DNA from: Fimicolochytrium jonesii
Lineage: Eukaryota
NCBI RefSeq assembly: GCF_025526975.1
Contig: NW_026515669.1
Location: 372,001 to 436,000, forward strand
Direction of reading: 5' to 3'
Length of the DNA: 64,000 nt
Below are positions 1 to 64,000 of the stretch, piece after piece (within the stretch, counting starts at the first letter, position 1; every line of letters starts with the position of its first letter). The notes beneath the pieces are model-generated. The model saw only the letters and a program-made list of their open reading frames with translations. It made no database searches and was not told the origin of the DNA. Position numbers and translations under genes: made by a program.

Positions 1-4
1 CATT

Positions 5-695
5 TCAGGCACATAAGGGGAAGAAAAGAAATCGTCGCCAGCCCTCCTCCTTTTGGCCAATCGCCTTTCCACCCGGATACGTGTGAGCCATTCTCGTGAT
101 GGTGAAATAGATGTGCGGTTTCATGGTTACTCGTTTCTCCGCTTCGACTGCATACACAGTTAGCTGCGCTGGGAGGGCGACGAGATTGCTTTCACATTCC
201 GTCAGCCAGTGGGTAAATTGAACCATCAAATGTGGGTCGCCCCACGTGTATTCAAAGTCTCGTGCGTCGTTCATTTGCGCCATGCACAGCTGTGTGCTCA
301 ACGCGAATGCGTTGAGGGCTTGGTCAACCTGTGGTACAGAAATGAGGGCGCGCCGACATGAGCTGAAACGTGCACAGAGACAATACCTTTGAAACATCCG
401 ACAGTCCCAGAATGCTTTCAGTCAGTCCAGGGCCAAGGTCAACAGTTCCCATCAGCTGTCCTTTGCTTCCAGGTTGAACGGTCAAGATTCCGTAATCGGT
501 TTCATCAAACCCAATGCCGCCAGCAAGGTAGCGCAATCCAAGACTTTCCTGCAGCCAAACGTGTTGTGCACAAATCGCGTCTATGCGGTCCGAATCCAAT
601 CCAACAAGCTGCACACCCGCATCCGCTCGAAGCCTCTGCTGGGCACGCTGCGATGGTAGAACCAGGTTGCCATCCCATTCGCATGGCTTGCGAGG
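5..695 (-). pseudogene. 3' part of an intron-containing putative DNA transposase gene (P-element/THAP9-like), interrupted by LTR element A
   Basis: Removing 696-33998 and one GAGG joins in frame ...AYEFLVGKGWAGVGRSG|PRKPCEWDGNLVLPSQRAQQR...GIGFDETD...GTVDLG; a phase-0 GT..CAG intron at 329-386 links to ORF 5-397. The LPS/FDE/GxVDxG spacing recalls P-type transposases. Confidence 0.45.
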
Positions 696-1112
696 TGTGG
701 AAGTGATCAGGTTGACGGCGTATGAGGAGATGGGGAGATTCAAGGGAAGATTAGTATTTGTGCGCGCGTGACCGGGCGTGATCAGTAGTAGGATAGAGAC
801 ACACCCCCTTCCCCCCCCACTATAAAAAGGACGACACTGACGTAGATTGCCCGGGAGCATCTTACCGGCAATGGACTAGACCATAAGTTTGTACCATAGG
901 AGCTCAATTGACCCAACTGACTAGCGTACCTACGCCTAGCAGTCCGGGGTTGCCAATATACAGAGTACGCCCAAGCGTGTCTACTTGTGTGGTGAGAATA
1001 GGGATTTGGTTGGTCTCTACCTTTTACCTTGCACTCTCCACAAGTAGATTACCTCCACCCGCGAACGACCTGATTTAGGACCTATCTCAGGGAATAATCG
1101 ACCACTTTCACA
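696..1112 (+). repeat. 5' LTR of element A (417 bp)
   Basis: TGTGGAAGTG...CACTTTCACA; roughly 95% identical by eye to 33580-33998; contains TATAAAA. Confidence 0.95.
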
Positions 1113-1115
1113 TTT

Positions 1116-1132
1116 TGGAGGCTCGGCCGGGA
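1116..1132 (+). promoter_or_regulatory. Primer-binding site of A, tRNA-Pro-like
   Basis: TGGAGGCTCGGCCGGGA starts 3 nt after the LTR and resembles the tRNA-Pro PBS TGGGGGCTCGTCCGGGA. Confidence 0.65.
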
Positions 1133-1892
1133 ACAAGGAGAGACCACCTTCAAGGAAAAACAAGGAAGGAATTACAAGGAATCTACGAGGTCATTTCAAA
1201 GATCGGATTGGCAAACCACATCTGCCACCTTACAAGAAACCTACCCACGCGTCGCATTCTCTGTTTCCCTACGGAGAAGCGAAGCACCAATCTCCACCAG
1301 AGATTGAAGATCAGTCCATAGATCTTCACCTAGATCAAGATAGCGAAACTGGCCGACGACGCAGAATTTGTCACCAGTCTCCGCTCCGCAAGCCGCTCTT
1401 CAAGCCGCTCGTCAACCAAGGAAGCAATTGTGGCAAGCAGCGCGACAGCCAAACGAGCTGCCTACGAGCGATACCGAAGTTCTCTGCTCCTCAAGAGAGA
1501 ACGCAAGCCCACAGGCAAAGCCAAGTCCACGGATTCCCCGTCCAAGGAATCCCAGTCCAAGGAATCCTCCGAAGAATCCTCGTCCGAGAATTCGTCGTCG
1601 AAACAAGGCCCATCATCTGGTGTGAACCCGTCCCGGACAACCACAAGATCAAGCAGCTTCCCGGGCAGCTTCCCAAGCACTCCACCAGCCCCAGTATCAA
1701 GGCCACCTGCTCAGGATTCCCCCGCGGATCCTCCAGCGCAACCCCCGTCTATCCATCCATCCATCCATCCAGCTACTGCTGCTGTTGCCCCGGCGATCTC
1801 ACAAGATCAAGCCCGAGCGCAGACTCCCGACCAGGAACGGGAGCAAGAAAGAGGACACCTGGTTTACGCCGGTTGCTAGAAGGAATCCCGAA

Positions 1893-3232
1893 ATGGCAGA
1901 CGGAACCCCCGCAGGAGTTCCCCGAGCGGCCTCAGCGGCCACGGTACTCGAAGCGGCGGCAAGAGGATTCGAGCGAGCCCACTGGATGTTGAAGAATGAC
2001 ATCTCGCCGAGATTCAAAGGCAAGCCGGGTGAGGACGCATATGCATTCCTGGAGAGGCTGAGGCAAGAAGCTCAAAGGGCCGTAGACCAAAAGTACTTCG
2101 AAAACCTCGACTACATGGTGCCCAAGCTTGGTCCACTCTTCAAGGATGGAGCGAAAAATGGTGGAGCAGTCTGTCGTTGACCAACATTCCATTTAAGCAA
2201 TTCAAGGAACAATTCATGGCTCAATACGACGAGAAGATACCCCCTATCTACCGTTCGGCGAAAGTAGCCAGTATGAAGAAGCTCAACAAGGAAACGTCGC
2301 GCGACTTCGCTATTCGGATCAAGGAAGCCAATTCCCGTCTCGGCACCAACCCCCTAGACCTAGGCAACCTCAAATACGCCTTCTATCAAGGTCACAAGCC
2401 TCGTGAGCAAGACAAGATCGAGGAAGTGAAGATAGGTGGCAAAGACTGGTACGACGGGGCGGTGACCTTCGACCAATTTGCCGAAGAAGCGTACCGAAGA
2501 ATTGACAAGGAACGGCTCCGAAGCCGGCGCCACGCCCGAAGCTCCTCCTCGTCCTCCTCGGACTCGGAGTTCAGCTCCAGTGGCTCCACCTCTGCTTCTT
2601 CCTCGGAAGAAGGACGCAGCCGTTGTCGCCGGAACAAGAAGGACAACAGGACATTCCGGCCCCAGCGACAAGGATCCCCGTCGCACATTCTGAAGACGGC
2701 GGTCCAAATTGCCCCGCCAAGTCCCATGCCTACCGCCAACATCGAGAAGCTAGCTAAACATGCGGCGGAGAACGAGATAACCAAGTTCAGAGAGGAACTC
2801 CGCTTGACCGGTAGCCGACGCGGCCACATGGGACGGGCAGTACACTTGACAGAATTCGACGACGACCGGGATGATTACTCCGGTTACGAGGCATACATGA
2901 TCGACCGACAACAAGGTCCATACCCCCACCAGCCGTACCTGCGCAACGACTACGGCCAGCAGAGCCAGAACGACCTCAGTACGCAAGTACAGGAAGTCGT
3001 CAAGAAAGCGGTTGCCGAAATTGCCGCGCAAATGGGCAAGGTGCAGATCAACAATGGCCTGTCCTCGGGAGGACCACCAAGGATCGGAGAGGGAAAGTGT
3101 TACGCCTGCGGGGGCGACCACTTCAAGGACGACGTGGACCGTGAGACGGAGAGATCAGTATGCCCCAAGAAGCAAAGCCCAGAGGCGGGAAATGCCAATG
3201 CTGAGAAGCGGCATTTTCCCCGCCAGGGCTAG
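1893..3232 (+). pseudogene. gag of element A (frameshift in the A-run near 2155), C-terminal Zn-knuckle-like motif
   Basis: PRFKGKPGEDAYAFLERL...GAK(K)WW capsid-like motif; CYACGGDH..C knuckle. Confidence 0.8.
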
Positions 3233-3524
3233 GAGCCGAGAGCCTCCTAGTCCTGGAACCAACGGCTCTTGAGCAGGAAGACCACGGAGAATCGCTGCCT
3301 CAAGGCCAGGATGAAAGTCTGACCTTTCCTGCTCGGTCACCATCAGAACCGAGAAGAGGCAGTGATTCTGACTCCGAAAGCGACTAGGGAACGCGCGGAG
3401 AAATAACGACAGCTGACGAACGTTACAACCCCAACACCTGTCCAAGTCGGGAGAAGAAAAACCCGACTCGGAGGACCCTGACCAAACACGCTACCAGTCC
3501 CCGCCACCCGAAAAAGAACTCTAC

Positions 3525-4124
3525 TTGATCAACTTGGTTGACAAGAACGATTGGCAATTGCACCTGGACATCTTCCAGCAACTCAATGACGGACCCTGGG
3601 GAGGCCCACATGGCCATACCATGGACCTCTTTGCCACGAAGCAGAACGCTCAAGTTTCAGAGTACTGCTCGGTCGACCAGACGGACAGCAATGCAATTGC
3701 CCATGACGCCTTCAAGATTCGCTGGGTCGCCGAGAATGGCTGGGCCAACCCCCCTTGGCTAGCCATTCAACAGGTGCTTGACAAGATCGTCACGGACGGA
3801 GCGGCCATTACACTGATTACCCCCGTATGGCGAGAAGCTCCATGGTACCTTCAGCTCCTGACGCTCCTCGTTGACTATCCTAAATTGCTGAACCACGAAC
3901 GAGACCTCTTTGCCAAGGGTGGCTTCCGTGAACAAGACGAAGGTGTTTACAGGCTACCGCCCTGGGAACACACCGCGGCATGGCGAATCTCCGGTGACTC
4001 TGCGGCCATTCACCACTTCCGAGACCGGTTGCGCCAAGTGTGGACCTTCAAGACCGGCCCCCGCCATGTCAAGCGCCTGCCATTCCAAGACTGCTACGCA
4101 GGAACTCTGTCCTTTCTACGGATT
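3525..4124 (+). CDS. DNA N6-adenine methyltransferase domain (DIRS/phage Dam-like) at the N-terminus of A pol
   Basis: DWQLH..FQQL..WG..MDLFAT.QN..DAF..W..NPPW..I.QVL.K..A..TLITPVW...PWY matches the DIRS-type MT consensus, with an NPPW catalytic motif IV. Confidence 0.88.
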
Positions 4125-4445
4125 TGTAATGTGGAGTGTAATGTGGAGAACGACACGTCGCGTCTGTTAGACAGGCCTTGGGGAAAAATACCTGTATGTG
4201 ATGGGAATATACAGGTATTTCCTGGCCTACGACGCGTCTCGACAGTGTTCTCCAGTTGGCTCCGACCTCATGGGTACTTTAACAGTGCTCGTCGCGAGTT
4301 CCTATGCACAACAAGTAGTTCTTTTACTACATACCGAATAGCAGCGCCGGCGAACACCCAGTCCGTGTACAGTACCTTACAGCAAAGTAGTTATTGTATA
4401 CGAACATCAGTTATACAACCCGTGTGGAAGGTAGTCCACATCACA
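4125..4445. mobile_element. Solo LTR (321 bp) inserted in A between the MTase and the protease
   Basis: TGTAATGTGGA...TCCACATCACA inverted termini; perfect GGATT TSD (4120-4124 / 4446-4450); excision restores the frame LSFLR-IPFRTILS. Confidence 0.9.
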
Positions 4446-6654
4446 GGATTCCCTTCCGGACAATTCTCTCCATCCGTCGGCGCCCACCAGCGACAGCAGA
4501 CAAAAAAGGGGAGGAAGATGCCAAGGCGGTGGCAATTGACACGGCCATATTGGAAGCACACGAGAAGGGGTCACTGGAAGAGATAATGCTTCTGGAGAAG
4601 ACGGTCAAGCAACGGAAACGCAAGGCATTGAAGAGAGAATTCCTCGACAGCCTTGTCTGGAAACAAGTCGGAGCGGACAAGTACATCCCAAGGCGCAATT
4701 CTTCCTGAAAGACTTGACGATAGTCACAGGAGAATTGCTGAGCAAGGCAAGACGGTACCTCGACGTCCGAGAAAAATACGAGATCACCGCGCATCCTGGG
4801 GACGACCTACCCACCCAGGACACCTGGATTGCTCCGGTGGCTGGAAATGAAGAAAGATTCCACGCTTGGAAGGAAGCCCGAGAGCTGTACCTCACGGATG
4901 ACCGCATGGTCATTCCTCCCGATGAAGGAAAAGAGGACACCCTCCTTGATTCCCTTCATGCCCACGTCGAAAAGGACACGACAAGTAGTCCGGACCTACG
5001 CAGGATGTACACCATTGCGCAGATCTACGGGAAGATTGAGGACACGTCTCTCGATGAGCTCGTTTTTGACACTGCAGCGAGTCTCAACGGCATCGACGCT
5101 ACGTTCTACATGATGCTGAAGACCAAGCACGGCTCAAAGATCAAGGCCACCAAGTACGAGCGCAAGCTGTCGGGAATTGGCGAAGGCCGTTCAATAGGCC
5201 ACGTTGAATTGAGAGTCAAGGACGTCAATGGACGGCACAGTTACAAGTTGAAGTTCAACATCATACCCAACTTGGGACGACCGGTGCTTATCGGCATCCC
5301 AGGGCTCGACGCAATGGGGGCAGTCATGGACATGGAGAAGAGATCATTCGCCTTCCGACTACCAACCGAAGAGCAAATGACCATGCTCATGAAGATAACG
5401 CTAGAAGACCATCCCCTTCACACCCACCTCCCGACGGTCGCTCCGCTAGGGCCATCACGCTATGACGTAGTCATCAAGCAAGACCAAGTAGTGTTGAAAC
5501 CAATGGCGGTGACGCACGTACGGGTCGGCGGAACGAAGCAGGGAATCCCCGGAACGACGTACCTTGTTGAAGGCAACAAGGCGTTAGGCGAGTCAGGCAT
5601 ATGGTGTGCGAACTAACTCGGGAAGGCCAACGAGAACGGAGAATGGCTGTACCCGGTCGCGAATCTCACGCCCAGGAAGCGCATCCTTCGGAAGAATCAT
5701 GTCGTCGGAACCGCCACCGCCAGCGACCACGACCTACGGGTAGAACCAGTGCCTGAAGCGTATCTGACGGAGGAGAAGCTGAGCGGATGGTTGACTGAAA
5801 ACCTGAAAAATGACCTACCGCCACCGCCGCCCGCATGGCCAAACGGCCAAAAGGCCGCCGGCCAACGCCATTGGATGATGCCCGGATTAAGAAGCACCAC
5901 CGGCTCAGCATTCTACACGCTTCAGAGCCAAGAGGAAGTGAAGGCCTGCGGAACGGACGAGCCGGAAGCGGGACCAGTGGAGGTGAAAGGGTTGGGGCAA
6001 GAGGAGATTGGCGAACTGGCGAAGACATCAGCCATTCACAAGATGAAAGATTTGGACGCGGCCGCCACCCCTCTGGAGGACGAGCAATCCTACGTGTCAC
6101 CAGCCACCCGCCGAGGACGAGACCAAATAGAAGCAATGGCGCCTCGGGCTCACCTGACACCGGAAGAAGACAAAGCATTACGGGACGTGCTCCTAGCGAA
6201 TGCGGAAGCCTTTGACCCCCAAATTCCGGACAAGCCAAATATTCCATACGAACATCACATGGAGATAATGCCGGGGACTCTTCCCGTTGCCCACCCTCCA
6301 CGCCGACAGGGCCAGGAGAAAGAGAAGGTCCTACGGGAGCACACTGGCACAATGCTGAAGGACAACATCATCCGACCCAGTAGATCACCATGGGCCGCTC
6401 CGGTGTCGCTAGTTAAAAAGCCGGGGGGTGGACTGAGATTCGTCACTGACTACCGTGAACTCAACGCAAAGACTATACCCGACTCCCATCCGCTGCGTCG
6501 AATCGACTCGACCATTGAATTCCTCGCCGGCAAAAAGTGGTTCACCACCATGGACCTACGCTGGGGATTCTGGCAGATACCGATCAAGGAAGAGCACAAG
6601 CACCTCACAGCCTTCTGTACACCACATGGGCTGTTCGAGTACAACAGACTCCCA
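4446..6654 (+). pseudogene. pol of A: linker, aspartic protease and N-terminal half of RT (frameshift near 4700, stop at 5614)
   Basis: LVFDTAASLNGI protease site with LIGIPGL; RT motifs SPWAAPV.LVKK..GLRFVTDYRELN, DLRWGFWQIP, TPHGLFEYNRLP, then truncated. Confidence 0.9.
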
Positions 6655-7632
6655 TCTCGTAACGGCTTCAGCGAGATAATGACCGATGACCATATTCTTG
6701 AGAAGACCGGCCTTGAAGTATCGAATCTGATCGATAAGGGGAATGGTGCCTTGATCGTTATCGAGACGATGAGCGGCTTCAAGCTCATTATTGGTGTCTT
6801 GGAACTCCTTGATATATTTCTCAAGAGAGTCACCGAGCTTGAGACCGGAGAGCTTGAGCTCAATATTATTACGCAAGTTCCGAGGATAAAAGTGAGCGAC
6901 AAGAGCCGTTTCAAAAGCTGACCAACTTGCGGGAGCGCCGGAGGCGTAAGTCGTATTGTACCACTCGAGAGCAGTACCCTTGAGGTAGGTAGTGAGCGTA
7001 GGGGCGTACTCTGCCATAGTAAAGGGTATGGCATTGGCAGCTCCAGTACCGTCTGTTCCAGCTGCTACAGCCGGGACAGTGAGAGACTCGAGAAAGTTGT
7101 GGTGAGACGAAACGAACTCTTCGATCTTTTTGGCAGCTTTGGCGCCATCGTATTCGACGAGCTTGTTCTTGCGAGCGTCAATAAGGAGTCTGAAACGTTC
7201 GGCTCGTTGGACGTCCTGCGTAACAGCACGCTCCCAAGTAGCAAAAGCGGCTGCGACAGCCGCAACGATAGCTTGAGTTTGTTGGTCCATTCTTGCTTGT
7301 GAACGAGTGTACGGGCGACGTCCGGTAGAAGAGGACATTGACGAGGAATGTCTTGGTGATGCTAGCGGTAGGTGGTGCTACCATGTAACGTTGGAGGAAA
7401 CGTAGACAATATTGGGCCCTTCTGAGAGGGCTGAGAGCAGTGTATTCTAGTGAAGAAAAAAGTAAGAAGCTCTTCGCAGCGGCCGCTCGACTGACAGCTT
7501 TATATATGGGCTGCCAGCGGGGCTTGCGTGGCTTCAGTGAGGCTTGGCGCCTTATGTAATGTATCACCGAGAGCTCGGGTGGCCAGCCCGGGTCTCGGAT
7601 CATAGAAGTAAAGAGATATAATATGAAATACA
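6655..7632 (-). mobile_element. Element C: truncated LTR retrotransposon (5' LTR 7384-7632, PBS, gag 5' part 6655-7338) in reverse orientation
   Basis: Minus strand TGTATTTC..CGTTACA followed by TGGTAGCACC; gag motif YLKGTALEWY...SWSAFETALVAHF. Confidence 0.82.
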
Positions 7633-9585
7633 ACTGAAGATGAGATAACCCCGACACTGGAAGGAGCGTTCACCGAGGAGATTAAACACGCGCAGAAGGG
7701 GGACAAATTCGTCGCCCGGTACCTCGCATTCTTTGAAACGGGAGAACTACCGGACAACATCCTGACAAAGCAACTCATGCTACGGACGATCTCCGACCTA
7801 CGCGTCCAGGACGGCATACTCTATCGAATTCAAGAGTTTCGCCGACCCGGGTACAGACGCTGGATGTTCAAGCAGATCGTTGTACCGGCCAAATTGTGAA
7901 GACGATGCCTGGAGCTCTGCCACGACGACCTGTTGGCAGGACATCTGGGCAGAGACAAAACCTTCAGCAGACTTCAACAGTCCTTCTGGTGGCCGGAATG
8001 CGTGGCGGACATGATCAATCACCTCGCCAGTTGCGTCAAATGCAATCAGCACAAGCCGGAAATGCCGAAGTCTGCGAGAGGAGGAGAGATGGACTCAATC
8101 GTCATTGGAGACGTGTGGTGGCGGGTTGGAATGGACTTGCTTGGACCCTTGCCGGCTACAAGGAATACAAAGTTCAAATACGTACTCGTTGTCATCGACT
8201 ACGCCAGCAAATTCAGCTTCGCAATTCCATTGAAGGACGCAAAGGCGTACACGGTTGCCCGGGCTCTTATGGAGCACGTATTCACCATCTGCGGGGTCCC
8301 CGGAGTGATAACGTCGGGCCGTGGACAGCCCTTCACGAGCGAGGTTCAGAAGGCGCTACTGAAGCTACTGGGGGCCGCCCCAGCATTAGCGTCGCCCTAC
8401 CTCCCACCATCCAATGGGCTTGCGGAGAACACGATCAAGACGCTCTCAAAGATGATCCAGACCTACGTGAACAAGTACACCCACGACGACTGGGACCGAC
8501 AACTTCCGTACATCTTGTTCGGTCATCGGACCATGATGCAATCACCGACATTGGAGCTGCCATTCTACCTGATGTTCGGACGCGACCCCCAGATGCCGGG
8601 ATTCTTGTGGGAGAAATCCCACACGCCAACGGAGTCATGGGAGCCGATTGGGAAAGGAGCAATGCCGGTCGGGGACTTGCGAGCGGAGATTGTCAGGCGC
8701 CTGCAGATTGCATGGGATTTAGCCAAGGAGAACGTCGTCAAAGCCCAAGCACAACAAAAGGCGTGGTACGACAAGAACTCCGAGAAGGCAAGCTACCAGC
8801 TAGGAGAACGAGTCTGGCTGGCAATTCCTCAGTTTCGCAAGTCGGCCAACGTGGAAAATGCGACGGCCATCAAGAAGTTCGCTGCCAAATGGAGTGGACC
8901 ACACCGGGTAGTAGGTGTCGGCGACAACGGCCTCACCTACAAGCTTATGGAACTCCTCTTGCCTGTGGAAGTCATCTACCGGACAGCCCGTATCCGGCGC
9001 ATGCGACCATTCACTGCCAGACGACCGCTAGACCCGACGGAGCTAATTGAGATGGACGAAGAGGAAATTTCGACAGCTCAATTGGCACAGGCAGCGACAG
9101 CTTGAGTCTTGAAGAAGACGCCATTCAGGCCTAGAGCGTACGGGACGTCCCACGAACTGAAGAAGCGAGGGCTTGACCCGGACACGGACTCGGAAGACTC
9201 TGATGGCAATGTTGAGCATGAATGGGAGGCCGAGAAGATCATTGACCACCGCCAGGACGACAATGGGCAGTGGGAATCCAAAGTCCACTGGAAAGTCTGG
9301 AACATTCGGTACGACAGCTGGGTGGCACTCTCGGACTTCCGAGGGCAGGAGCTACTGGATACGTACTGTCGCGCAAATGGCGTCACCATTGGGGACGAAT
9401 CACCTACGGCGGACGCCCAGACCGGCGACGACAGCACGCAATTACGCCGCCCCACGAGACAATCCACGCAGAAGTCTCCAAAAAGGGGAGGAGATAAGGT
9501 CGGGGATACTACAGAGGCCGCAGGGCGGAAACAGAACAAAGGAGGGAACAAAGGGTCAGCTGGTCGGCAAAGGAGTAGAGAATGA
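7633..9585 (+). pseudogene. pol 3' part of A: integrase (HHCC, DDE core, GPH motif) and chromodomain; in-frame stops near 7897 and at 9103
   Basis: HDDLLAGHLG..CVKC, VGMDLLGPLP, SNGLAEN, WSGPHRV; EWEAEKIIDHR..KVHWK..DSWV. Confidence 0.92.
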
Positions 9586-9750
9586 GGAAAAAAGGGAAAA
9601 AAGCATGCAACCGCGGACCAACCGGCATCTTCCACGTCGGTGGAGTACCCAGCGGCCCAGCGAGAGCAAGACGTGCAGCAAGAGAATGCTCAGCCGGACA
9701 GAAGGGAGAGAACGCCCAGAACCCAAGGGAATTCCCCCGCTTCGAGAATG

Positions 9751-9759
9751 CATAAATAG
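9751..9759 (+). promoter_or_regulatory. Putative internal TATA-like promoter for the 3' PHD-TET ORF of A
   Basis: CATAAATAG followed by a C-rich leader that, with B removed, reaches the ATG at 30671 about 120 nt later. Confidence 0.45.
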
Positions 9760-9831
9760 CGAGCATCAGAATCCGCTTCCCTCGAGCCTCACCGACCCCC
9801 AACCGACTACCGCTCCCCAGCACGCTCCTAC

Positions 9832-10076
9832 TGGTGGAGGTATCATCCTCCCAAGTCCCCGGTTAGGGTTCGCGTAGTTTATTTCCTCACGTGACTCCCC
9901 TCCTGCTTACGCCACGCTTCTGCATACGGGACTTCACTCTTTTCTTCCCCTTTGGACCTCGCGTCCTCTTTACACTTCAGACTTTTCTACACAAGACAAT
10001 ACATACTTCACAGTACAACACTGCACACTACATAGAGTTTGCTCAGTCATCTGCTTCCTCTGCCGACTACCGCTAA
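9832..10076 (+). repeat. 5' LTR of B
   Basis: Direct repeat of 30371-30615, about 14 differences counted by eye. Confidence 0.92.
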
Positions 10077-10168
10077 GTGGTTATGAGCCCTGGCTCCGCC
10101 CGCAGCTAGCGGACGTTCCAGGATAAAGAACTCACGATCTCCAGTCACCGCTCTCTTAGAAAAGCACC

Positions 10169-13100
10169 GTGCCACCTAAGGATTCAACACCCCAACCTCA
10201 GAAGAGCTACGCAGCCGCAGTGACAGCTGGCAAGCCCTCCGCTCACCACACGCGGTCCCAAGGAGGAGCTCTCCTGGGACCCCTACCTGCGGCGACTAGA
10301 GGAGGAGGAAAGAAAGTTCAACAACCCCCTGTTAAGAGTTCTGAATCTATTAGTCAGCGCTCTGGCATTGACTCACGTACTCCGCTTAATCAAGGCGTAG
10401 CCCGTCATGCCAACTTACGCAGTGAACCAACACCTACCCCACCTTTCAAAATGTCTGGTGAATTTGTGGATGAGAAGAAGAGGAAAGAGGAGCTTTCTGC
10501 TACTATTGCAGAATGGAAAGACGTAACCACGCCATATGTGGATGCGCCTGAATCACGCGGACATACCGGAACCGACCCCTTCCTGATGGATTCCATTCAG
10601 AAAGAACCTATGCCTGTTAAGCAGGAAGAGGAGATGCTTCAAATGAAGGATCAAATAGCCACTCTGACTGGATTGGGTACCTCGTTCTTGAATTCGGGCT
10701 CAGCGCCTCAACAAGGCGGACCTACCATCCCCTCCGTGAACCCGCCCACTCAGTCGCCTGTGAACAGCACTCGTTCTCATTATTCGACTAGCCCTATCCA
10801 GGCAAACATGCCATACATGACCTCTGTGTCGCCGGCACCCCATGCGCCCCCTCAGCGCGCTATGGCCTACTCCGTCCCATACGCTTATAAAGCCCCAGAA
10901 CGGCATCCTTACTTTCAACCTCGTCTCAAAGCCCTCCTTTCGCTGAAACCCCACACGAAAGTGCATCTGTGAGATCTGTTACTCCTGTAACACCCCCTAC
11001 GGCCGGCAAATCAGCTTCCAAAGTCTTCATCAACACTACCCTTAGGAAACTCAGCACCTACAACGGCGACCCCAATGTTACCAAGCTTCAAGGGTTCCTT
11101 GATCACATCGACGTGATTATGAAGTATGAGATGATTTCGCCTTCCGAATGCGTAGACTTCGTCGTTCATGCGCTCACTGGACCAGCTCTCCAGTAGTGGA
11201 AAAGCCTTCCTGAAAACGAGCGCTTCTCCATAATTTCCTGGCACGATATTCAAGACATCTATGGACTGCCCCCGCGACTCGGATTACGCTCCGCGATGTT
11301 GAGGCGCTTCATTCCCCGGACTCGTCTGCCGCAAGTTCTTCACAGACTGCGCGCTCTGAAGCCGAAGTCAATTAACCATCAAGGTTTAACCGAATTCGTC
11401 GCCCAGTTCAACCTTTTGGTTGGAAAACTCCCCGGGCTCCCGGAATACGTGCTCTGTGCCGACTTCCTCCAAGCGCTTCCTAAGAGTCTTAGTACCCTGA
11501 TCACTGCTCAGGCTCAGTACGATGATAGACTTAGTCCTGCTCAAGAAGCCACGATTCGTATAGCCGCTCAGCTCAACGAGAAGACCCCGAGTACGCCTCA
11601 GTCGGGCGCATCCGCTGCCCACGTTACTTCCACTGTACCTCAGAAGAAGAAGAACAAATCCAAGACAGGCGGCTCCAGAGGCTCCTCCTCTACCCAATCC
11701 TCGTCCTCTGACGCAACCAAGAAGCCTCCCCAGTGCAAATACTGCCAGAGGGACCGCCACAAGTCGGAAAACTGCTTTACTTATAAAGCTGTCAAGGATA
11801 TCATGGACAAGAACGCGAAAACCAAGCAGGACGCACCCGCTGCAGCCTCCATGGCTTATGCCATGCACGTTCAAGTCCAACCAGCCAACCACGACGTCCG
11901 CCTCTTCAAGGCGAACGTGGATTCCGGTTGTATGGATCATATGATCCCCTATATCGAGGATCTAGATCGGTCTTCTCTTCAAGACTACCAACGCCTTATT
12001 GGACTCGCGGATTCGACTACCATTACCTCTCAAAAGAAGGGTACCGTACTTATCCAACCTACGTCCGGCGGCAACGTTCTCGCTCTTTGCGACGTTTTGT
12101 TGGTTCCCAGTCTTGCCCAGCCGCTTATATCTGTTGCTAAATGCACTGATAACGGCGTTACCATCTCCTTTCACCCCACCGACGTCATTACGTTCAACAC
12201 CGACCGACATTAACTCGCAATGGGAATGCGCGAAGGCGACGCGTACTATTTAGAAGGACGGGTTACTACCTACAAGCCCAATGCACATGCACTGGTTGCT
12301 TCCATAACCCCCCAACTTCTGCATCAACATCCTGGACACCCTGGAAACCACATTCTCCCGGTTATGCCTAAGAAAGTAGAGGATTGGCCTTCAGTGGGGG
12401 CTACGCCGGACTCCGGCGCACGCTGCGATCCATGCGCTCTCGGCAAAGCTACACGCCTTACCTTCCCTAAATCGATATCCCTGCCACACAAGCCCGGCGA
12501 GCTCATTCACAGCGATTTACAAGGTCCCTTTCGGATCCACGGCATCGACGGAGAGCCCTACAGTCTCGCGTTCCTCGACAACGGCTCCGCTTTTGCCCGT
12601 ACCCACTCCATCAAGGACAAGGAGGCATCCACTATTACCGCAAGGTTTATGATCTTCCATAAGTGGCTCAAGAATCAAACTAGCGTCTCCCTCAAGATCC
12701 TACGTACGGATAGGGGAGGAGAATACACTGGCGCGCTCACGTCGTACCTACACGACAATGGGATTACCCATGAGTCTACTGTCGCGTATTCTAGTCAACA
12801 AAACGGAAAAGCAGAGCGCCTTAATCGGATGTTGCTGGACCGCGTACGCGCCATCTTTGCGGACACTCACCTTCCTCGCAAGCTCTGGCCGTACATCCTG
12901 GAGGCTGTCTCTTACCTGCACAACCTCTACCCGCATTCAGTTGCATCCCCGGACGCCAAATCGCGCTCCAAATTCCTTACCGGTCGCCGCCCGAGCATCG
13001 CGCATCTGCGTAAGCTCGGATGTCTCACGTACACTGTCGTTCCACCCAAGGGCCGGGACAAGATGGCAAATCGTGCTACCAAGACGTACCTAGTGGGATA

Positions 13101-15030
13101 TGCTCACCAACAAGGCACCAAAGGTTATTCTGTCTGGAATCCAGTACGCGACACTGTCGCTGTCTCACGTGACGTTCGTTTCGACGAATCCACTGGACTC
13201 CCTGAGCACCTTCGTCAAGATCCTGCTCTCCTCAATCTTCTAGGAGATGCTCCTACCTCGCACGAGGAGTTCCCTATGGAACACATCCTCTCTGAACGTC
13301 AACGTCCAAAAGGAATACCTCGTCAAGTGGGTTGGTTTTACTACCTGTACCTGGCAACCACGCTCTGATCTCATTGAGACTGAAGCGTTGGATATCTGGG
13401 AGTCTCGTCCAGACGCTTTCAACGCCCGAACCATTGAAGCCCTCTCGAACGCCTTCAACGCGCGTACCGAAGACACGCCTCAATCCGTCACTATGACCTG
13501 GCGCCAAGCAATGGCCTCCCCTCAATCAGCTGACTTCAAACTCGCAGCTGATAAAGAGTTCCAAGCTCTTGTCGATAACGGTACTTGGGAGCTCGTACCC
13601 CGTCCGCGCAATCAGCGCGTACTCGGTAGCACTTGGGTACTTCGTCAAATCTCCAATCCGGACGGTACTTTCAAGAAATTCAAGGGCCGCGGTGTAGTTC
13701 AAGGTTTTCATCAATCCATGGGTATTGATTATAACGACACCTACGCTCCAACCCTACCCATGTCAGTTCTTTGCCTTTTCCTCTCCATTGCCGTCTCTCT
13801 TGGTATGGAAATCCATCAACTCGACGTCCCCAATGCGTTCTTACGCAGCGATATCGACGGACCCGTCTATGTTGAACAATTTCAAGGCTACGAAGATCCG
13901 CAGAACCCGCGCGCAGACTGGGTATACCTCCTACGCAAGGCTCTATACGGTCTGGAGCAATCTCCGCTTCTCTGGTACCGTACTCTTCGCGAAACCCTCA
14001 GTTCCCTCGGCTTCACTCTGTGGACGATTTCATCGCCTGCTGCTTTCCCGTATACGTCAAGCAAGTGAAAAGTGAACTATGTTCTCATTTCAACTGTACG
14101 GATCTCGGTCCCATCAAGAACTGCCTAGGTCTGGTCTTCGATTACCAGCTCTCGCCGTCAGGGAACCAACTCAAAATCAGCAATGTTACCTATATCGACG
14201 GTTTACTCGAACGATTTGGACAACAAAACGCTACCCCGGTCTCTACGCCGTGCGCCGTCTCTGCGCGTACCCGAACAGCCTCCGCGAGCCCCCCTTTTCA
14301 TAGCAAGGTTCTCTACCAGGAAGCAGTGGGGGCCCTCACGTGGGCATCCATTACCTGGCGCTGGGATATTTCAACTGCCGTCGGCTTCGTCGCACGTCAA
14401 GTCTCAGCTCCTACCCAAGCCAACTGGAATGATGTACTTCGCATCATGCGCTACCTGAAAGGTATTCGCACCTTGAAGCTTACCTATAAGTCCGGTCATT
14501 CAGATCAAGCTGGACTTCGCGTCTATACAGACGCATCCTACGCAGACGGTGTCAACGACCGCAAATCTACCGCGGGCATCGCCAGCTTCTTCAACGGCCA
14601 GCTTATCTACTGGAAAAGCACCAAGCAGAAGTGCGTAGCTCTCAGCTCCACGGAAGCTGAGTATATCGCCGCATCCCTCAGTTACAACAAGGTCATCTGG
14701 CTCCGCTCGATCATCGCGGAGGTCTTCGGCGACGAATACGGCAACATCAAGGACGCCACGCCACTCCACATCGACAATCAGAGCGCCCGCAAGATTGCCA
14801 ACTCCACGGCTATTACTCAACGCTCCAAACACATCGATGTACGCTACCACAAGCTATGCGACGGCGTGGCGAAGAAAGACGTCATACTCCTCGACACCGC
14901 AACGCAGGAACAACTGGCTGATTACTTTACAAAGCCCTTTCCTCCCGAGACACATACGAAATTTATTCAAGCAATTCAAGAAGGACGTGTCGCTAGCAAT
15001 AGACAGCTGGCGACAACTACGTCGGAATAA
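10169..15030 (+). pseudogene. Copia gag-pol of B (several stops and frameshifts)
   Basis: CKYCQRDRHKSENC knuckle, VDSGCMDHM protease, IHSDLQGP/LRTDRGGEY/QNGKAER integrase, QLDVPNAFL/LRKALYGL RT, YTDASYA/SSTEAEYIA/KHIDVRYH RNase H. Confidence 0.93.
13261..13400 (+). other. Chromodomain between integrase and RT in Copia B (frameshift near 13300)
   Basis: EEFPMEHILSER / NVQKEYLVKWVGFTTCTWQPRSDL fits the chromodomain consensus. Confidence 0.82.
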
Positions 15031-15153
15031 GACATACGGAACACCCATACCGAGACGGCTTCTGGACACTACATACAACTTCAGCACCTTAACCCGCCAC
15101 CGTGATAGTCGCCGCTGCCCTGGCACCGGGGGCTCCACCGGCTCCGGCTCCGC

Positions 15154-15353
15154 TGTGGTAGGCGGGGAAAAAGATGTTATATATTGGGTTGTCGGTCAAC
15201 TGGCGCGAGCGCAGCGAGCCGGCTTTTAAAGTACAAGAAGAAAAACTGCCAGAAAGTCACATTACTGGGGAATAAACTAGCTACTGGTTAGGGTTACGAC
15301 TGGGGATAGGGTTGGGGATTAGGGTTGCGGCGTCGACTCCACACCGTACCACA
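15154..15353 (-). repeat. 3' LTR of D
   Basis: Direct repeat of 29323-29522, adjacent to the PPT. Confidence 0.95.
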
Positions 15354-15501
15354 TCCTCCCCCTAGCCTCTCGGCCAAGTGAGTAGCGAAGAAGGAAGAAC
15401 GAAGACAGAACGCGACATCAAGCTCGATCGTATGGGCAGCTACACCGAGGGCGACCGTGAGACGCTACGGACGTGTTGTTACAAGCGAAGACGAAGCGGG
15501 G

Positions 15502-18500
15502 TCAAAAGAAAAAAACCGAAGAAACGAAGAAACCGCAAAAGTCAAGGAAGGGAAGGAAGGACAGAGTCGGCGGGTACAAGAGCGGAATGTCGGCATCCGA
15601 AGTGGACTCGATAATGGGAGCGCACGCCGGGGACGGAGGCATGCCGGCACGGCGGCGGGAGGTAGAGGTATCATTGACGATCTCTTGGTCCCGGGAGGGG
15701 AGCGTAGCGTGGAGGGCGGTGGTAGCAGGGACGTCGTAAGAAGGCGGAGTAAGAAGGGCAGGTGCATACCACGGCTTAGCCTTACGCGCGGGCATTAGGC
15801 GAATGTGGTTTACCGGGCGACCGTTGTAAACCAAATGACCGTGTTCGTTGACTAATCGGTACGTATTGCCGGGGTAGGCCTTGTCAATTTGGAACGGGCC
15901 AGACCAGCGAGCGACCAGTTTGCGGGTGGACGTGTACGTGATGTCGAGCTCGTTGCGGGCGACATAAACCCAACTACCAACGGAGAAGGAGCGAATCCTG
16001 GGGTGATCTGCGTTGAGAGCCGCGGTTTCCTTGTCGCGCTGCGCGTTGGCGAATTGGAGGGCCCAGGTACGGAGGAGGTTGCGGTTGTCCTGATACCCCG
16101 GAGACAAAATGCGATGGATATCGTCCGACGCTGGAGGCGGCGACGTACCAGGGAGTCCAGGGATATGGCATTGTTGACCAAAGACGATGTTGTAGGCAGA
16201 GACACCCGTGGTACAAGAGATGTGTTGGAGGTACGTACTCAACGCGGCATCGACGCAGTCGGGCCAGATCGTGAGATCGGGTTGGGAAGGATCGGTGGAG
16301 CGTTGAAGGACAATGTGGGAAAGGATGCGGGTGAAATCCTGGACAAACTTCTCCGCGCGACCGTTGCCCTGGGGATGCATGGTGGATGTCGGTACCAACT
16401 CGATGGATTTCTTCGCAGAGTAAGCGGCAAAAGCACCTTCGACGAAGTACTGGGCATTGTCGACTACCACATGGGCGGGGGTACCGTAGCGGGCAGTCCA
16501 GTCGCGAAGGGCAAGAACGATACCGTGGCCGTCAATCGTACGAAGAGGATAGGCCCAACCATAACCGGAAGTGTAACAAATCACGAGTAGGCAGCCGATG
16601 TAACGAGCGGCGGTCCGACCGATTTGCGTGGGGGGATAACTAACGCAGTCCAATCCAAGAAGAGTGAACAAGATCGGCGGTGGGGTGTAACGAAAGATCT
16701 GGTACAAGCGGGGTCGGCGGAGCTGGCAGAGCTGGCAGATGCGGCACGCACGGATGAAATCCTCGATGTCCGCATACATGTAGAACCAGAAGTACCGAAG
16801 CGCGATAAATTGGTAAGCGGATAGGACACCGAGATGACCGAATTTGTCGGAACCGTGAAAGGTATGTTTGATGTGGGTGACTTCCTCGATGCGGGGAACG
16901 AGACGGGGAGGCATTCGCGGTAGAGATCTGCGATACAGACGGCCTTCATAAACCAGAAATTTCTTGGAAAGAACGCGGATACGATCGTGCTGCTTGCCGT
17001 CGACGTGTAAACGGGAAAAGTGGCCAGTCAAGAACTCGTAAATCGAATCGTAGGGCTCCCAACCCGGGGTGAGAAGCTTCACGCTGGCTGAAATCGGGAT
17101 GTCGTTGAGAGCACAGGGTCGCGAAGCGTCTAACTCGTCATCGACGGTACAAGAGGGAACTTCTTGGGGGCCTGCGGCAGGGCGCCGAGAGAGGGCGTCG
17201 GCGTCGATGTGAGCAGCGGTGCGGCGGAAAATGTACTTGGGCCAGCCCTCAGCAGCCGGGATGGAGTTGATGCAGTCGAACCATTTGAGGATGCGTTCGT
17301 TGGGGGTGTGGACGTTCTGGCAGTGCACCCAAGCGAGGTGGTCGGTGATGATATAGAATTCGAATCCCAAATTGACTTGAGCTTTCATGAGGCCGAAGAC
17401 AATAGCAGCGAGCTCGCGTTCCGGTTGGCCATAGTGGAGCTCGGCGCCAACCCACAATCGGCTGAAGAATTCACAGGGAGAGTACTTGGTGGTGGCAGTG
17501 ACGTGGTAGTCGTCGGCGGGGTCCTGGCAGTGAGCGATGAGGACGCCAGCCCCAGTCCCGGAACCATCAGCAGCAATGATGAGGGGACGGCTTGGGTCGT
17601 ATGCGTGCAAGACAAAACTCTCGTTGACCAACCGCTTGACTTCGAGAAAGGCGCAAGCGTAATTCTGGGTCCGGTGCCATTCTGTGTGGAACGCCCGTCG
17701 GTCAGCGTACTGTTTCTGGAATAGAGCGTTGAGGGGACCCATGGAAAAGCTGTAGTTGGGCAGACCGTCCGAGATGAAGCCGACGAAGCCACGGAACAAA
17801 CGGATGTCTTCTTGTGTTCGGGGGGTGGGCCACTGGAGGACGACGTCGAGCTTGCCGGACGTGGTTGCAATCTGACCCGAACCGATGATCTTGCCCAGAG
17901 CCGGAATGCGTTCAACGGCAAACACGCACTTGTGTTCGGAGATGGATCCATTGTGCTTGCGGACGGTTTGCAGAAAAGCGCGGAGACGATCAAGGTGCGT
18001 GGGTGAACCGGTGGTGAGATTATCTTCGCCGATGTAAGGTTCGTCACGGAACAACTCGGTGTGGTCCTTAAGGAGCACCACGTCGCGGATCATGTCGTCT
18101 AACTGAAAGGAGAACCATTCACCGGAGTCGATGAACCCCATGGGCATGACGGTATATTGATAGATGCCCCGCGGGAGGAGGATAGCGGTCATCCACCGAC
18201 AAGCGATGTCGAGGGGCCCTTGATGGTAGCCGAGACGAAAGTCGAATCCGGACAAGCGAAGGAAACGAGCGATACGCTGTAAAACAATGTGCGCAGGTAA
18301 GATCGGGTAACGAATCGGTTTGATGTACTTGTTGATCTTGAAATTCGCGCAGACACGGGCAACACCATTTTTGTACGCGACCAACGGCAAGGCAGCAACG
18401 AGAGGCGGTTCCTTGACGGGTTCTAACTTTTCCCAGCGCAACATGCGATCGAGCCACTCATTGAGGACCTTTGTATCCGCCGGGCTGTGCGCGCGTTGCT

Positions 18501-19492
18501 TGGGGAAGGGGAGCTTGCGGGTTCCCGTGGGATCCAGGCGCAAGGTGGGACGCATAGGAGCGACGCCCGTAAAAGTGCGCGGGATCTCCTCCTTGTTGCA
18601 AAACTCGGCATCATGTTCGGCAAGAAGGGCAGCGAGCTCGTCAACGAATGTGTCCGGCAGGTCAGCAGCGATTTGGAACGTACGCTTTCCCACGCGAAGG
18701 GGACGAGTAGGTGTGGCTTGTATAGTGAGCGCCAAGGCTGAGCGGACGGTGACGCCGGCGATGGTCTTTTCGTATATCTCTGCAGCCGGTGGCGGATGAG
18801 GTGGATCCGGAGATTCGGGGGAGGTCAACGCGGTCATCTTGACGTGGTAATCCAGGATGAGTATGTCGGTCATTAAGACGACGTTGAGCAGGAGCGGAAC
18901 ATGGTCGGAACCTTGGAGATCGGCAAGGATCGTGCATGAAATGCGTGGGGGATAGCCGGACTCCGGTGGAAGGCCCAAGAAGATGTAATCAAGTCGCAAA
19001 CCGATGTTGTTGGCGCGAGCGTGCTTGCCGATCCACCAGGTAGTGAAGCTGATGTCGTGGGGGTGGCATGAGCGCCAAGTATCGACGAAGTCGTGGGAAG
19101 CAAGATTGCTGAGCAGCGTACGCTCCGCATCAGTGACGCCAGTCTTCATGAGCGGGAGGACCGACGGATGGATATCGCGATCTTCTTGAGCGATGTTGAA
19201 GTCGCCAGCAAAGACGACATGCTTGCGGGCTTGCTGGGCGCGTTTAGCGATCGGAAGAAGAGCGGTGTGCATGTCGCACTTGGTCAGGAGCGCCTGTTGC
19301 TGCTGATCCGTATCGCCAAGCCCACCATTCGGGTAGTAGACGTTGATGATGGAGACGGTATCCAACTCCACAACGAGCACGCGGCCTTCGACATCGTCAT
19401 TGTTGGAGATGGGTAACGTGGTGGTGACCGTAGGTTCGGTTATGACTAGCTCGTTGCGAATATAGGTACCGACGCCCTTGACGCCTTGCTTG
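15502..19492 (-). CDS. D pol 3' part: ExoIII/APE endonuclease C-terminal part, RT, RNase H, integrase
   Basis: YYPN, GDFNIA, FVDTWR..HP, TWW..RANNIGLRLDY, GSDHVP; then FDFRLGYHQ/YTVMPMG RT, ADGS/ERELAAI/DADALSR RNase H, HHCC, HPQGNGRAE and WSGPF integrase. Confidence 0.92.
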
Positions 19493-19497
19493 CTTTC

Positions 19498-20027
19498 TGT
19501 TATGAATGGGCGGAGCCGACGGAAATAGAGGCGACTTGTGGTGCAGGTTGTTGACAGGTAATGGTATTCAGACCGAAACAAGAACTAGAACAAGACTAGG
19601 AAGAACTGGTGTTGATCTGCTGGGGGATCAGGAAGTGGGGAGCTCAGGGGAGGCGGCTATTTATGCTTTTCTGGGAAGGCTGGGGAAGCGTGCGGAAGCA
19701 GAAGGGTACGGAATGAGAGGGAAGCCAAGAGAAGCGCCAAGGGTGGGGAAGCATAGAAACAGAAGACTGGGGATGGGGTGGCTACGCTGAGGCTGTGGGC
19801 GGGTACGTGGGGAAGTATGGAGAAGGGTTTGTAAGCGCCGAGTGTTGGGAGGTGTGGCTACGTGCGGCTGCGTGGAGAAATGAAGGCAGTGGCAGGTGTG
19901 GGGTAGCGCGGCTGCGTGCGGCTGCGAGGTTTGGCAGATGTCAGGTTTTGACAGGGAATTGACATTGACTGACTGTTGGGATGCTGTCATGAGGTAAGCG
20001 CATGGTATGGACGCGTCGTCCATAACA
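19498..20027 (-). repeat. 3' LTR of E
   Basis: TGTTATG...CATAACA; direct repeat of 24846-25375. Confidence 0.96.
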
Positions 20028-20039
20028 TCACCCCCTCCT

Positions 20040-23000
20040 TTAGCCAGGGCGTCCGGATGTTGTTTTGATGTTGGCAGGCTTTGGTCGGGGTTTGTCGGGG
20101 TACTTTTGGTGGAACTGGGCAACAAGCTCTTGACAGCGGGCAAGGTGTTCCACTGGCTCCCATGTGTTCTCCGAGCTTGGCCAACCCTGCCACTTGATGA
20201 GGTACTGAAGGTGCGTGCGTCGAATACGGGAGTCAAGAATGTCTTCCACAATCCATTCCTCCTGTCCTTCGACTTCTTCTGGTGGGGTGGGTTCTGGCTC
20301 AGTTCGCTCCGGAATGGTGAAACGTGGTTCAAGAAGGGAGACATGGAAGACGTTGTGAATTTTGTAGGATGGGGGAAGCTTGAGGCGATATGTGACCGAG
20401 TTGATCTTCTCCGTGATTGTGAAGGGGCCAATCTTACGGTGATCAAGTTTCTGGGAAGGTCGGAGAGTCTTGAGATTCCGCTGTAAGAGCCAGACACTGT
20501 CCCCGGGTTTCATGTCTGGGCCAGGTGCCCTCTTAGCATCGGCAAAGCGCTTCATGCGTCCTTGGGCCTCCTTGAGCTCAGTGGCAAGCTGTTCATGGAT
20601 TTCCTTGAGATGGTTGGCACGAGCTTCGGCTGCAGGATTAAGGGATTCGGTTGTGGTGGCGGAAGCCAGACTGAATCGAGGATGGAACCCATAGTTGGCG
20701 TAGAAGGGGGTTGTCTGGGTGGCGGAGTGGATGGTGTTATTGTAAGAGAACTCAGCAGAAGACAAGAGTTCCTTCCAGTTATCTTGTTGATAGTTGCAAA
20801 AGCAGCGAAGGTATTGCTCAAGAATCTGATTGGTCCGCTCGGTTTGTCCATCGCTCTGGGGATGGAACGCCGATGAGAGGTTGACCTTGGTTCCCAGGAG
20901 AGCGAAGAGACGTTTCCAGAAGTGGGAGTTGAACTGTGGGCCACGGTCAGATACAATATCGTCGGGGAGTCCATGGAGCCGGATGACATGGTGCCAGATC
21001 AGATCTGCAGTTGACTCAGCGGTGGCAGTTTTCCTGCACGGTACAAAGTGCGCCATCTTGGTGAACCAGCAGATGACAACGAGCACAGAATCAACCCCAT
21101 CACTGGCGGGTAGATCCGTGATGAAGTCCATAGAAATTGACCCCCAGGGGCGGTCAGGGACCTGCAGGGGTTGGAGGAGTCCGTAGGGCTTGTGTCTGCT
21201 GGTCTTGGCTTGAGCACATACGTTGCAGGACCTGATGTAGGACTTGACAAAACGCCACTGGCTAGGCCACCAGTAGTTGCGTGAGATGAGCTCCAGGGTC
21301 TTTGACATGCCCTAGTGTCCTGCCAAACGCGTGTCATGCATGTCCCGGCAGATCTCAGCACGGAGCTTGTTGGTGGGGACGTAGACAAGGTTGTCGTACA
21401 GCAGAACCCCATTTTCCTCGGAGAATTGCTTTATCCGTTCTTGGTCTTCTTGAGATTGCTGGGCAATGGGGGCCCTAAGCTGTCGCCGGATGGTTCGCGC
21501 AAACACATCGGATGCCAGGGCAGCTTTGATTTGGTCAAGGAGCGAGGAGTCCAGTGGGGTCAGATAAGTGGCGGCCAGGCGGAGATGGTCAGGGGTGAGG
21601 ATCGTGGTTTCCTGGGAGCGGAATGCTTCTTCCCCCTCCCTTAGCTCGTATTCAGAGCGACGAGAGAGGGCGTCAGCTTGGTGTTGCTGGGTACCAGGGC
21701 GGTATGTGATGACAAAGTCGAAATCAGCAACGAAGATTGACCAGCGGGATTGGCGGCGGTTGAGGGTACGGGTAGTCATGAAGTACTGGAGGTTCTTGTG
21801 GTCACAGTAAACGATGACCTTGTGGCGGGCGCCAATGAGGTGGTGTCGCCATTGAGCAAATGAGTCTTGGATAGCCAGGAGTTCCTTGTCGTAGATCTCA
21901 TAGTTGATTTCCTCAGGAGTAAATTTGCGGGAGTGAAAGGCCACGGGGTGGAGTTGATCTGTGTCATCGGGTTGAAGGAGGACGGCGCCAAGGGCAAAGT
22001 CGGAGGCATCGGATTCGACAATGAAGGGCTTGTCAGGGTCGGGGTGAGTCAGGATAGGTGCGGAGGTGAAGGCTTTCTTGAGGGTTTCAAAAGCTAGGTG
22101 TGCAGCGTGGGTCCATTTGAATGGCAAGTCTTTGCGAGTGAGCGTGGTCAGGGGTGCAACGATCGCAGAGTACCCTTTGATGAATCGCCGGTAGAAGTTG
22201 GCAAAACCAAGGAAGCGCTGGATGCCTTTGACATTCGTCGGGGGTTCCCATTCAGGTAATGGCAGCCGTCTTCTTTGGGTCCATGGAAATGCCTTGCTGG
22301 GAGATGATAAACCCCAGGAACTCAACAGAGTCACGGTTGAATTCGCATTTTTCCGGTTTCGCGTACAGCCCGTGCTGGCGGAGTCGTGAGAGCACCTCTC
22401 GGACGTGGTTGGGGTGGTCTTCTGGGTTTTTTGAGAAGATCAGAATGTCGTCAAGGTAGACCACAACAAAAACGTCGAGAATGTCACGGAATATGTCGTT
22501 CATGAGGTGTTGGAATACTCCAGGGGCATTGGTGAGCCCAAATGGCATGACATTATACTCGAATAGGCCGTAGCGACATCGGAACGCTGTCTTCCATTCA
22601 TCCCCTGGCCGGATCCGAAGAAGGTTGTAGGCTCCCCGGAGGTCAATCTTGGTGAGCCGGCGTGCCCCTCGAAGACGATCCATGATGCTGTTAATCAAGG
22701 GCAAGGGATAGCGATTCTTGATGGTGATATTGTTGAGTCCACGATAGTCGACGCACAGACGGAGGGAACCGTCTTTTTTCTTGACAAAGAGGACTGGGGC
22801 ACCGGCGGGAGACTTGGAGTGCTTGATGAACCCCTTAGCTAGGTTCTCTTCAAGGTAGTCACAGAGTGCCTGCATTTCAGGCTCGCTGAGACTATAGATC
22901 GGGCCGAACGGTGGCTGTTTGCCCTCTTCTAAGTCGATGGGACAGTCGTAGGGTCGGTGCTCTGGGAGGGTATCCGCGTTCTTCTTGGCGAAGACGTCCG

Positions 23001-23709
23001 CAAAATCTTGGTATTCTTCAGGAATGATGGCCTTCGGATCTTTTGGAGGAGTGGTCGCCAGGGCTTGGGAATCTGACTTGGTCGGATTGGCGTAGGCAAT
23101 GAATGCCTGGTCATGCCTTGCCGCCACACGGAAAGCTGGGGCGCTGATAAACGATACGTGGATCGGTGTGGGTGCTGGGTCCAGTGTGTTGGGTGTCTGG
23201 GCTAGGGAGACTGAAATCTTGTCTTGATGGATACGGATCAGAGGTTCAGGGGTTCTTGAGGGCTTCGGGCTAGGTTCTGTTGGCAGGGCATCCCAGGAGG
23301 CGTATTGTCCAAAACCGCAATGGCAGCGGACGCAAAGAGTGCGAGTCTTCCAGTGGAGCTCCACATCATGGAGCTCAAACCAGGGAAGCCCCAGGATGAT
23401 TGGCGCATGCGGGGAACATGTCACATGGAATACCACCTCCTCAAAATGGTCGTTGACCCACATGCCCAAAGGTTGGGTGTGATGGGTAATGGAGCCCGCA
23501 TGGCTGGGACGTCCGTCAACCAGTTCAAGCGCAATGGGGTCCTCCTTCTTGACAAGTGGGATGCGGTGCTTGCGGGCATAACTTTCGTCGATGAAGCACG
23601 ACATCGCACCGGTGTCAAGTAGTGCTGAAAGCTGAACTGGAGCTCGCTGGGCCGATATCTGCAGGGTAACAGGGTACTCGAATGGTGAGGATGGGCCCAA
23701 AATCCGCAT
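20040..23709 (-). pseudogene. pol of E (PR, RT, RNase H, INT, chromodomain); one frameshift near 22260 and one stop at 21312
   Basis: [61 protein letters not shown]. Confidence 0.95.
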
Positions 23710-23867
23710 GGGTGAGGGTATCTCAGATCGGAGATTGACATTGTTGGTGGTCAGGAGAAGGGTGTTGCTGGAGATGCCAGGATCGGAGCAAGGTTTTGTG
23801 GCTTCTCCCTTGGCAGTACTTGCATGGTGAGAAGGCCCAGGACAGGTGTTGCCCAGCTGCTCGGCCT

Positions 23868-24815
23868 TTACTGCAGCTGGACTTGGGCAAAATCCTGGAT
23901 GGGTGCAGGTTCCTTAACCGCGACATTCGCCGTGCGTATCTTGTTTGGGCAGAGTTTGGCTATGTGGCCAGGTTTACCACAATAGAGGCAAAGTTTGTTT
24001 GTGATGCGGTGTTGGCGCTCTAGCGGTGTGAGGGGTCCTCGCGGACGAGCAGCGTCAATGACCATAGGGTCGTCTGGGCGGTTGTCGGGGCTCATGAGGG
24101 TGGGGCTAGTGGTAACTGGCACATATGGCTGTCGGTTCCTGCTTCGCTCTAGACGGCGCTCAAACAATCGGTTGTCACATTGGATGGCCTGTTCCATCAC
24201 GGTGTCGATTGAGGCGGTAGGGGGCATCGTGAGCATTAAGTCCTTGACGTCTTCTTTGAGGCCGCGACGGAAGGTGGCAATCAATGCCTGGTCATTCCAC
24301 GACACATCGCATTGCAGCTGTCGGAATTCAGCTACATACTCTGTTGCTGCACGGGTTTGTCGAAGGTTCTGGAGCTTGTTTTCGGACGTGCGGATCCTGT
24401 CGCTGTCTCCAAAGACTGCTTGCATTTGCTGGATGAAATCATCCAGGTTCGTAAGGGAATGATGGTCTTGTTCGACAAGGGGCGCCAGCCAGGCCTGGGC
24501 GGTGCCAGTGAGGTAGGTGCCAATAGTTCGTATCTTGGTCTGATCGTTGGGGTAGCGCCTGGGTTGGAGGGCGAACATGAGCCGGATCTGGTTGAGGAAC
24601 CCACGGAACTTGCTTCGGGTGCCATCAAATTTGTCTGGGAGACTGATTTTGGGTTCGGGGGCGTGAGTGGCAGGGGCAGTGGTCTGGGTTTGCGCTAGTT
24701 CGGCTTGTAGGGTGGTATTCTGCGCTCGAAGTTCGTCAATCGCATTGCACATGGCTTGCCAGGCTTCGGCCGTGAGGGGAAGGGCGTCGGACATGGTGAT
24801 TTGACGTGGAGGCAC
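23868..24815 (-). CDS. gag of E
   Basis: [31 protein letters not shown] knuckle. Confidence 0.93.
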
Positions 24816-24845
24816 AGCGGCTGGGGGTTGTTGAGCAGATCAAAC

Positions 24846-25375
24846 TGTTATGAATGGGCGGAGCCGACGGAAATAGAGGCGACTTGTGGTGCAGGTTGTT
24901 GACAGGTAATGGTATTCAGACCGAAACAAGAACTAGAACAAGACTAGGAAGAACTGGTGTTGATCTGCTGGGGGATCAGGAAGTGGGGAGCTCAGGGGAG
25001 GCGGCTATTTATGCTTTTCTGGGAAGGCTGGGGAAGCGTGGGGAAGCAGAAGGGTACGGAATGAGAGGGAAGCCAAGAGAAGCGCCAAGGGTGGGGAAGC
25101 ATAGAAACAGAAGACTGGGGATGGGGTGGCTACGCTGAGGCTGTGGGCGGGTACGTGGGGAAGTATGGAGAAGGGTTTGTAAGCGCCGAGTGTTGGGAGG
25201 TGTGGCTACGTGCGGCTGCGTGGAGAAATGAAGGCAGTGGCAGGTGTGGGGTAGCGCGGCTGCGTGCGGCTGCGAGGTTTGGCAGATGTCAGGTTTTGAC
25301 AGGGAATTGACATTGACTGACTGTTGGGGTGCTGTCATGAGGTAAGCGCATGGTATGGACGCGTCGTCCATAACA
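24846..25375 (-). repeat. 5' LTR of E
   Basis: Direct repeat of 19498-20027; minus-strand ATAAATAG at 25005-25012. Confidence 0.96.
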
Positions 25376-26913
25376 CTTTCCGCGAGTGACCAAAAGGAAC
25401 GGTAACCTGGGATGTCCGCCAGGGATAAAGGTAAGGTTTGCCGGGAACACTTGAATTCTTGGAAGCAGACCACATCTAACTTCAATTCCGTAAATAAAGT
25501 GGAGAGCGCGACGCCTTTGCGGACGAGGTTCCGAAGAGAGTTAACGTTCCAAGTGAGCACGCGCAAGTCTTGTATCGTTGGGGCAACCGGAGGTGGAGAC
25601 GGTTGGGACGCGGGCATCAGTAAATCCTGCTCGAGCTGTGATGCGGCCGGCCGAAGAAGTAGGGGAGTGAACGACGAAGGGGGCGCGTCGTCAACAGCAA
25701 GCGCGTGAAGGAGGTTGATGCGATCATCCAATGCGTCCGTCGACGAGGGAGGCGGGTCAAGAGGTGGTGCAAATTCGGTACACAACACGCCGAAGAGAGC
25801 GCCGTTTTGAATATCCGCCAGCGTCTGCGCACCGTCCGTATCGATCTCGACCCGGAAATTGTTGGCGGTGAGAGCAGCAACATGCGCATCAGCGGTAGCG
25901 GCTTGCGTTTGGGAACGGGTGCGCGGGGCAGGGAGCGCGGTCGGGGTGAGCGGGTGCCGACCATGCGCTTCCCATTCAGTGTTCTCAGCGGGGGTGAGCG
26001 CGCGAATCTCTTGCGTATCCCCAGTGCTGCCTTGAACGACTAACCACGTGGAATGGATGCGTAGGTGATAAATGGCTTGCGACCAACGAGTGATAGCGTC
26101 GACATATTCCAAAAATGGGCGGCCCAACAAACAGTCGGCGTCCATTCCATGGATCACTAAAACGTTGATGGGGATCTGGTGACCCGCGACCGTGATGACT
26201 AATCCACGCACGGCGCCTTCGATGGATGGCAAGCTACCGTCGACTTGTCGTAAGCGGAAAGAAGGCGTCAAAGACGAAAGGGTCCATTGATTGCGCTGGC
26301 GCAATGCCGCGCTGATCGCGATGAGACAACAGCCGCCGTCGAACAAGCACTTGGTGGGTGCACCTTGGATTTCCGCGTTCATGAAATGGGTGCCCGTAGC
26401 GGAGACATCAATCATGGCCAATTGCTTAAGATGGAAGTTCAAGCGTGAATCGAGGGTGTTGTCATCCGGCGAGGTCCCGTCTTCGGCGATGTCAGTGTCG
26501 GGATGCCACGCGCCAAGTAAAGGTTCGCGAAAACACAGTGCCGCGCGGCGAGTCTTGTTTACCAACTTCATGGATTCTCGTAACTTCTCGCGAAGAGCCG
26601 GGCTCCATTGTAAGAGGTCAGCCATCGTGAGTCCTCGCACTTCGGTTTCGTTCAAGAAATTGACGATGTCGAATGGGATCTTATCGATCATGGCGCGGAT
26701 GGTTGCCGGAATACGTTCCTCCTGGCTCTCCGGTTGCAGCAACTTGGGAGGGTCCTTAGCCCGGCTAGCCGCATGTGTTGGCGGCTTCATCCCAGAATCC
26801 ACGGGAGGTGCGGGCGCCGGTTGGATTACGGGTTTGACTGCCGGGGGTCGCGGAGAGGGGCTCGCTTTGGGAGGTGGTCGAGGGGGTTTCGGGGGACCAA
26901 CCTCCATGGGCAT
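25376..26913 (-). CDS. D pol 5' part: aspartic protease and N-terminus of the AP endonuclease
   Basis: CLFDGGCCLIAIS..LLGRPFL protease; LRVLTWNVNSLR..DVVCFQEFK EEP-nuclease N-terminus. Confidence 0.9.
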
Positions 26914-26918
26914 CGGAG

Positions 26919-28978
26919 CTAAACGGACAACCGGCAGTGGTCGCGGTGGCTTGGTAGCGGTATGCGACGCTCGGGCGGAAGCTGAACGTATGGCTGTACC
27001 CGCCGATCGGGATACTGCAAAGCGGTGGTAAAACGTGTGGGACGTGGAGGCCGCGGGGGTACAGGTGCAGGTCGCAAGGAAATGTTCAACCTCTTCGATG
27101 GTGGCATATCAGAAGCCTCATCGTAGTGCTTGCGCTTTTCGGCCATGTAAGCATCGTACGCCTCATATTCTTCAACGTTGTAGGGCACTCCTGGATCTGG
27201 AGGATAGGGTGACGGGAGCTCGGTGCCCTCTAAGCCGAGCTCCCTGGGAGAAAATCCGACGGGGAGTCTTCGGGGTCAGCGTAGTACGCGCCGACGTCTT
27301 TGAGCACCCAGGAATAATACTCCTCTTGGGTATCGTCGTAGTCGGAGATATCCTCGGGGTAAAAGCAAGCGGCCAACCGATACCCACGCCAAGTGTCAAG
27401 CTTGGTCATCGACTTGCAGTCTCGGAACCCGTGCCCAGTTTGGCCGCAGCGGAAGCAAGATCTTTCAGGACGCCTCTGGGGGCGGGCGGACGGCAGACCG
27501 GGAGGATATTGATTGCTATTGGATGCCTGTTTGACGGCCAAGTTCTGCATACGGGAGGTAAGATCGCTGACTGGATCTGCTGGCGTAGTCGTCTGAATTG
27601 TAGTTTGAATTGTAGGCGCTGGTGGGGCTTGTTGACGAGGGGCCGGTGCCGGAGTCGGATACGTACGGTCACAACTGGGGTATGCGCGCGGAGCTTGACG
27701 GACAGCCGGAGGGCACCAGAAGTCCGTTCGATTGGTGGCGATCGGGGCCGAATATGCGTCTTTGCGCTCAGCGTAATCCGCACAGGCACTTACGAGATCC
27801 TCAATGGGGAGCTGGGTGAAGTTTGGCAAGCTGAGGGCGTGTGTGAGAGTAGCGCTATCACCCAAGCCGCGGATAAAGGCTCGAGCAATCTGGGTGCGGG
27901 TGAGTTCAGTGGCGACTGTAGCAATGTGCTTGTTCAGGTACTCCAGTTCGTAGACCAACGACAAGAACAAGCTCCCGTACTGACGAATGGTCTGCCCTTC
28001 CGTGCGCTGGAAAGTCGAAATGCGATCTGCGAAAAGCGACGGGTCACGATCGATCGAACAAGCGACGGGTCACGATTCTAGAACCATGTCGGTGCGAACG
28101 TGGTTCCAATCTTGTGTGTTGCCTTGGTACGACGCAAACCAGGTCCATGTGAGATGGTCTTTGTCATCACTCGCTTTTGACAACCAACGAAAGCGGTCTT
28201 TTTCGGGAACGCCGCAGGAATCCGCCAGCTTGTCGAACGTGCGGAGCCATTGCAAGATTCGCGAGGTGTCCTGGTGGTGCTTGTTGCCCTCGTATTTAGG
28301 CAGGCCTTTCTGGAGGGACGTGTTGGAATTGGCCGTCTGCGGATTGCGCTGAAGCTGCTCGAGGGTTCGGAACATCAAAGTGACCAGATCTTGTTGACTG
28401 ATCGCGCCATCCACCGGGGCAGCGGGCATTGCGCCAGCACGATGCAAAATCGGCGGCATTGGACGAAGACCGGCGCTGTTCGGTGGCGCGGAATGCGGTC
28501 GAGCGGTGCTGGCGTGCGGACCGGCATGGTACCTATCGCGCGCCATGCGCCAAGCAGCGGCGATCTTGGCAACGTCAGAGAACTCGCGGAGAGTGAACTG
28601 TGCAGGATTCGCGTCCAATGCGAACTTCAATGACTGGATGTAGATGCGGTCAAGAGAGCCAGCGGCAAGACCTTCACACACGGAGTCGAAACTGATGCCC
28701 ATATTCGTACAAAACTTGAGTAGACCATACAAGATCTCGGTGTCGACATGGGAAACGGTACCATACAAGCTGATCTTGACCGTGGCGTGTTCAATAGTGG
28801 AACGAGCGATGAACGTGTCGATACGATTACGAGCGGTCTCCGTGGCACAAGCACACGCAGACTGGGTATCGCTACTATCATGCTCGCTAGACTCTCGTTC
28901 CTCCTGCTTGTCGCTGTGCAACGGACGAGTGTCGCGCCAATCATTGCCAAGGAAGGCCGGGCTACCGTGGAAAGCCAT
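26919..28978 (-). pseudogene. gag region of D (in-frame stop at 28070, frameshifts downstream)
   Basis: LPKYEG..ILQWLRTFDKLA capsid-like motif; CFRCGQTGHGFRDC knuckle. Confidence 0.8.
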
Positions 28979-29322
28979 TGCGCAGGAAGTGGACGGGATA
29001 AACGGCGGGATATGCGGCGAGTTGTCTGATCGATGGATACCCCACTGGAGCGGATAGCCGAGACGATGATGCTTAAGGAACCGTTGTGGGATGGTCGGAT
29101 TGATGTCGGGAATAGATGGATGGATGGATGCCGGGGGTTGCCGCCGACAGCTATAAAATTCACTAGAACAACGCGGAAGGACATGGGAATGTCGGCAAAA
29201 TGCTCAAAACGCAAAGTCAAGCCCGGACGATGAAGACGATGGGGATACTCTCTGTTGCTGCAGGTGCTGCGGTGTACGATGTGCGTTTTCCCAAACACCT
29301 ACTTCTTCATTCTCCACAAGAA

Positions 29323-29522
29323 TGTGGTAGGCAGGGAAAAAGATGTTATATATTGGGTTGTCGGTCAACTGGCGCGAGCGCAGCGAGCCGGCTTTTAAAG
29401 TACAAGAAGAAAAACTGCCAGAAAGTCACATGACTGGGGAATAAACTAGCTACTGGTTAGGGTTACGACTGGGGATAGGGTTGGGGATTAGGGTTGCGGC
29501 GTCAACTCCACACCGTACCACA
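29323..29522 (-). repeat. 5' LTR of D
   Basis: Direct repeat of 15154-15353. Confidence 0.95.
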
Positions 29523-29526
29523 CCGC

Positions 29527-30232
29527 CTCCACCAGGCGGACCCCCTGGACCCCCTCCCCCGCCGTTTCCGTCACCGTTTCCATCCTCACTCGCATCCATG
29601 TGCTTTCTCAAGTACTGGAGTCGCTTCATCATCTTGTCTTGCTCCCGTCTCTCGACCGCATCACTGCGGCGCTTCGCCTCTTTCATCTTTTCTTTCGATA
29701 TGCCGCCTTTTGCCTTATATCGCGACTCCGAGACTGCCTTTCACCCAAGGTAGTCTGCCTCCTCCATCAATGCCTCGAACAACCCCTTCTTTCGCTTCGA
29801 TCGATCCAGTTTTGCCTTTGTAAACGCCAGGTGCTTCGCGAGGATCTCATGGTTATCCTTGCGGTACCTCAACGTCGATACCTCCGTCGCCAATCGAAGA
29901 GCTTCTCTAACTTGGGCTTTCGACATCAAAGAGTTGCTTGCGGACGCTGCGGACGAAGCGCGCGTAGAGCGCGTAGTCAGTCGTGAGGGTCCTGGCGGAG
30001 GTGCAGCTGGAGGGGCTGCGGGCGCTCCTGTCTTACGGGCCGTTTGCTTCTTCTTGCCGTCGCCGCTCTTCTTACCACTCCTGCCGTTCTTGCCTCCGTT
30101 TGCCATTGTTTTGCGTATCGTGTGGTAGTCTGGGATACGGTAGTTGAGTATGGGGAACGTTGGTCTTACCTCTCTGGGGCGACTGACAGCTGTCTCTTGT
30201 TTTATACTCGCGGCGGTTCCCTCTTCTTTCAT
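29527..30232 (-). pseudogene. Antisense accessory ORF of Copia B; basic, coiled-coil, H3-tail-like motif; last codons at 15089-15153
   Basis: ORFs 29741-30232 and 29450-29686 share a frame (one TGA). Removing D continues it in frame GGPPGGG|GAGAGGAPGARAAATITVAG*. Confidence 0.65.
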
Positions 30233-30370
30233 TTTTACTCTTTCATTTCTTTCATTTTAGTCATAGCTATTCACCCAACGTCCGCCCGCTTTTTCGCGTA
30301 CGGCCGCACCATTTCACTCATTGCTTAGATTTATCTTTCACTTAGATAGACTCGTGAGTTTGAGGTGGGG

Positions 30371-30615
30371 TGTTGGAGGTATCATCCTCCCGAGTCCCCG
30401 GTTAGGGTTCCCGTAGTTTTTTTCCTCACGTGACTCCCCTCCCGCTTACGCCACGCTTCCGCGTACGGGACTTCACTCTTTTCTTCCCCTTCGGACCTCG
30501 CGTCCTCTTTACACTTTAGACTTTTCTACACAAGACAATACATACTTCACAGTACAGCATTGCACACTACATAGGGTTCGCTCAGTCATCTGCTTCCTCT
30601 GCCGACTACTGCTAC
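30371..30615 (+). repeat. 3' LTR of B
   Basis: Direct repeat of 9832-10076, preceded by GAGGTGGGG PPT. Confidence 0.92.
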
Positions 30616-30670
30616 GCTACCCCTTCCCCCCTACCGACCCCGAACCGGTACTCCCAGAACTCCGACCATC

Positions 30671-33378
30671 ATGTCCCGAAGATCCTCCACCACCTCCTCA
30701 AGAAGATCCAGCGTCGCAGACCTGTCCAACGCGGTCTCGAAGCCACCTATCCTGCCACCAATGACCAGGACCAAGAACCAGCGCACGGACTCGCCGGTTC
30801 CCAGTACCCCGGTCCGCTCCGTGTACCCCCACAAACCAATCGAGGTCGACCCTCCCCCTCAGATCGACAGAGGGTTCAGAGAAGCCACCAGCTCCCGTAC
30901 TCCCGCCCCAATGAAGGCAACGGGGAACAAACGTCCGCCAATCCGCTCGCCCAGAATCACCGTGCGAAATGCCGGCGACACCCCTGTTGACACCCGCAAG
31001 AAAAGGAAGGTGTTGGATACGCCCGAAGAGCCACGAAGAGGCAAAGCGATCATCGGCTCCGCCACTCTCAGTGTCTCCGGCCTGGACCCGGAAGAGGATG
31101 AGTTCACGAGCGAGACCCTGACGAGAGACGTGGGATACCAGCCCGGAGAGGAAGAGGAATACTACGGAGCAGAGAAGAATGGAGCTGTCTGCATGTGCGA
31201 AAACCCGGACGATAGCGCTTCCATCTATGGTCGCGTCGTCCATGCGAACGCGGAGACCTCTGCTGTGGAAGCCAATTCTACCACCCAGAATGCCTCAACA
31301 ACCAGAGACTGCCCCACCCTCAGGAAGACGAAGAAGTCTTGCAGGCCTACTTTGCCCAGTACAACTTTGTTTGCCCGCCCTGCCTAGAGGACCTCCCGGA
31401 GAATGCAGAAACCGACGGCAAGATCGCTGCGACCAAGCACCCGAACGTCGGAAAGAAGAGGGGACTGCGTCTGGCGCCCTACGACCATGAGAACGGCAAG
31501 TGGAGGACCGACTTCGCGATGAAGACCGGGGAGGGGGATACGGAGGAAGACCGACCGTACTGGGTCTCAGGGAGGGACATCGAAAAAGTCATGCTCCCAA
31601 GCCAATACAAGGAGTATACGGACGTCCCATCCACCATGTACACCCGTGTGCACGGCCTCTTCCCCCAACCGGTGCTGACCTCGCGCTCGAAAGCTCACAA
31701 CTACATGCGAGACTGGGAAAAGGAATTGATCTTGAAGCAAGCCGTCTTCGTCGTCATTACCAACCTGGAGCCGCACTACGCGCAATGTGCCAAGGCCCTC
31801 CGCAAAGAGCACGGCATCCACGAGACTCCGGACGACCTAGAGGACCCCAAAGCACTGCTCCGCCAAGCCGCCTTCCCCCGCATCGACCAGCCCAACTACC
31901 TTATCTACGCAGGCCCCAACCTTTGGGAACTCGAGATCATCGTAGCGAGGTTTGGGCCCAAACCCAAAGACAAGCCGGAGGACAAGGAGCTGACGCTCGG
32001 CGTGCCAAGAGTAGAGTCTGAATTGTGGTCAAGTCTGGCGTTGAAATGGCTTGCCACCGGCGACCTTGGTTCGCTCAAGCCGAAGGGATGGAGGACACCG
32101 GAGGGCGAAGCAAAACACGGGGGATCACCGAGGTTCAGAACTCAACGGGGGCACCCAGCAGTGGACGCACAGGCGGTCATCCACGGAGGGGTACGGACAA
32201 CGACAACCTCCGGGGGAAAGACGAACAAGGGCAAATTCCCTTACCCCACAGCAGAAAGTCGACACGTGAGATACGGCCTTGGGTGGGCGGAATACCTAGA
32301 ATTTGCGGAGAATGCCACGGCACACAAGCGCATGGCCATTTGCCACGAATGGATCGACCCCGCTAGCCATGCCCGACGGAGGAAGGTTATCGACAACCTC
32401 CCTGCCCAATGTCAACACAACATTCCTGCGGGCTCCCCAGGCACTATGTGTGTCATCAACTTCAATGTGACCGTCTACTGCCACGTGAACCCCAACGCCC
32501 ATGGGTTCACCGTTCAATACATCCACGGAAGCTTCTCTGCCGGAGACCTCGCCTTCTGCAATTTGCATCTCCGTGCCGACACACCCTCGGGCACGATCAC
32601 TTTGGTCCGCACCCAGCTAGCAGAACACACAGTGCTGGATTGGGGACCACTGCCCGGGCGGAGCTGGACCAACACCTGGCGTTTCAGTCAGCCCGCCACG
32701 ACGCCACAGGATGTCCTGCACGCCCATAGCCGGAAGGAACTTCGGGAATCCTGGGCGAAGTACCGGGGCGGCTCATGGCCTACCCAGGGGCTCAACATTG
32801 CCCAGCGTCCCAAGGCCGACGTAAACTTCGATTCTCAAAGTCAGCTTGAGACCCTCAAGACGAGCCTGCAGGAGTTGCCAGACATCTACATCGGCCACAC
32901 TTCCATCGCCAGCGGCGACGGAATGGGCAACCCAGACCAATTTAACGAGGATAGGCGGAACATGCTGTCCCGTTACACGGCAGGCGTCGACGACTTCGCC
33001 CCGATCGCCCGCCTCCAGCAGCAAGAGACTGCCTGCAGAGCCCACGCCACCCTCGCCGCCAGCGAGCACGCCACCCTCGACGACATCCTGGATGCAATTG
33101 TCGCTCGGTACCCTACTACCCCTCCGACCTCACCCCCGCAACCACCTCGCCCTACGCTCTGAGCTAACATCACGCCCTCAACGAGACTGCTCCTCAAGTA
33201 CCAACACGTCGTCCCTCTCCCTGAGTCCGACGCCGACGAAATACTCCGCAGATGGTGGCTCGAAGTACGCACCCTCAGCGCAGAAGCTTGTCTAGAGCCG
33301 ACCCAGACCACGACTCCGGGGACGACAAGACCATCTGGTGCCGGACCATCCCGCGCTGGTCCATCCAGCGCGCGCTGA
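30671..33378 (+). pseudogene. Accessory ORF of A: disordered N-terminus, PHD finger, TET/JBP-like 2OG-Fe(II) dioxygenase (1-nt frameshift near 31241, TGA at 33160)
   Basis: CMC..(P)CERGDLCC..FYHPEC..FVCPPC is a C4HC3 pattern; INFNVTVYCHVN..GSFSAGDL.F..L...PSGTI.L.RTQLAEHTV...GRS fits the fungal TET/JBP-type DSBH core. Confidence 0.75.
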
Positions 33379-33565
33379 TCGATCAAACCTACGACACCCC
33401 ACGACCTCAAACAACAAACACCACTTCACCAACACATCCGCCCAAGTAGCGGAGGTTCCCGGAGGCTAGCACACCATGGCAACATGGTGCAACAGGCTAG
33501 TTTCTGCAAAATACAGGGAGTACCACGGCGGAACCCTTCTGAGCACCCCTCCTAGAGGAAAGCTC

Positions 33566-33579
33566 AAAAAAGGGGAGGA
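33566..33579 (+). promoter_or_regulatory. Polypurine tract of A
   Basis: AAAAAAGGGGAGGA directly before the 3' LTR. Confidence 0.85.
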
Positions 33580-33998
33580 TGTGAAAGTGATCAGGTTGAC
33601 AGCGTATGAGGAGATGGGGAGACTCAAGGGAGGATTAGTATTTGCGCGCGCGTAACCAGGCGTGATCAGGAGTAGGATAGAGACACACCCCCTCCCCCGC
33701 CCCACTATAAAAAGGACGACACTGGCGTAGATTGCCCGGAGAGCATCTTACCGGCTATAGACTAGACCATAAGTTTGTACCATAGGAGCTCAACTGACCA
33801 AACTGACTAGCGTACCTACGCCTAGCAGTCCGGGGTTGCCAATATATGGAGTACGCCCAAGCGTGTCTACTTGTGTGGTGAGAATAGGGATTTAGTTGGT
33901 CTCTACCTTTTACCTTGCACTCTCCACGAGTAGATTACCTCCACCCGCGAATGACCCGATTTAGGACCTATCTCAGGGAATAATCGACCACTTTCACA
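33580..33998 (+). repeat. 3' LTR of A (419 bp)
   Basis: Direct repeat of 696-1112, followed by the GAGG TSD. Confidence 0.95.
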
Positions 33999-34658
33999 GA
34001 GGCCCACTGCGCCCAACTCCTGCCCATCCTTTGCCGACAAGAAACTCGTAAGCCCGGCCCCAAAAGTGGGCCTCAAATTCAAACCAGAACTCAGTAACAC
34101 GAGAAGAGAAGATACTGCAGCCCCGCCCACGGTAGTCCTTGACCATAAAGAACTGTAACTGTTTTGTATAGCGTGGTAGGTGTTAGTGGTGGCAATTGTG
34201 ATAATAGCAAGATTGGTAAGCAAAATAAAAGGGGCAGATGGGCGAGCACGACACACACATACCTGACTCGCAATGAATTCCCAGAGCCAGTGAGTGGGCC
34301 TCAGGCATTTTGAACCTACAGCCCGCATCGCCATCACAGCAATATCGTTCACCTCCATGTCCTCAAGGTCGGTGAGCTTGTGGTACTCAGTGTACAGCTT
34401 TGCTGCTCGATACGAATGTTCGTTCTCCTTCCCAAAGATGAAGGCACCTTTCTTGTTGTTGGCCTCGACTCGCTTGGCAAGCAGTGCTACTTTTGCGAGC
34501 AACTGATCGTCGGTGAGCTTCCCATTCCGACCTCGGAAACACATGAGGCCAGTGTGCAGAAGATTTCCTTGCATGGCCCTGTTCTCGTCGACCAGGCATT
34601 GAACTCTCTGCTTTGCCTCCTCATGATCCTCCTGCAGTTTGGTGTAGGTTGTTTGCAA
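33999..34658 (-). pseudogene. 5' part of the putative transposase gene split by A (coiled-coil exon, intron 34159-34262); true start may lie further upstream
   Basis: Phase-0 GTATGT..CAG intron gives ..EFIASQ|LQFFMVKD..AYEFLVGKG, in frame with ORF 324-860 across the TSD. Confidence 0.45.
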
Positions 34659-34820
34659 TATGCTGAGGTCGTTTCCGAGTTTGGTATGTTTGGGTTGGAG
34701 TTTGGTGTGCCTTGTGTCGAGGTGGGCAAGGAAGCCTGCAAGAAGATCCCATTCTGTTTCCAGGTGTCCTTTGACTCATTGGGATCTAGTGCATACCTCC
34801 AGAAGGATGTCCAGCTGTCC

Positions 34821-34905
34821 CAATGTTCTCCAAACCACTCCCAGTGTTCTCCGAACCACTCCCAGTGTTCTCCGACCCACTCCCGATGATGTCCGAACCA
34901 CTCTC
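34821..34905. repeat. About 4 copies of a 21-bp tandem repeat
   Basis: CAGTGTTCTCCGAACCACTCC-like units. Confidence 0.8.
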
Positions 34906-35566
34906 CATGTCATCGGCTGGGTTGTCCTCTCTACCTTCAGCTGATTCACCAATTGAACTCAGAAGGCAAAGAAGTGCAGTACTGACACAACCCTGAGCTA
35001 AAATGGAGCGAACAACAGCTTTCCCATGCATTATAAGGACCTCCTTAATTCCATCGGCCGAACATAAGGTTTTCAATGTGCTCTGTGTCTCCCCAGGGCA
35101 CATTGCTTTCAGGAACATCGTAGGTCGTGTCGGGTTGGGTCAGAACTGAAGCTTTGGGACTCCCAGAGCTTCTAACAGACTGCTTGGATCGTAAAATCTG
35201 CAACAGGGAATGTAAATGGGATGACTTGAAAAGTGAACGAGGTTCGGGTATATTTTACCTGCACCTAGCTTCATCGTGCTCTCTGGCTGCCCTCATCTCA
35301 GGAATGAAAACACCCCCTTGGAAGGAGACTGTAGGGGCCCCAAGACCCCCTGCTGTTCGGAAGTACTTGGGGTTCATTGAATTGGGCCTGTGACGAGAAT
35401 CAATGTGTGTGTAGGAGGTTGAAGCCTAAGCTAGTTCGGACACCCAAATCGTATGTGAAACTCGCCAAACACTCCAAACTCGCAACGACGCGTCGTCACT
35501 AGTGCAGAATGTTTGTCACCACCCTGATCGTCACTCGCCTGCAGATAGCCACCGGCGCGCCCAGTC

Positions 35567-35942
35567 ATACAAGGTCGGGGACTAGGTCCTACTGGCATCC
35601 AAATCCCAAGCATCACGGCATGAAGCAAGAAATTAGCCCCACTCTGGATCGGTCCATACGAGGTGATCGGGAAAGGCCCGCATCCGGACACGTACAAACT
35701 CGACCTGACAAAGGAGTTCCAGGGCCTACACCCGATATTCCACATTGGTATCGCTGAAGAGATGGAGACCCCGCGGACAACCGCTACCGCGAAGTAGGGG
35801 CCCCACCAAAGGGACATCGGCTGCCAGACGGCACAAGGGCTTACACAGTCGAAAGAATCGGACGATCGAAATGGGAACGGAACCGCAAGATGTTCCTGGT
35901 CAAATGGAAAGGTTACCCGGCTGATGTCAACACGTGGGAACT
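35567..35942 (+). pseudogene. Old chromovirus remnant (integrase C-terminus and chromodomain)
   Basis: YKVGD*V..KLAPLWIGPYEV..YKLDL..HPIFH; YTVERI..FLVKWKGYP..NTWE, with frameshifts. Confidence 0.75.
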
Positions 35943-36519
35943 GGAGCGGCCGGAGCGGCAAGGGCACGAGTGGGGACGGCAGAGACAGCAGAGACGGCAG
36001 AGGCGGCAGGGGCCCGAACGGGAGCGGCAGCGGCGGCAGAGGCAGTAGGGGCACGGGCCGGAGCAAGACTGATGTGGGTTCCGGGCGGAAGGGCAGGGGT
36101 GGCGCCGCTGGCGGACGACGAGGCTGTGGGGGCCGTCAACCTGGTAGTACGACGGGTGGGCGACACTGGCTCCGGGGAGACTTCCGAGACGAATTCTGTC
36201 CCCTCCGACTCCGATTCGACGTTGGTAATCTCGGGGGTCTCGACCCGCTCGAAGCGGGCGCGCTTGGACGGGGTAGGGCAAACCATGGTGGTAGACTGTG
36301 CACGGGGAAGGGAGCGTGAGGCAGAGGGAGCGGCGATTGAGATGGGAGCAAGGGAGGTCGCGGACGATGAGGGGTTGAGAAGGGAAGCGGTCCTCACCCT
36401 TCGTTTTATAGCCGGATCATCGAACTCGGTGAGCGCCGACTACGCCCAGGCGCAATGGCCGTTCCCCTGCTACAGCCCCCATGAGGACTATCGATGACGG
36501 TGTTCCCCGCTGTGCTATC

Positions 36520-36771
36520 GACGGCGGCCACATGTCACACATTCGGCTTATTCCCCTTCAACTTGGATATGCGGTGACGTTCTATAGCTGTCAAGGCCTC
36601 GCATTGGACCGTATTGTGCTGGACCTCAGGTCTTCTGTGTTGAGTCATGGACAGCTGTACACTGCCCTCTCCCGTGTGAGACGCAGCTTTGGTGTTCTGC
36701 TTTTATCTGATCCTGCACATGCGGGAGAGCGGTGCACCAAAAATGTTGTGTACTCTGAATTGCTGTCATAG
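36520..36771 (+). pseudogene. Helitron/PIF1 helicase C-terminal remnant
   Basis: PLQLGYAVT..CQGL.LDR..LDLR..V.SHGQLYTALSRVR...TKNVVYSELL. Confidence 0.8.
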
Positions 36772-37564
36772 ATTGGAACCTTCACACTTAGGTCCTACTA
36801 TTTTTCCCTCCCTCCCGGCTGGCTCCCATCAACTGCAATGTATGCATATCCACTTCATCCTACAGTCTTCCACGTCAATGTGCATGCTCAGTCAATCGAA
36901 ATTTATTTTACCGTACATTGATGGTGACATTCCACCATCGGCACTGTTCGGGCATGGTGACTTTCCACCTTCTATAATACCCATGGTCCTTCCATGTTTT
37001 CCTACGCATGCCCATTGTCACCCACACTGGCCGGTCAATGTCTATGGCACGGTTTATGGCCAGCGCGTGCGAAAGCGCGTGGATCGTACGGTACTGTGCC
37101 GATCGCGCGCGAAAATCGACGATTGTGGCTTGATGCTCCTGCGGCCACCTTCCAACTGCGCAAAGCGGCGTGGTGCTACTACCGTCTACGTACTGTACAG
37201 TATTCGCTCTTAATCCCAGGTCTGCGAAAAGCGCAAGCCTAATCGAAGGCGCTAATCAATCTCGCAGCAAATTAGCATCAAGTCCAGCGATAGTCATCTA
37301 GGCCCCCATTCAAGATCAAAAACGCGGTCGGTTTAAGTTACAGGTAGTGTGCAAAAGAGTACGACTGGGCAGCGGGGGCATAGAGTGCTACATAATACTG
37401 GACGCACAACTTTTGTTGCGCACTATATAGGGGTGTGCACTCAGTCGTTTTGGTGCAGAACTGAGAGGGTTATCAAAGTTCAATTGTGGCTTCTCAAGAT
37501 TCCAAAGTGTTGTGAAACGCCCTCTCTGATTTCTGCTGGTGGAAACCTCGGTAACATCATAAAC

Positions 37565-40500
37565 ATGGAGTCCGCTATCCACAACGGGAGCGACAAGGAC
37601 GCCCAGGAACCGCCAACAATCGTTCGGCCATATTCTGTGGCGTCTGAGGAGATGGAGACCTCGGCCGCGTCAATCCCGCCGGTGGAAAGCACTGCACCTC
37701 TCGAGACTGTTCCGCGAACCGCCGTGGACAAGATTGCGAGGGTCCTCGAACAGGGTGCACCGCGAAATCCATCCCCTGTACCTCTGTCACAAGCGCCGGA
37801 AACCGCAGCCGATGGTGAGTTGCAGAAGTCCCGCTGTGTTATGCGTGCTTGGTCAAGCTAACCTCCCTTCTATGCTACCCCAAAGCCTCCGTCAAAAGCG
37901 AGTTCCTCAAACGACAGCATGTACCAAAAGTCAACTCGTTCCGGAATGTCACCCGGGCCGCTGTCGTGGCCAATGTGATCGGGAAGAGCGACACATCAAC
38001 GGCTGCAGCAAAGAAAGGCGGGACAGGCCTTACGGCACAACAGGCCATGACCCGACTGACAGGTGTGATCTTCGACAACGAAGGAGAGATCCCGGCAGTT
38101 CTACGGGGCTTGGCGATCAAGACGGTGGAGTCCATGGACAAAGCGCGAGATCAGGTCGATACCTACAAACCGATCGTGGAGCACCTCATTTACTGGGAGA
38201 ACCTTAAGATCGCTCTGTACTTCAACACGGCCATCGTCTCGACGTTCCTGCTTACGAAACTGGGCTTCGGCTTCGGAACCGTTATCATCATTCTCATTTT
38301 CGTGATTGCTGCATTCCGCCGGAATCAAGCGAGGCTGCGACGGAAGATTCGAAACGAGCTCAACAAGCATTTCAGCGTTAAGAAAGTGGATACGGATAGT
38401 GAGACGGTTGAATGGATGAACCTGTTCCTGTCGCGCTTTTGGTTGATCTTCGAGCCCAGTCTTGCTGAAGGCGTGCAAACCAATGTCAACGCAGTGCTGG
38501 AAGCCAACAAGCCAGGGTTTCTGGATGATCTCCGGCTGACCACGTTCACCCTAGGATCGCAGGCGCCTCGCGTTGAGAGCATCCGATGTTACCCATCCAC
38601 CAGTGATGACATCTTGATGATGGACTGGGACCTGAGTTTCAGTCCTGTGGACGAAGACTCCGTGTCGAAAAAGGCTCGGCAAACCTCAGAACTTCGTAAC
38701 TCCAAAATTGAGCTTACGGCCAGGGTCGGAAAAGGCGTCGCTTCCATCCCCCTTCCGGTGTTGGTCAGCGAATGCGAGTTTCGTGGGAAGGCAAGAATTC
38801 AATTGAAGTTCATGACTTCCTTTCCGCACATCAAAACTGTCGAGTTTTGTTTGTTGGAGAAACCTATGATCGACTTCATCGTCAGGCCTCTCAAAGGAAT
38901 GGATCTCATGGACACCCCCGGGCTGAGCAACTTCATCTTCGACACCATCTACTTCTATACCAATCAAATCCTGGTGGACCCCAACAAGATCACCATTGAT
39001 CTCGAGCAGTTGTTGGGCTCATCTACAGAAGCAGACAAACCCGTAGGTGTGCTTCGCATTGCCTTATACGAAGGGAAGGGACTGCGGAACGTGGAACTTG
39101 CCGGCAAAAGTGATCCTTACGCGAGGGTCATGATTGGTGGAAAACCAGTCGCCAGGACCAAGACGATCGATAACTCCCTAGACCCCGTGTGGGATGAGAC
39201 CCATCACATTGTCATCTCCAAGTCGACTTTGGCACAGGTTGGGAGCAACTCTGACGAACTCCTCGTGGAATGTTTCGATTTCAACGGGATCTCCAAAGAC
39301 AAATCGCTCGGTAAAACAGCACCGCTGCGTCTGGCTCGGTGGATCAAACTCCTCGAGGATGCCACTTACAAGGAAGAAGTCGATGAGTCGCCTCTATTGG
39401 AAGGCGAGCGCGACATGTTGCTTCACGAATGGGGTTCCCCTATCGGGGACGTTGGCACAGACGTTTGGAAGAAGCTGGCCACAGACAACGGCGCCAAAGG
39501 AGATATCCGCCTGCAATTGAACTACTTCCCGGTGCATGATCTCGGCCCGGAAATCACCGTCGTCGAGGTTCCGGCAGGTATCCTCGAAATCGCGATACAC
39601 CAAGGTCGTGAGTTGGCTTGTTCCAAAAACGGCCACCCGGAGTGCTCCATCGAACAGGACGGTATGGAGATTTTCCGTACCCCGTCCAAGAAGAAGACAA
39701 ACAACCCTATATGGGAAACCAGAAACACAATCTTCGTCACCGATCTTGACTCCGTGAAACTCAAATTCCGTGTGTGGAATGATGGAAAGACGCTAGGTGC
39801 CTGTGAGATAAGTCCGAGGCAGTTCATTGGCAAAGAGGCCACGGACGATTGGTTCGGCTTATTCGGCAAAGACGCCAGTGGACGACTTCGCGTCACCTTC
39901 AAATTCACGCCAGTGGATCTCGAAGGCACTGGGGTTGATCGCAACAAGGTTCAGCGCCGCCAACCCACTGCGTTGTTGCGATTGCATGTTATTGAGGCGA
40001 AGGGACTGGCAAACGTCGAGATCATGGGCAAATCCGATCCGTACACAAAGCTGAATTTGGCAGGTCGAGCCTTCGGAGCCACGCATGTAAAGAACAGTGT
40101 GCTGGATCCGAAATGGGACGAAATCTTCTATGCAGTTTGCTATAGCAACCAGGAAATGTTGAACCTCTCTGTTTGGTAAGCGAAGCGAGAGCGAATTCGG
40201 TATGAGAGGGAGAATGACATAAAGACCCGTACTCACGCATGGATCATCCGTTCAAAGGGATTGGAACGACTTCAAGAAGGATCGGACGTTGGGGAAGACC
40301 GAATTCATGGTGGGCGACCTGATCAAGAATGAGTCCACACCAGAAGCTGGGGTCGATTCCGAGTTGCCTGGTATCAGAACGCCACCCAATGTCGGAATGA
40401 CCGAAGAGGCGTGGGCGAAATTGGAGAAGGATGGTTTGAAGGTCGTTCGCACCGGGATGACTGCCGACGTGTAAGTTTCACTTAAGATTAAAGACGACGC

Positions 40501-43030
40501 AGGCTTCCAGAGTTGCTCAAACACCTTTTTCAGTTGGGCGCCACTCTACATCCAAAAATCGGCTGCTGACGACTACGCAAGTCAACAACCCAGCAAAGCT
40601 AACAGTCCAGAGGGCTCCGTCGAACAGCTGAACGCGGACGCAGCCCCTGCGTCAAAGAAGGGCTTCCCTAAAGTGATGTCGATAGAAGGCCTCGCGAACG
40701 TCGGGCGCAGCTCAGGAACCGTCAAGGAACCGCGTCAGAAAGGGTTCATCCATTTCGTCGTCGATTACTTCCCAGTAGTCGGTGACAAGATCATTCATGC
40801 AGAGCGCGAAATGGTACTGAGGAAACAACCTGAGCCTTACAAGCCACCAATCACCGAAGATGGTGAACCGCTTGACGACGCAATATTGCGCGCACACGAG
40901 AAACAGGCTGCGTTAGACCTAGAAAAGTGGCATGAGGACGCTGTTGCGCACCAAACGCATCACGCAGCTCGTGTTGAGTTCGTCTCTTCAACTCTCAAGG
41001 AGCTTCCGTCCGGAATCATTTCGGTTCGCTTGCAAGATGCGCAGGATCTCAGAGTTCCGGTCAATGGATACGTGGAGCTCCTGCTGGATGACGAGCCGGT
41101 CTGGCAGTCAAAGACGAAGAAGCACACGGCACGCCCGTCATGGAGCGAGTCGATTGACAAGTACATCTCGAATCTGGCGAAGAGCAATCTGAGTTTGGCG
41201 TTGCGGAACCAGCTGGATAGTAAAGAGAGATCTGTTGGCGACCCTGTAGTTGGGGTATGGACGGGCGATTTTACGGAGTTACTGGGTAGAGCCAGTCACT
41301 GGATTGCTTTGCATGACCCACAGGGCCTTCCCGCAGGCAGGCTGCGATTAAGCATCGGTTTTGCGCCCGTGGCGGTTGAGGGAGACGGCTCGGAAGCTGC
41401 TGGCGGAATGGGCATGCTTCACATCGATGTTTTGGAAGCTAAGGACGTCGAAGGTGTTGACACGTCCGGCGCCAGCGACCCGTACTGTCAAGTCTACGTG
41501 AACGAGAACAAGGTCCACAAGACGAAAGTTGTCAAGAAGTCTCTGCATCCCGTTTGGAACGAGACCGTTTCTGTACCCATCACATCCCGCTTGCGCTCGA
41601 CACTCGAAGTCCGCGTGAAAGACTGGAACAATTTCGCAAAAGATATCACCTTGGGCTCTGTCCGCGTCCAACTAGCGAAACTACCGCCCAACGAAGTAAT
41701 CACCAAGGAATACCCATTGGAAGGCGCCCGGAGCGGGCACCTGAAGCTCCGCATGTTCTTCGATCCTCAAGCCCTCGAGAAAGGGAAGGACTCCCACAAT
41801 GGCACCGCAACATCGCTTCTACGGGGCGGTGATACTCATGACGCCAGTTCCCGCCTGACTGCAGAAGAAGGTAGCGCGGTGAAGAAGACTAGCAAAGCGC
41901 TGTTTGGGAAACTGGCAGGGACAACGATTGGCATCGGAAAGACTTTGGACAATAGCGTCGGCAGGGTTGCCACCAGGTCTGACAAGCATACGAAGGGCGC
42001 GCCGTCCATGAATGTCGAAGAGATTGCAAAATTGCACGGTATTGTCGGCGCGCCAACCGTAGTGGAGAACGAGGCAGCTGACCCGGCTTTGGGTAAGAGC
42101 AGTCGTTCCGAGAGGGTCAATGCGGCATCGCAAATGGTTGCATATATTAATCAATCCTCGTGTCCAATAGAAGGTGCAGGAGGAGCAAGTATTTCTCCCG
42201 GAGGCTTGTCCCGCACACCGTCCCTTCTATTCTCGAGTAAGCGCTGGATCACATTTGCCCGTACTCGTTTGTATCATCTTGAAATCCTGGCTTAAACCCG
42301 AAATCTGTAGACCTGGAGGGCTCCATGACACTTACAATTTTGGAGGCGTCAGGCCTGAAAGCCGTGGATTCTGGAGGCACATCTGATCCGTTCGTGAAGA
42401 TCATGCAGATGCACCGTGGCAAACTGAAGACGATTCACAAGACTTCGGTGGTCAAGAAGACGTGCGATCCGAAGTTCAAAGATGAGAGGGTTACCATTGT
42501 CGTGCCGGTATGTTTTTCATCCTTCCGCCAATGTACCACTTGGTTGTGTCAACTATCTAAAATCTTCCACGACCTTCACGTCACGTCACCCTAATCAGCC
42601 AACGCAAATCCGCCTGGTCGTGAAAGACCACAACACCCTGCAAAAAGATGTCGCGTTGGGCGAGGCTGACATTGAACTTGCCGAGTGGTTTGGCAACCCT
42701 CAGGCGCCGACCACCATCGAAAAGTGGGTGCCTCTCGCTGTCGGGGGGACCGGCCAGGTCCTCATCCGCGCGGAGTTTGCCGCCGGTGTTGGAACGTCCA
42801 TCAAGTCCGGACATGTCAGTCGCGGCAGCATATCCTCTGTTGCGTCGATTGGAAGAGATGCCCCTGGTCTAGGTACCGCCGGCGGATTGAATTCGAGTAG
42901 AGGCGGAAGTCCCATCGGAAGCCCGCCCACCCTCCGGAGAAGCATCAGTTTCTCAAGCCTGGGATTGAAGCCGAGGAAGAAGGCGGGTGAGGGGAGCACC
43001 TTTAGCGGGCTTGGGAGGCAGGCTTCATAA
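37565..43030 (+). CDS. TCB: Tricalbin / extended synaptotagmin (TM, SMP, multiple C2 domains), spliced
   Basis: ETVEWMNLFLSRFW SMP domain; several C2 domains (GKSDPY, SDPYC, TSDPFV); GT-AG introns link the ORFs. Confidence 0.9.
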
Positions 43031-44159
43031 GCAAAGTTTGCTAACCGATGGTGATAAATTCACGGGAGGGTGGCTTAGAGTAAGATATAGTTAGGTTCGC
43101 AAGCAAATGCAGAAAGAATTAGGCGCTATCGAATTACTACTAGCAATCAGCTACAAATATTAAATCGAAGTCCCAGGCATTTTTTGTTCGATCAGGCATG
43201 TGCATGGGGCTGGACTCGTAATGCCGCCTGCAACCTTTGCTTTGAATGTCCCCTTCCGACCCAGCATTTCGAGAGTTGGATTCATCCACGATCAGGACTA
43301 CGTGTCCACGCCGCATAGAATCACTACCGGGAGAGGCTGGAGCTAACGACGTTACCCATGTGACTCATGCGCTCCTGCTCGAAGCCCCAGATCTGTCGTG
43401 AGCGTGAGTACCCCTTTTCATACCCCGGCTAAGCAAGCATTTGCGAGGGCCCATAACATCATGCAGGATGTGGGTCGTAGCCTCCAGCAGGAAGATGAAG
43501 GCGATTCGGTTGTCACCTCCTAGATCTGTCGTAGGGGCGAAGGTGCTGTTACCATCCCCATGTAACAAAGTGTTGATCACGTTCGTCCACATGAAAGAAC
43601 CACTGCCCCGTCGATGGAATGCCGTCTGAACCTGCGTCTGAACTACGTGCCCTTCCTCACGGTCGTTTTATCAAAGCTTCATCGCGCTCGCTTTCAAATT
43701 GTTGAGCAACGAACTTACCAGAATTTCGTGCACCAGCTTCAGCTTGCCCTTCAGCTTGCCGTGAGCTTTCGATACCCGGAACTTCGAATTGTTTGGCAAT
43801 CCTAAAGGTTACCCCCTACTTACCTGTGCCTGAGCTTCCGTGAGCAGCCACCCTTTTTAGAGCGTGGGAAAGTCCCATTTACTGGCGATTCGCTGTTCGC
43901 AGCTATCTTGGCTCTTAGAAGGGATTCTCACAGGCAACTAAGGAACTTCATTAATTACTATAGGTAAGCGGGTATTGGTACGTGTTGTCTAGAATCGCTG
44001 AATTCATAAACCTACCATCAAAGGACGACGGGCAACACCCATACGAATCCGCTTAGTGTCTCTCTTTTCGGGTGTCACTTTCAAGTCGACAATGTCTGGG
44101 ACGCATTCAGTCTTCTTTTCTCGGTAGTTGCTCCGACGCCAGCACGCTCCCTACCGTTT

Positions 44160-45197
44160 GTGGACAAGCAACGATGGTCCCGCCTTCTTCTCAAGCAGTT
44201 CCGCTTGCTTGTTCGAACTCTCAACCATCGTTTGGGTCTATCCCAGTCGCTTCAGTGTCCGGCTATGGTCAATCTGACTTTGCTGATCACCAAGAACGGA
44301 CACTTACAGTAGGCTGCCAGATATCAGGTTACGACGGGTTGTTGAGCCTCCCTGTGCAACCCCAGAAGTCACCGGCCAGCTGTCAGTCCTGCCCTGGGCT
44401 AGCGGTCGTGCTGAAAGGATTTGCATGGGGGTCGGCAACTTGAGCCGGTGGCTATGCTCGGAATGATGTGTCCTTGGGGCGTCGTAACCTGATATCTGGC
44501 AGCCTACTGTAGACGTCCCTTTGTTTGGTTGCTCGTTTTGGATCCGAACTGGAATGGGCGATCGTGCGGATATCCAAGCCAAGCTGCGGTTAGAACGACA
44601 AAGGAAGATAGTTTATCGATGGATAACCGATTCGCATATAAACGTGCTACGTGGCATCAAAGTTCAGGGAAACCCGCCGGGTCGATGTGCCGAAACAATT
44701 CCGTGGGGAGCCCTGAAAGGGCAAGCCGCCGCAAGGGGATGGGTGATGATGAGCCTTTCATGCTGGACCGAAAAGAACTCACTGTGGGATCCGTGTGCAA
44801 CGTGTTACACGGAAATGGCGAACTTGGAGATCTGGGGAGCAAGCGTGATCGCTTGGTAGTGAATTAACGTGGAATTGAGGATATTCGTCGATGCTTGAAA
44901 GACAATTCGGGAATCAGTTGCATCAGTGCGAGTGATCCATCAGATGTCCCGATGTTCGAGTGGATGTCCCAGCCAGTGGTCCCGTTGATCACATCCAACC
45001 CTTACTTGCTTTTTATTGACGGCCAAGGACGCATGTTCGCATACGATCAAGTGGGTCGTGATTTATACCTTCTCGGCAAAACCGTTACGACCGGGATAGA
45101 TGCTTGGGTTCGTTGCGCTTCCGACAAATGGCTCATGCTTTCACATGACGCGGGCGAATGGACGGGATATTATGGGGACGGGTCATTCGATGGGTAA
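44160..45197 (+). pseudogene. Degraded gene interrupted by a MITE; C-terminus SUKH/US22-like
   Basis: MITE removal restores ..ITKNGHL|DVPLFGCSFW..; later frameshift and stop; C-terminal LLFIDGQGRMFAYD...LYLLG. Confidence 0.35.
44307..44509. mobile_element. Tc1/mariner-type MITE (203 bp)
   Basis: Perfect 30-bp TIRs CAGTAGGCTGCCAGATATCAGGTTACGACG, flanked by TA on both sides. Confidence 0.9.
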
Positions 45198-45605
45198 AAT
45201 GGGAAGTGGTCTAAGTTTTCGTATTAGAATCCGTGGATAGTACGTTCCTGTCGAAAATGTAAAATGTGAAGCTACACTGTTTTTACTGAATGCTCTGACT
45301 GCACTGCTCATGTAACAAAAAACTACAATTGATGTTGGAACCTTGAATGATCCGCCGGTGGATGACGGGCAACTGCGAGGCACGACGGGAACGACTCAAC
45401 TGCGCGACTTTGGCCGAGCCACGGCCGTGAAGGTACTGGTTATGCTTGAGGTGGTACTCAAGTCCTGCCGATATTCGCGCGAGCAGCATCCATTTGGCGG
45501 GGCGTTCGCTTACCTGGGATACGTGGGAGGTTCCGAGTCCGCACCAGTCGGCAAGCCATTTTTTCGTGACTGCATTGAAAAGGCCAGAGACTCTTCCCTT
45601 CGGAC

Positions 45606-45815
45606 ATGTTCTCCCCACCGACGACGTTCGTGATCAATTTGCAAGAAGACGTTGACCGGTTGTCCAACGTCGACAACGAGCTCCGCAAGATCGGCCTCCC
45701 GTATGAGCGCATGGACGCTGTGAAAGGGAGCGCGTTAAGCTCAACGGAATGTTTAGGGTTACTACACCCTTACAAGTTGCCATCATCGGCGACGCCTCAG
45801 GCAGAGGTACAATGA
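45606..45815 (+). pseudogene. Glycosyltransferase family 25 N-terminal fragment
   Basis: FVINL..DVDRL...L...GLPYERMDAVKG motif; no intact continuation seen. Confidence 0.5.
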
Positions 45816-46334
45816 TGTGAATGGCAGATAACCACCACGGAAAATGGGATGGGGTGAGGATTCTAGACTACCTACAGTTACGGGAGAATGCGTCTGGTCT
45901 GCGTCCATTGCCAAGCACCACCGAGTTCACAATCGAGAGGAAATTCTTGGTGCTTAGGACGTCCCGATTGTGCACTTTCATCCGTAGTCGTAGTGGTTGT
46001 CTTCCAGGAATCCGCGTCCAGTCTTGGTTGGAGCAAGGAAATCGAGATCCGCGCCACAGAAAGCCACGCCCGCGCCACACGACGTCTCGGGCTAACTCGG
46101 GCGTGGGAATTCCCGAAGGAGGCCGTAGGGTATCGACAATCCGACGAATTACTAGTCGCTCATTGTGCATTTGCCAGCGCAAGCAGCAGCAGCAGATAGC
46201 AGCAGGTGCTTATCTTTGACTCTCTGTCGTCCCAAGGCCGCTTGTTTACGTTTGGTCAATCTCTTACAGCAGGGCAGCGATTCGCTTGAGAGTCGTCGGA
46301 TAAACCACCAACGCATCTCCTAGAAAACTCGAAA

Positions 46335-47972
46335 ATGTTGTGCAAAGCCGTGCGTCCTCTCGTCCGCGCTGCGGCTCCCCGTGTGCAGACCCGTACCTAC
46401 GCTGTTCTCTCCGAGGACCACTCGGCCGTTACTTACAACCGCAAGGGTGACCAGGTTGCGGCCGCGCCATCAATCGTGAAGACTGTGACCCAGACGGCTT
46501 CTGGCATTCGAATCGCAACTGTTGACCACTTGGGACCTGTTTCTACTGTCGCTTTGGTCGTCAAAGCTGGAAGCAGAAATGAGAGCCCCGATGCTCCTGG
46601 AGTCGCCCACTTCTTTAAAAACAGCCTCGTCAGGGTAAGATCATGTGCGAGAGAATTTCAGCCTGGTGGAGGATCGTGGGGATCTGACGATGTTTTCCAA
46701 ATTCATAGAACGTCCCTGGAGACACTATTACACGAACTGTCCGTGAGACCGAGCTTCGTGGAGATACCCTCTACGCCGCGCACACTAGGGAGCAACTCAT
46801 TGTGGCGTCTGACTTCCTGAGGGACAACCTGTGAGTCGGTGAAGCCGTTTTCCGAAGGAAGGTGAATCGGCATCCTCATTTCAGATTCCTACTGCCTTCG
46901 CTTTTCTCTAGGGTGGACGCTGTGCCTCTCCTCTTCGAGAACTTCTTCAACACCCACCATTACCCATACGAATTCCTCCACACCCGTCCCCATGTGATTG
47001 AGCAAGCCAGTGCGTCTCTTGCCGACCCTACGGTGAAGGTTTTCGACAGTTTGCATCAAGCCGCTTTCCGTCACGGACTTGGCAACTCTCTCTTCGCCAC
47101 CGCCCCTGCCGCCAAGGCTCTGAAACGCGCACACTTGCACGAGTTTGCCGCAAAGTACTTTACCGCAGATCGCATCGCCGTTGTCGGTAGTGGAGTTGCC
47201 CACAAGGATTTGCAACCTCTTGTGGAGGAGGCCATTACCCGTTTCCAGGACCGCTTCGGCAAATCATCCGTCTCTGTTCCCGTCTCCAAGTTCCGTGGTG
47301 GTGAGATTCGCATCGAAGCCGGCCCCAAGGCCGAAAGTCACTATGCCGTTGCATTCCCCGCGGTCGCTTTCTCCGACCCCTTGTACCCCGCCGCATTAGT
47401 CTTGCGCGCTATCTTGGATGGTTCCAAACGCGCAAAGTGGGGTAACGCATCGGGCTCCGCAGGCGCACTGGCTTCTGCTGCCACCGCTAAGACGAGCGTC
47501 ACCGCTTTCGAAGCGGCGTACTCCGACGCTGGGTTGATTGGATTTTACGTACAGGGGTCGAACAGTGACGTGAAAGATTCCGTTGGAAAGGCCATCGCTG
47601 CCCTGAAGGAAACTGCTTCGAAGGTGTCTGAGGAGGCTTTGTCCCGTGGAAAAAAGATCGCCATTGTCGATGCCGAGTCGGCGTTGTCTCGTGATGTGGC
47701 CATTCAGGAGATTGCCAAGCAAGTGTTGGTCAAGGGCGACGTGGCGGTACCAGCTGACCTTGCTGCTGCCATCAAGAAGGTTACTGCCGCTGACGTTCAA
47801 AAGGTAAGACAGCAACGAAGTTGGGGCACTACTTTACGGCTCTATAATCATGCGGGAGAGTTTACTAACTGTATCCCTGTAGGTTGCCAAGACCGCAACA
47901 GCAGCAAAGCCCGCCGTCGTTGCTTACGGAAATCTCCTGAAGCTGCCATTTGCGGACGAGCTTTCCATCTGA
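46335..47972 (+). CDS. QCR2: Cytochrome bc1 core protein 2 (M16 family), 4 exons
   Basis: Mitochondrial presequence; VKAGSRNE..PGVAHF; FRHGLGNSL; YSDAGLIGFY; C-terminal YGNLLKLPFADEL. Confidence 0.88.
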
Positions 47973-48241
47973 TGTGAACTCTTAGATATGCGGCTAGATA
48001 CTTTTATCAAACATGAATACCATTCACATGCTCCTTACGCTGCTGACGCCCCTGGTACATGTTCAAATCACTGGTTCACCGAGTATTGTACGCGAACAGC
48101 AGAAGAGTGTGGAATGGGTTGGGACAACAAGCTAGAAACTGGCCAGTGCGCATGCATTCATGTTTGGATTCCTTACGCCAGAAAGAGGGATCGCCTACGG
48201 AACATGCACTACCTTACAACTATATACGCAACAGTGGTATG

Positions 48242-49781
48242 TCACAATCCCACGACGGTAGGCGCAAACTCCCCTTCCTCGTCCTCCTCCTCGTCGGTCT
48301 GCGCCCTCAGCTCTTCCTTGATATCCCACAAGAATTTTTCCCGAACAAACTCCACAAGTGCGTCCAGCTTTTGCCCTAGTTGCGGGGAAACCTGCGTCGC
48401 ATCGAGGTCGTGAATGGAACGCGTTAGTTGTAGAATGTTGTGCCTTATAAAGTTATCGGCAGAAAGGGCGTCGACGAAGAAGTCAGATGGATGTGCGTTG
48501 AGTTGGGCTTGCAGAGTTTCTGGAGACATAGGTGAAGAAAGTCATCGTGTGGACCTCAAGAGATCGTGTGGGAGTAAGGGGGTGACTCTGGGCATCAAGC
48601 GATGTGTTACCTATGAAGTCGGAATACAATGTCTCGCCATATTCAACGATAGCTTCCTCAGACTGGCATAAAAGGTGAATCAAGGTTTTCCAATGCTCGT
48701 ATCCATCGTACACTTCTCCCAGCAGGAAGATGAGAAAGGAGAGCTGGAGCTCGCCTAGAAGTTCCCGGTAATCTGCGAGCACAACATTAGCGCGTGAATA
48801 CTTCATAGCGAGCCCAACTATGAATACCTTTGTATTCGTGAGTCAGAAGTTGTTTCAGCAGGTAGCTCTTATCTCTGCTATACTTCGTAAGCTCTGCCCC
48901 AGTCGCACCAGGGGGAAATGATCTCTTGAGGTCCACAGGTGTGAAGTTCAAAAACAGCTGCTCGATGTTCGATGCACCTAGATCTCCTTTCGTCATCTTT
49001 TGCAAGGATGGCTCCACATCCTTTGCCGCTCTAGCATCTCCAGTCGCATTTACGGCCCGCTCCTCCGGGTCGACATCCATCGCATGCGTCCCACCTCTTG
49101 ACTTGAAATCCGATCGTGAATCCTGCACATCTGAATACCGCGATACACTGGTCATCGCGCTGATCTTCCCAGATGGTGGTAGGACCTTTTTCACAGTGGC
49201 GGTTGTGACATGGGTTATTAGGCTTAGCCATTTCTGATATGGGCTTATCGGATCGTTGTCCTGCGGAACCAAGGGGTAGGCACCGAGGAACCGATCAAAT
49301 TCTCGATAATCTGCGAGTGTTCATGAATACCTAGTTCCAATGGAAGAGCAGACGTAAATACGGACTTACTTGATTTAAACCTGGCTTCCGTTTCTGCGTT
49401 CAAGCCTTCGTCCGGGAAAACATCCTCGTCCGCATTATTCCAACGCTTTACAACAACCTGGTCAAGGGAAAATCCTACGGGTCAGAAAACACCCGTTTTG
49501 ACCCTAAAGTTTGTTGGAACATCTTGCACAAACCCCCGACATACCTGCCCAGCTTCAAACCTTCGCCAGAATCCTGTTCTAACAGCCGCCGTGTCCCCAT
49601 GCTTATTGTGTGCACTGTAGTATATGAAGTGCAGGCCTGGTGGGATGAGTTTCAGCCCTTTGAACTTGGGGCCGGTAACCCACGAGTAGCAGTCGACGCC
49701 AAACTCCATGTTAGGCGGTGCATCGAGAAAAAGCAGGAGGGCGCCTTTCTCGAACAGGGCGTTTGCCGTTTGTTGGTCCAT
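48242..49781 (-). CDS. AAR2: U5 snRNP assembly factor AAR2, spliced
   Basis: EFGVD..SW.TGPKFKGLKLIPPGLHFIYYS; ELLGELQLSFL..EHWK..LLC. Confidence 0.92.
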
Positions 49782-50239
49782 GGCATATATCCGTGGTTCG
49801 GCGTTGATTTTCAAACCGTCGTTCGACGTAATCCAAAATACGGACTGAACCGATGTTTCCCATGTCGAGAGTGTCGAGCGAATATCGACTGAACAGCAGC
49901 TATTTCGCGAGATTTCGCGTGGAGGCTCGAATCCTGGCTCGAATCCCACGTCTTCCACCTTTTTCCTTTCCAAAGGTTCCAGGGGGTCTCCCAGAAGGAT
50001 TGCGATAGCCATAGCCATAGCCATAACCCAACGGACACCATACGATTTCCTACAACGACGGTTCTCCAGCAGCAACCGGGAGCGCCAGCGTACGAAAACC
50101 AGGAATTTTCCAGCACGCCCTGTCGGTACAACCGAAACTCTCAACTTCTCAGAAGCTTGGGAACTCCCGGAAAACTGCCTCGAATAACAGACAGAGTTTT
50201 GTATAGCGGAGAAACATAGCGCATGTTATCGAATTTAAC

Positions 50240-50722
50240 ATGGTTGGTTTATTGCAAAGCTCGTGAATGTTCATGATCTAGGTCGAATCATTAACAGCGT
50301 GTCTTGAACCCCGCAGCTCTTCTACTCTTTCTTCAAAACACTCGTGGGGAAGACTGTAACGGTGGAATTGAAGAATGACCTGCAAATACAAGGGACGCTG
50401 GTCTCAGTAGATCAGTTTCTGAATATCAAGCTTGACGATATTCAGGTGTTGGACGAGCAAAAGTTTCCTCATATGGTACGCCAGGTTTCTTGGACATCTT
50501 TTCTGATTATTGGCTATAAGCTTGCAAATGGACGAGCGGGGCAGCTGCTGGGGAAAGCGGGACGTGCAGCTGATCAATTCTCGATCACCTTTGGCTTCTT
50601 CACAGATGTCGGTGAAGAACTGTTTCATACGAGGGTCCGTTGTTCGATATGTCTCGCTCCCAGCACAAGCGGTGGACACAGCGCTGCTGCAGGACGCGGC
50701 TAGACGAGAGGCTCAGAAGTGA
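50240..50722 (+). CDS. LSM2: U6 snRNA-associated Sm-like protein LSm2, 3 exons
   Basis: M|LFYSFFKTLVG..VELKNDL..GTL.SVDQFLNIKL..|SVKNCFIRGSVVRYV. Confidence 0.96.
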
Positions 50723-51062
50723 TTCCATATCTGATAGCCTTAGCTTGAGTATCACCGCCCTTTTGTGCTTACCGCTCATCAGAACTGTTAGACGGAACCG
50801 TCTTCAACTGCTGGCAGTAATCGATGTGCCCTGGCTATACAGGTCAACTCCGACTCTGTGCAGTGCGCTTCAGGCTCGTAGCCCGTCAATGCTGTATATT
50901 ATGTAGATAATTTGGCTAACATAGGGTGTATTTGTACGTACACTGAATCTGAGCCTGACCTACGCCGAAACGGTATTGGGAATGACAAGCTAAGCAACAC
51001 TCAGAGCCACCATCGCTCCACCCAACTACAAACTATCTCCCAGGCCGTCAATGGCTTGCCCA

Positions 51063-51626
51063 CTACTGGCTTTGTTCTAACGATCGGGCCTTTGTTCCTC
51101 GTGATGCAGGTCGTAGGCTTCTGTGCCGAATTCTCCTCTCTGACTTGTTATTATCTTGAGCTGCTTCGTCTCGGTTTGGATTGATGGGGCGACGACGTAC
51201 GGGTGTCATGCCATCTGGCCTCAGCCCGACCGAAGTATGCGACATCGTCTTCACCCAATCCTCCCAGGATTCATTCCCACTTTCTTCACGATGCCATTCC
51301 TCTGTGCGATGAGGTAGAAGCATGTCGAGGAATAAGTCCTCCTTTTTGGCGAGCTTGCTCATGCTGCTGTTGCTGATCTACTCAACCTTCGTAGTCTTGT
51401 GAACTCGTTTCACATACCTTTCCAACGAACGGAAGTACATTCGCCTCCACAGACTTTGTGCTTCACATCTTGGACTCAAACTAGAGGTTAGCATGACCCT
51501 CCTTAGTGGTAGCAATTCTTGGTTGGAACGGCCGCCGGTTCGTGACGCCCCGGGTAGTGTTAGGTTGCTACCGACGTAAGCGATATTTGACTCTGCCTGC
51601 GCGACATCGGTAGGCGTGAGGGCCAT
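51063..51626 (-). CDS. Possible small hypothetical gene or pseudogene
   Basis: Two adjacent protein-like ORFs; no recognisable domain. Confidence 0.25.
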
Positions 51627-52448
51627 GCGGTTGTCGCTTGTGTTGTAAGGGTAGAAGACCGTCTAGACCTCGAACGTTTCAGGTTAGTATCTGTTTTATA
51701 GCCTGTCGATCCCGTCGCAGCGGCAATACTCCTCACGCAGCAATTCGACACAAATCGGCAGGGGAGCGAATTAAGCACAGCGCTAGAGAATAAAGATAGT
51801 TCAAGGAACTGATGAGGACGTTGCTATATATATCGACGTTGCTTATATGAGGGTTTGTGCCACCAGCCTCTGTCGGAGGATTGAGAATCGAAAGTACATT
51901 TCGCAAATGTAAGCTTGAGCCAAAATGGTTCAAATAGCTTTCGACAGATCTTTGGTTTCTATGCTTCGACTATTTTGGACATGGAGAACAAGAACAAGCT
52001 TCTTTTGCGCCAAAGAGGAATCACCGGCTCGCATGGACGGTTTCTGGCCTTCGTTGCTCTCCGGCCAAGTGCTTTCTACTCTCTTGAAAGTCTTGTTTGC
52101 AAAACCAATTGCGAATGGCAAGTCTTTGACCTGCGACGAGTAAAGCCCTACAGCATTGGTGAGAAGCTCGACCGAGGGCGGCCTACCGTTACAACTTCCG
52201 ACCCCTAGTCACGACCTTCTCGACACAGTGTGGACACCGTGCGAGCTTCTGCTCTGCTGCTTCTGCACATAGTCCAGTCATCGGCCTGCCATATCGGCTC
52301 AGGTGTTCGGTGAAGACGACTTTGACAGTGAAGCGCCCTCCGCCGTATCTCGTAAGGTGAATCTCCGCCCGCTGCGCCACACCACCAAGCAGTCTACGGG
52401 CTATATCCATCATCGCTCGGCAACACCCAGCTGCCACACTGTCTGTAA

Positions 52449-54981
52449 ATGCCTTACAACACAGGGCCACCGCCACTGGTGCATCATGCCACAAGCGTTT
52501 CGGCTACGGACATCCTGGGAAGTGCGCACGAGTTCTTAAAAGGTCAGTGGGGATCGCAAGACAGTACGAGAGTTCAGTGGAAAGGGCGGGAAATGAACAA
52601 ACTAGGCGAAGGAAGGCGGAGGGATTGCATTCGGCTATTAATGGTGTGGTCTGCGGAAGCGTCACATGCCTTATGTCGTACTGAGTTCTTCGAAATGTTT
52701 GTCACTGATATTCATACGCTGCTGAATACATGCATGATCAGATAAGCTTTACTACACCAGCGTATTGGGGAATCCCGGACAATATCCCAATGTGAACTTC
52801 TTCAGCATCGACCGGGTTCTGGTCTACATCAACTTCTACTCCGATTTCGGGCCGTCAAATCTCGCCCATGTCATTCGGTTTTGCGATATCATGCAGGATA
52901 AGTTAAAGGTAGACCTCGGAAACCGGATACCGTTGCTTTGAATCGAACAAGCAGTTTTGCATCTATCAAACGAAAAGGGGGCTCTGCTTTCAACATCGAT
53001 ACTCATGACCACACTGATCTGCAGAATCCACGCACGGCGGACAAGAAGATATGCTTGTACAGCTCTATGGATCCAGATAAGAGGGCGAACGCTGCATTCC
53101 TCATGTGCGCATACATGGTATGTGACGACGTAGACATGTCGCCATTGCGTTCCAACTAGAGAAGCACAATCGGCACTGACGGTATAATCTCGTTCAGCTT
53201 ATAGTTCACAAGCAAACCCCGGAAGAAGCATTCCGACCTCTGTGCACCGCCAAACCATTCCTTTCGTACCGAGACGCGGGATACGGAACCGCTACCTACT
53301 ATATAACCATTCCCGACTGCCTCCGCGGCCTGCACAAAGGGTTGACTCTGGGCCTTTTAGACATCGATTCTGTGGATGTGGAAGAGTACGAGTTCTACGA
53401 GAAGGTGGAGAACGGGGATTTCAATTGGTTAACGGATAAGTTCCTCGCCTTGGCCTCGCCGAAGGATGACCCGGTGACCACACGAGGCGCCGCGATGCCA
53501 GCCGCGACACACACATCCTCGGCTTTGTCTCTCCTACCAGCGCCATTGGCCGCCGTTCTCGGCGTCACATCGTCACAGGAACTGCACCAGCAACCAGCAC
53601 ATCAGACGGCTCTGCGGGCGGCGCCGTCCGGTTGGGGATTTCTTTCTCGGGCCACCGCGTCTGTCGCTCCGGCACCAGCAGCGTCCGCAATCTCACCGCC
53701 AGCGAAAGGCTTTCAACCAGCATATCGGATGCAAGACCTTGTGAAATATCTCAAGCAGCATAATGTCGGAACCGTGGTTCGTTTGAACAACCGGACATAT
53801 GACCGGACGCAGATCGTCAAGGCTGGCATCGATCATGTGGAAATGTACTTTCCGGATGGCACAAATCCTCCGGATGGCATCTTGATGCGGTTTTTGGAGT
53901 TGTGCGAGTCGCGACCCGGTCAGTGCAGCTCTGGTAGCAGATCTGGTTGAATCTTGGGCCGAGCCCCTCATTTGCTTTGTTGTTCCAGGGCCGATTGCTG
54001 TACACTGCAAAGCCGGCTTGGGCCGCACGGGCAGTTTGATTGCGGCATACCTAATGAAACACTATAAGTTTACAGCCGCCGAAGTCATCTCGTTCTTGCG
54101 GATCCTAAGGCCTGGATGTGTTGTTGGACCACAGCAGAACTACCTTCAGAAGTAAGAGTGGCATCCGGTCGAGACGATTCTTTGGATCGGTCACTCCGCC
54201 TATGTCAAGCGTGTACTGATGCAAGGGAAATTATTCTATTTAACAGCATGCAGGACCGTTTGCATAGACTGCATCCGTCGGGAAATCTGCCACCCCATAT
54301 CTCTCTTCTCAAAAAGCCGACCTATCCCGATGGTATTCGCCGTTGGAATGTCACCCGGACAAATGTAGTGCCCAACCCGCGGTTCAACGGCGACAGTGAA
54401 GGAGAGCTTGCACAGTTGGACATCCATCGAAGGGAAACGCAAGACGAGCTCGAACGCGCCTTTGCGGAAGCCGAGCGCGAGCGGTCCCCAGATCCAGCGG
54501 CACGGATTGAAAATATGACCATCCCTGTGCAGCCGCGCAAGCATGTGCAGAACCCTCAGCAGGCGGCGCCTGGTGGGACCAAGTTGGCGGCGGGAGGGCT
54601 CGATCTCCCGTCAGGGTCTGCGGGCGACAGGGACCGAGACCGGACGAAAGCGCAGGTTCAAGCTGCATTGGAACTTGCGAAGAAGGTACCCGTGTAAAGG
54701 GAAGAGCTGAAACACGGGAGTTGATCTAATCCTGCTTTTCATTTCGGATTTTCAAGCATTCATCGGCAAATCCAGCCACCAAGCGTTCCGCCGACTCGAG
54801 ACCAAACTACGTGACGACAAGCACGGGAAGCCTTGGTCCCACGTCCCGTCCAACAACATCCCATGGGAGCGGGGGTACTGCCTCCGCGAGCGCCACACCA
54901 CGCAATCAGAAACAGCAACAGACGGATTTTGTCGTGCTTGGGAAGAAGCCCGGGGTATCCATGAGCGCTCGGGAACGTTAG
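52449..54981 (+). CDS. CDC14: Dual-specificity phosphatase Cdc14, spliced
   Basis: [55 protein letters not shown]. Confidence 0.95.
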
Positions 54982-55137
54982 CGCGAGTTTTTGCATTTAC
55001 ATCTGTTTCTCGAATATATATATTTGGATCCGTTTCCGAGACATCTTTATGTGCACTAAGAATGCTACGGGTGTGTCGATAGACGCCGGGTTCCTACGTG
55101 CGCTAAAACGAAGTCGGCACTCACACGGACATCTCTT

Positions 55138-56301
55138 CTATCTGAACCCGACAGGGTCAACGCCGTTCGCTATCCTTTGCTCTTCCTCGGCAAGAAGCTG
55201 ATCTAGCCTCCTCAATAGCGTTTGCCCCTGTTGCTTCCCCGTCTGAATGGTTCAACACAGTTGGTTCATGTCATCGGGAAAGAAATGGACGTAGGATAAA
55301 CCTACCTGAACCATCTCAGCAAGCAAACTTGGCTCCACACCTCCCTTTCCTCCCTTTTGCAGCGCACAAAGATTTTCTGCCTTGTTGACTGCCACGGTTA
55401 GATGGGCAGATGCACACAGCTCCTCCAATGGTGTTGCATCGATGATGTGACGATATGCGATCTGGGAAAATAGGAAAGTTCAGATCGGTTCGCAGCAGTC
55501 CCAGCGAGAGGGGTCAGCATAGCACGCGACTCACTTTGCTCAGCGTAACCGAGACCGGCACGTTTTGCCATCCCTCAACGATCTCCGTCTCCTCATCAGC
55601 TATATCGAACTCAACCCGTCCATCAGACTGCTCAACAGTCGCCTTTGGGATCCTCGTGTTATGCAGCGCGCCACGAGTAGCCATGAAGATCGCATCCAGC
55701 AAATTGCCCCCGTAATCCAAAACCAGCGCATCGATGTTCAAGATCCAACATGTTGATCCCGGTATTATGCACAGTGCCTTCAGGTTGACTCCGCCCTGGG
55801 GCCCGTTCAACACCCTGTTCATGAATTGGGAGTACTCATTGCACATGTTCTCCACGTCGCGTGGGTCGAACACCCTTGTCGCCGAAGGCGAGCAGTCCAC
55901 GTTGCACACTATTCGGCCTCTATCGCGGTCTTTATGCGCTGTTCCGGCCTGCTGCTCCACATCGTCGGCCGCCTCGACTCCTGCAGGGGCACCGTCGTCG
56001 TCGTCTGCGTCCGTGAGGTCGGGTTCTATGCTCCCCACTTCCACTTTGACACCGACGAGGACATCCGTCCCGCCTTCCAAAGTAACCCGGCATGAGCCGC
56101 TGGCTTGGTTGATCATGCCTGTTTCGAGCTTGAATTCGCGGTAGTCGAGACGGGACCGACCGTCGGCTCTAATGGCGCAGTCGATCCCTTTCGTTATAAA
56201 GTCCCTGGAGAAGATGCGGGGAATGCCCGTTAGCTTGAGAAATAGCGCCGCTCGGGACATTAACGACTTGCCTCACCATACCTTTCGGTCACGGATATCA
56301 T
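55138..56301 (-). CDS. RRP42: Exosome RNase PH-like subunit Rrp42/EXOSC7, spliced
   Basis: GI...IRADGRSRLDYR..ASGSCRV..TDVLVGVKVEVG..CWILNIDALVL..GGNLLDA. Confidence 0.9.
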
Positions 56302-56668
56302 GGCTGCTACGAGGGTTTTCTTGCTGGTCCAAATTGTCAAACGGTGTTCGAACTTCTACAGGCGCGTCGGTCGCTCGCTTCCACAACACGACGCTTTGTT
56401 GGATTGATACAGTCCGAGATATCTTGAGAATAGTCTTTCCGGCTATCGCCCAACAGGAAACGGGATCTTACAGGAAGCACAAGGAGGGTGGACATATGTG
56501 CCTTGGCGAGGTGCTGGTGTGAAGATCCTTCTGAACCCTCTTGCTATATACACGCCATATATTCGTGTTCACTCTGGCAAATGAAGAATTCCACTATGTA
56601 ATTCTCTAGTTTCACTAGTATATGATATGGCTCGTGCACTCTACCGTCCTATTCCTACTCTCGGGTCT

Positions 56669-58171
56669 CTATTCCGATGCCACCTTCTCATTCTCCATCA
56701 CCCCCTTCCAATACGCCGCAGTCCTCCTCAACCCCTCCTCCAACTCCACCACCGGCTTATACCCCAACACTTTAACCGCCTTCTCGGTATCCCAGTACCG
56801 ATTACTCGTAATAATCTGCACGCGGAACCTCGTAAACGTCGGCGTGACGACCTTCCCCGTAGTGGCGTGGATGAGGGAGACGAAAAAATCGACGGTGGAG
56901 CCGAGGATGAACCCGAGCGTGCGTGGGATGCGCTTGGAGAGGGTGTTGGTGTAGCCGAGGTGGTTGTAGAGGTATTTGGGGACGTCCCAGAAGAAGGTGG
57001 GGGTGTGGTTTGTTATATAGAAGACCTGAGGGGATGAGCGTTGGCGGTTAGCAATGATTCTATTCTGCATTGCTGGGTTCATACGCCATACCTCTCCGGC
57101 GACGCCTTTCCGTTTGTCCATGACGTTCGCGGCAAGAATGTGCGCGTGAGCTACGTTGTCAACGTACGTCCTAGAGAATCGGTGGGAGGGTTGTCAATTT
57201 GTGATCCTGTAGTCTCAGCGCTCATAGTTATGAGCAGAAGACGATGATACCCACCAGTCAAAGAGGTATGAGTTGTCGCCAATCATGAACTTCCAGTTGC
57301 CCTTTTTGGCTGCTTCGTAGAGACCTTTGGATGCATTGTTGTCTCTGCGATGGAAGGAGTATGAGACGACGGCAAGGATTGGACACGCGAGGCAGGGGCT
57401 ACCAATGCTCGCACGAGCTCGCGGAACGAAGAAGGCTCGCTATCGGTCGCAGCACCGTCGCTCGCAGCAAGCCCGCTGGCGCTCGATACCCTTTCCCTCG
57501 CTTCACTAGCCCGCCAATGCCATAGCTACTCACGCAGGTCCAAAAATTCCAGCCGGCCTCAGCACAACCGTAATCAACCCACCCTTTCCATTCGCCTCCC
57601 TGACAAACCGCTCCGCCTCCGCCTTGGTCTCATTATACGCATCCATATGCACATCACAGTACGGGTCCATCTCATCCCCATTTCTCAAATCCTGCCCATT
57701 ATACGTCACACTCGCGGACGACGTATACACCAACTTCCTCACACCACTCTCAACACAGGCCTCTACGACCCGTTTCGTCCCTTCGACGTTGACGTTGTAA
57801 AGGAGGTCGCGGGAGACGTTTTCGATGAGCGCGGCGGTGTGGATGACGGTTGTGATGCCGTTGCAGGCGGGTAGGAGGGAGGCGAGGGAGGTGATGTCGC
57901 CTTCGATGAAGGAGGCGACGCGAGGGTCGGCGAAGGTGATGCGGCGGTCGAAGACATGGACTTTCGGGATGGGCCGGTCGGGGAATGAGGAGACTGTAGT
58001 GTCGGCTGCCTCGGGGGAGTGGCCATCTAGCAGCATTTCGACGATACGGCGGCCGACGAACCCTCCGCCGCCGATAACGAGATATGTTTCCTAGAAGTCA
58101 ATATTAGCGACGAAGTCCTTGGGGTGCTGCAATGAGGAGACCTCTGTAACGCTCACCTCCGCGACAGTCAT
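56669..58171 (-). CDS. ERG26: Sterol-4-alpha-carboxylate 3-dehydrogenase (3-beta-HSD family), spliced
   Basis: GGGGFVG, VYTSSASV, YNETKAEAE, LRPAGIFG, GYKPVVELEEG. Confidence 0.85.
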
Positions 58172-58527
58172 GGCGAGCACGTTATGCAATACTATCGAAC
58201 CTTTGGACAGAGATAGAGAGACAAACGAGCGAACACCTGCAAACGGCTGGAGGGAGCGGGGCGAGGGGTGCTTATATAGATAGATGAGCGTTTTTGAGGT
58301 GCCCAGCGAAAGAGGGAGCCGCCTGAACAGCTGAGGCCGAAATTCGTCTGGGGCAAGTCAGGAAGTCAGGCCACGCGCAAGACGGGTCCTTCCTCCTCTT
58401 CCGACGACGACCTCGCCGGCATCCGTCTCAGCCTTGAACAACCAAGTGTTGCCCCCACCACCTCCACCCACCACCACCACCAACAGCCCCTGGTCGTACA
58501 TATTCAACCCCCCGCGGCTCTTCCAAA

Positions 58528-59027
58528 ATGAGTATGGGATCTAGGTAAGTGGCTTCTGCTGGCCACTCGTCACTTTGCCAGTGCTTTCCCTCCCTTCGGA
58601 ACACTGTTCTACCTTTTTTGCCACAACTCATCATTCCTTCACTCCCGCTGGCACAGTTGGCAACGCTTCTCCCGCGCCGAAGCACCCGAGCGCGGCGCCT
58701 TCCCTTTGGACCTGAATGGCGAATGCCAGGACTTCGTCAAAATCTACATGGCATGTCTCAAAGAAGCCAAAGGGAATAACGGTAGATGTAAACCGCTCGC
58801 GAGGGAGTATCTGAAGTGTCGGATGGATCAGTGAGTTTGGGAAATGCCGTTCGGAGGTGGCTGGGGGGGCGAGTGCTGATGATGATGGTCTCATCTACAG
58901 TGGGCTTATGAATAAGGAAGATTTTCGGAATCTCGGATTTCATGAAGACGACGCTGCGACATCGCCGGAAAAACCATCAATATCCAGTGCCACCAGTGCC
59001 ACCAGTGCGACCAGTGCGAAGAAATGA
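58528..59027 (+). CDS. COX19: Cytochrome c oxidase assembly protein Cox19 (twin CX9C), spliced
   Basis: FPLDLNGEC...YMACLK...CKPLAREYLKCRMD|..LMNKEDFRNLGF. Confidence 0.9.
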
Positions 59028-59748
59028 TCAGCACCATATGCAGTTCAGAGGATTTCGGCCGGGAGGCAGATCTCGACCATTATCATATTCAGAACCGTCA
59101 CATGCGATACGCCAGAGCCGCCCACCACTCGGCCGCGAAAGCAGTCACTAGGGCGCGAATATCTCACACAAGGGCAGTCTGGGATAGAAGCTGAGGAAGG
59201 CGCTATGTAGATAAGCAGAGCAGATGTTAGATCATCGGGAGGGCTTGCAGAATGACTGCAAGAGGGATTTGGTGGCACCAAGTTGCGCTGGAAAGCTTCA
59301 GGACTGAGCACGCAGATTGGGAGCTTTCGGCCGCAGCAAGAGGAGAGCTAAGGGAAGGATTTCCAATGCGGCGACATCTAGCCACGCGGTTCTGGGGGTC
59401 GGCTGTGCGGAAAAGGGCATGCGAGGGTGTCCTGGTGCATCTTTCTCTGCCGAAGGAACCATTCTCGCCGGGTCCTCTTCACCCACGCATAGTGCGGGAT
59501 GCCCAGTCTGCCTGCCCAGCGTCGCTTCCTCTCTGCGCCAATTGCATAATTGCATACCCCGCTGCACCTCGAAAGCCAACACATAATTTAATACCACGAT
59601 ATTCCGCCCCTCGCATCCTTCCCCTCCCTGCGTATGCCGTACCAGATGTAACAAATGCTCCTTATAAGCGCCAACAAATGTACTCAGCAACGCATGCCAA
59701 GCAAAAAACAATAGATAATATATACTGCCGAAATCCCATCCTCACACC

Positions 59749-60875
59749 TCACGCTGCCCTCTTTTTCCGCCCCGCCGCCTTCCCAGGTAGCTCCTTATGC
59801 GCCTGCATAAAGTACAGATTTGGCGGTAACGAGTCTGCCTTGCGTGCAAACATCTGCTCGATTGCATCCACGCTCGTGAATGGATCCGGCACGCCGCCGC
59901 GTTCGCGTCGTTCTATGGTCGTGAGGAGGTCTTGTACGGACATGATGTTAGTTAGTTCGCGGTTGGAGATGCGGAGGTGGCAGGCGGCGAGGGATCGACT
60001 GACGATCTGAGGGAGTCGCACGGCGTTAGGATTTCTTTTCTGAGACTCAGAAAACTACATACAAGCGTTCTTACCTTGAACTTCAGTGATGGGGAAGCCA
60101 ATTGCACGCTCCTCCACGCCTCAGGATCAGTGCTTTGGACAATCGCTTCTACCGTCTTTTTCACGATAGCCTCGATTTCCGCGTAAGAGGTTGGTTTTGG
60201 TTGTCCGGAATCGATATGTAACCTTTCTTCAACGCTGGAGAGAGAGATAGAACGAGGCGTGTCAGTTAGGGCGCAGGTGCGAATCATCAACCCATCAACC
60301 ATCGACCATCGACCATCAACCCATCAACCCATCGAACGTCAACCGTCATCCATCAACCATAAAGCATCAACCGCCGATGATCGGGAAAGACAATAAAGAC
60401 GACCGTTCGCTGTCGCTCACAGCAAGCGGCGAGGGGGCGCCCCACCACCTAAAAAGCACGATCGTTCGCTGTCGCTTACAGATATTGCGCCTGCGGCGCC
60501 GCTTGCTTCGCTGGCGTACAACCACCATCGCCCCCTTTGTTCGCGGCCCTACCTATTTGACATTTCCGATTCTTCGCCATCCTCGGCCGCCAACAAAAAA
60601 GGCGAAGCCGACCCCGCTTGCCCAACATTCTCCGTCAACGCCTCCTCGGTCCCCTTTGCGGTCTCCAATGCATTCAATAGCGGCGATCCCGTGTGCAGAC
60701 CCGCGGAAGCCTGGCGGTTGACGCTGGCGAGGAAGCGGTGGGAGGCTGATGCTGATGCACTTGAAGAGAGGCCTGCGAAGGCGGAGGAGGGTGGTGGTGT
60801 GCGGATGGAGCCTGAGGCGCGGGCGCGGCGGGCGGCGCGGGCGGAGAGGTGGAAGGTGGTGCGGAGGAAGCGCAT
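59749..60875 (-). CDS. Probable mitochondrial ribosomal protein mL50-like, spliced
   Basis: Arg-rich presequence; W.SVQL..SLKFK|IV....ISNRELTNI.SV.DL; C-terminal LPPNLYF. Confidence 0.55.
60285..60372. repeat. Degenerate CCATC(A/G)A 7-8-mer tandem repeat inside an intron
   Basis: CATCAACCCATCAACCATCGACCATCGACCATCAAC... Confidence 0.7.
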
Positions 60876-61218
60876 TTTGGTGGCGAGGGTGTGGTGGGGG
60901 TGTTGGGGGTTGAGGGGATCCTGGAGTGTGTCAACTCCCGCAATTCTGCTGGATATCGGCAATTCCCAGGAGGAGGAATTCTCGCGAGCGACGGAGGGAT
61001 GGCAACGAAGAAAAAAGGCAGCCAATTCAACAGGCGAGAGTCCACGTGACTGTGCAATTTAACTTGCCTCCTCGCTTACTCAGCGGGGTTGTTGCGCGTT
61101 GAGGAGTTTTTGGATTCAGCTCCTCACGTTGATATACTGTACGTAGCAAACCATCAGAACGTCTGTAGGGTCAACGTATCAGGGCTCAGCAAACCTTCCA
61201 GTCCTATCCACGGTCGTC

Positions 61219-63392
61219 ATGCCCAAATACCTCGTACATTTCGCCCAACTGCACGCGGACTTTCGGCTGCCAGGTATGCCCAATTTGACGTCGAACATTG
61301 GACTTTCAACCTCACCAGTGGTATTATGCTGACTTCCTCTTTACCCTCTACCGTTGATAGAGCTGGACTCCTTGGCTGTCCTTGAAAATGTGAAGTTGAC
61401 GTACGAGAAGAGCGCTTATTCAGACGAGGTACATATCTGCCTTCGAAAGAGGGGCAACGTGGTTGGGACCAAAAGACAGCGTGGAGAGGGGAGGGGCGGT
61501 GGAGGAAGCAGAGAGATGCTGCCCTAGGGCGGAATTGCGCTTGAGCGGTTCAGAGCAACAGCCGGTCGATGGCCAGTACCTGGGAGGGGTTTGGGATTTA
61601 GCCGTCGGCTCGAAGAAAGCAGAATTTGCTCTGATACATCTTTTCGAATTATCAGCATCCCTTCCTTGTAGTCGAATGCGAAAGCGATGACGAAGCACGA
61701 AAGCTGATTCGGAGGTCTATCCTAACAAAGTAAGACCAACGACCATATCGCACATCGGGAGAAGGACTGGAGTCTCACCAATGCTCCCCGCGTACATAGG
61801 CAGATCATCAGACTGGTTGCAACGGCGCCCACCTACGACGAAGTGCTGGAAGTCGCGAAGCGCTCTACGGATCTCATCGTGAGTGTTGCTCATTCCGCAC
61901 GGGCCGTGCGGCGACGACCTTCTACTGACCACCCTTCCCTACCAGGACGAGTGCCGCGGAAAGTCCTTCAAATTCGAGCTTGACGCCTTTGGCCGTACCT
62001 TCGACCAAGAAACACAGATTGCGCGGATAGAGCCGTTCTGCTTCCTTCCCTGTGGAGATGTAAATCTGAAGAACCCGGAAATCACTCTTGCATACATTGA
62101 GGATTACGGACACAGTGAGACCGCAGCGGCTAGGAATCCGGAGAGAGCGTTCTTTGGCGTACTTGTGGGGAGGGGAGATAGAGGGACGGTGACGAAGTAT
62201 GATTTGAAGAAGCGGCAGTACCTTGGGACAACGTCGATGGACGCGGAGTTGTCGCTCGTGATGGCGAACCAGGCGTTGGTGAGTCTCTATCCTCCCGACG
62301 CCCGTCTCACGCGTCTCGATCTCTCACACCTTCCCCCTTAGGTGCGCGCAGGTAGCTTTGTCCTAGACCCCTTCGTCGGCACGGGCAGTTTCTTGGTCAC
62401 ATGTGCACATTACGGGTGCTTCACGATGGGAACAGACATTGATGGGCGGCAGATACGAGGAAAAGGTCCGTTTGCGCAAAATTCCAAAGTTGTTGGCGCG
62501 GACTGCAGGCGGCGCACGTTCTGATCAGTTCAGTGAACACAGGCGAGCGCAGCATCCGGTCAAATGTTGAACAGTATAAGCTTGGTGGACGGGTACTCGA
62601 CACCGTTGTTGCTGACATTGGTAAGCAACTCGGCTGATCTGGATTGGGTACTGGGACATGAGAACTGACTGGATCGGGACAGCGCATCACCCATGGAGAG
62701 CAACGCAGTTGTGGGATGCTATTGTTTGCGATGTAGGCTTCGTGACGGTTCCCGCTGCGACTTTGAGAAGTCTGCCAACTAATTTCTTTCTCGTTCGCCA
62801 GCCACCATACGGCGTCAGAGCTGGCGCAAAGAAGCTGGGGTTTAATGCGAATGCGAAGCCGCCACCAGGAGTAGACGGGCCCCTCCCAGCTCTGAAAAAG
62901 TGAGGATCCCGTCTGTTATAGCATCAATTGTCGTTATAAGTCAACTGACATTGCAATGTTGAACAGAAACGGCGAGCTTCGGTACCCCTCAACCATCCCA
63001 TACGAGATGCACGATGTCATCGTAGACCTGATAGATTTCGCAGCCGTGCATCTCGTCCCTGGAGGACGGCTAGTGTACTGGCTGCCGACGATCGTCGATG
63101 AGTAAGTCCTCAAAGCCTCTCCCGGTTTGACTATTTCGCGAACACTCATCTCCATTGCTCATGCAGATACAGCCCAGACGACCTGCCCCTCCACCCACAA
63201 TTCAAACTGGTATCCAATAGCGCGCAGGTATTCGGCAAATGGTGTCGCCGGCTGGTGACGATGGAGAAGCTGCATGATGCGGGGTCGCTAGAGACGGGTG
63301 AGTGTCAAAACGCGGCCCTGGCGGAGGCTGCTTCGGCCAACCCGGCGCATGCGAAGTTTAGGGAGGTTTACTTTGGCGATGGGAGGACGTGA
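61219..63392 (+). CDS. TRM11: tRNA (guanine-10-N2)-methyltransferase Trm11, spliced
   Basis: MPKYLVHFAQLHADFRL; YDLKKRQYLGTTSMDAELSL; DPFVGTGS; GTDIDGR; D|PPYGVRAGAK. Confidence 0.93.
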
Positions 63393-63625
63393 GATTTACG
63401 GGCCGGGGGTCTGCGGCGGGTTCGTGGATTGGATTGGAAGGATTCAGGCTTTGGGAAGGTCGTGGCCGCATAACTTATCACGTAGTATATAGCATCTCTG
63501 GCAGTAGCGCACGGTATCTAGACGTCCCATAGACAGATACCATGGTATGGATTCCCTCTGGTATATCACAACGGATGTACATCACGAGTGCATACAGGCG
63601 TTTTTGGTCAGAGATCATGGATACA

Positions 63626-64000
63626 TCAGCGCGCGGGCGGAATGGCCATAATCTTGATGATCTGCTGATTCATCTCGTCCATGAGTTCCGTAACCTGTTT
63701 CGCGAGGGGCTTGTAATCGCTCTCGGCGTTTTTGGTCGCAATGTCTGCGGGTTCGAGAACGGATCAGTCCACATTTCAATCAATGGGTCAGACGAATGCG
63801 CAACAACGTACATTCTTTCAAATGGAAATTCGTCCCCTCTATATGCCTCAACCGCTGCTCCAGCGCCGCCAACTGCGTCGCCGTGTCGTTCTCATGCAGC
63901 GAGGCCTTCTTGGCGTCGTGCGTCGCGGAGAGATGTTGCTGCACCTCCTCGCGGAGTGTGTCGCGGATGATCAAGAGCTGGTCCCGCTCTTTCTCGTTTC
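63626..64000 (-). CDS. IFT74: Intraflagellar transport protein 74, C-terminus (runs off the window)
   Basis: L.ENDT..QL..LEQRL.HIE..NF.LKE|...KTAESDYKP..KQV matches the IFT74 C-terminus. Confidence 0.8.

What the first reader, a model, noticed from the sequence alone, without database searches (positions are those of the whole stretch)
696..33998. One Gypsy retrotransposon carrying a DNA-modification toolkit: 6mA methyltransferase, PHD-TET/JBP dioxygenase and chromodomain
Seen: removing the nested inserts at their TSDs leaves one element, LTR-PBS-gag-[N6A-MTase]-PR-RT..INT-chromodomain-[internal TATA, PHD + 2OG-Fe dioxygenase]-PPT-LTR, inside one LTR pair with a GAGG TSD. Established: NPPW MTases are typical of DIRS tyrosine-recombinase elements, and fungal TET/JBP genes are typically linked to DNA transposons such as KDZ. 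In many early-diverging fungi 6mA marks active genes while 5mC marks repeats. Inference: the element could add 6mA to look active and oxidise or erase silencing 5mC, guided by histone readers. I do not know of this combination described in an LTR element.
Basis: partly seen in the sequence, partly recalled or inferred. Interest (0 to 1): 0.95.

Follow-up and report, generated by a model that had tools for sequence, protein, structure and literature searches.

The report
Retrotransposon carrying adenine methylase and TET
A dead copy of a retrovirus-like jumping gene in a chytrid fungus carries both an adenine-methylase domain and a TET-type gene that likely help it escape silencing; a TET passenger was reported absent from fungal retrotransposons, and this one has an unusual change at an iron-binding residue.

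Summary
Largely confirmed. One Ty3/Gypsy element (LTRs 95% identical, GAGG target duplication) holds gag, a DIRS-type adenine methyltransferase (MT) domain in frame with protease-RT, integrase-chromodomain, and a separate PHD-TET/JBP gene before the polypurine tract. Database names point to the chytrid Fimicolochytrium jonesii. An independent protein repeats the MT-protease-RT fusion; the TET fold is confirmed.

Corrections:
- This copy is dead, and the 6655-7632 insert replaces about 300 residues of RT/RNase H with no duplication.
- MT-plus-chromodomain LTR elements were described in a May 2026 preprint, though not in fungi and not with TET.
- This TET clade has HxN in place of the iron-binding HxD/E, so catalysis is uncertain.

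The new part is TET in an LTR element; Kojima 2025 found no TET retrotransposon. Codon usage, four further gene copies and one homologue's ending support family-level cargo, but I could not see a second locus with both cargoes. On other DNA the scan had already noted MT-bearing Gypsy elements, a TET-bearing LINE and Gypsy elements with other oxygenases (unchecked).

The parts
692..695 (+). left target-site duplication GAGG
696..1112 (+). 5' LTR
   Evidence: 397 of 419 columns identical to the 3' LTR
1113..1132 (+). primer-binding site (resembles a tRNA-Pro site; that assignment is recalled, not tested)
1330..3232 (+). gag, broken by frameshifts and stops; start approximate
   Evidence: PF03732, E 3.5e-5; Cys/His knuckle-like motif at 3098
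3417..4124 (+). DIRS-type N6-adenine methyltransferase domain at the N-terminus of Pol (DWQL 3549, DLFA 3624, NPPW 3747, WRISG 3981), no stop
   Evidence: (PF05869, E 0.003, below cutoff)
4125..4450 (.). nested solo LTR (4125-4445) plus GGATT duplication
4451..6654 (+). pol continued: linker, aspartic protease (DTA motif at about 5068), RT N-terminal half; frameshift at about 4690-4706, stop at 5614
4503..4515 (+). internal exact copy of the 13-nt PPT core
6655..7632 (-). 5' LTR (about 249 nt), PBS and gag start of another LTR element; no duplication; stands in place of the RT C-half and RNase H
7633..9105 (+). integrase (HHCC finger 7921-8043; second catalytic Asp appears changed to Gly at about 8317; stops at 7897 and 9103)
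9220..9360 (+). chromodomain
   Evidence: PF00385, E 1.4e-5
9480..9492 (+). second internal exact copy of the PPT core
9832..30620 (+). nested Copia element holding two further nested Gypsy elements (not part of the element described)
30671..33378 (+). PHD-TET/JBP gene: ATG 30671; PHD 31190-31383 split by a frameshift at about 31243-31246; HxN motif 32482-32490; distal His 32626; Arg 32680; early stop 33160; the paralogue's stop matches 33376-33378
33566..33579 (+). 3' polypurine tract
33580..33998 (+). 3' LTR
33999..34002 (+). right target-site duplication GAGG

Best explanation
This is a dead copy of a Ty3/Gypsy LTR retrotransposon that holds a DIRS-type adenine-methyltransferase domain at the front of Pol, an integrase chromodomain, and a separate PHD-TET/JBP gene inside its LTRs, and the set likely serves the element as an anti-silencing kit. 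Shown: the anatomy, the folds, the MT-protease-RT fusion in an independent protein, and a conserved HxN TET clade. Inferred: (1) as part of Pol, the MT domain would be packaged and cut free by the protease, and would put N6-methyladenine on the element's own new cDNA (or RNA) so that host 6mA maintenance treats a new insertion as active chromatin; (2) the chromodomain would steer integration by reading histone methyl-lysine; (3) the PHD-TET protein, made from its own internal promoter, would dock on chromatin at family copies and engage 5mC. I think it more likely than not (about 55%) still binds iron and 2-oxoglutarate through His-Asn-His and oxidises 5mC, perhaps slowly. (4) The two internal PPT copies would prime extra plus strands on a genome of about 12 kb.
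For: Single element: LTR pair, GAGG duplication, PBS and PPT. The same 13-mer PPT core occurs exactly 3 times in 64 kb, all on the + strand in three different segments of this element, against 0.14 expected with one mismatch allowed. No inverted or direct repeat of 10 nt or more brackets the TET gene. TET codon usage fits the element's own gag-pol best, by 20 to 107 bits over four other models. MT: P0007 (52% identical) carries MT, linker, protease and RT start in one frame, colinear with the window; the window, P0007, P0032 and P0033 form one clade (SH-aLRT 100, 42 rows, quick tree) and keep DLFA and NPPW. TET: Atlas feature hits are Tet_JBP clusters, 27 of 30, score 0.96; the model of homologue P0005 matches CcTet (E 2e-10), then CMD1, TET2 and NgTET1. 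Both His are invariant in 17 of 17 rows and the Arg is in at least 90%. Position +5 after the first His is Asp in 8 of the 9 clade members, where CcTet has the Gly linked to 6mA use. Four further F. jonesii gene models at 74-86% on contigs of other lengths. Homologue P0014 ends in KKGRM, the translation of this element's PPT-LTR junction (expected 0.004; noticed first, tested after). Host 6mA above 1%.
Against: No second locus with both cargoes was seen: no genome is held, and six collection scans returned no locus. The MT homologues and the TET homologues come from separate records. The carboxylate ligand is Asn in 8 of the 9 clade members and Lys in 1, while the other 13 of 22 rows have D or E; HxD/E is described as the iron-binding triad. 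The MT domain scores below the Pfam cutoff and its low-confidence model gives no fold match with E up to 0.001 (best E 0.02-0.04, M1.HpyAVI and the RNA cap enzyme PCIF1). Related domains were inactive in E. coli and were called likely inactive. One search found no F. jonesii MT gene model among 38 hits. No expression or methylation data. CpG is only mildly depleted across the element (0.83-0.96), which says little either way.
Confidence: 0.5

Rival explanations
1. The anatomy is as described, but the TET-like protein is a non-catalytic reader or decoy: it binds 5mC-DNA and chromatin and blocks silencing factors without oxidising anything.
For: Asp-to-Asn change is fixed on one branch (SH-aLRT 86; sister P0011 keeps HxD) and removes the carboxylate of the triad. 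Kojima cites 32 of 46 Coprinopsis genes as likely active, so inactive fungal copies exist. The PHD fusion suits a reader.
Against: Both His and the Arg stay conserved across members only 44-67% identical in the core; loss of catalysis usually frees these positions (inference).
Confidence: 0.25
2. The TET gene is a one-off passenger: a separate mobile cassette or captured gene that landed in the 3' region of this copy, and its paralogues move by other means.
For: No second locus seen. Fungal TET/JBP genes pass between DNA transposons (PMC12730594). A PPT copy right after the chromodomain could mark an older 3' end. An unchecked scan note reports a TET-like gene in a Fanzor element of this genome.
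Against: Codon usage matches the element's own genes; no terminal repeats around the gene; no LTR remnant follows the internal PPTs; P0014 appears to run into a PPT-LTR junction; the look-up by sequence did not link this TET to the Fanzor note.
Confidence: 0.15
3. The MT domain does not mark DNA: it is an RNA (cap-adjacent) methyltransferase or an inactive RNA-binding module used in packaging or translation, and the two cargoes act independently.
For: PMC4738411 places DIRS MT domains with PCIF1 and calls them likely inactive; PCIF1 chains fill ranks 2-5 of the weak fold search; no activity in E. coli.
Against: DLFA and NPPW are intact in 4 of 4 clade members; DAM-LTRs carry more 6mA than other LTRs in three species; the host has high 6mA.
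Confidence: 0.3
4. The TET protein removes or further oxidises the 6mA written by the MT domain (CcTet-like), giving a write-and-erase pair or a new adenine derivative.
For: The best fold match is CcTet, which acts on 6mA; both genes are in one element.
Against: Position +5 is Asp, not the Gly tied to 6mA use in CcTet; identity to CcTet is only 11-14%; PHD-TET relatives with HxD exist with no known MT partner.
Confidence: 0.07

Closest known systems
DAM-LTR and EpiLTR retrotransposons (Fernandez-Moreno et al., bioRxiv 10.64898/2026.05.21.726589; whole main text read, figures and supplements not seen)
   Same: Ty3/Gypsy element with a DIRS-derived DAM-like domain keeping NPP, often with a chromodomain; host with 6mA; same proposed 6mA mimicry.
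   Different: Five lineages named (two algal, ichthyosporean, Pyropia, Euglena); 'fung' and 'chytrid' occur 0 times. EpiLTRs add a cytosine methyltransferase, a writer, whereas this element adds a PHD-TET/JBP gene. The MT here lies before the protease; the text gives the position for only one lineage (between RT and integrase).
TET/JBP-encoding fungal DNA transposons (Kojima 2025, PMC12730594; abstract, introduction, section 4.2 and passages read)
   Same: TET/JBP gene carried inside a complete transposon; proposed escape from 5mC silencing.
   Different: All are DNA transposons or Helitrons of Dikarya; the paper states no retrotransposon was found with TET/JBP; motifs HxD or HxE, here HxN; 'PHD' and 'chytrid' occur 0 times.
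MT domain of DIRS1-like tyrosine-recombinase retrotransposons
   Same: 36-42% identity to P0008 and P0009, same DLF and NPP motifs.
   Different: There it follows RT-RNase H; here it precedes the protease in an integrase-encoding LTR element, and none of the 4 clade members shows the RNase H tail before it.
CcTet of Coprinopsis cinerea (PDB 8jkk, 7w5p)
   Same: Best fold match, E 2e-10.
   Different: 11-14% identity; HxD and Gly at +5, against HxN and Asp here; this family adds a PHD finger.

Membership tests
Ty3/Gypsy LTR retrotransposon | LTR pair with TG..CA ends, target duplication, PBS and PPT | tested here: met
Ty3/Gypsy LTR retrotransposon | order gag, protease, RT, RNase H, integrase | tested here: inconclusive
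   order of the parts present is right; RT C-half and RNase H are deleted in this copy
Chromovirus clade | chromodomain after integrase | tested here: met
   PF00385 E 1.4e-5, above cutoff
Chromovirus clade | RT groups with chromoviruses | not tested
   no reference RT set was fetched; by recall the RT start looks unlike the canonical chromovirus nested in this window
DAM-LTR (2026 preprint) | DIRS-derived DAM-like domain with NPP inside an integrase-type LTR element | tested here: met
DAM-LTR (2026 preprint) | belongs to one of the five named lineages | not testable with these tools
   their sequences are in closed supplements; no fungus is named in the text
DAM-LTR (2026 preprint) | 6mA enrichment on copies; host AMT1 | not testable with these tools
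   no reads or genome held; host 6mA above 1% from PMC11258239
EpiLTR (2026 preprint) | cytosine methyltransferase together with DAM and chromodomain | tested here: not met
   no DNA_methylase hit among the 13 frames scanned; the third module is TET/JBP
TET/JBP dioxygenase | TET/JBP fold | tested here: met
   (on homologue P0005, 47% identical to the window protein); 3 of 22 distant hits match PF12851 below cutoff; the window protein itself has no PF12851 hit
TET/JBP dioxygenase | HxD/E...H iron triad | tested here: not met
   HxN in the window and 7 more of 9 clade rows, HxK in 1; both His kept
TET/JBP dioxygenase | 2-oxoglutarate-binding Arg on the last strand (role recalled) | tested here: met
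   R630 in at least 90% of 17 rows; window 32680
TET/JBP dioxygenase | oxidation of 5mC or T in DNA | not testable with these tools
   needs an assay
PHD finger | C4HC3 zinc-ligand pattern and profile match | tested here: inconclusive
   family profile matches MLL1 PHD3 at E 0.001; Atlas PHD hits 0.87, a lead only; Pfam below cutoff; split by a frameshift in this copy
TET-carrying DNA transposon (KDZ and others) | transposase gene and terminal inverted repeats around the TET gene | tested here: not met
   no bracketing repeat of 10 nt or more; no transposase hit in the adjacent frames scanned

The most novel reading that the evidence does not exclude
A whole lineage of LTR retrotransposons carries both a working 6mA writer inside Pol and a working, PHD-guided TET enzyme with a His-Asn-His iron site. 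It would be the first LTR family with a TET gene, the first to pair a writer of the active mark with an eraser of the silent mark, and a natural TET variant with a new metal site.
Probability: 0.25. Interest if true: 0.88.

Novelty: new variant of a known kind. Interest (0 to 1): 0.72.

Why it matters
Kojima 2025 noted that no retrotransposon encodes TET/JBP and offered a reason why; this element is a counter-example in a host group that paper does not mention. It extends DAM-LTRs to chytrid fungi and gives a mirror image of EpiLTRs (6mA writer with a 5mC eraser or reader). It makes two open questions testable in a fungus with measured high 6mA: what the DIRS-type MT domain does, and whether transposon TET genes protect their own carriers. 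The fixed HxN motif is of interest for 2OG-Fe enzymology whether it proves active or not.

Tried and rejected
Looking for a second copy with both cargoes:
- No genome is held.
- Metagenome scans with P0005 and with the TET alignment found no locus; viral scans with MT and TET alignments found none; the prokaryote scan found none.
- No sequencing run was listed.
- The cluster look-up could not be made.
- Scan look-ups by sequence and by relatives were blank.

Domain searches:
- Sequence searches of solved structures with the window TET protein and the MT alignment gave no relevant match.
- The fold search with the MT model gave no match at E up to 0.001.

Other tests:
- Empty-site test: removing the element restored no long reading frame across the junction, so it neither supports nor weakens the duplication.
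- The tree and identity table cut two rows at the wrong motif and were discarded; one search replaces them. The motif table is valid.
- The careful MT tree did not finish; the quick tree is reported.
- Paper searches used a phrase that misses 'TET/JBP' as printed and are uninformative.

Rejected readings:
- Internal PPT copies as remnants of extra LTRs (no LTR similarity behind them).
- The 6655-7632 insert as a clean nested insertion.
Full report
Observation. The outer element is real. Its LTRs (696-1112, 33580-33998) have TG..CA ends and 397 of 419 identical columns, with 17 transitions and 3 transversions. GAGG flanks both ends, a PBS follows the 5' LTR and a polypurine tract (PPT) precedes the 3' LTR. 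Inside lie a solo LTR (4125-4445, GGATT duplication), a 978-nt fragment (6655-7632) and a Copia element (from 9832) that holds two Gypsy elements. LTR divergences are 20 of 417 for the outer element, 14 of 244 for the Copia, and 3 of 200 and 1 of 299 for the inner Gypsies; the first two are alike within sampling error.

One correction to the splice. The 6655-7632 fragment is the 5' LTR, PBS and gag start of another element on the minus strand. It has no duplication. RT stops at FEYNRLP and the frame resumes before the integrase finger; by comparison with the nested chromovirus about 300 residues are gone. The copy also has frameshifts and stops in gag and pol, an apparent Asp-to-Gly change in the integrase, a frameshift in the PHD, an Ala where its paralogues have Asp, and an early stop in the TET gene. 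It is dead. The spliced remainder is 11,210 nt, about 12 kb with the lost part.

Host. 5 of the 6 hits are named Fimicolochytrium jonesii gene models. P0001 (99%) is probably this locus; its model skips the broken PHD. The other four are 74-86% identical and lie on contigs of other lengths. PMC11258239 (passages) lists F. jonesii among chytrids with more than 1% 6mA. PMC12695648 (passages) reports 5mC confined to transposons and 6mA on expressed genes in Spizellomyces.

Methyltransferase domain. Frame 3417-4124 has no stop and keeps DLFA and NPPW. Pfam Dam gives E 0.003, below cutoff. It is 38-42% identical to the MT domains of two DIRS-type RT-RNase H-MT proteins. P0007, an 817-residue protein from an unnamed ENA record, has MT, linker, protease and RT start in one frame and aligns to 3537-4124 and 4690-6372. 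So the fusion is not an accident of this locus. The window, P0007, P0032 and P0033 form a clade with SH-aLRT 100 among 42 rows, none dropped (quick tree). The structure model was poor (pLDDT 61, 4 sequences) and gave no match at E up to 0.001; the best were M1.HpyAVI and PCIF1. No F. jonesii MT model appeared, possibly because annotation filters pol genes (inference).

TET/JBP gene. The window protein has no Tet_JBP hit in Pfam. The Atlas places the domain of homologue P0005 with Tet_JBP clusters (27 of 30 hits, score 0.96). The profile search found 23 proteins, 3 of the 22 scanned matching PF12851 below cutoff. The P0005 model matches CcTet at E 2e-10, then CMD1, TET2 and NgTET1. The N-terminal finger matches MLL1 PHD3 at E 0.001 by family profile and is also present in more distant members P0011, P0018, P0021 and P0023.

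The iron motif. I scored 22 rows: the window and 21 homologues. P0001 (same locus) and six proteins lacking the motif region (P0006, P0012, P0015, P0017, P0019, P0020) were left out. The motif is HxN in 8, HxK in 1, HxD in 11 and HxE in 2. The nine HxN/K rows form one branch (SH-aLRT 86) next to HxD-bearing P0011, and the six divergent members compared are 44-67% identical in the core. Both His are invariant and the Arg nearly so. Kojima describes HxD/E plus His as the iron triad, and Gly331, five residues after His326, as part of CcTet's 6mA recognition; this clade has Asp there. So a single fixed change removes the carboxylate ligand while the rest of the site stays. A search for HxN in this context (listing only) showed one paper with the word, which I did not read.

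Does the TET gene belong to the element? For: it lies between the chromodomain and the PPT. No repeat of 10 nt or more brackets it. Its codon usage fits the element's own gag-pol better than host genes (by 25 bits) or the three nested elements (by 20, 79 and 107 bits). Homologue P0014 ends in KKGRM, the translation of this PPT-LTR junction, the only such hit among 21 proteins against 0.004 expected; I noticed this before testing it, and it rests on a predicted frame. Against: I never saw a second locus, since no genome was held and six scans were empty. I put family-level linkage at about 0.75.

Internal polypurine tracts. The 13-nt PPT core occurs exactly three times in the window (4503, 9480, 33567), all in this element, against 0.14 expected. 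P0007 has KKGE and P0032 has KRGE at the place of the first copy. No LTR remnant follows the internal copies. They likely prime extra plus strands; this is inferred. Central PPTs appear in the listing, which I did not read further.

Mechanism. See Best explanation. The anatomy and folds are shown; every catalytic and chromatin step is inferred.

Comparison with print. The preprint 10.64898/2026.05.21.726589 (whole main text; no figures, reference list or supplements) describes DAM-LTRs in five non-fungal lineages, EpiLTRs with DAM, DNMT and chromodomain, more 6mA on DAM-LTR copies, and no activity in E. coli. Its introduction cites TET among enzymes acquired by 'several retroelements' (reference 20, which I could not see), and its closed supplements may list fungal elements; both bear on the novelty claim. 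[quoted passage not shown] PMC4738411 (passages) links DIRS MT domains to PCIF1 and calls them likely inactive. Searches found no paper on a TET-bearing LTR element; the library lacks most subscription papers.

Earlier scan notes (unchecked) report MT-bearing Gypsy elements including one in a chytrid with the MT before the protease, a TET-bearing LINE and Gypsy elements with PhyH-like or JmjC oxygenases, and a Fanzor-TET element in this genome. None listed combines MT and TET.

Verdict. Real, a new variant of a known kind. The MT-chromodomain part is published for other lineages. The PHD-TET cargo in an LTR element and its HxN site are the new points. Interest 0.72.

Noticed in passing
window 15154-29522, minus strand (pol 25009-27108 and 15502-19584): A young nested Gypsy element (3 of 200 LTR differences) carries an exonuclease III/AP-endonuclease domain between protease and RT (TIGR00633, 109.8 bits, above cutoff 99), split by the youngest insert. 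A DNA-repair nuclease inside an LTR pol is unusual.
   Followed up: partly
window 4503-4515, 9480-9492, 33567-33579: Three exact copies of the PPT core in one element; the first appears conserved in homologues P0007 and P0032.
   Followed up: partly
window 19498-25144, minus strand: Near-intact canonical chromovirus (1 of 299 LTR differences), the most recent insertion of the nest.
   Followed up: no
window 9832-15153 and 29523-30620: The Copia element has a short chromodomain-like stretch (about 13290-13400, seen by eye) between integrase and RT; not tested.
   Followed up: no
window about 5420-5740: Between protease and RT lies a beta-rich stretch shared with P0007 that by recall resembles degenerate dUTPase-like domains of some Gypsy elements; no family hit.
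   Followed up: no
P0005, P0010, P0016, P0019: Distant TET homologues have a conserved C-terminal extension of about 200 residues that the F. jonesii copies and P0014 lack.
   Followed up: no
P0038: A Gypsy-type RNase H tail directly followed by an NPPW methyltransferase: another DAM-LTR arrangement.
   Followed up: no
window 44295-44521: 42-nt inverted repeat pair 143 nt apart, MITE-like.
   Followed up: no
window 35430-36500: A further integrase-chromodomain fragment downstream of the element, seen by eye; no Pfam hit in the one frame scanned.
   Followed up: no
window 37819-56272: Ordinary host genes by inspection: a tricalbin-like C2 protein, a Qcr2-like subunit, a Cdc14-like phosphatase and an exosome subunit; names recalled, not searched.
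   Followed up: no

Follow-up and report, generated by a model that had tools for sequence, protein, structure and literature searches.

The window analysed in this study, a 64,000-nucleotide stretch of DNA from Fimicolochytrium jonesii, contains a Ty3/Gypsy retrotransposon (element A) with a broken gene in its 3′ part, and this locus raises the question of whether an LTR retrotransposon has taken up a gene of the TET/JBP type and, if so, what such a cargo would do for the element. The gene occupies positions 30671-33378 (+), with its ATG at 30671, and comprises 902 codons when an X is counted at both breaks, which agrees with the about 900 codons estimated in a preliminary description of this DNA. 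The first break is the loss of one base, suspected there near 31241; the frame switches at about 31242, going from CMCENPDD..GRVV to CERGDLCCGSQFYHPEC..FVCPPC, and the sister proteins P0004, P0005 and P0008 cross this point in a single frame. The second break is a TGA at 33160-33162, where sister P0004 has Arg and continues to the same C-terminus. The window copy also deviates at 7 positions past the frameshift where four relatives agree. This copy of the cargo gene, and of element A, is dead. The gene was expected to belong to a multi-copy family, and four sister proteins labelled Fimicolochytrium jonesii were indeed found on four other contigs. The best database match to the cargo protein is a model with the same species label, 99% identical, while in the public gene model P0003 a predicted intron spans the frameshift and the PHD finger is lost from the model. 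The N-terminal arm (30671-31189, +) is of low complexity and poorly conserved, with 26-31% identity to distant relatives, and in relative P0007 it is mostly modelled with pLDDT under 50. The C-terminal region (32721-33378, +) is broken by the TGA and ends at the true stop, 33376-33378.

Four LTR retrotransposons (A, B, C and D) are nested in the window. Element A spans 696-33998 and is enclosed by a single LTR pair with 94.6% identity, TG...CA ends and GAGG flanking both LTRs. The 5′ target duplication and LTR lie at 692-1112 (+; the 4-bp GAGG at 692-695, LTR at 696-1112), and the polypurine tract (33566-33579), 3′ LTR (33580-33998) and second GAGG (33999-34002) at 33566-34002 (+). Between them are a gag fragment (2033-3232, +; Pfam Retrotrans_gag, E=3.5e-5), a protease region with the first half of the reverse transcriptase (4690-6654, +), and an integrase (H2C2, rve) with a chromodomain (7804-9366, +, the chromodomain at 9223-9366; Pfam E=1.5e-15, 1e-7 and 1.4e-5). 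The second half of the reverse transcriptase and RNase H were not found in the element A pol; a minus-strand gag fragment from another element lies in their place at about 6655-7650. The copia element B (9832-30616, +; LTRs 9832-10075 and 30371-30614), which contains the Gypsy elements C and D and is flanked by CTAC on both sides as an imperfect target duplication, is inserted in the 3′ region of element A and has parted the cargo gene from its own upstream region. With B set aside, the gene lies between the integrase-chromodomain region and the 3′ LTR, which is the env-like position attributed to it earlier. The TATA-like site, given before as 9751, is present as ATAAATA at 9752-9758 (+); this putative promoter would sit about 130 nt upstream of the cargo ATG in an element A without B. 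A fusion of the cargo to pol was considered and ruled out: in an element A without B, the TAA at 9753 shares the frame of the cargo ATG, and the cargo is therefore an ORF separate from pol.

Co-mobility is the weakest link in our reading, the cargo status being read from this one locus. Alternatively, a separate mobile or host gene could have inserted into the 3′ part of this single copy, the Gypsy family as such not carrying it, and it is in line with such an event that the locus is heavily nested, with at least four insertions in element A besides the cargo gene. However, the gene points in the sense direction of the element and takes up 2.7 of the 3.2 kb that separate the chromodomain from the polypurine tract and 3′ LTR when B is removed, no transposase was found nearby, and no intron was seen where P0007 and P0011 align. 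An insert bounded by terminal inverted repeats was rejected, as the sole inverted match around the ORF has a 9-bp core, which is chance-sized, and comes with no target duplication. We consider a one-off landing improbable. Scans of metagenome and viral data for DNA of the relatives confirmed no locus.

The first domain of the cargo had been described as a C4HC3 PHD finger hidden by the frameshift. It lies at 31190-31383 (+), split at about 31242, and all eight zinc ligands are present across the break (nt 31190, 31196, 31243, 31261, 31282 for the His, 31291, 31372 and 31381), with the same ligand pattern intact in P0004, P0007, P0011, P0012, P0018, P0020, P0022 and P0023. The ESM Atlas PHD score is 0.87, the predicted finger has pLDDT 59-72, and Pfam PHD_NSD matches sister P0004 with E=0.009, below the cut-off; the predicted PHD assignment is supported more weakly than that of the TET fold discussed below. 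The residue two before the His is Phe in the window copy and Trp in 6 relatives, a position which we take to be part of the H3K4me3 aromatic cage.

The second domain (31714-32720, +) carries the candidate active-site residues His 32482, Asn 32488, Ala 32497, Thr 32509, His 32626 and Arg 32680. Two lines of evidence for its fold are independent of distant TET-like sequences: in the ESM Atlas, cargo residues 300-540 of the window sequence alone fall with Tet_JBP clusters at 0.95, and a profile built from 5 close sequences gave 25 protein matches, 4 of the 23 scanned matching Pfam Tet_JBP below its cut-off. Within the close family itself Pfam Tet_JBP had no match, and sequence-only PDB searches did not find TET (0 matches for P0002, and 2 weak unrelated matches for profile A4). 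Because distant TET-like rows entered the AlphaFold alignments, the models cannot count as evidence separate from the profile search. The model of the second domain has a mean pLDDT of 76, with 85-93 in the core, and gave 21 PDB matches at E<=1e-3; among the matches listed, 17 of 17 are CcTet, NgTet1 or CMD1, and the first AlkB match appears at E=3e-3. A structure search with full-length P0007 retrieved CcTet at E=1e-9, NgTet1 with a TM(target) of 0.61 and human TET2 at 7e-6. The predicted models show a double-stranded beta-helix with TET-specific extensions, and the proposal of a TET/JBP-like enzyme downstream of the PHD finger is thereby upheld at the level of predicted fold, TET/JBP proteins being better matches than AlkB. 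With CcTet (7VPN, 8JKK, 7W5P), NgTet1 (4LT5) and CMD1 (7CY5) the domain would share the common fold and the positions of His, His and Arg at an identity of 10-14%. The same order, a PHD finger followed by the same TET lineage, is found in P0012, P0020, P0022 and P0023, which keep HxD and the PHD Trp. Three of these (P0020, P0022 and P0023) are compact proteins of 480-510 aa with HxD and no Pfam match, and represent an unannotated wider family. P0007, P0009, P0010 and P0011 have an extra alpha/beta C-terminal domain, modelled with confidence (about residues 890-1015 of P0007, pLDDT 65-95), that is absent from the window's family.

The metal motif of the window copy reads HVN at 32482-32490, with AAC at 32488, and EHT follows at 32623. 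The preliminary description had given the same HVN reading and suggested a private G>A decay mutation of HVD; the reading stands, whereas the decay mutation is rejected, since the nine close sequences that cover the motif (the window copy, P0004-P0007, P0009, P0011, P0014 and P0015) have HxN in 8 cases and HxK in one (P0014), so that HxN is fixed in the lineage and the family consensus is HxN, not HVD. HxN is retained among relatives down to 44-57% identity, and the nearest outgroup, P0012, has HxD. In a tree that left aside P0004-P0006 as well as P0009 and P0027, which cover fewer than 100 core residues, five members of the HxN lineage form one clade (95/88) with P0012 as sister, and 12 more distant rows have HxD in 9 cases and HxE in 3, one HxE being read directly from a misaligned sequence. 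This indicates an old, derived change from Asp to Asn. HxN members share 65-66% identity in the core, 50% in the PHD finger and 26-38% in the arms and linkers, which points to selection after the Asn change. The distal His is present in 8 of 8 close-clade sequences covering the position, and a conserved Arg in W-R-F-S at 32680, aligned to CcTet R385 via P0028, in 7 of 8. The GRS that had been taken for the Arg motif is not conserved, P0007 having GET there, and was discarded in favour of the WRFS.

Loss of the carboxylate would fit a protein in which the Asp-to-Asn change ended catalysis and which acts as a PHD-tethered, 5mC-binding shield or decoy against host readers or maintenance methylation. 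The carboxylate is gone clade-wide, with Lys in one member (P0014), the residues for C-terminal stacking and for N3 are altered as well, and Ala at any CcTet triad residue is reported to abolish activity (PMC11040006). On the other hand, the two His and the 2-oxoglutarate Arg have been retained over 40-55% divergence, and the Asn is kept in 8 of 9 sequences without drift. AspH is reported to be active with two His and water at the iron (PMC13168262). In the formal sense of the carboxylate ligand, the metal triad is lacking in all copies, an outcome that had been named beforehand as pointing to a non-catalytic derivative, but the two His and the Arg remain, and no part of the protein is more conserved than the core. 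The carboxylate loss thus does not refute catalytic activity, and we regard a shield or decoy as possible but rather unlikely.

The predicted map of the base pocket is not canonical either. Counted from the first His, position +5 is Asp in 7 of 9 close-clade sequences (Ala in the window copy, Asn in P0005) and +9 is Thr in 8 of 9, and the spacing H/+2/+5/+9 agrees with NgTet1 D234/S238 and CcTet H326/D328/G331. The cargo family would in this way have the equivalent of the Asp and Ser/Thr that serve the 5mC amine in NgTet1. Compared to CcTet, NgTet1 and CMD1, on the other hand, Asn replaces the metal Asp, and, by a register counted from the Arg, the family has Thr and Pro where NgTet1 has F295 and H297, which are reported to act in base stacking and N3 reading, respectively (PMC4678852). 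The Gly331/Asp337 pair of CcTet is also absent, with Asp at Gly331 and Thr at the Asp337-equivalent. A side chain at the Gly331 position, where CcTet has Gly, is described as binding the 5mC amine and clashing with the 6mA methyl (PMC11040006). The family Asp at this position therefore suggests that 5mC is favoured over 6mA, which disfavours the earlier view that the analogy with CcTet leaves a 6mA substrate open.

The same residues bear on the alternative that the enzyme is active with another substrate or chemistry, such as thymine hydroxylation as in JBP, a CMD1-like adduct, an RNA or RNA-DNA intermediate, or erasure of 6mA placed by the element's own Dam. Such a role is in agreement with the non-canonical pocket, with the report that base-reading changes move TETs toward thymine (PMC11804724), with CcTet as the top fold match and with a Dam-like domain in the same element A. 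However, the reported clash of an Asp at the Gly331 position with the 6mA methyl speaks for 5mC, the 2-oxoglutarate Arg is kept, and a fold rank at 10-14% identity is uninformative on substrate; this alternative also appears improbable.

The Dam-like (DIRS-type) adenine-methyltransferase domain lies at 3537-4124 (+), between gag and protease, and matches PF05869 with E=0.007, below the cut-off, with an intact NPPW at 3747. Relative P0033 has a Dam-like domain (52% identity), a protease region and the start of reverse transcriptase in one ORF and in the same order, which indicates that the domain belongs to the element family. A search for longer proteins that contain the Dam domain gave 6 matches, none labelled as the host species. 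In this respect element A resembles the DAM-LTRs and EpiLTRs of Fernandez-Moreno et al. (bioRxiv 10.64898/2026.05.21.726589), which likewise combine Ty3/Gypsy, a DIRS-derived Dam with NPP, a chromodomain and a further DNA-modifying enzyme. A DAM-LTR is defined by an NPP-bearing Dam in a Gypsy pol, and element A has one. EpiLTRs have Dam, a DNMT and a chromodomain; the ORFs of element A that were scanned gave no DNMT match, so that this combination is absent from them, and where EpiLTRs add a 5mC writer, element A instead has the predicted TET-fold domain and PHD finger as a separate ORF. By joining a TET fold to a Dam-like domain, element A mirrors the EpiLTRs reported in 2026, in which Dam goes with a 5mC writer. 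A further difference is the place of the Dam-like domain of element A, between gag and protease. The text of that preprint names no fungal lineage. It is tempting to speculate that the Gypsy family has its own epigenetic switch, made up of a Dam-like 6mA writer (NPPW), the chromodomain, the PHD reader and an active His-Asn-His 5mC eraser, which together would bring new insertions from the silenced (5mC) to the active (6mA) state of the host. This extended scheme is unlikely. Retrotransposon Dam domains are reported to have had no activity in E. coli (bioRxiv 10.64898/2026.05.21.726589), and the methyltransferase domains of DIRS1 are described as likely inactive (PMC4738411), which weighs against our preferred reading below as well.

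In the chytrid Spizellomyces, 5mC is reported to be confined to transposons and 6mA to lie on expressed genes (PMC12695648), and by analogy the same division may hold in Fimicolochytrium jonesii. Transitions between paired LTRs of elements A-D fall in CpG context in 17 of 31 cases, against 7.1 in simulation (P about 5e-5), with 8 of 17 in element A (P=0.02), 7 of 11 in B, 2 of 2 in C and 0 of 1 in D. Such CpG-biased decay would be expected if the host methylates the elements of the window. As the bias includes the LTRs of element A, the window copy of this element was not protected.

The reading that we prefer, to which we assign a probability of roughly 0.4, is that the gene is the broken third gene of a chromodomain-bearing Ty3/Gypsy element, that it encodes a predicted PHD finger and a predicted TET/JBP fold with a His-Asn-His site, and that intact copies oxidise the 5mC of the element against silencing. 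An anti-silencing cargo that acts on 5mC, with predicted catalysis, is the best reading of our data, and it is likely that the element family evades silencing by editing or shielding the marks on its own DNA. In the proposed sequence of events, the host would methylate CpG in retrotransposons, the cargo would be transcribed apart from pol, and the PHD finger would dock on histone H3 tails. The TET domain would flip out 5mC, with the conserved Asp and Thr reading the N4 amine, and the base would be oxidised by an iron bound to two His and to Asn or water, with the Arg holding 2-oxoglutarate. The Dam-like domain could then add 'active' 6mA, by which the element would erase a repressive mark and write a permissive one. 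The copy in the window is capable of none of these steps.

The gene is real and resembles the TET/JBP cargo of transposons, but its triad is not that of a canonical TET. A survey (Kojima 2025; PMC12730594) describes 11 DNA-transposon lineages with TET/JBP and states that none was found in a retrotransposon, for which it suggests a reason. The fungal DNA-transposon genes described there (PU, AG and PE) are likewise TET/JBP-fold cargo in mobile elements for which an anti-silencing role is proposed, and the TETs of the PE type are reported to have a fixed triad variant of their own, HxE, comparable to the HxN found here. For algal TETs, the carriers described are DNA transposons, Helitrons and a giant virus. 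The introduction of the DAM-LTR preprint states, with its ref. 20, that 'retroelements' acquired TET demethylases (bioRxiv 10.64898/2026.05.21.726589). Our literature search, which covered the main texts of largely open-access papers, listed no report of a TET in an LTR element and none of an HxN triad. The element A locus is a likely counter-example to the lack of TET retrotransposons in the survey, in a fungal group that uses 5mC on transposons and 6mA on active genes. The fixed Asp-to-Asn change would mean either that a TET works without a carboxylate ligand or that TET folds are retained by mobile elements to shield methylated DNA without catalysis; a His-Asn-His iron site is not seen in characterised TET enzymes. 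The intact natural relatives P0007 and P0011 (HxN) versus P0012 (HxD) offer a ready comparison.

Some further features of the nested elements may be mentioned. The 12-nt string CCGACTACCGCT at 9801-9812 of element A, about 20 nt before the insertion point of B, is identical to the end of the LTR of B at 10062-10073, and the LTR of B has no CA end. The 3′ region of element B (29523-30370) contains an antisense Lys/Ala-rich ORF at 29741-30256 (171 codons), for which a Pfam scan gave no convincing match and which is possibly a further cargo. The pol of the Gypsy element C (15502-27108, -) is split by element D and has, between protease and reverse transcriptase, an Exo_endo_phos domain (Pfam E=1.4e-5 and 9e-7 on either side of D), which is unusual in an LTR element. 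Element D (19497-25375, -) is very young, with LTRs 99.6% identical over 531 nt, and its pol is nonetheless in several frames. Outside element A, a 21-nt unit occurs four times in tandem at 34818-34922, and at 44295-44521 the arms of a 42-nt inverted repeat are separated by 143 nt.
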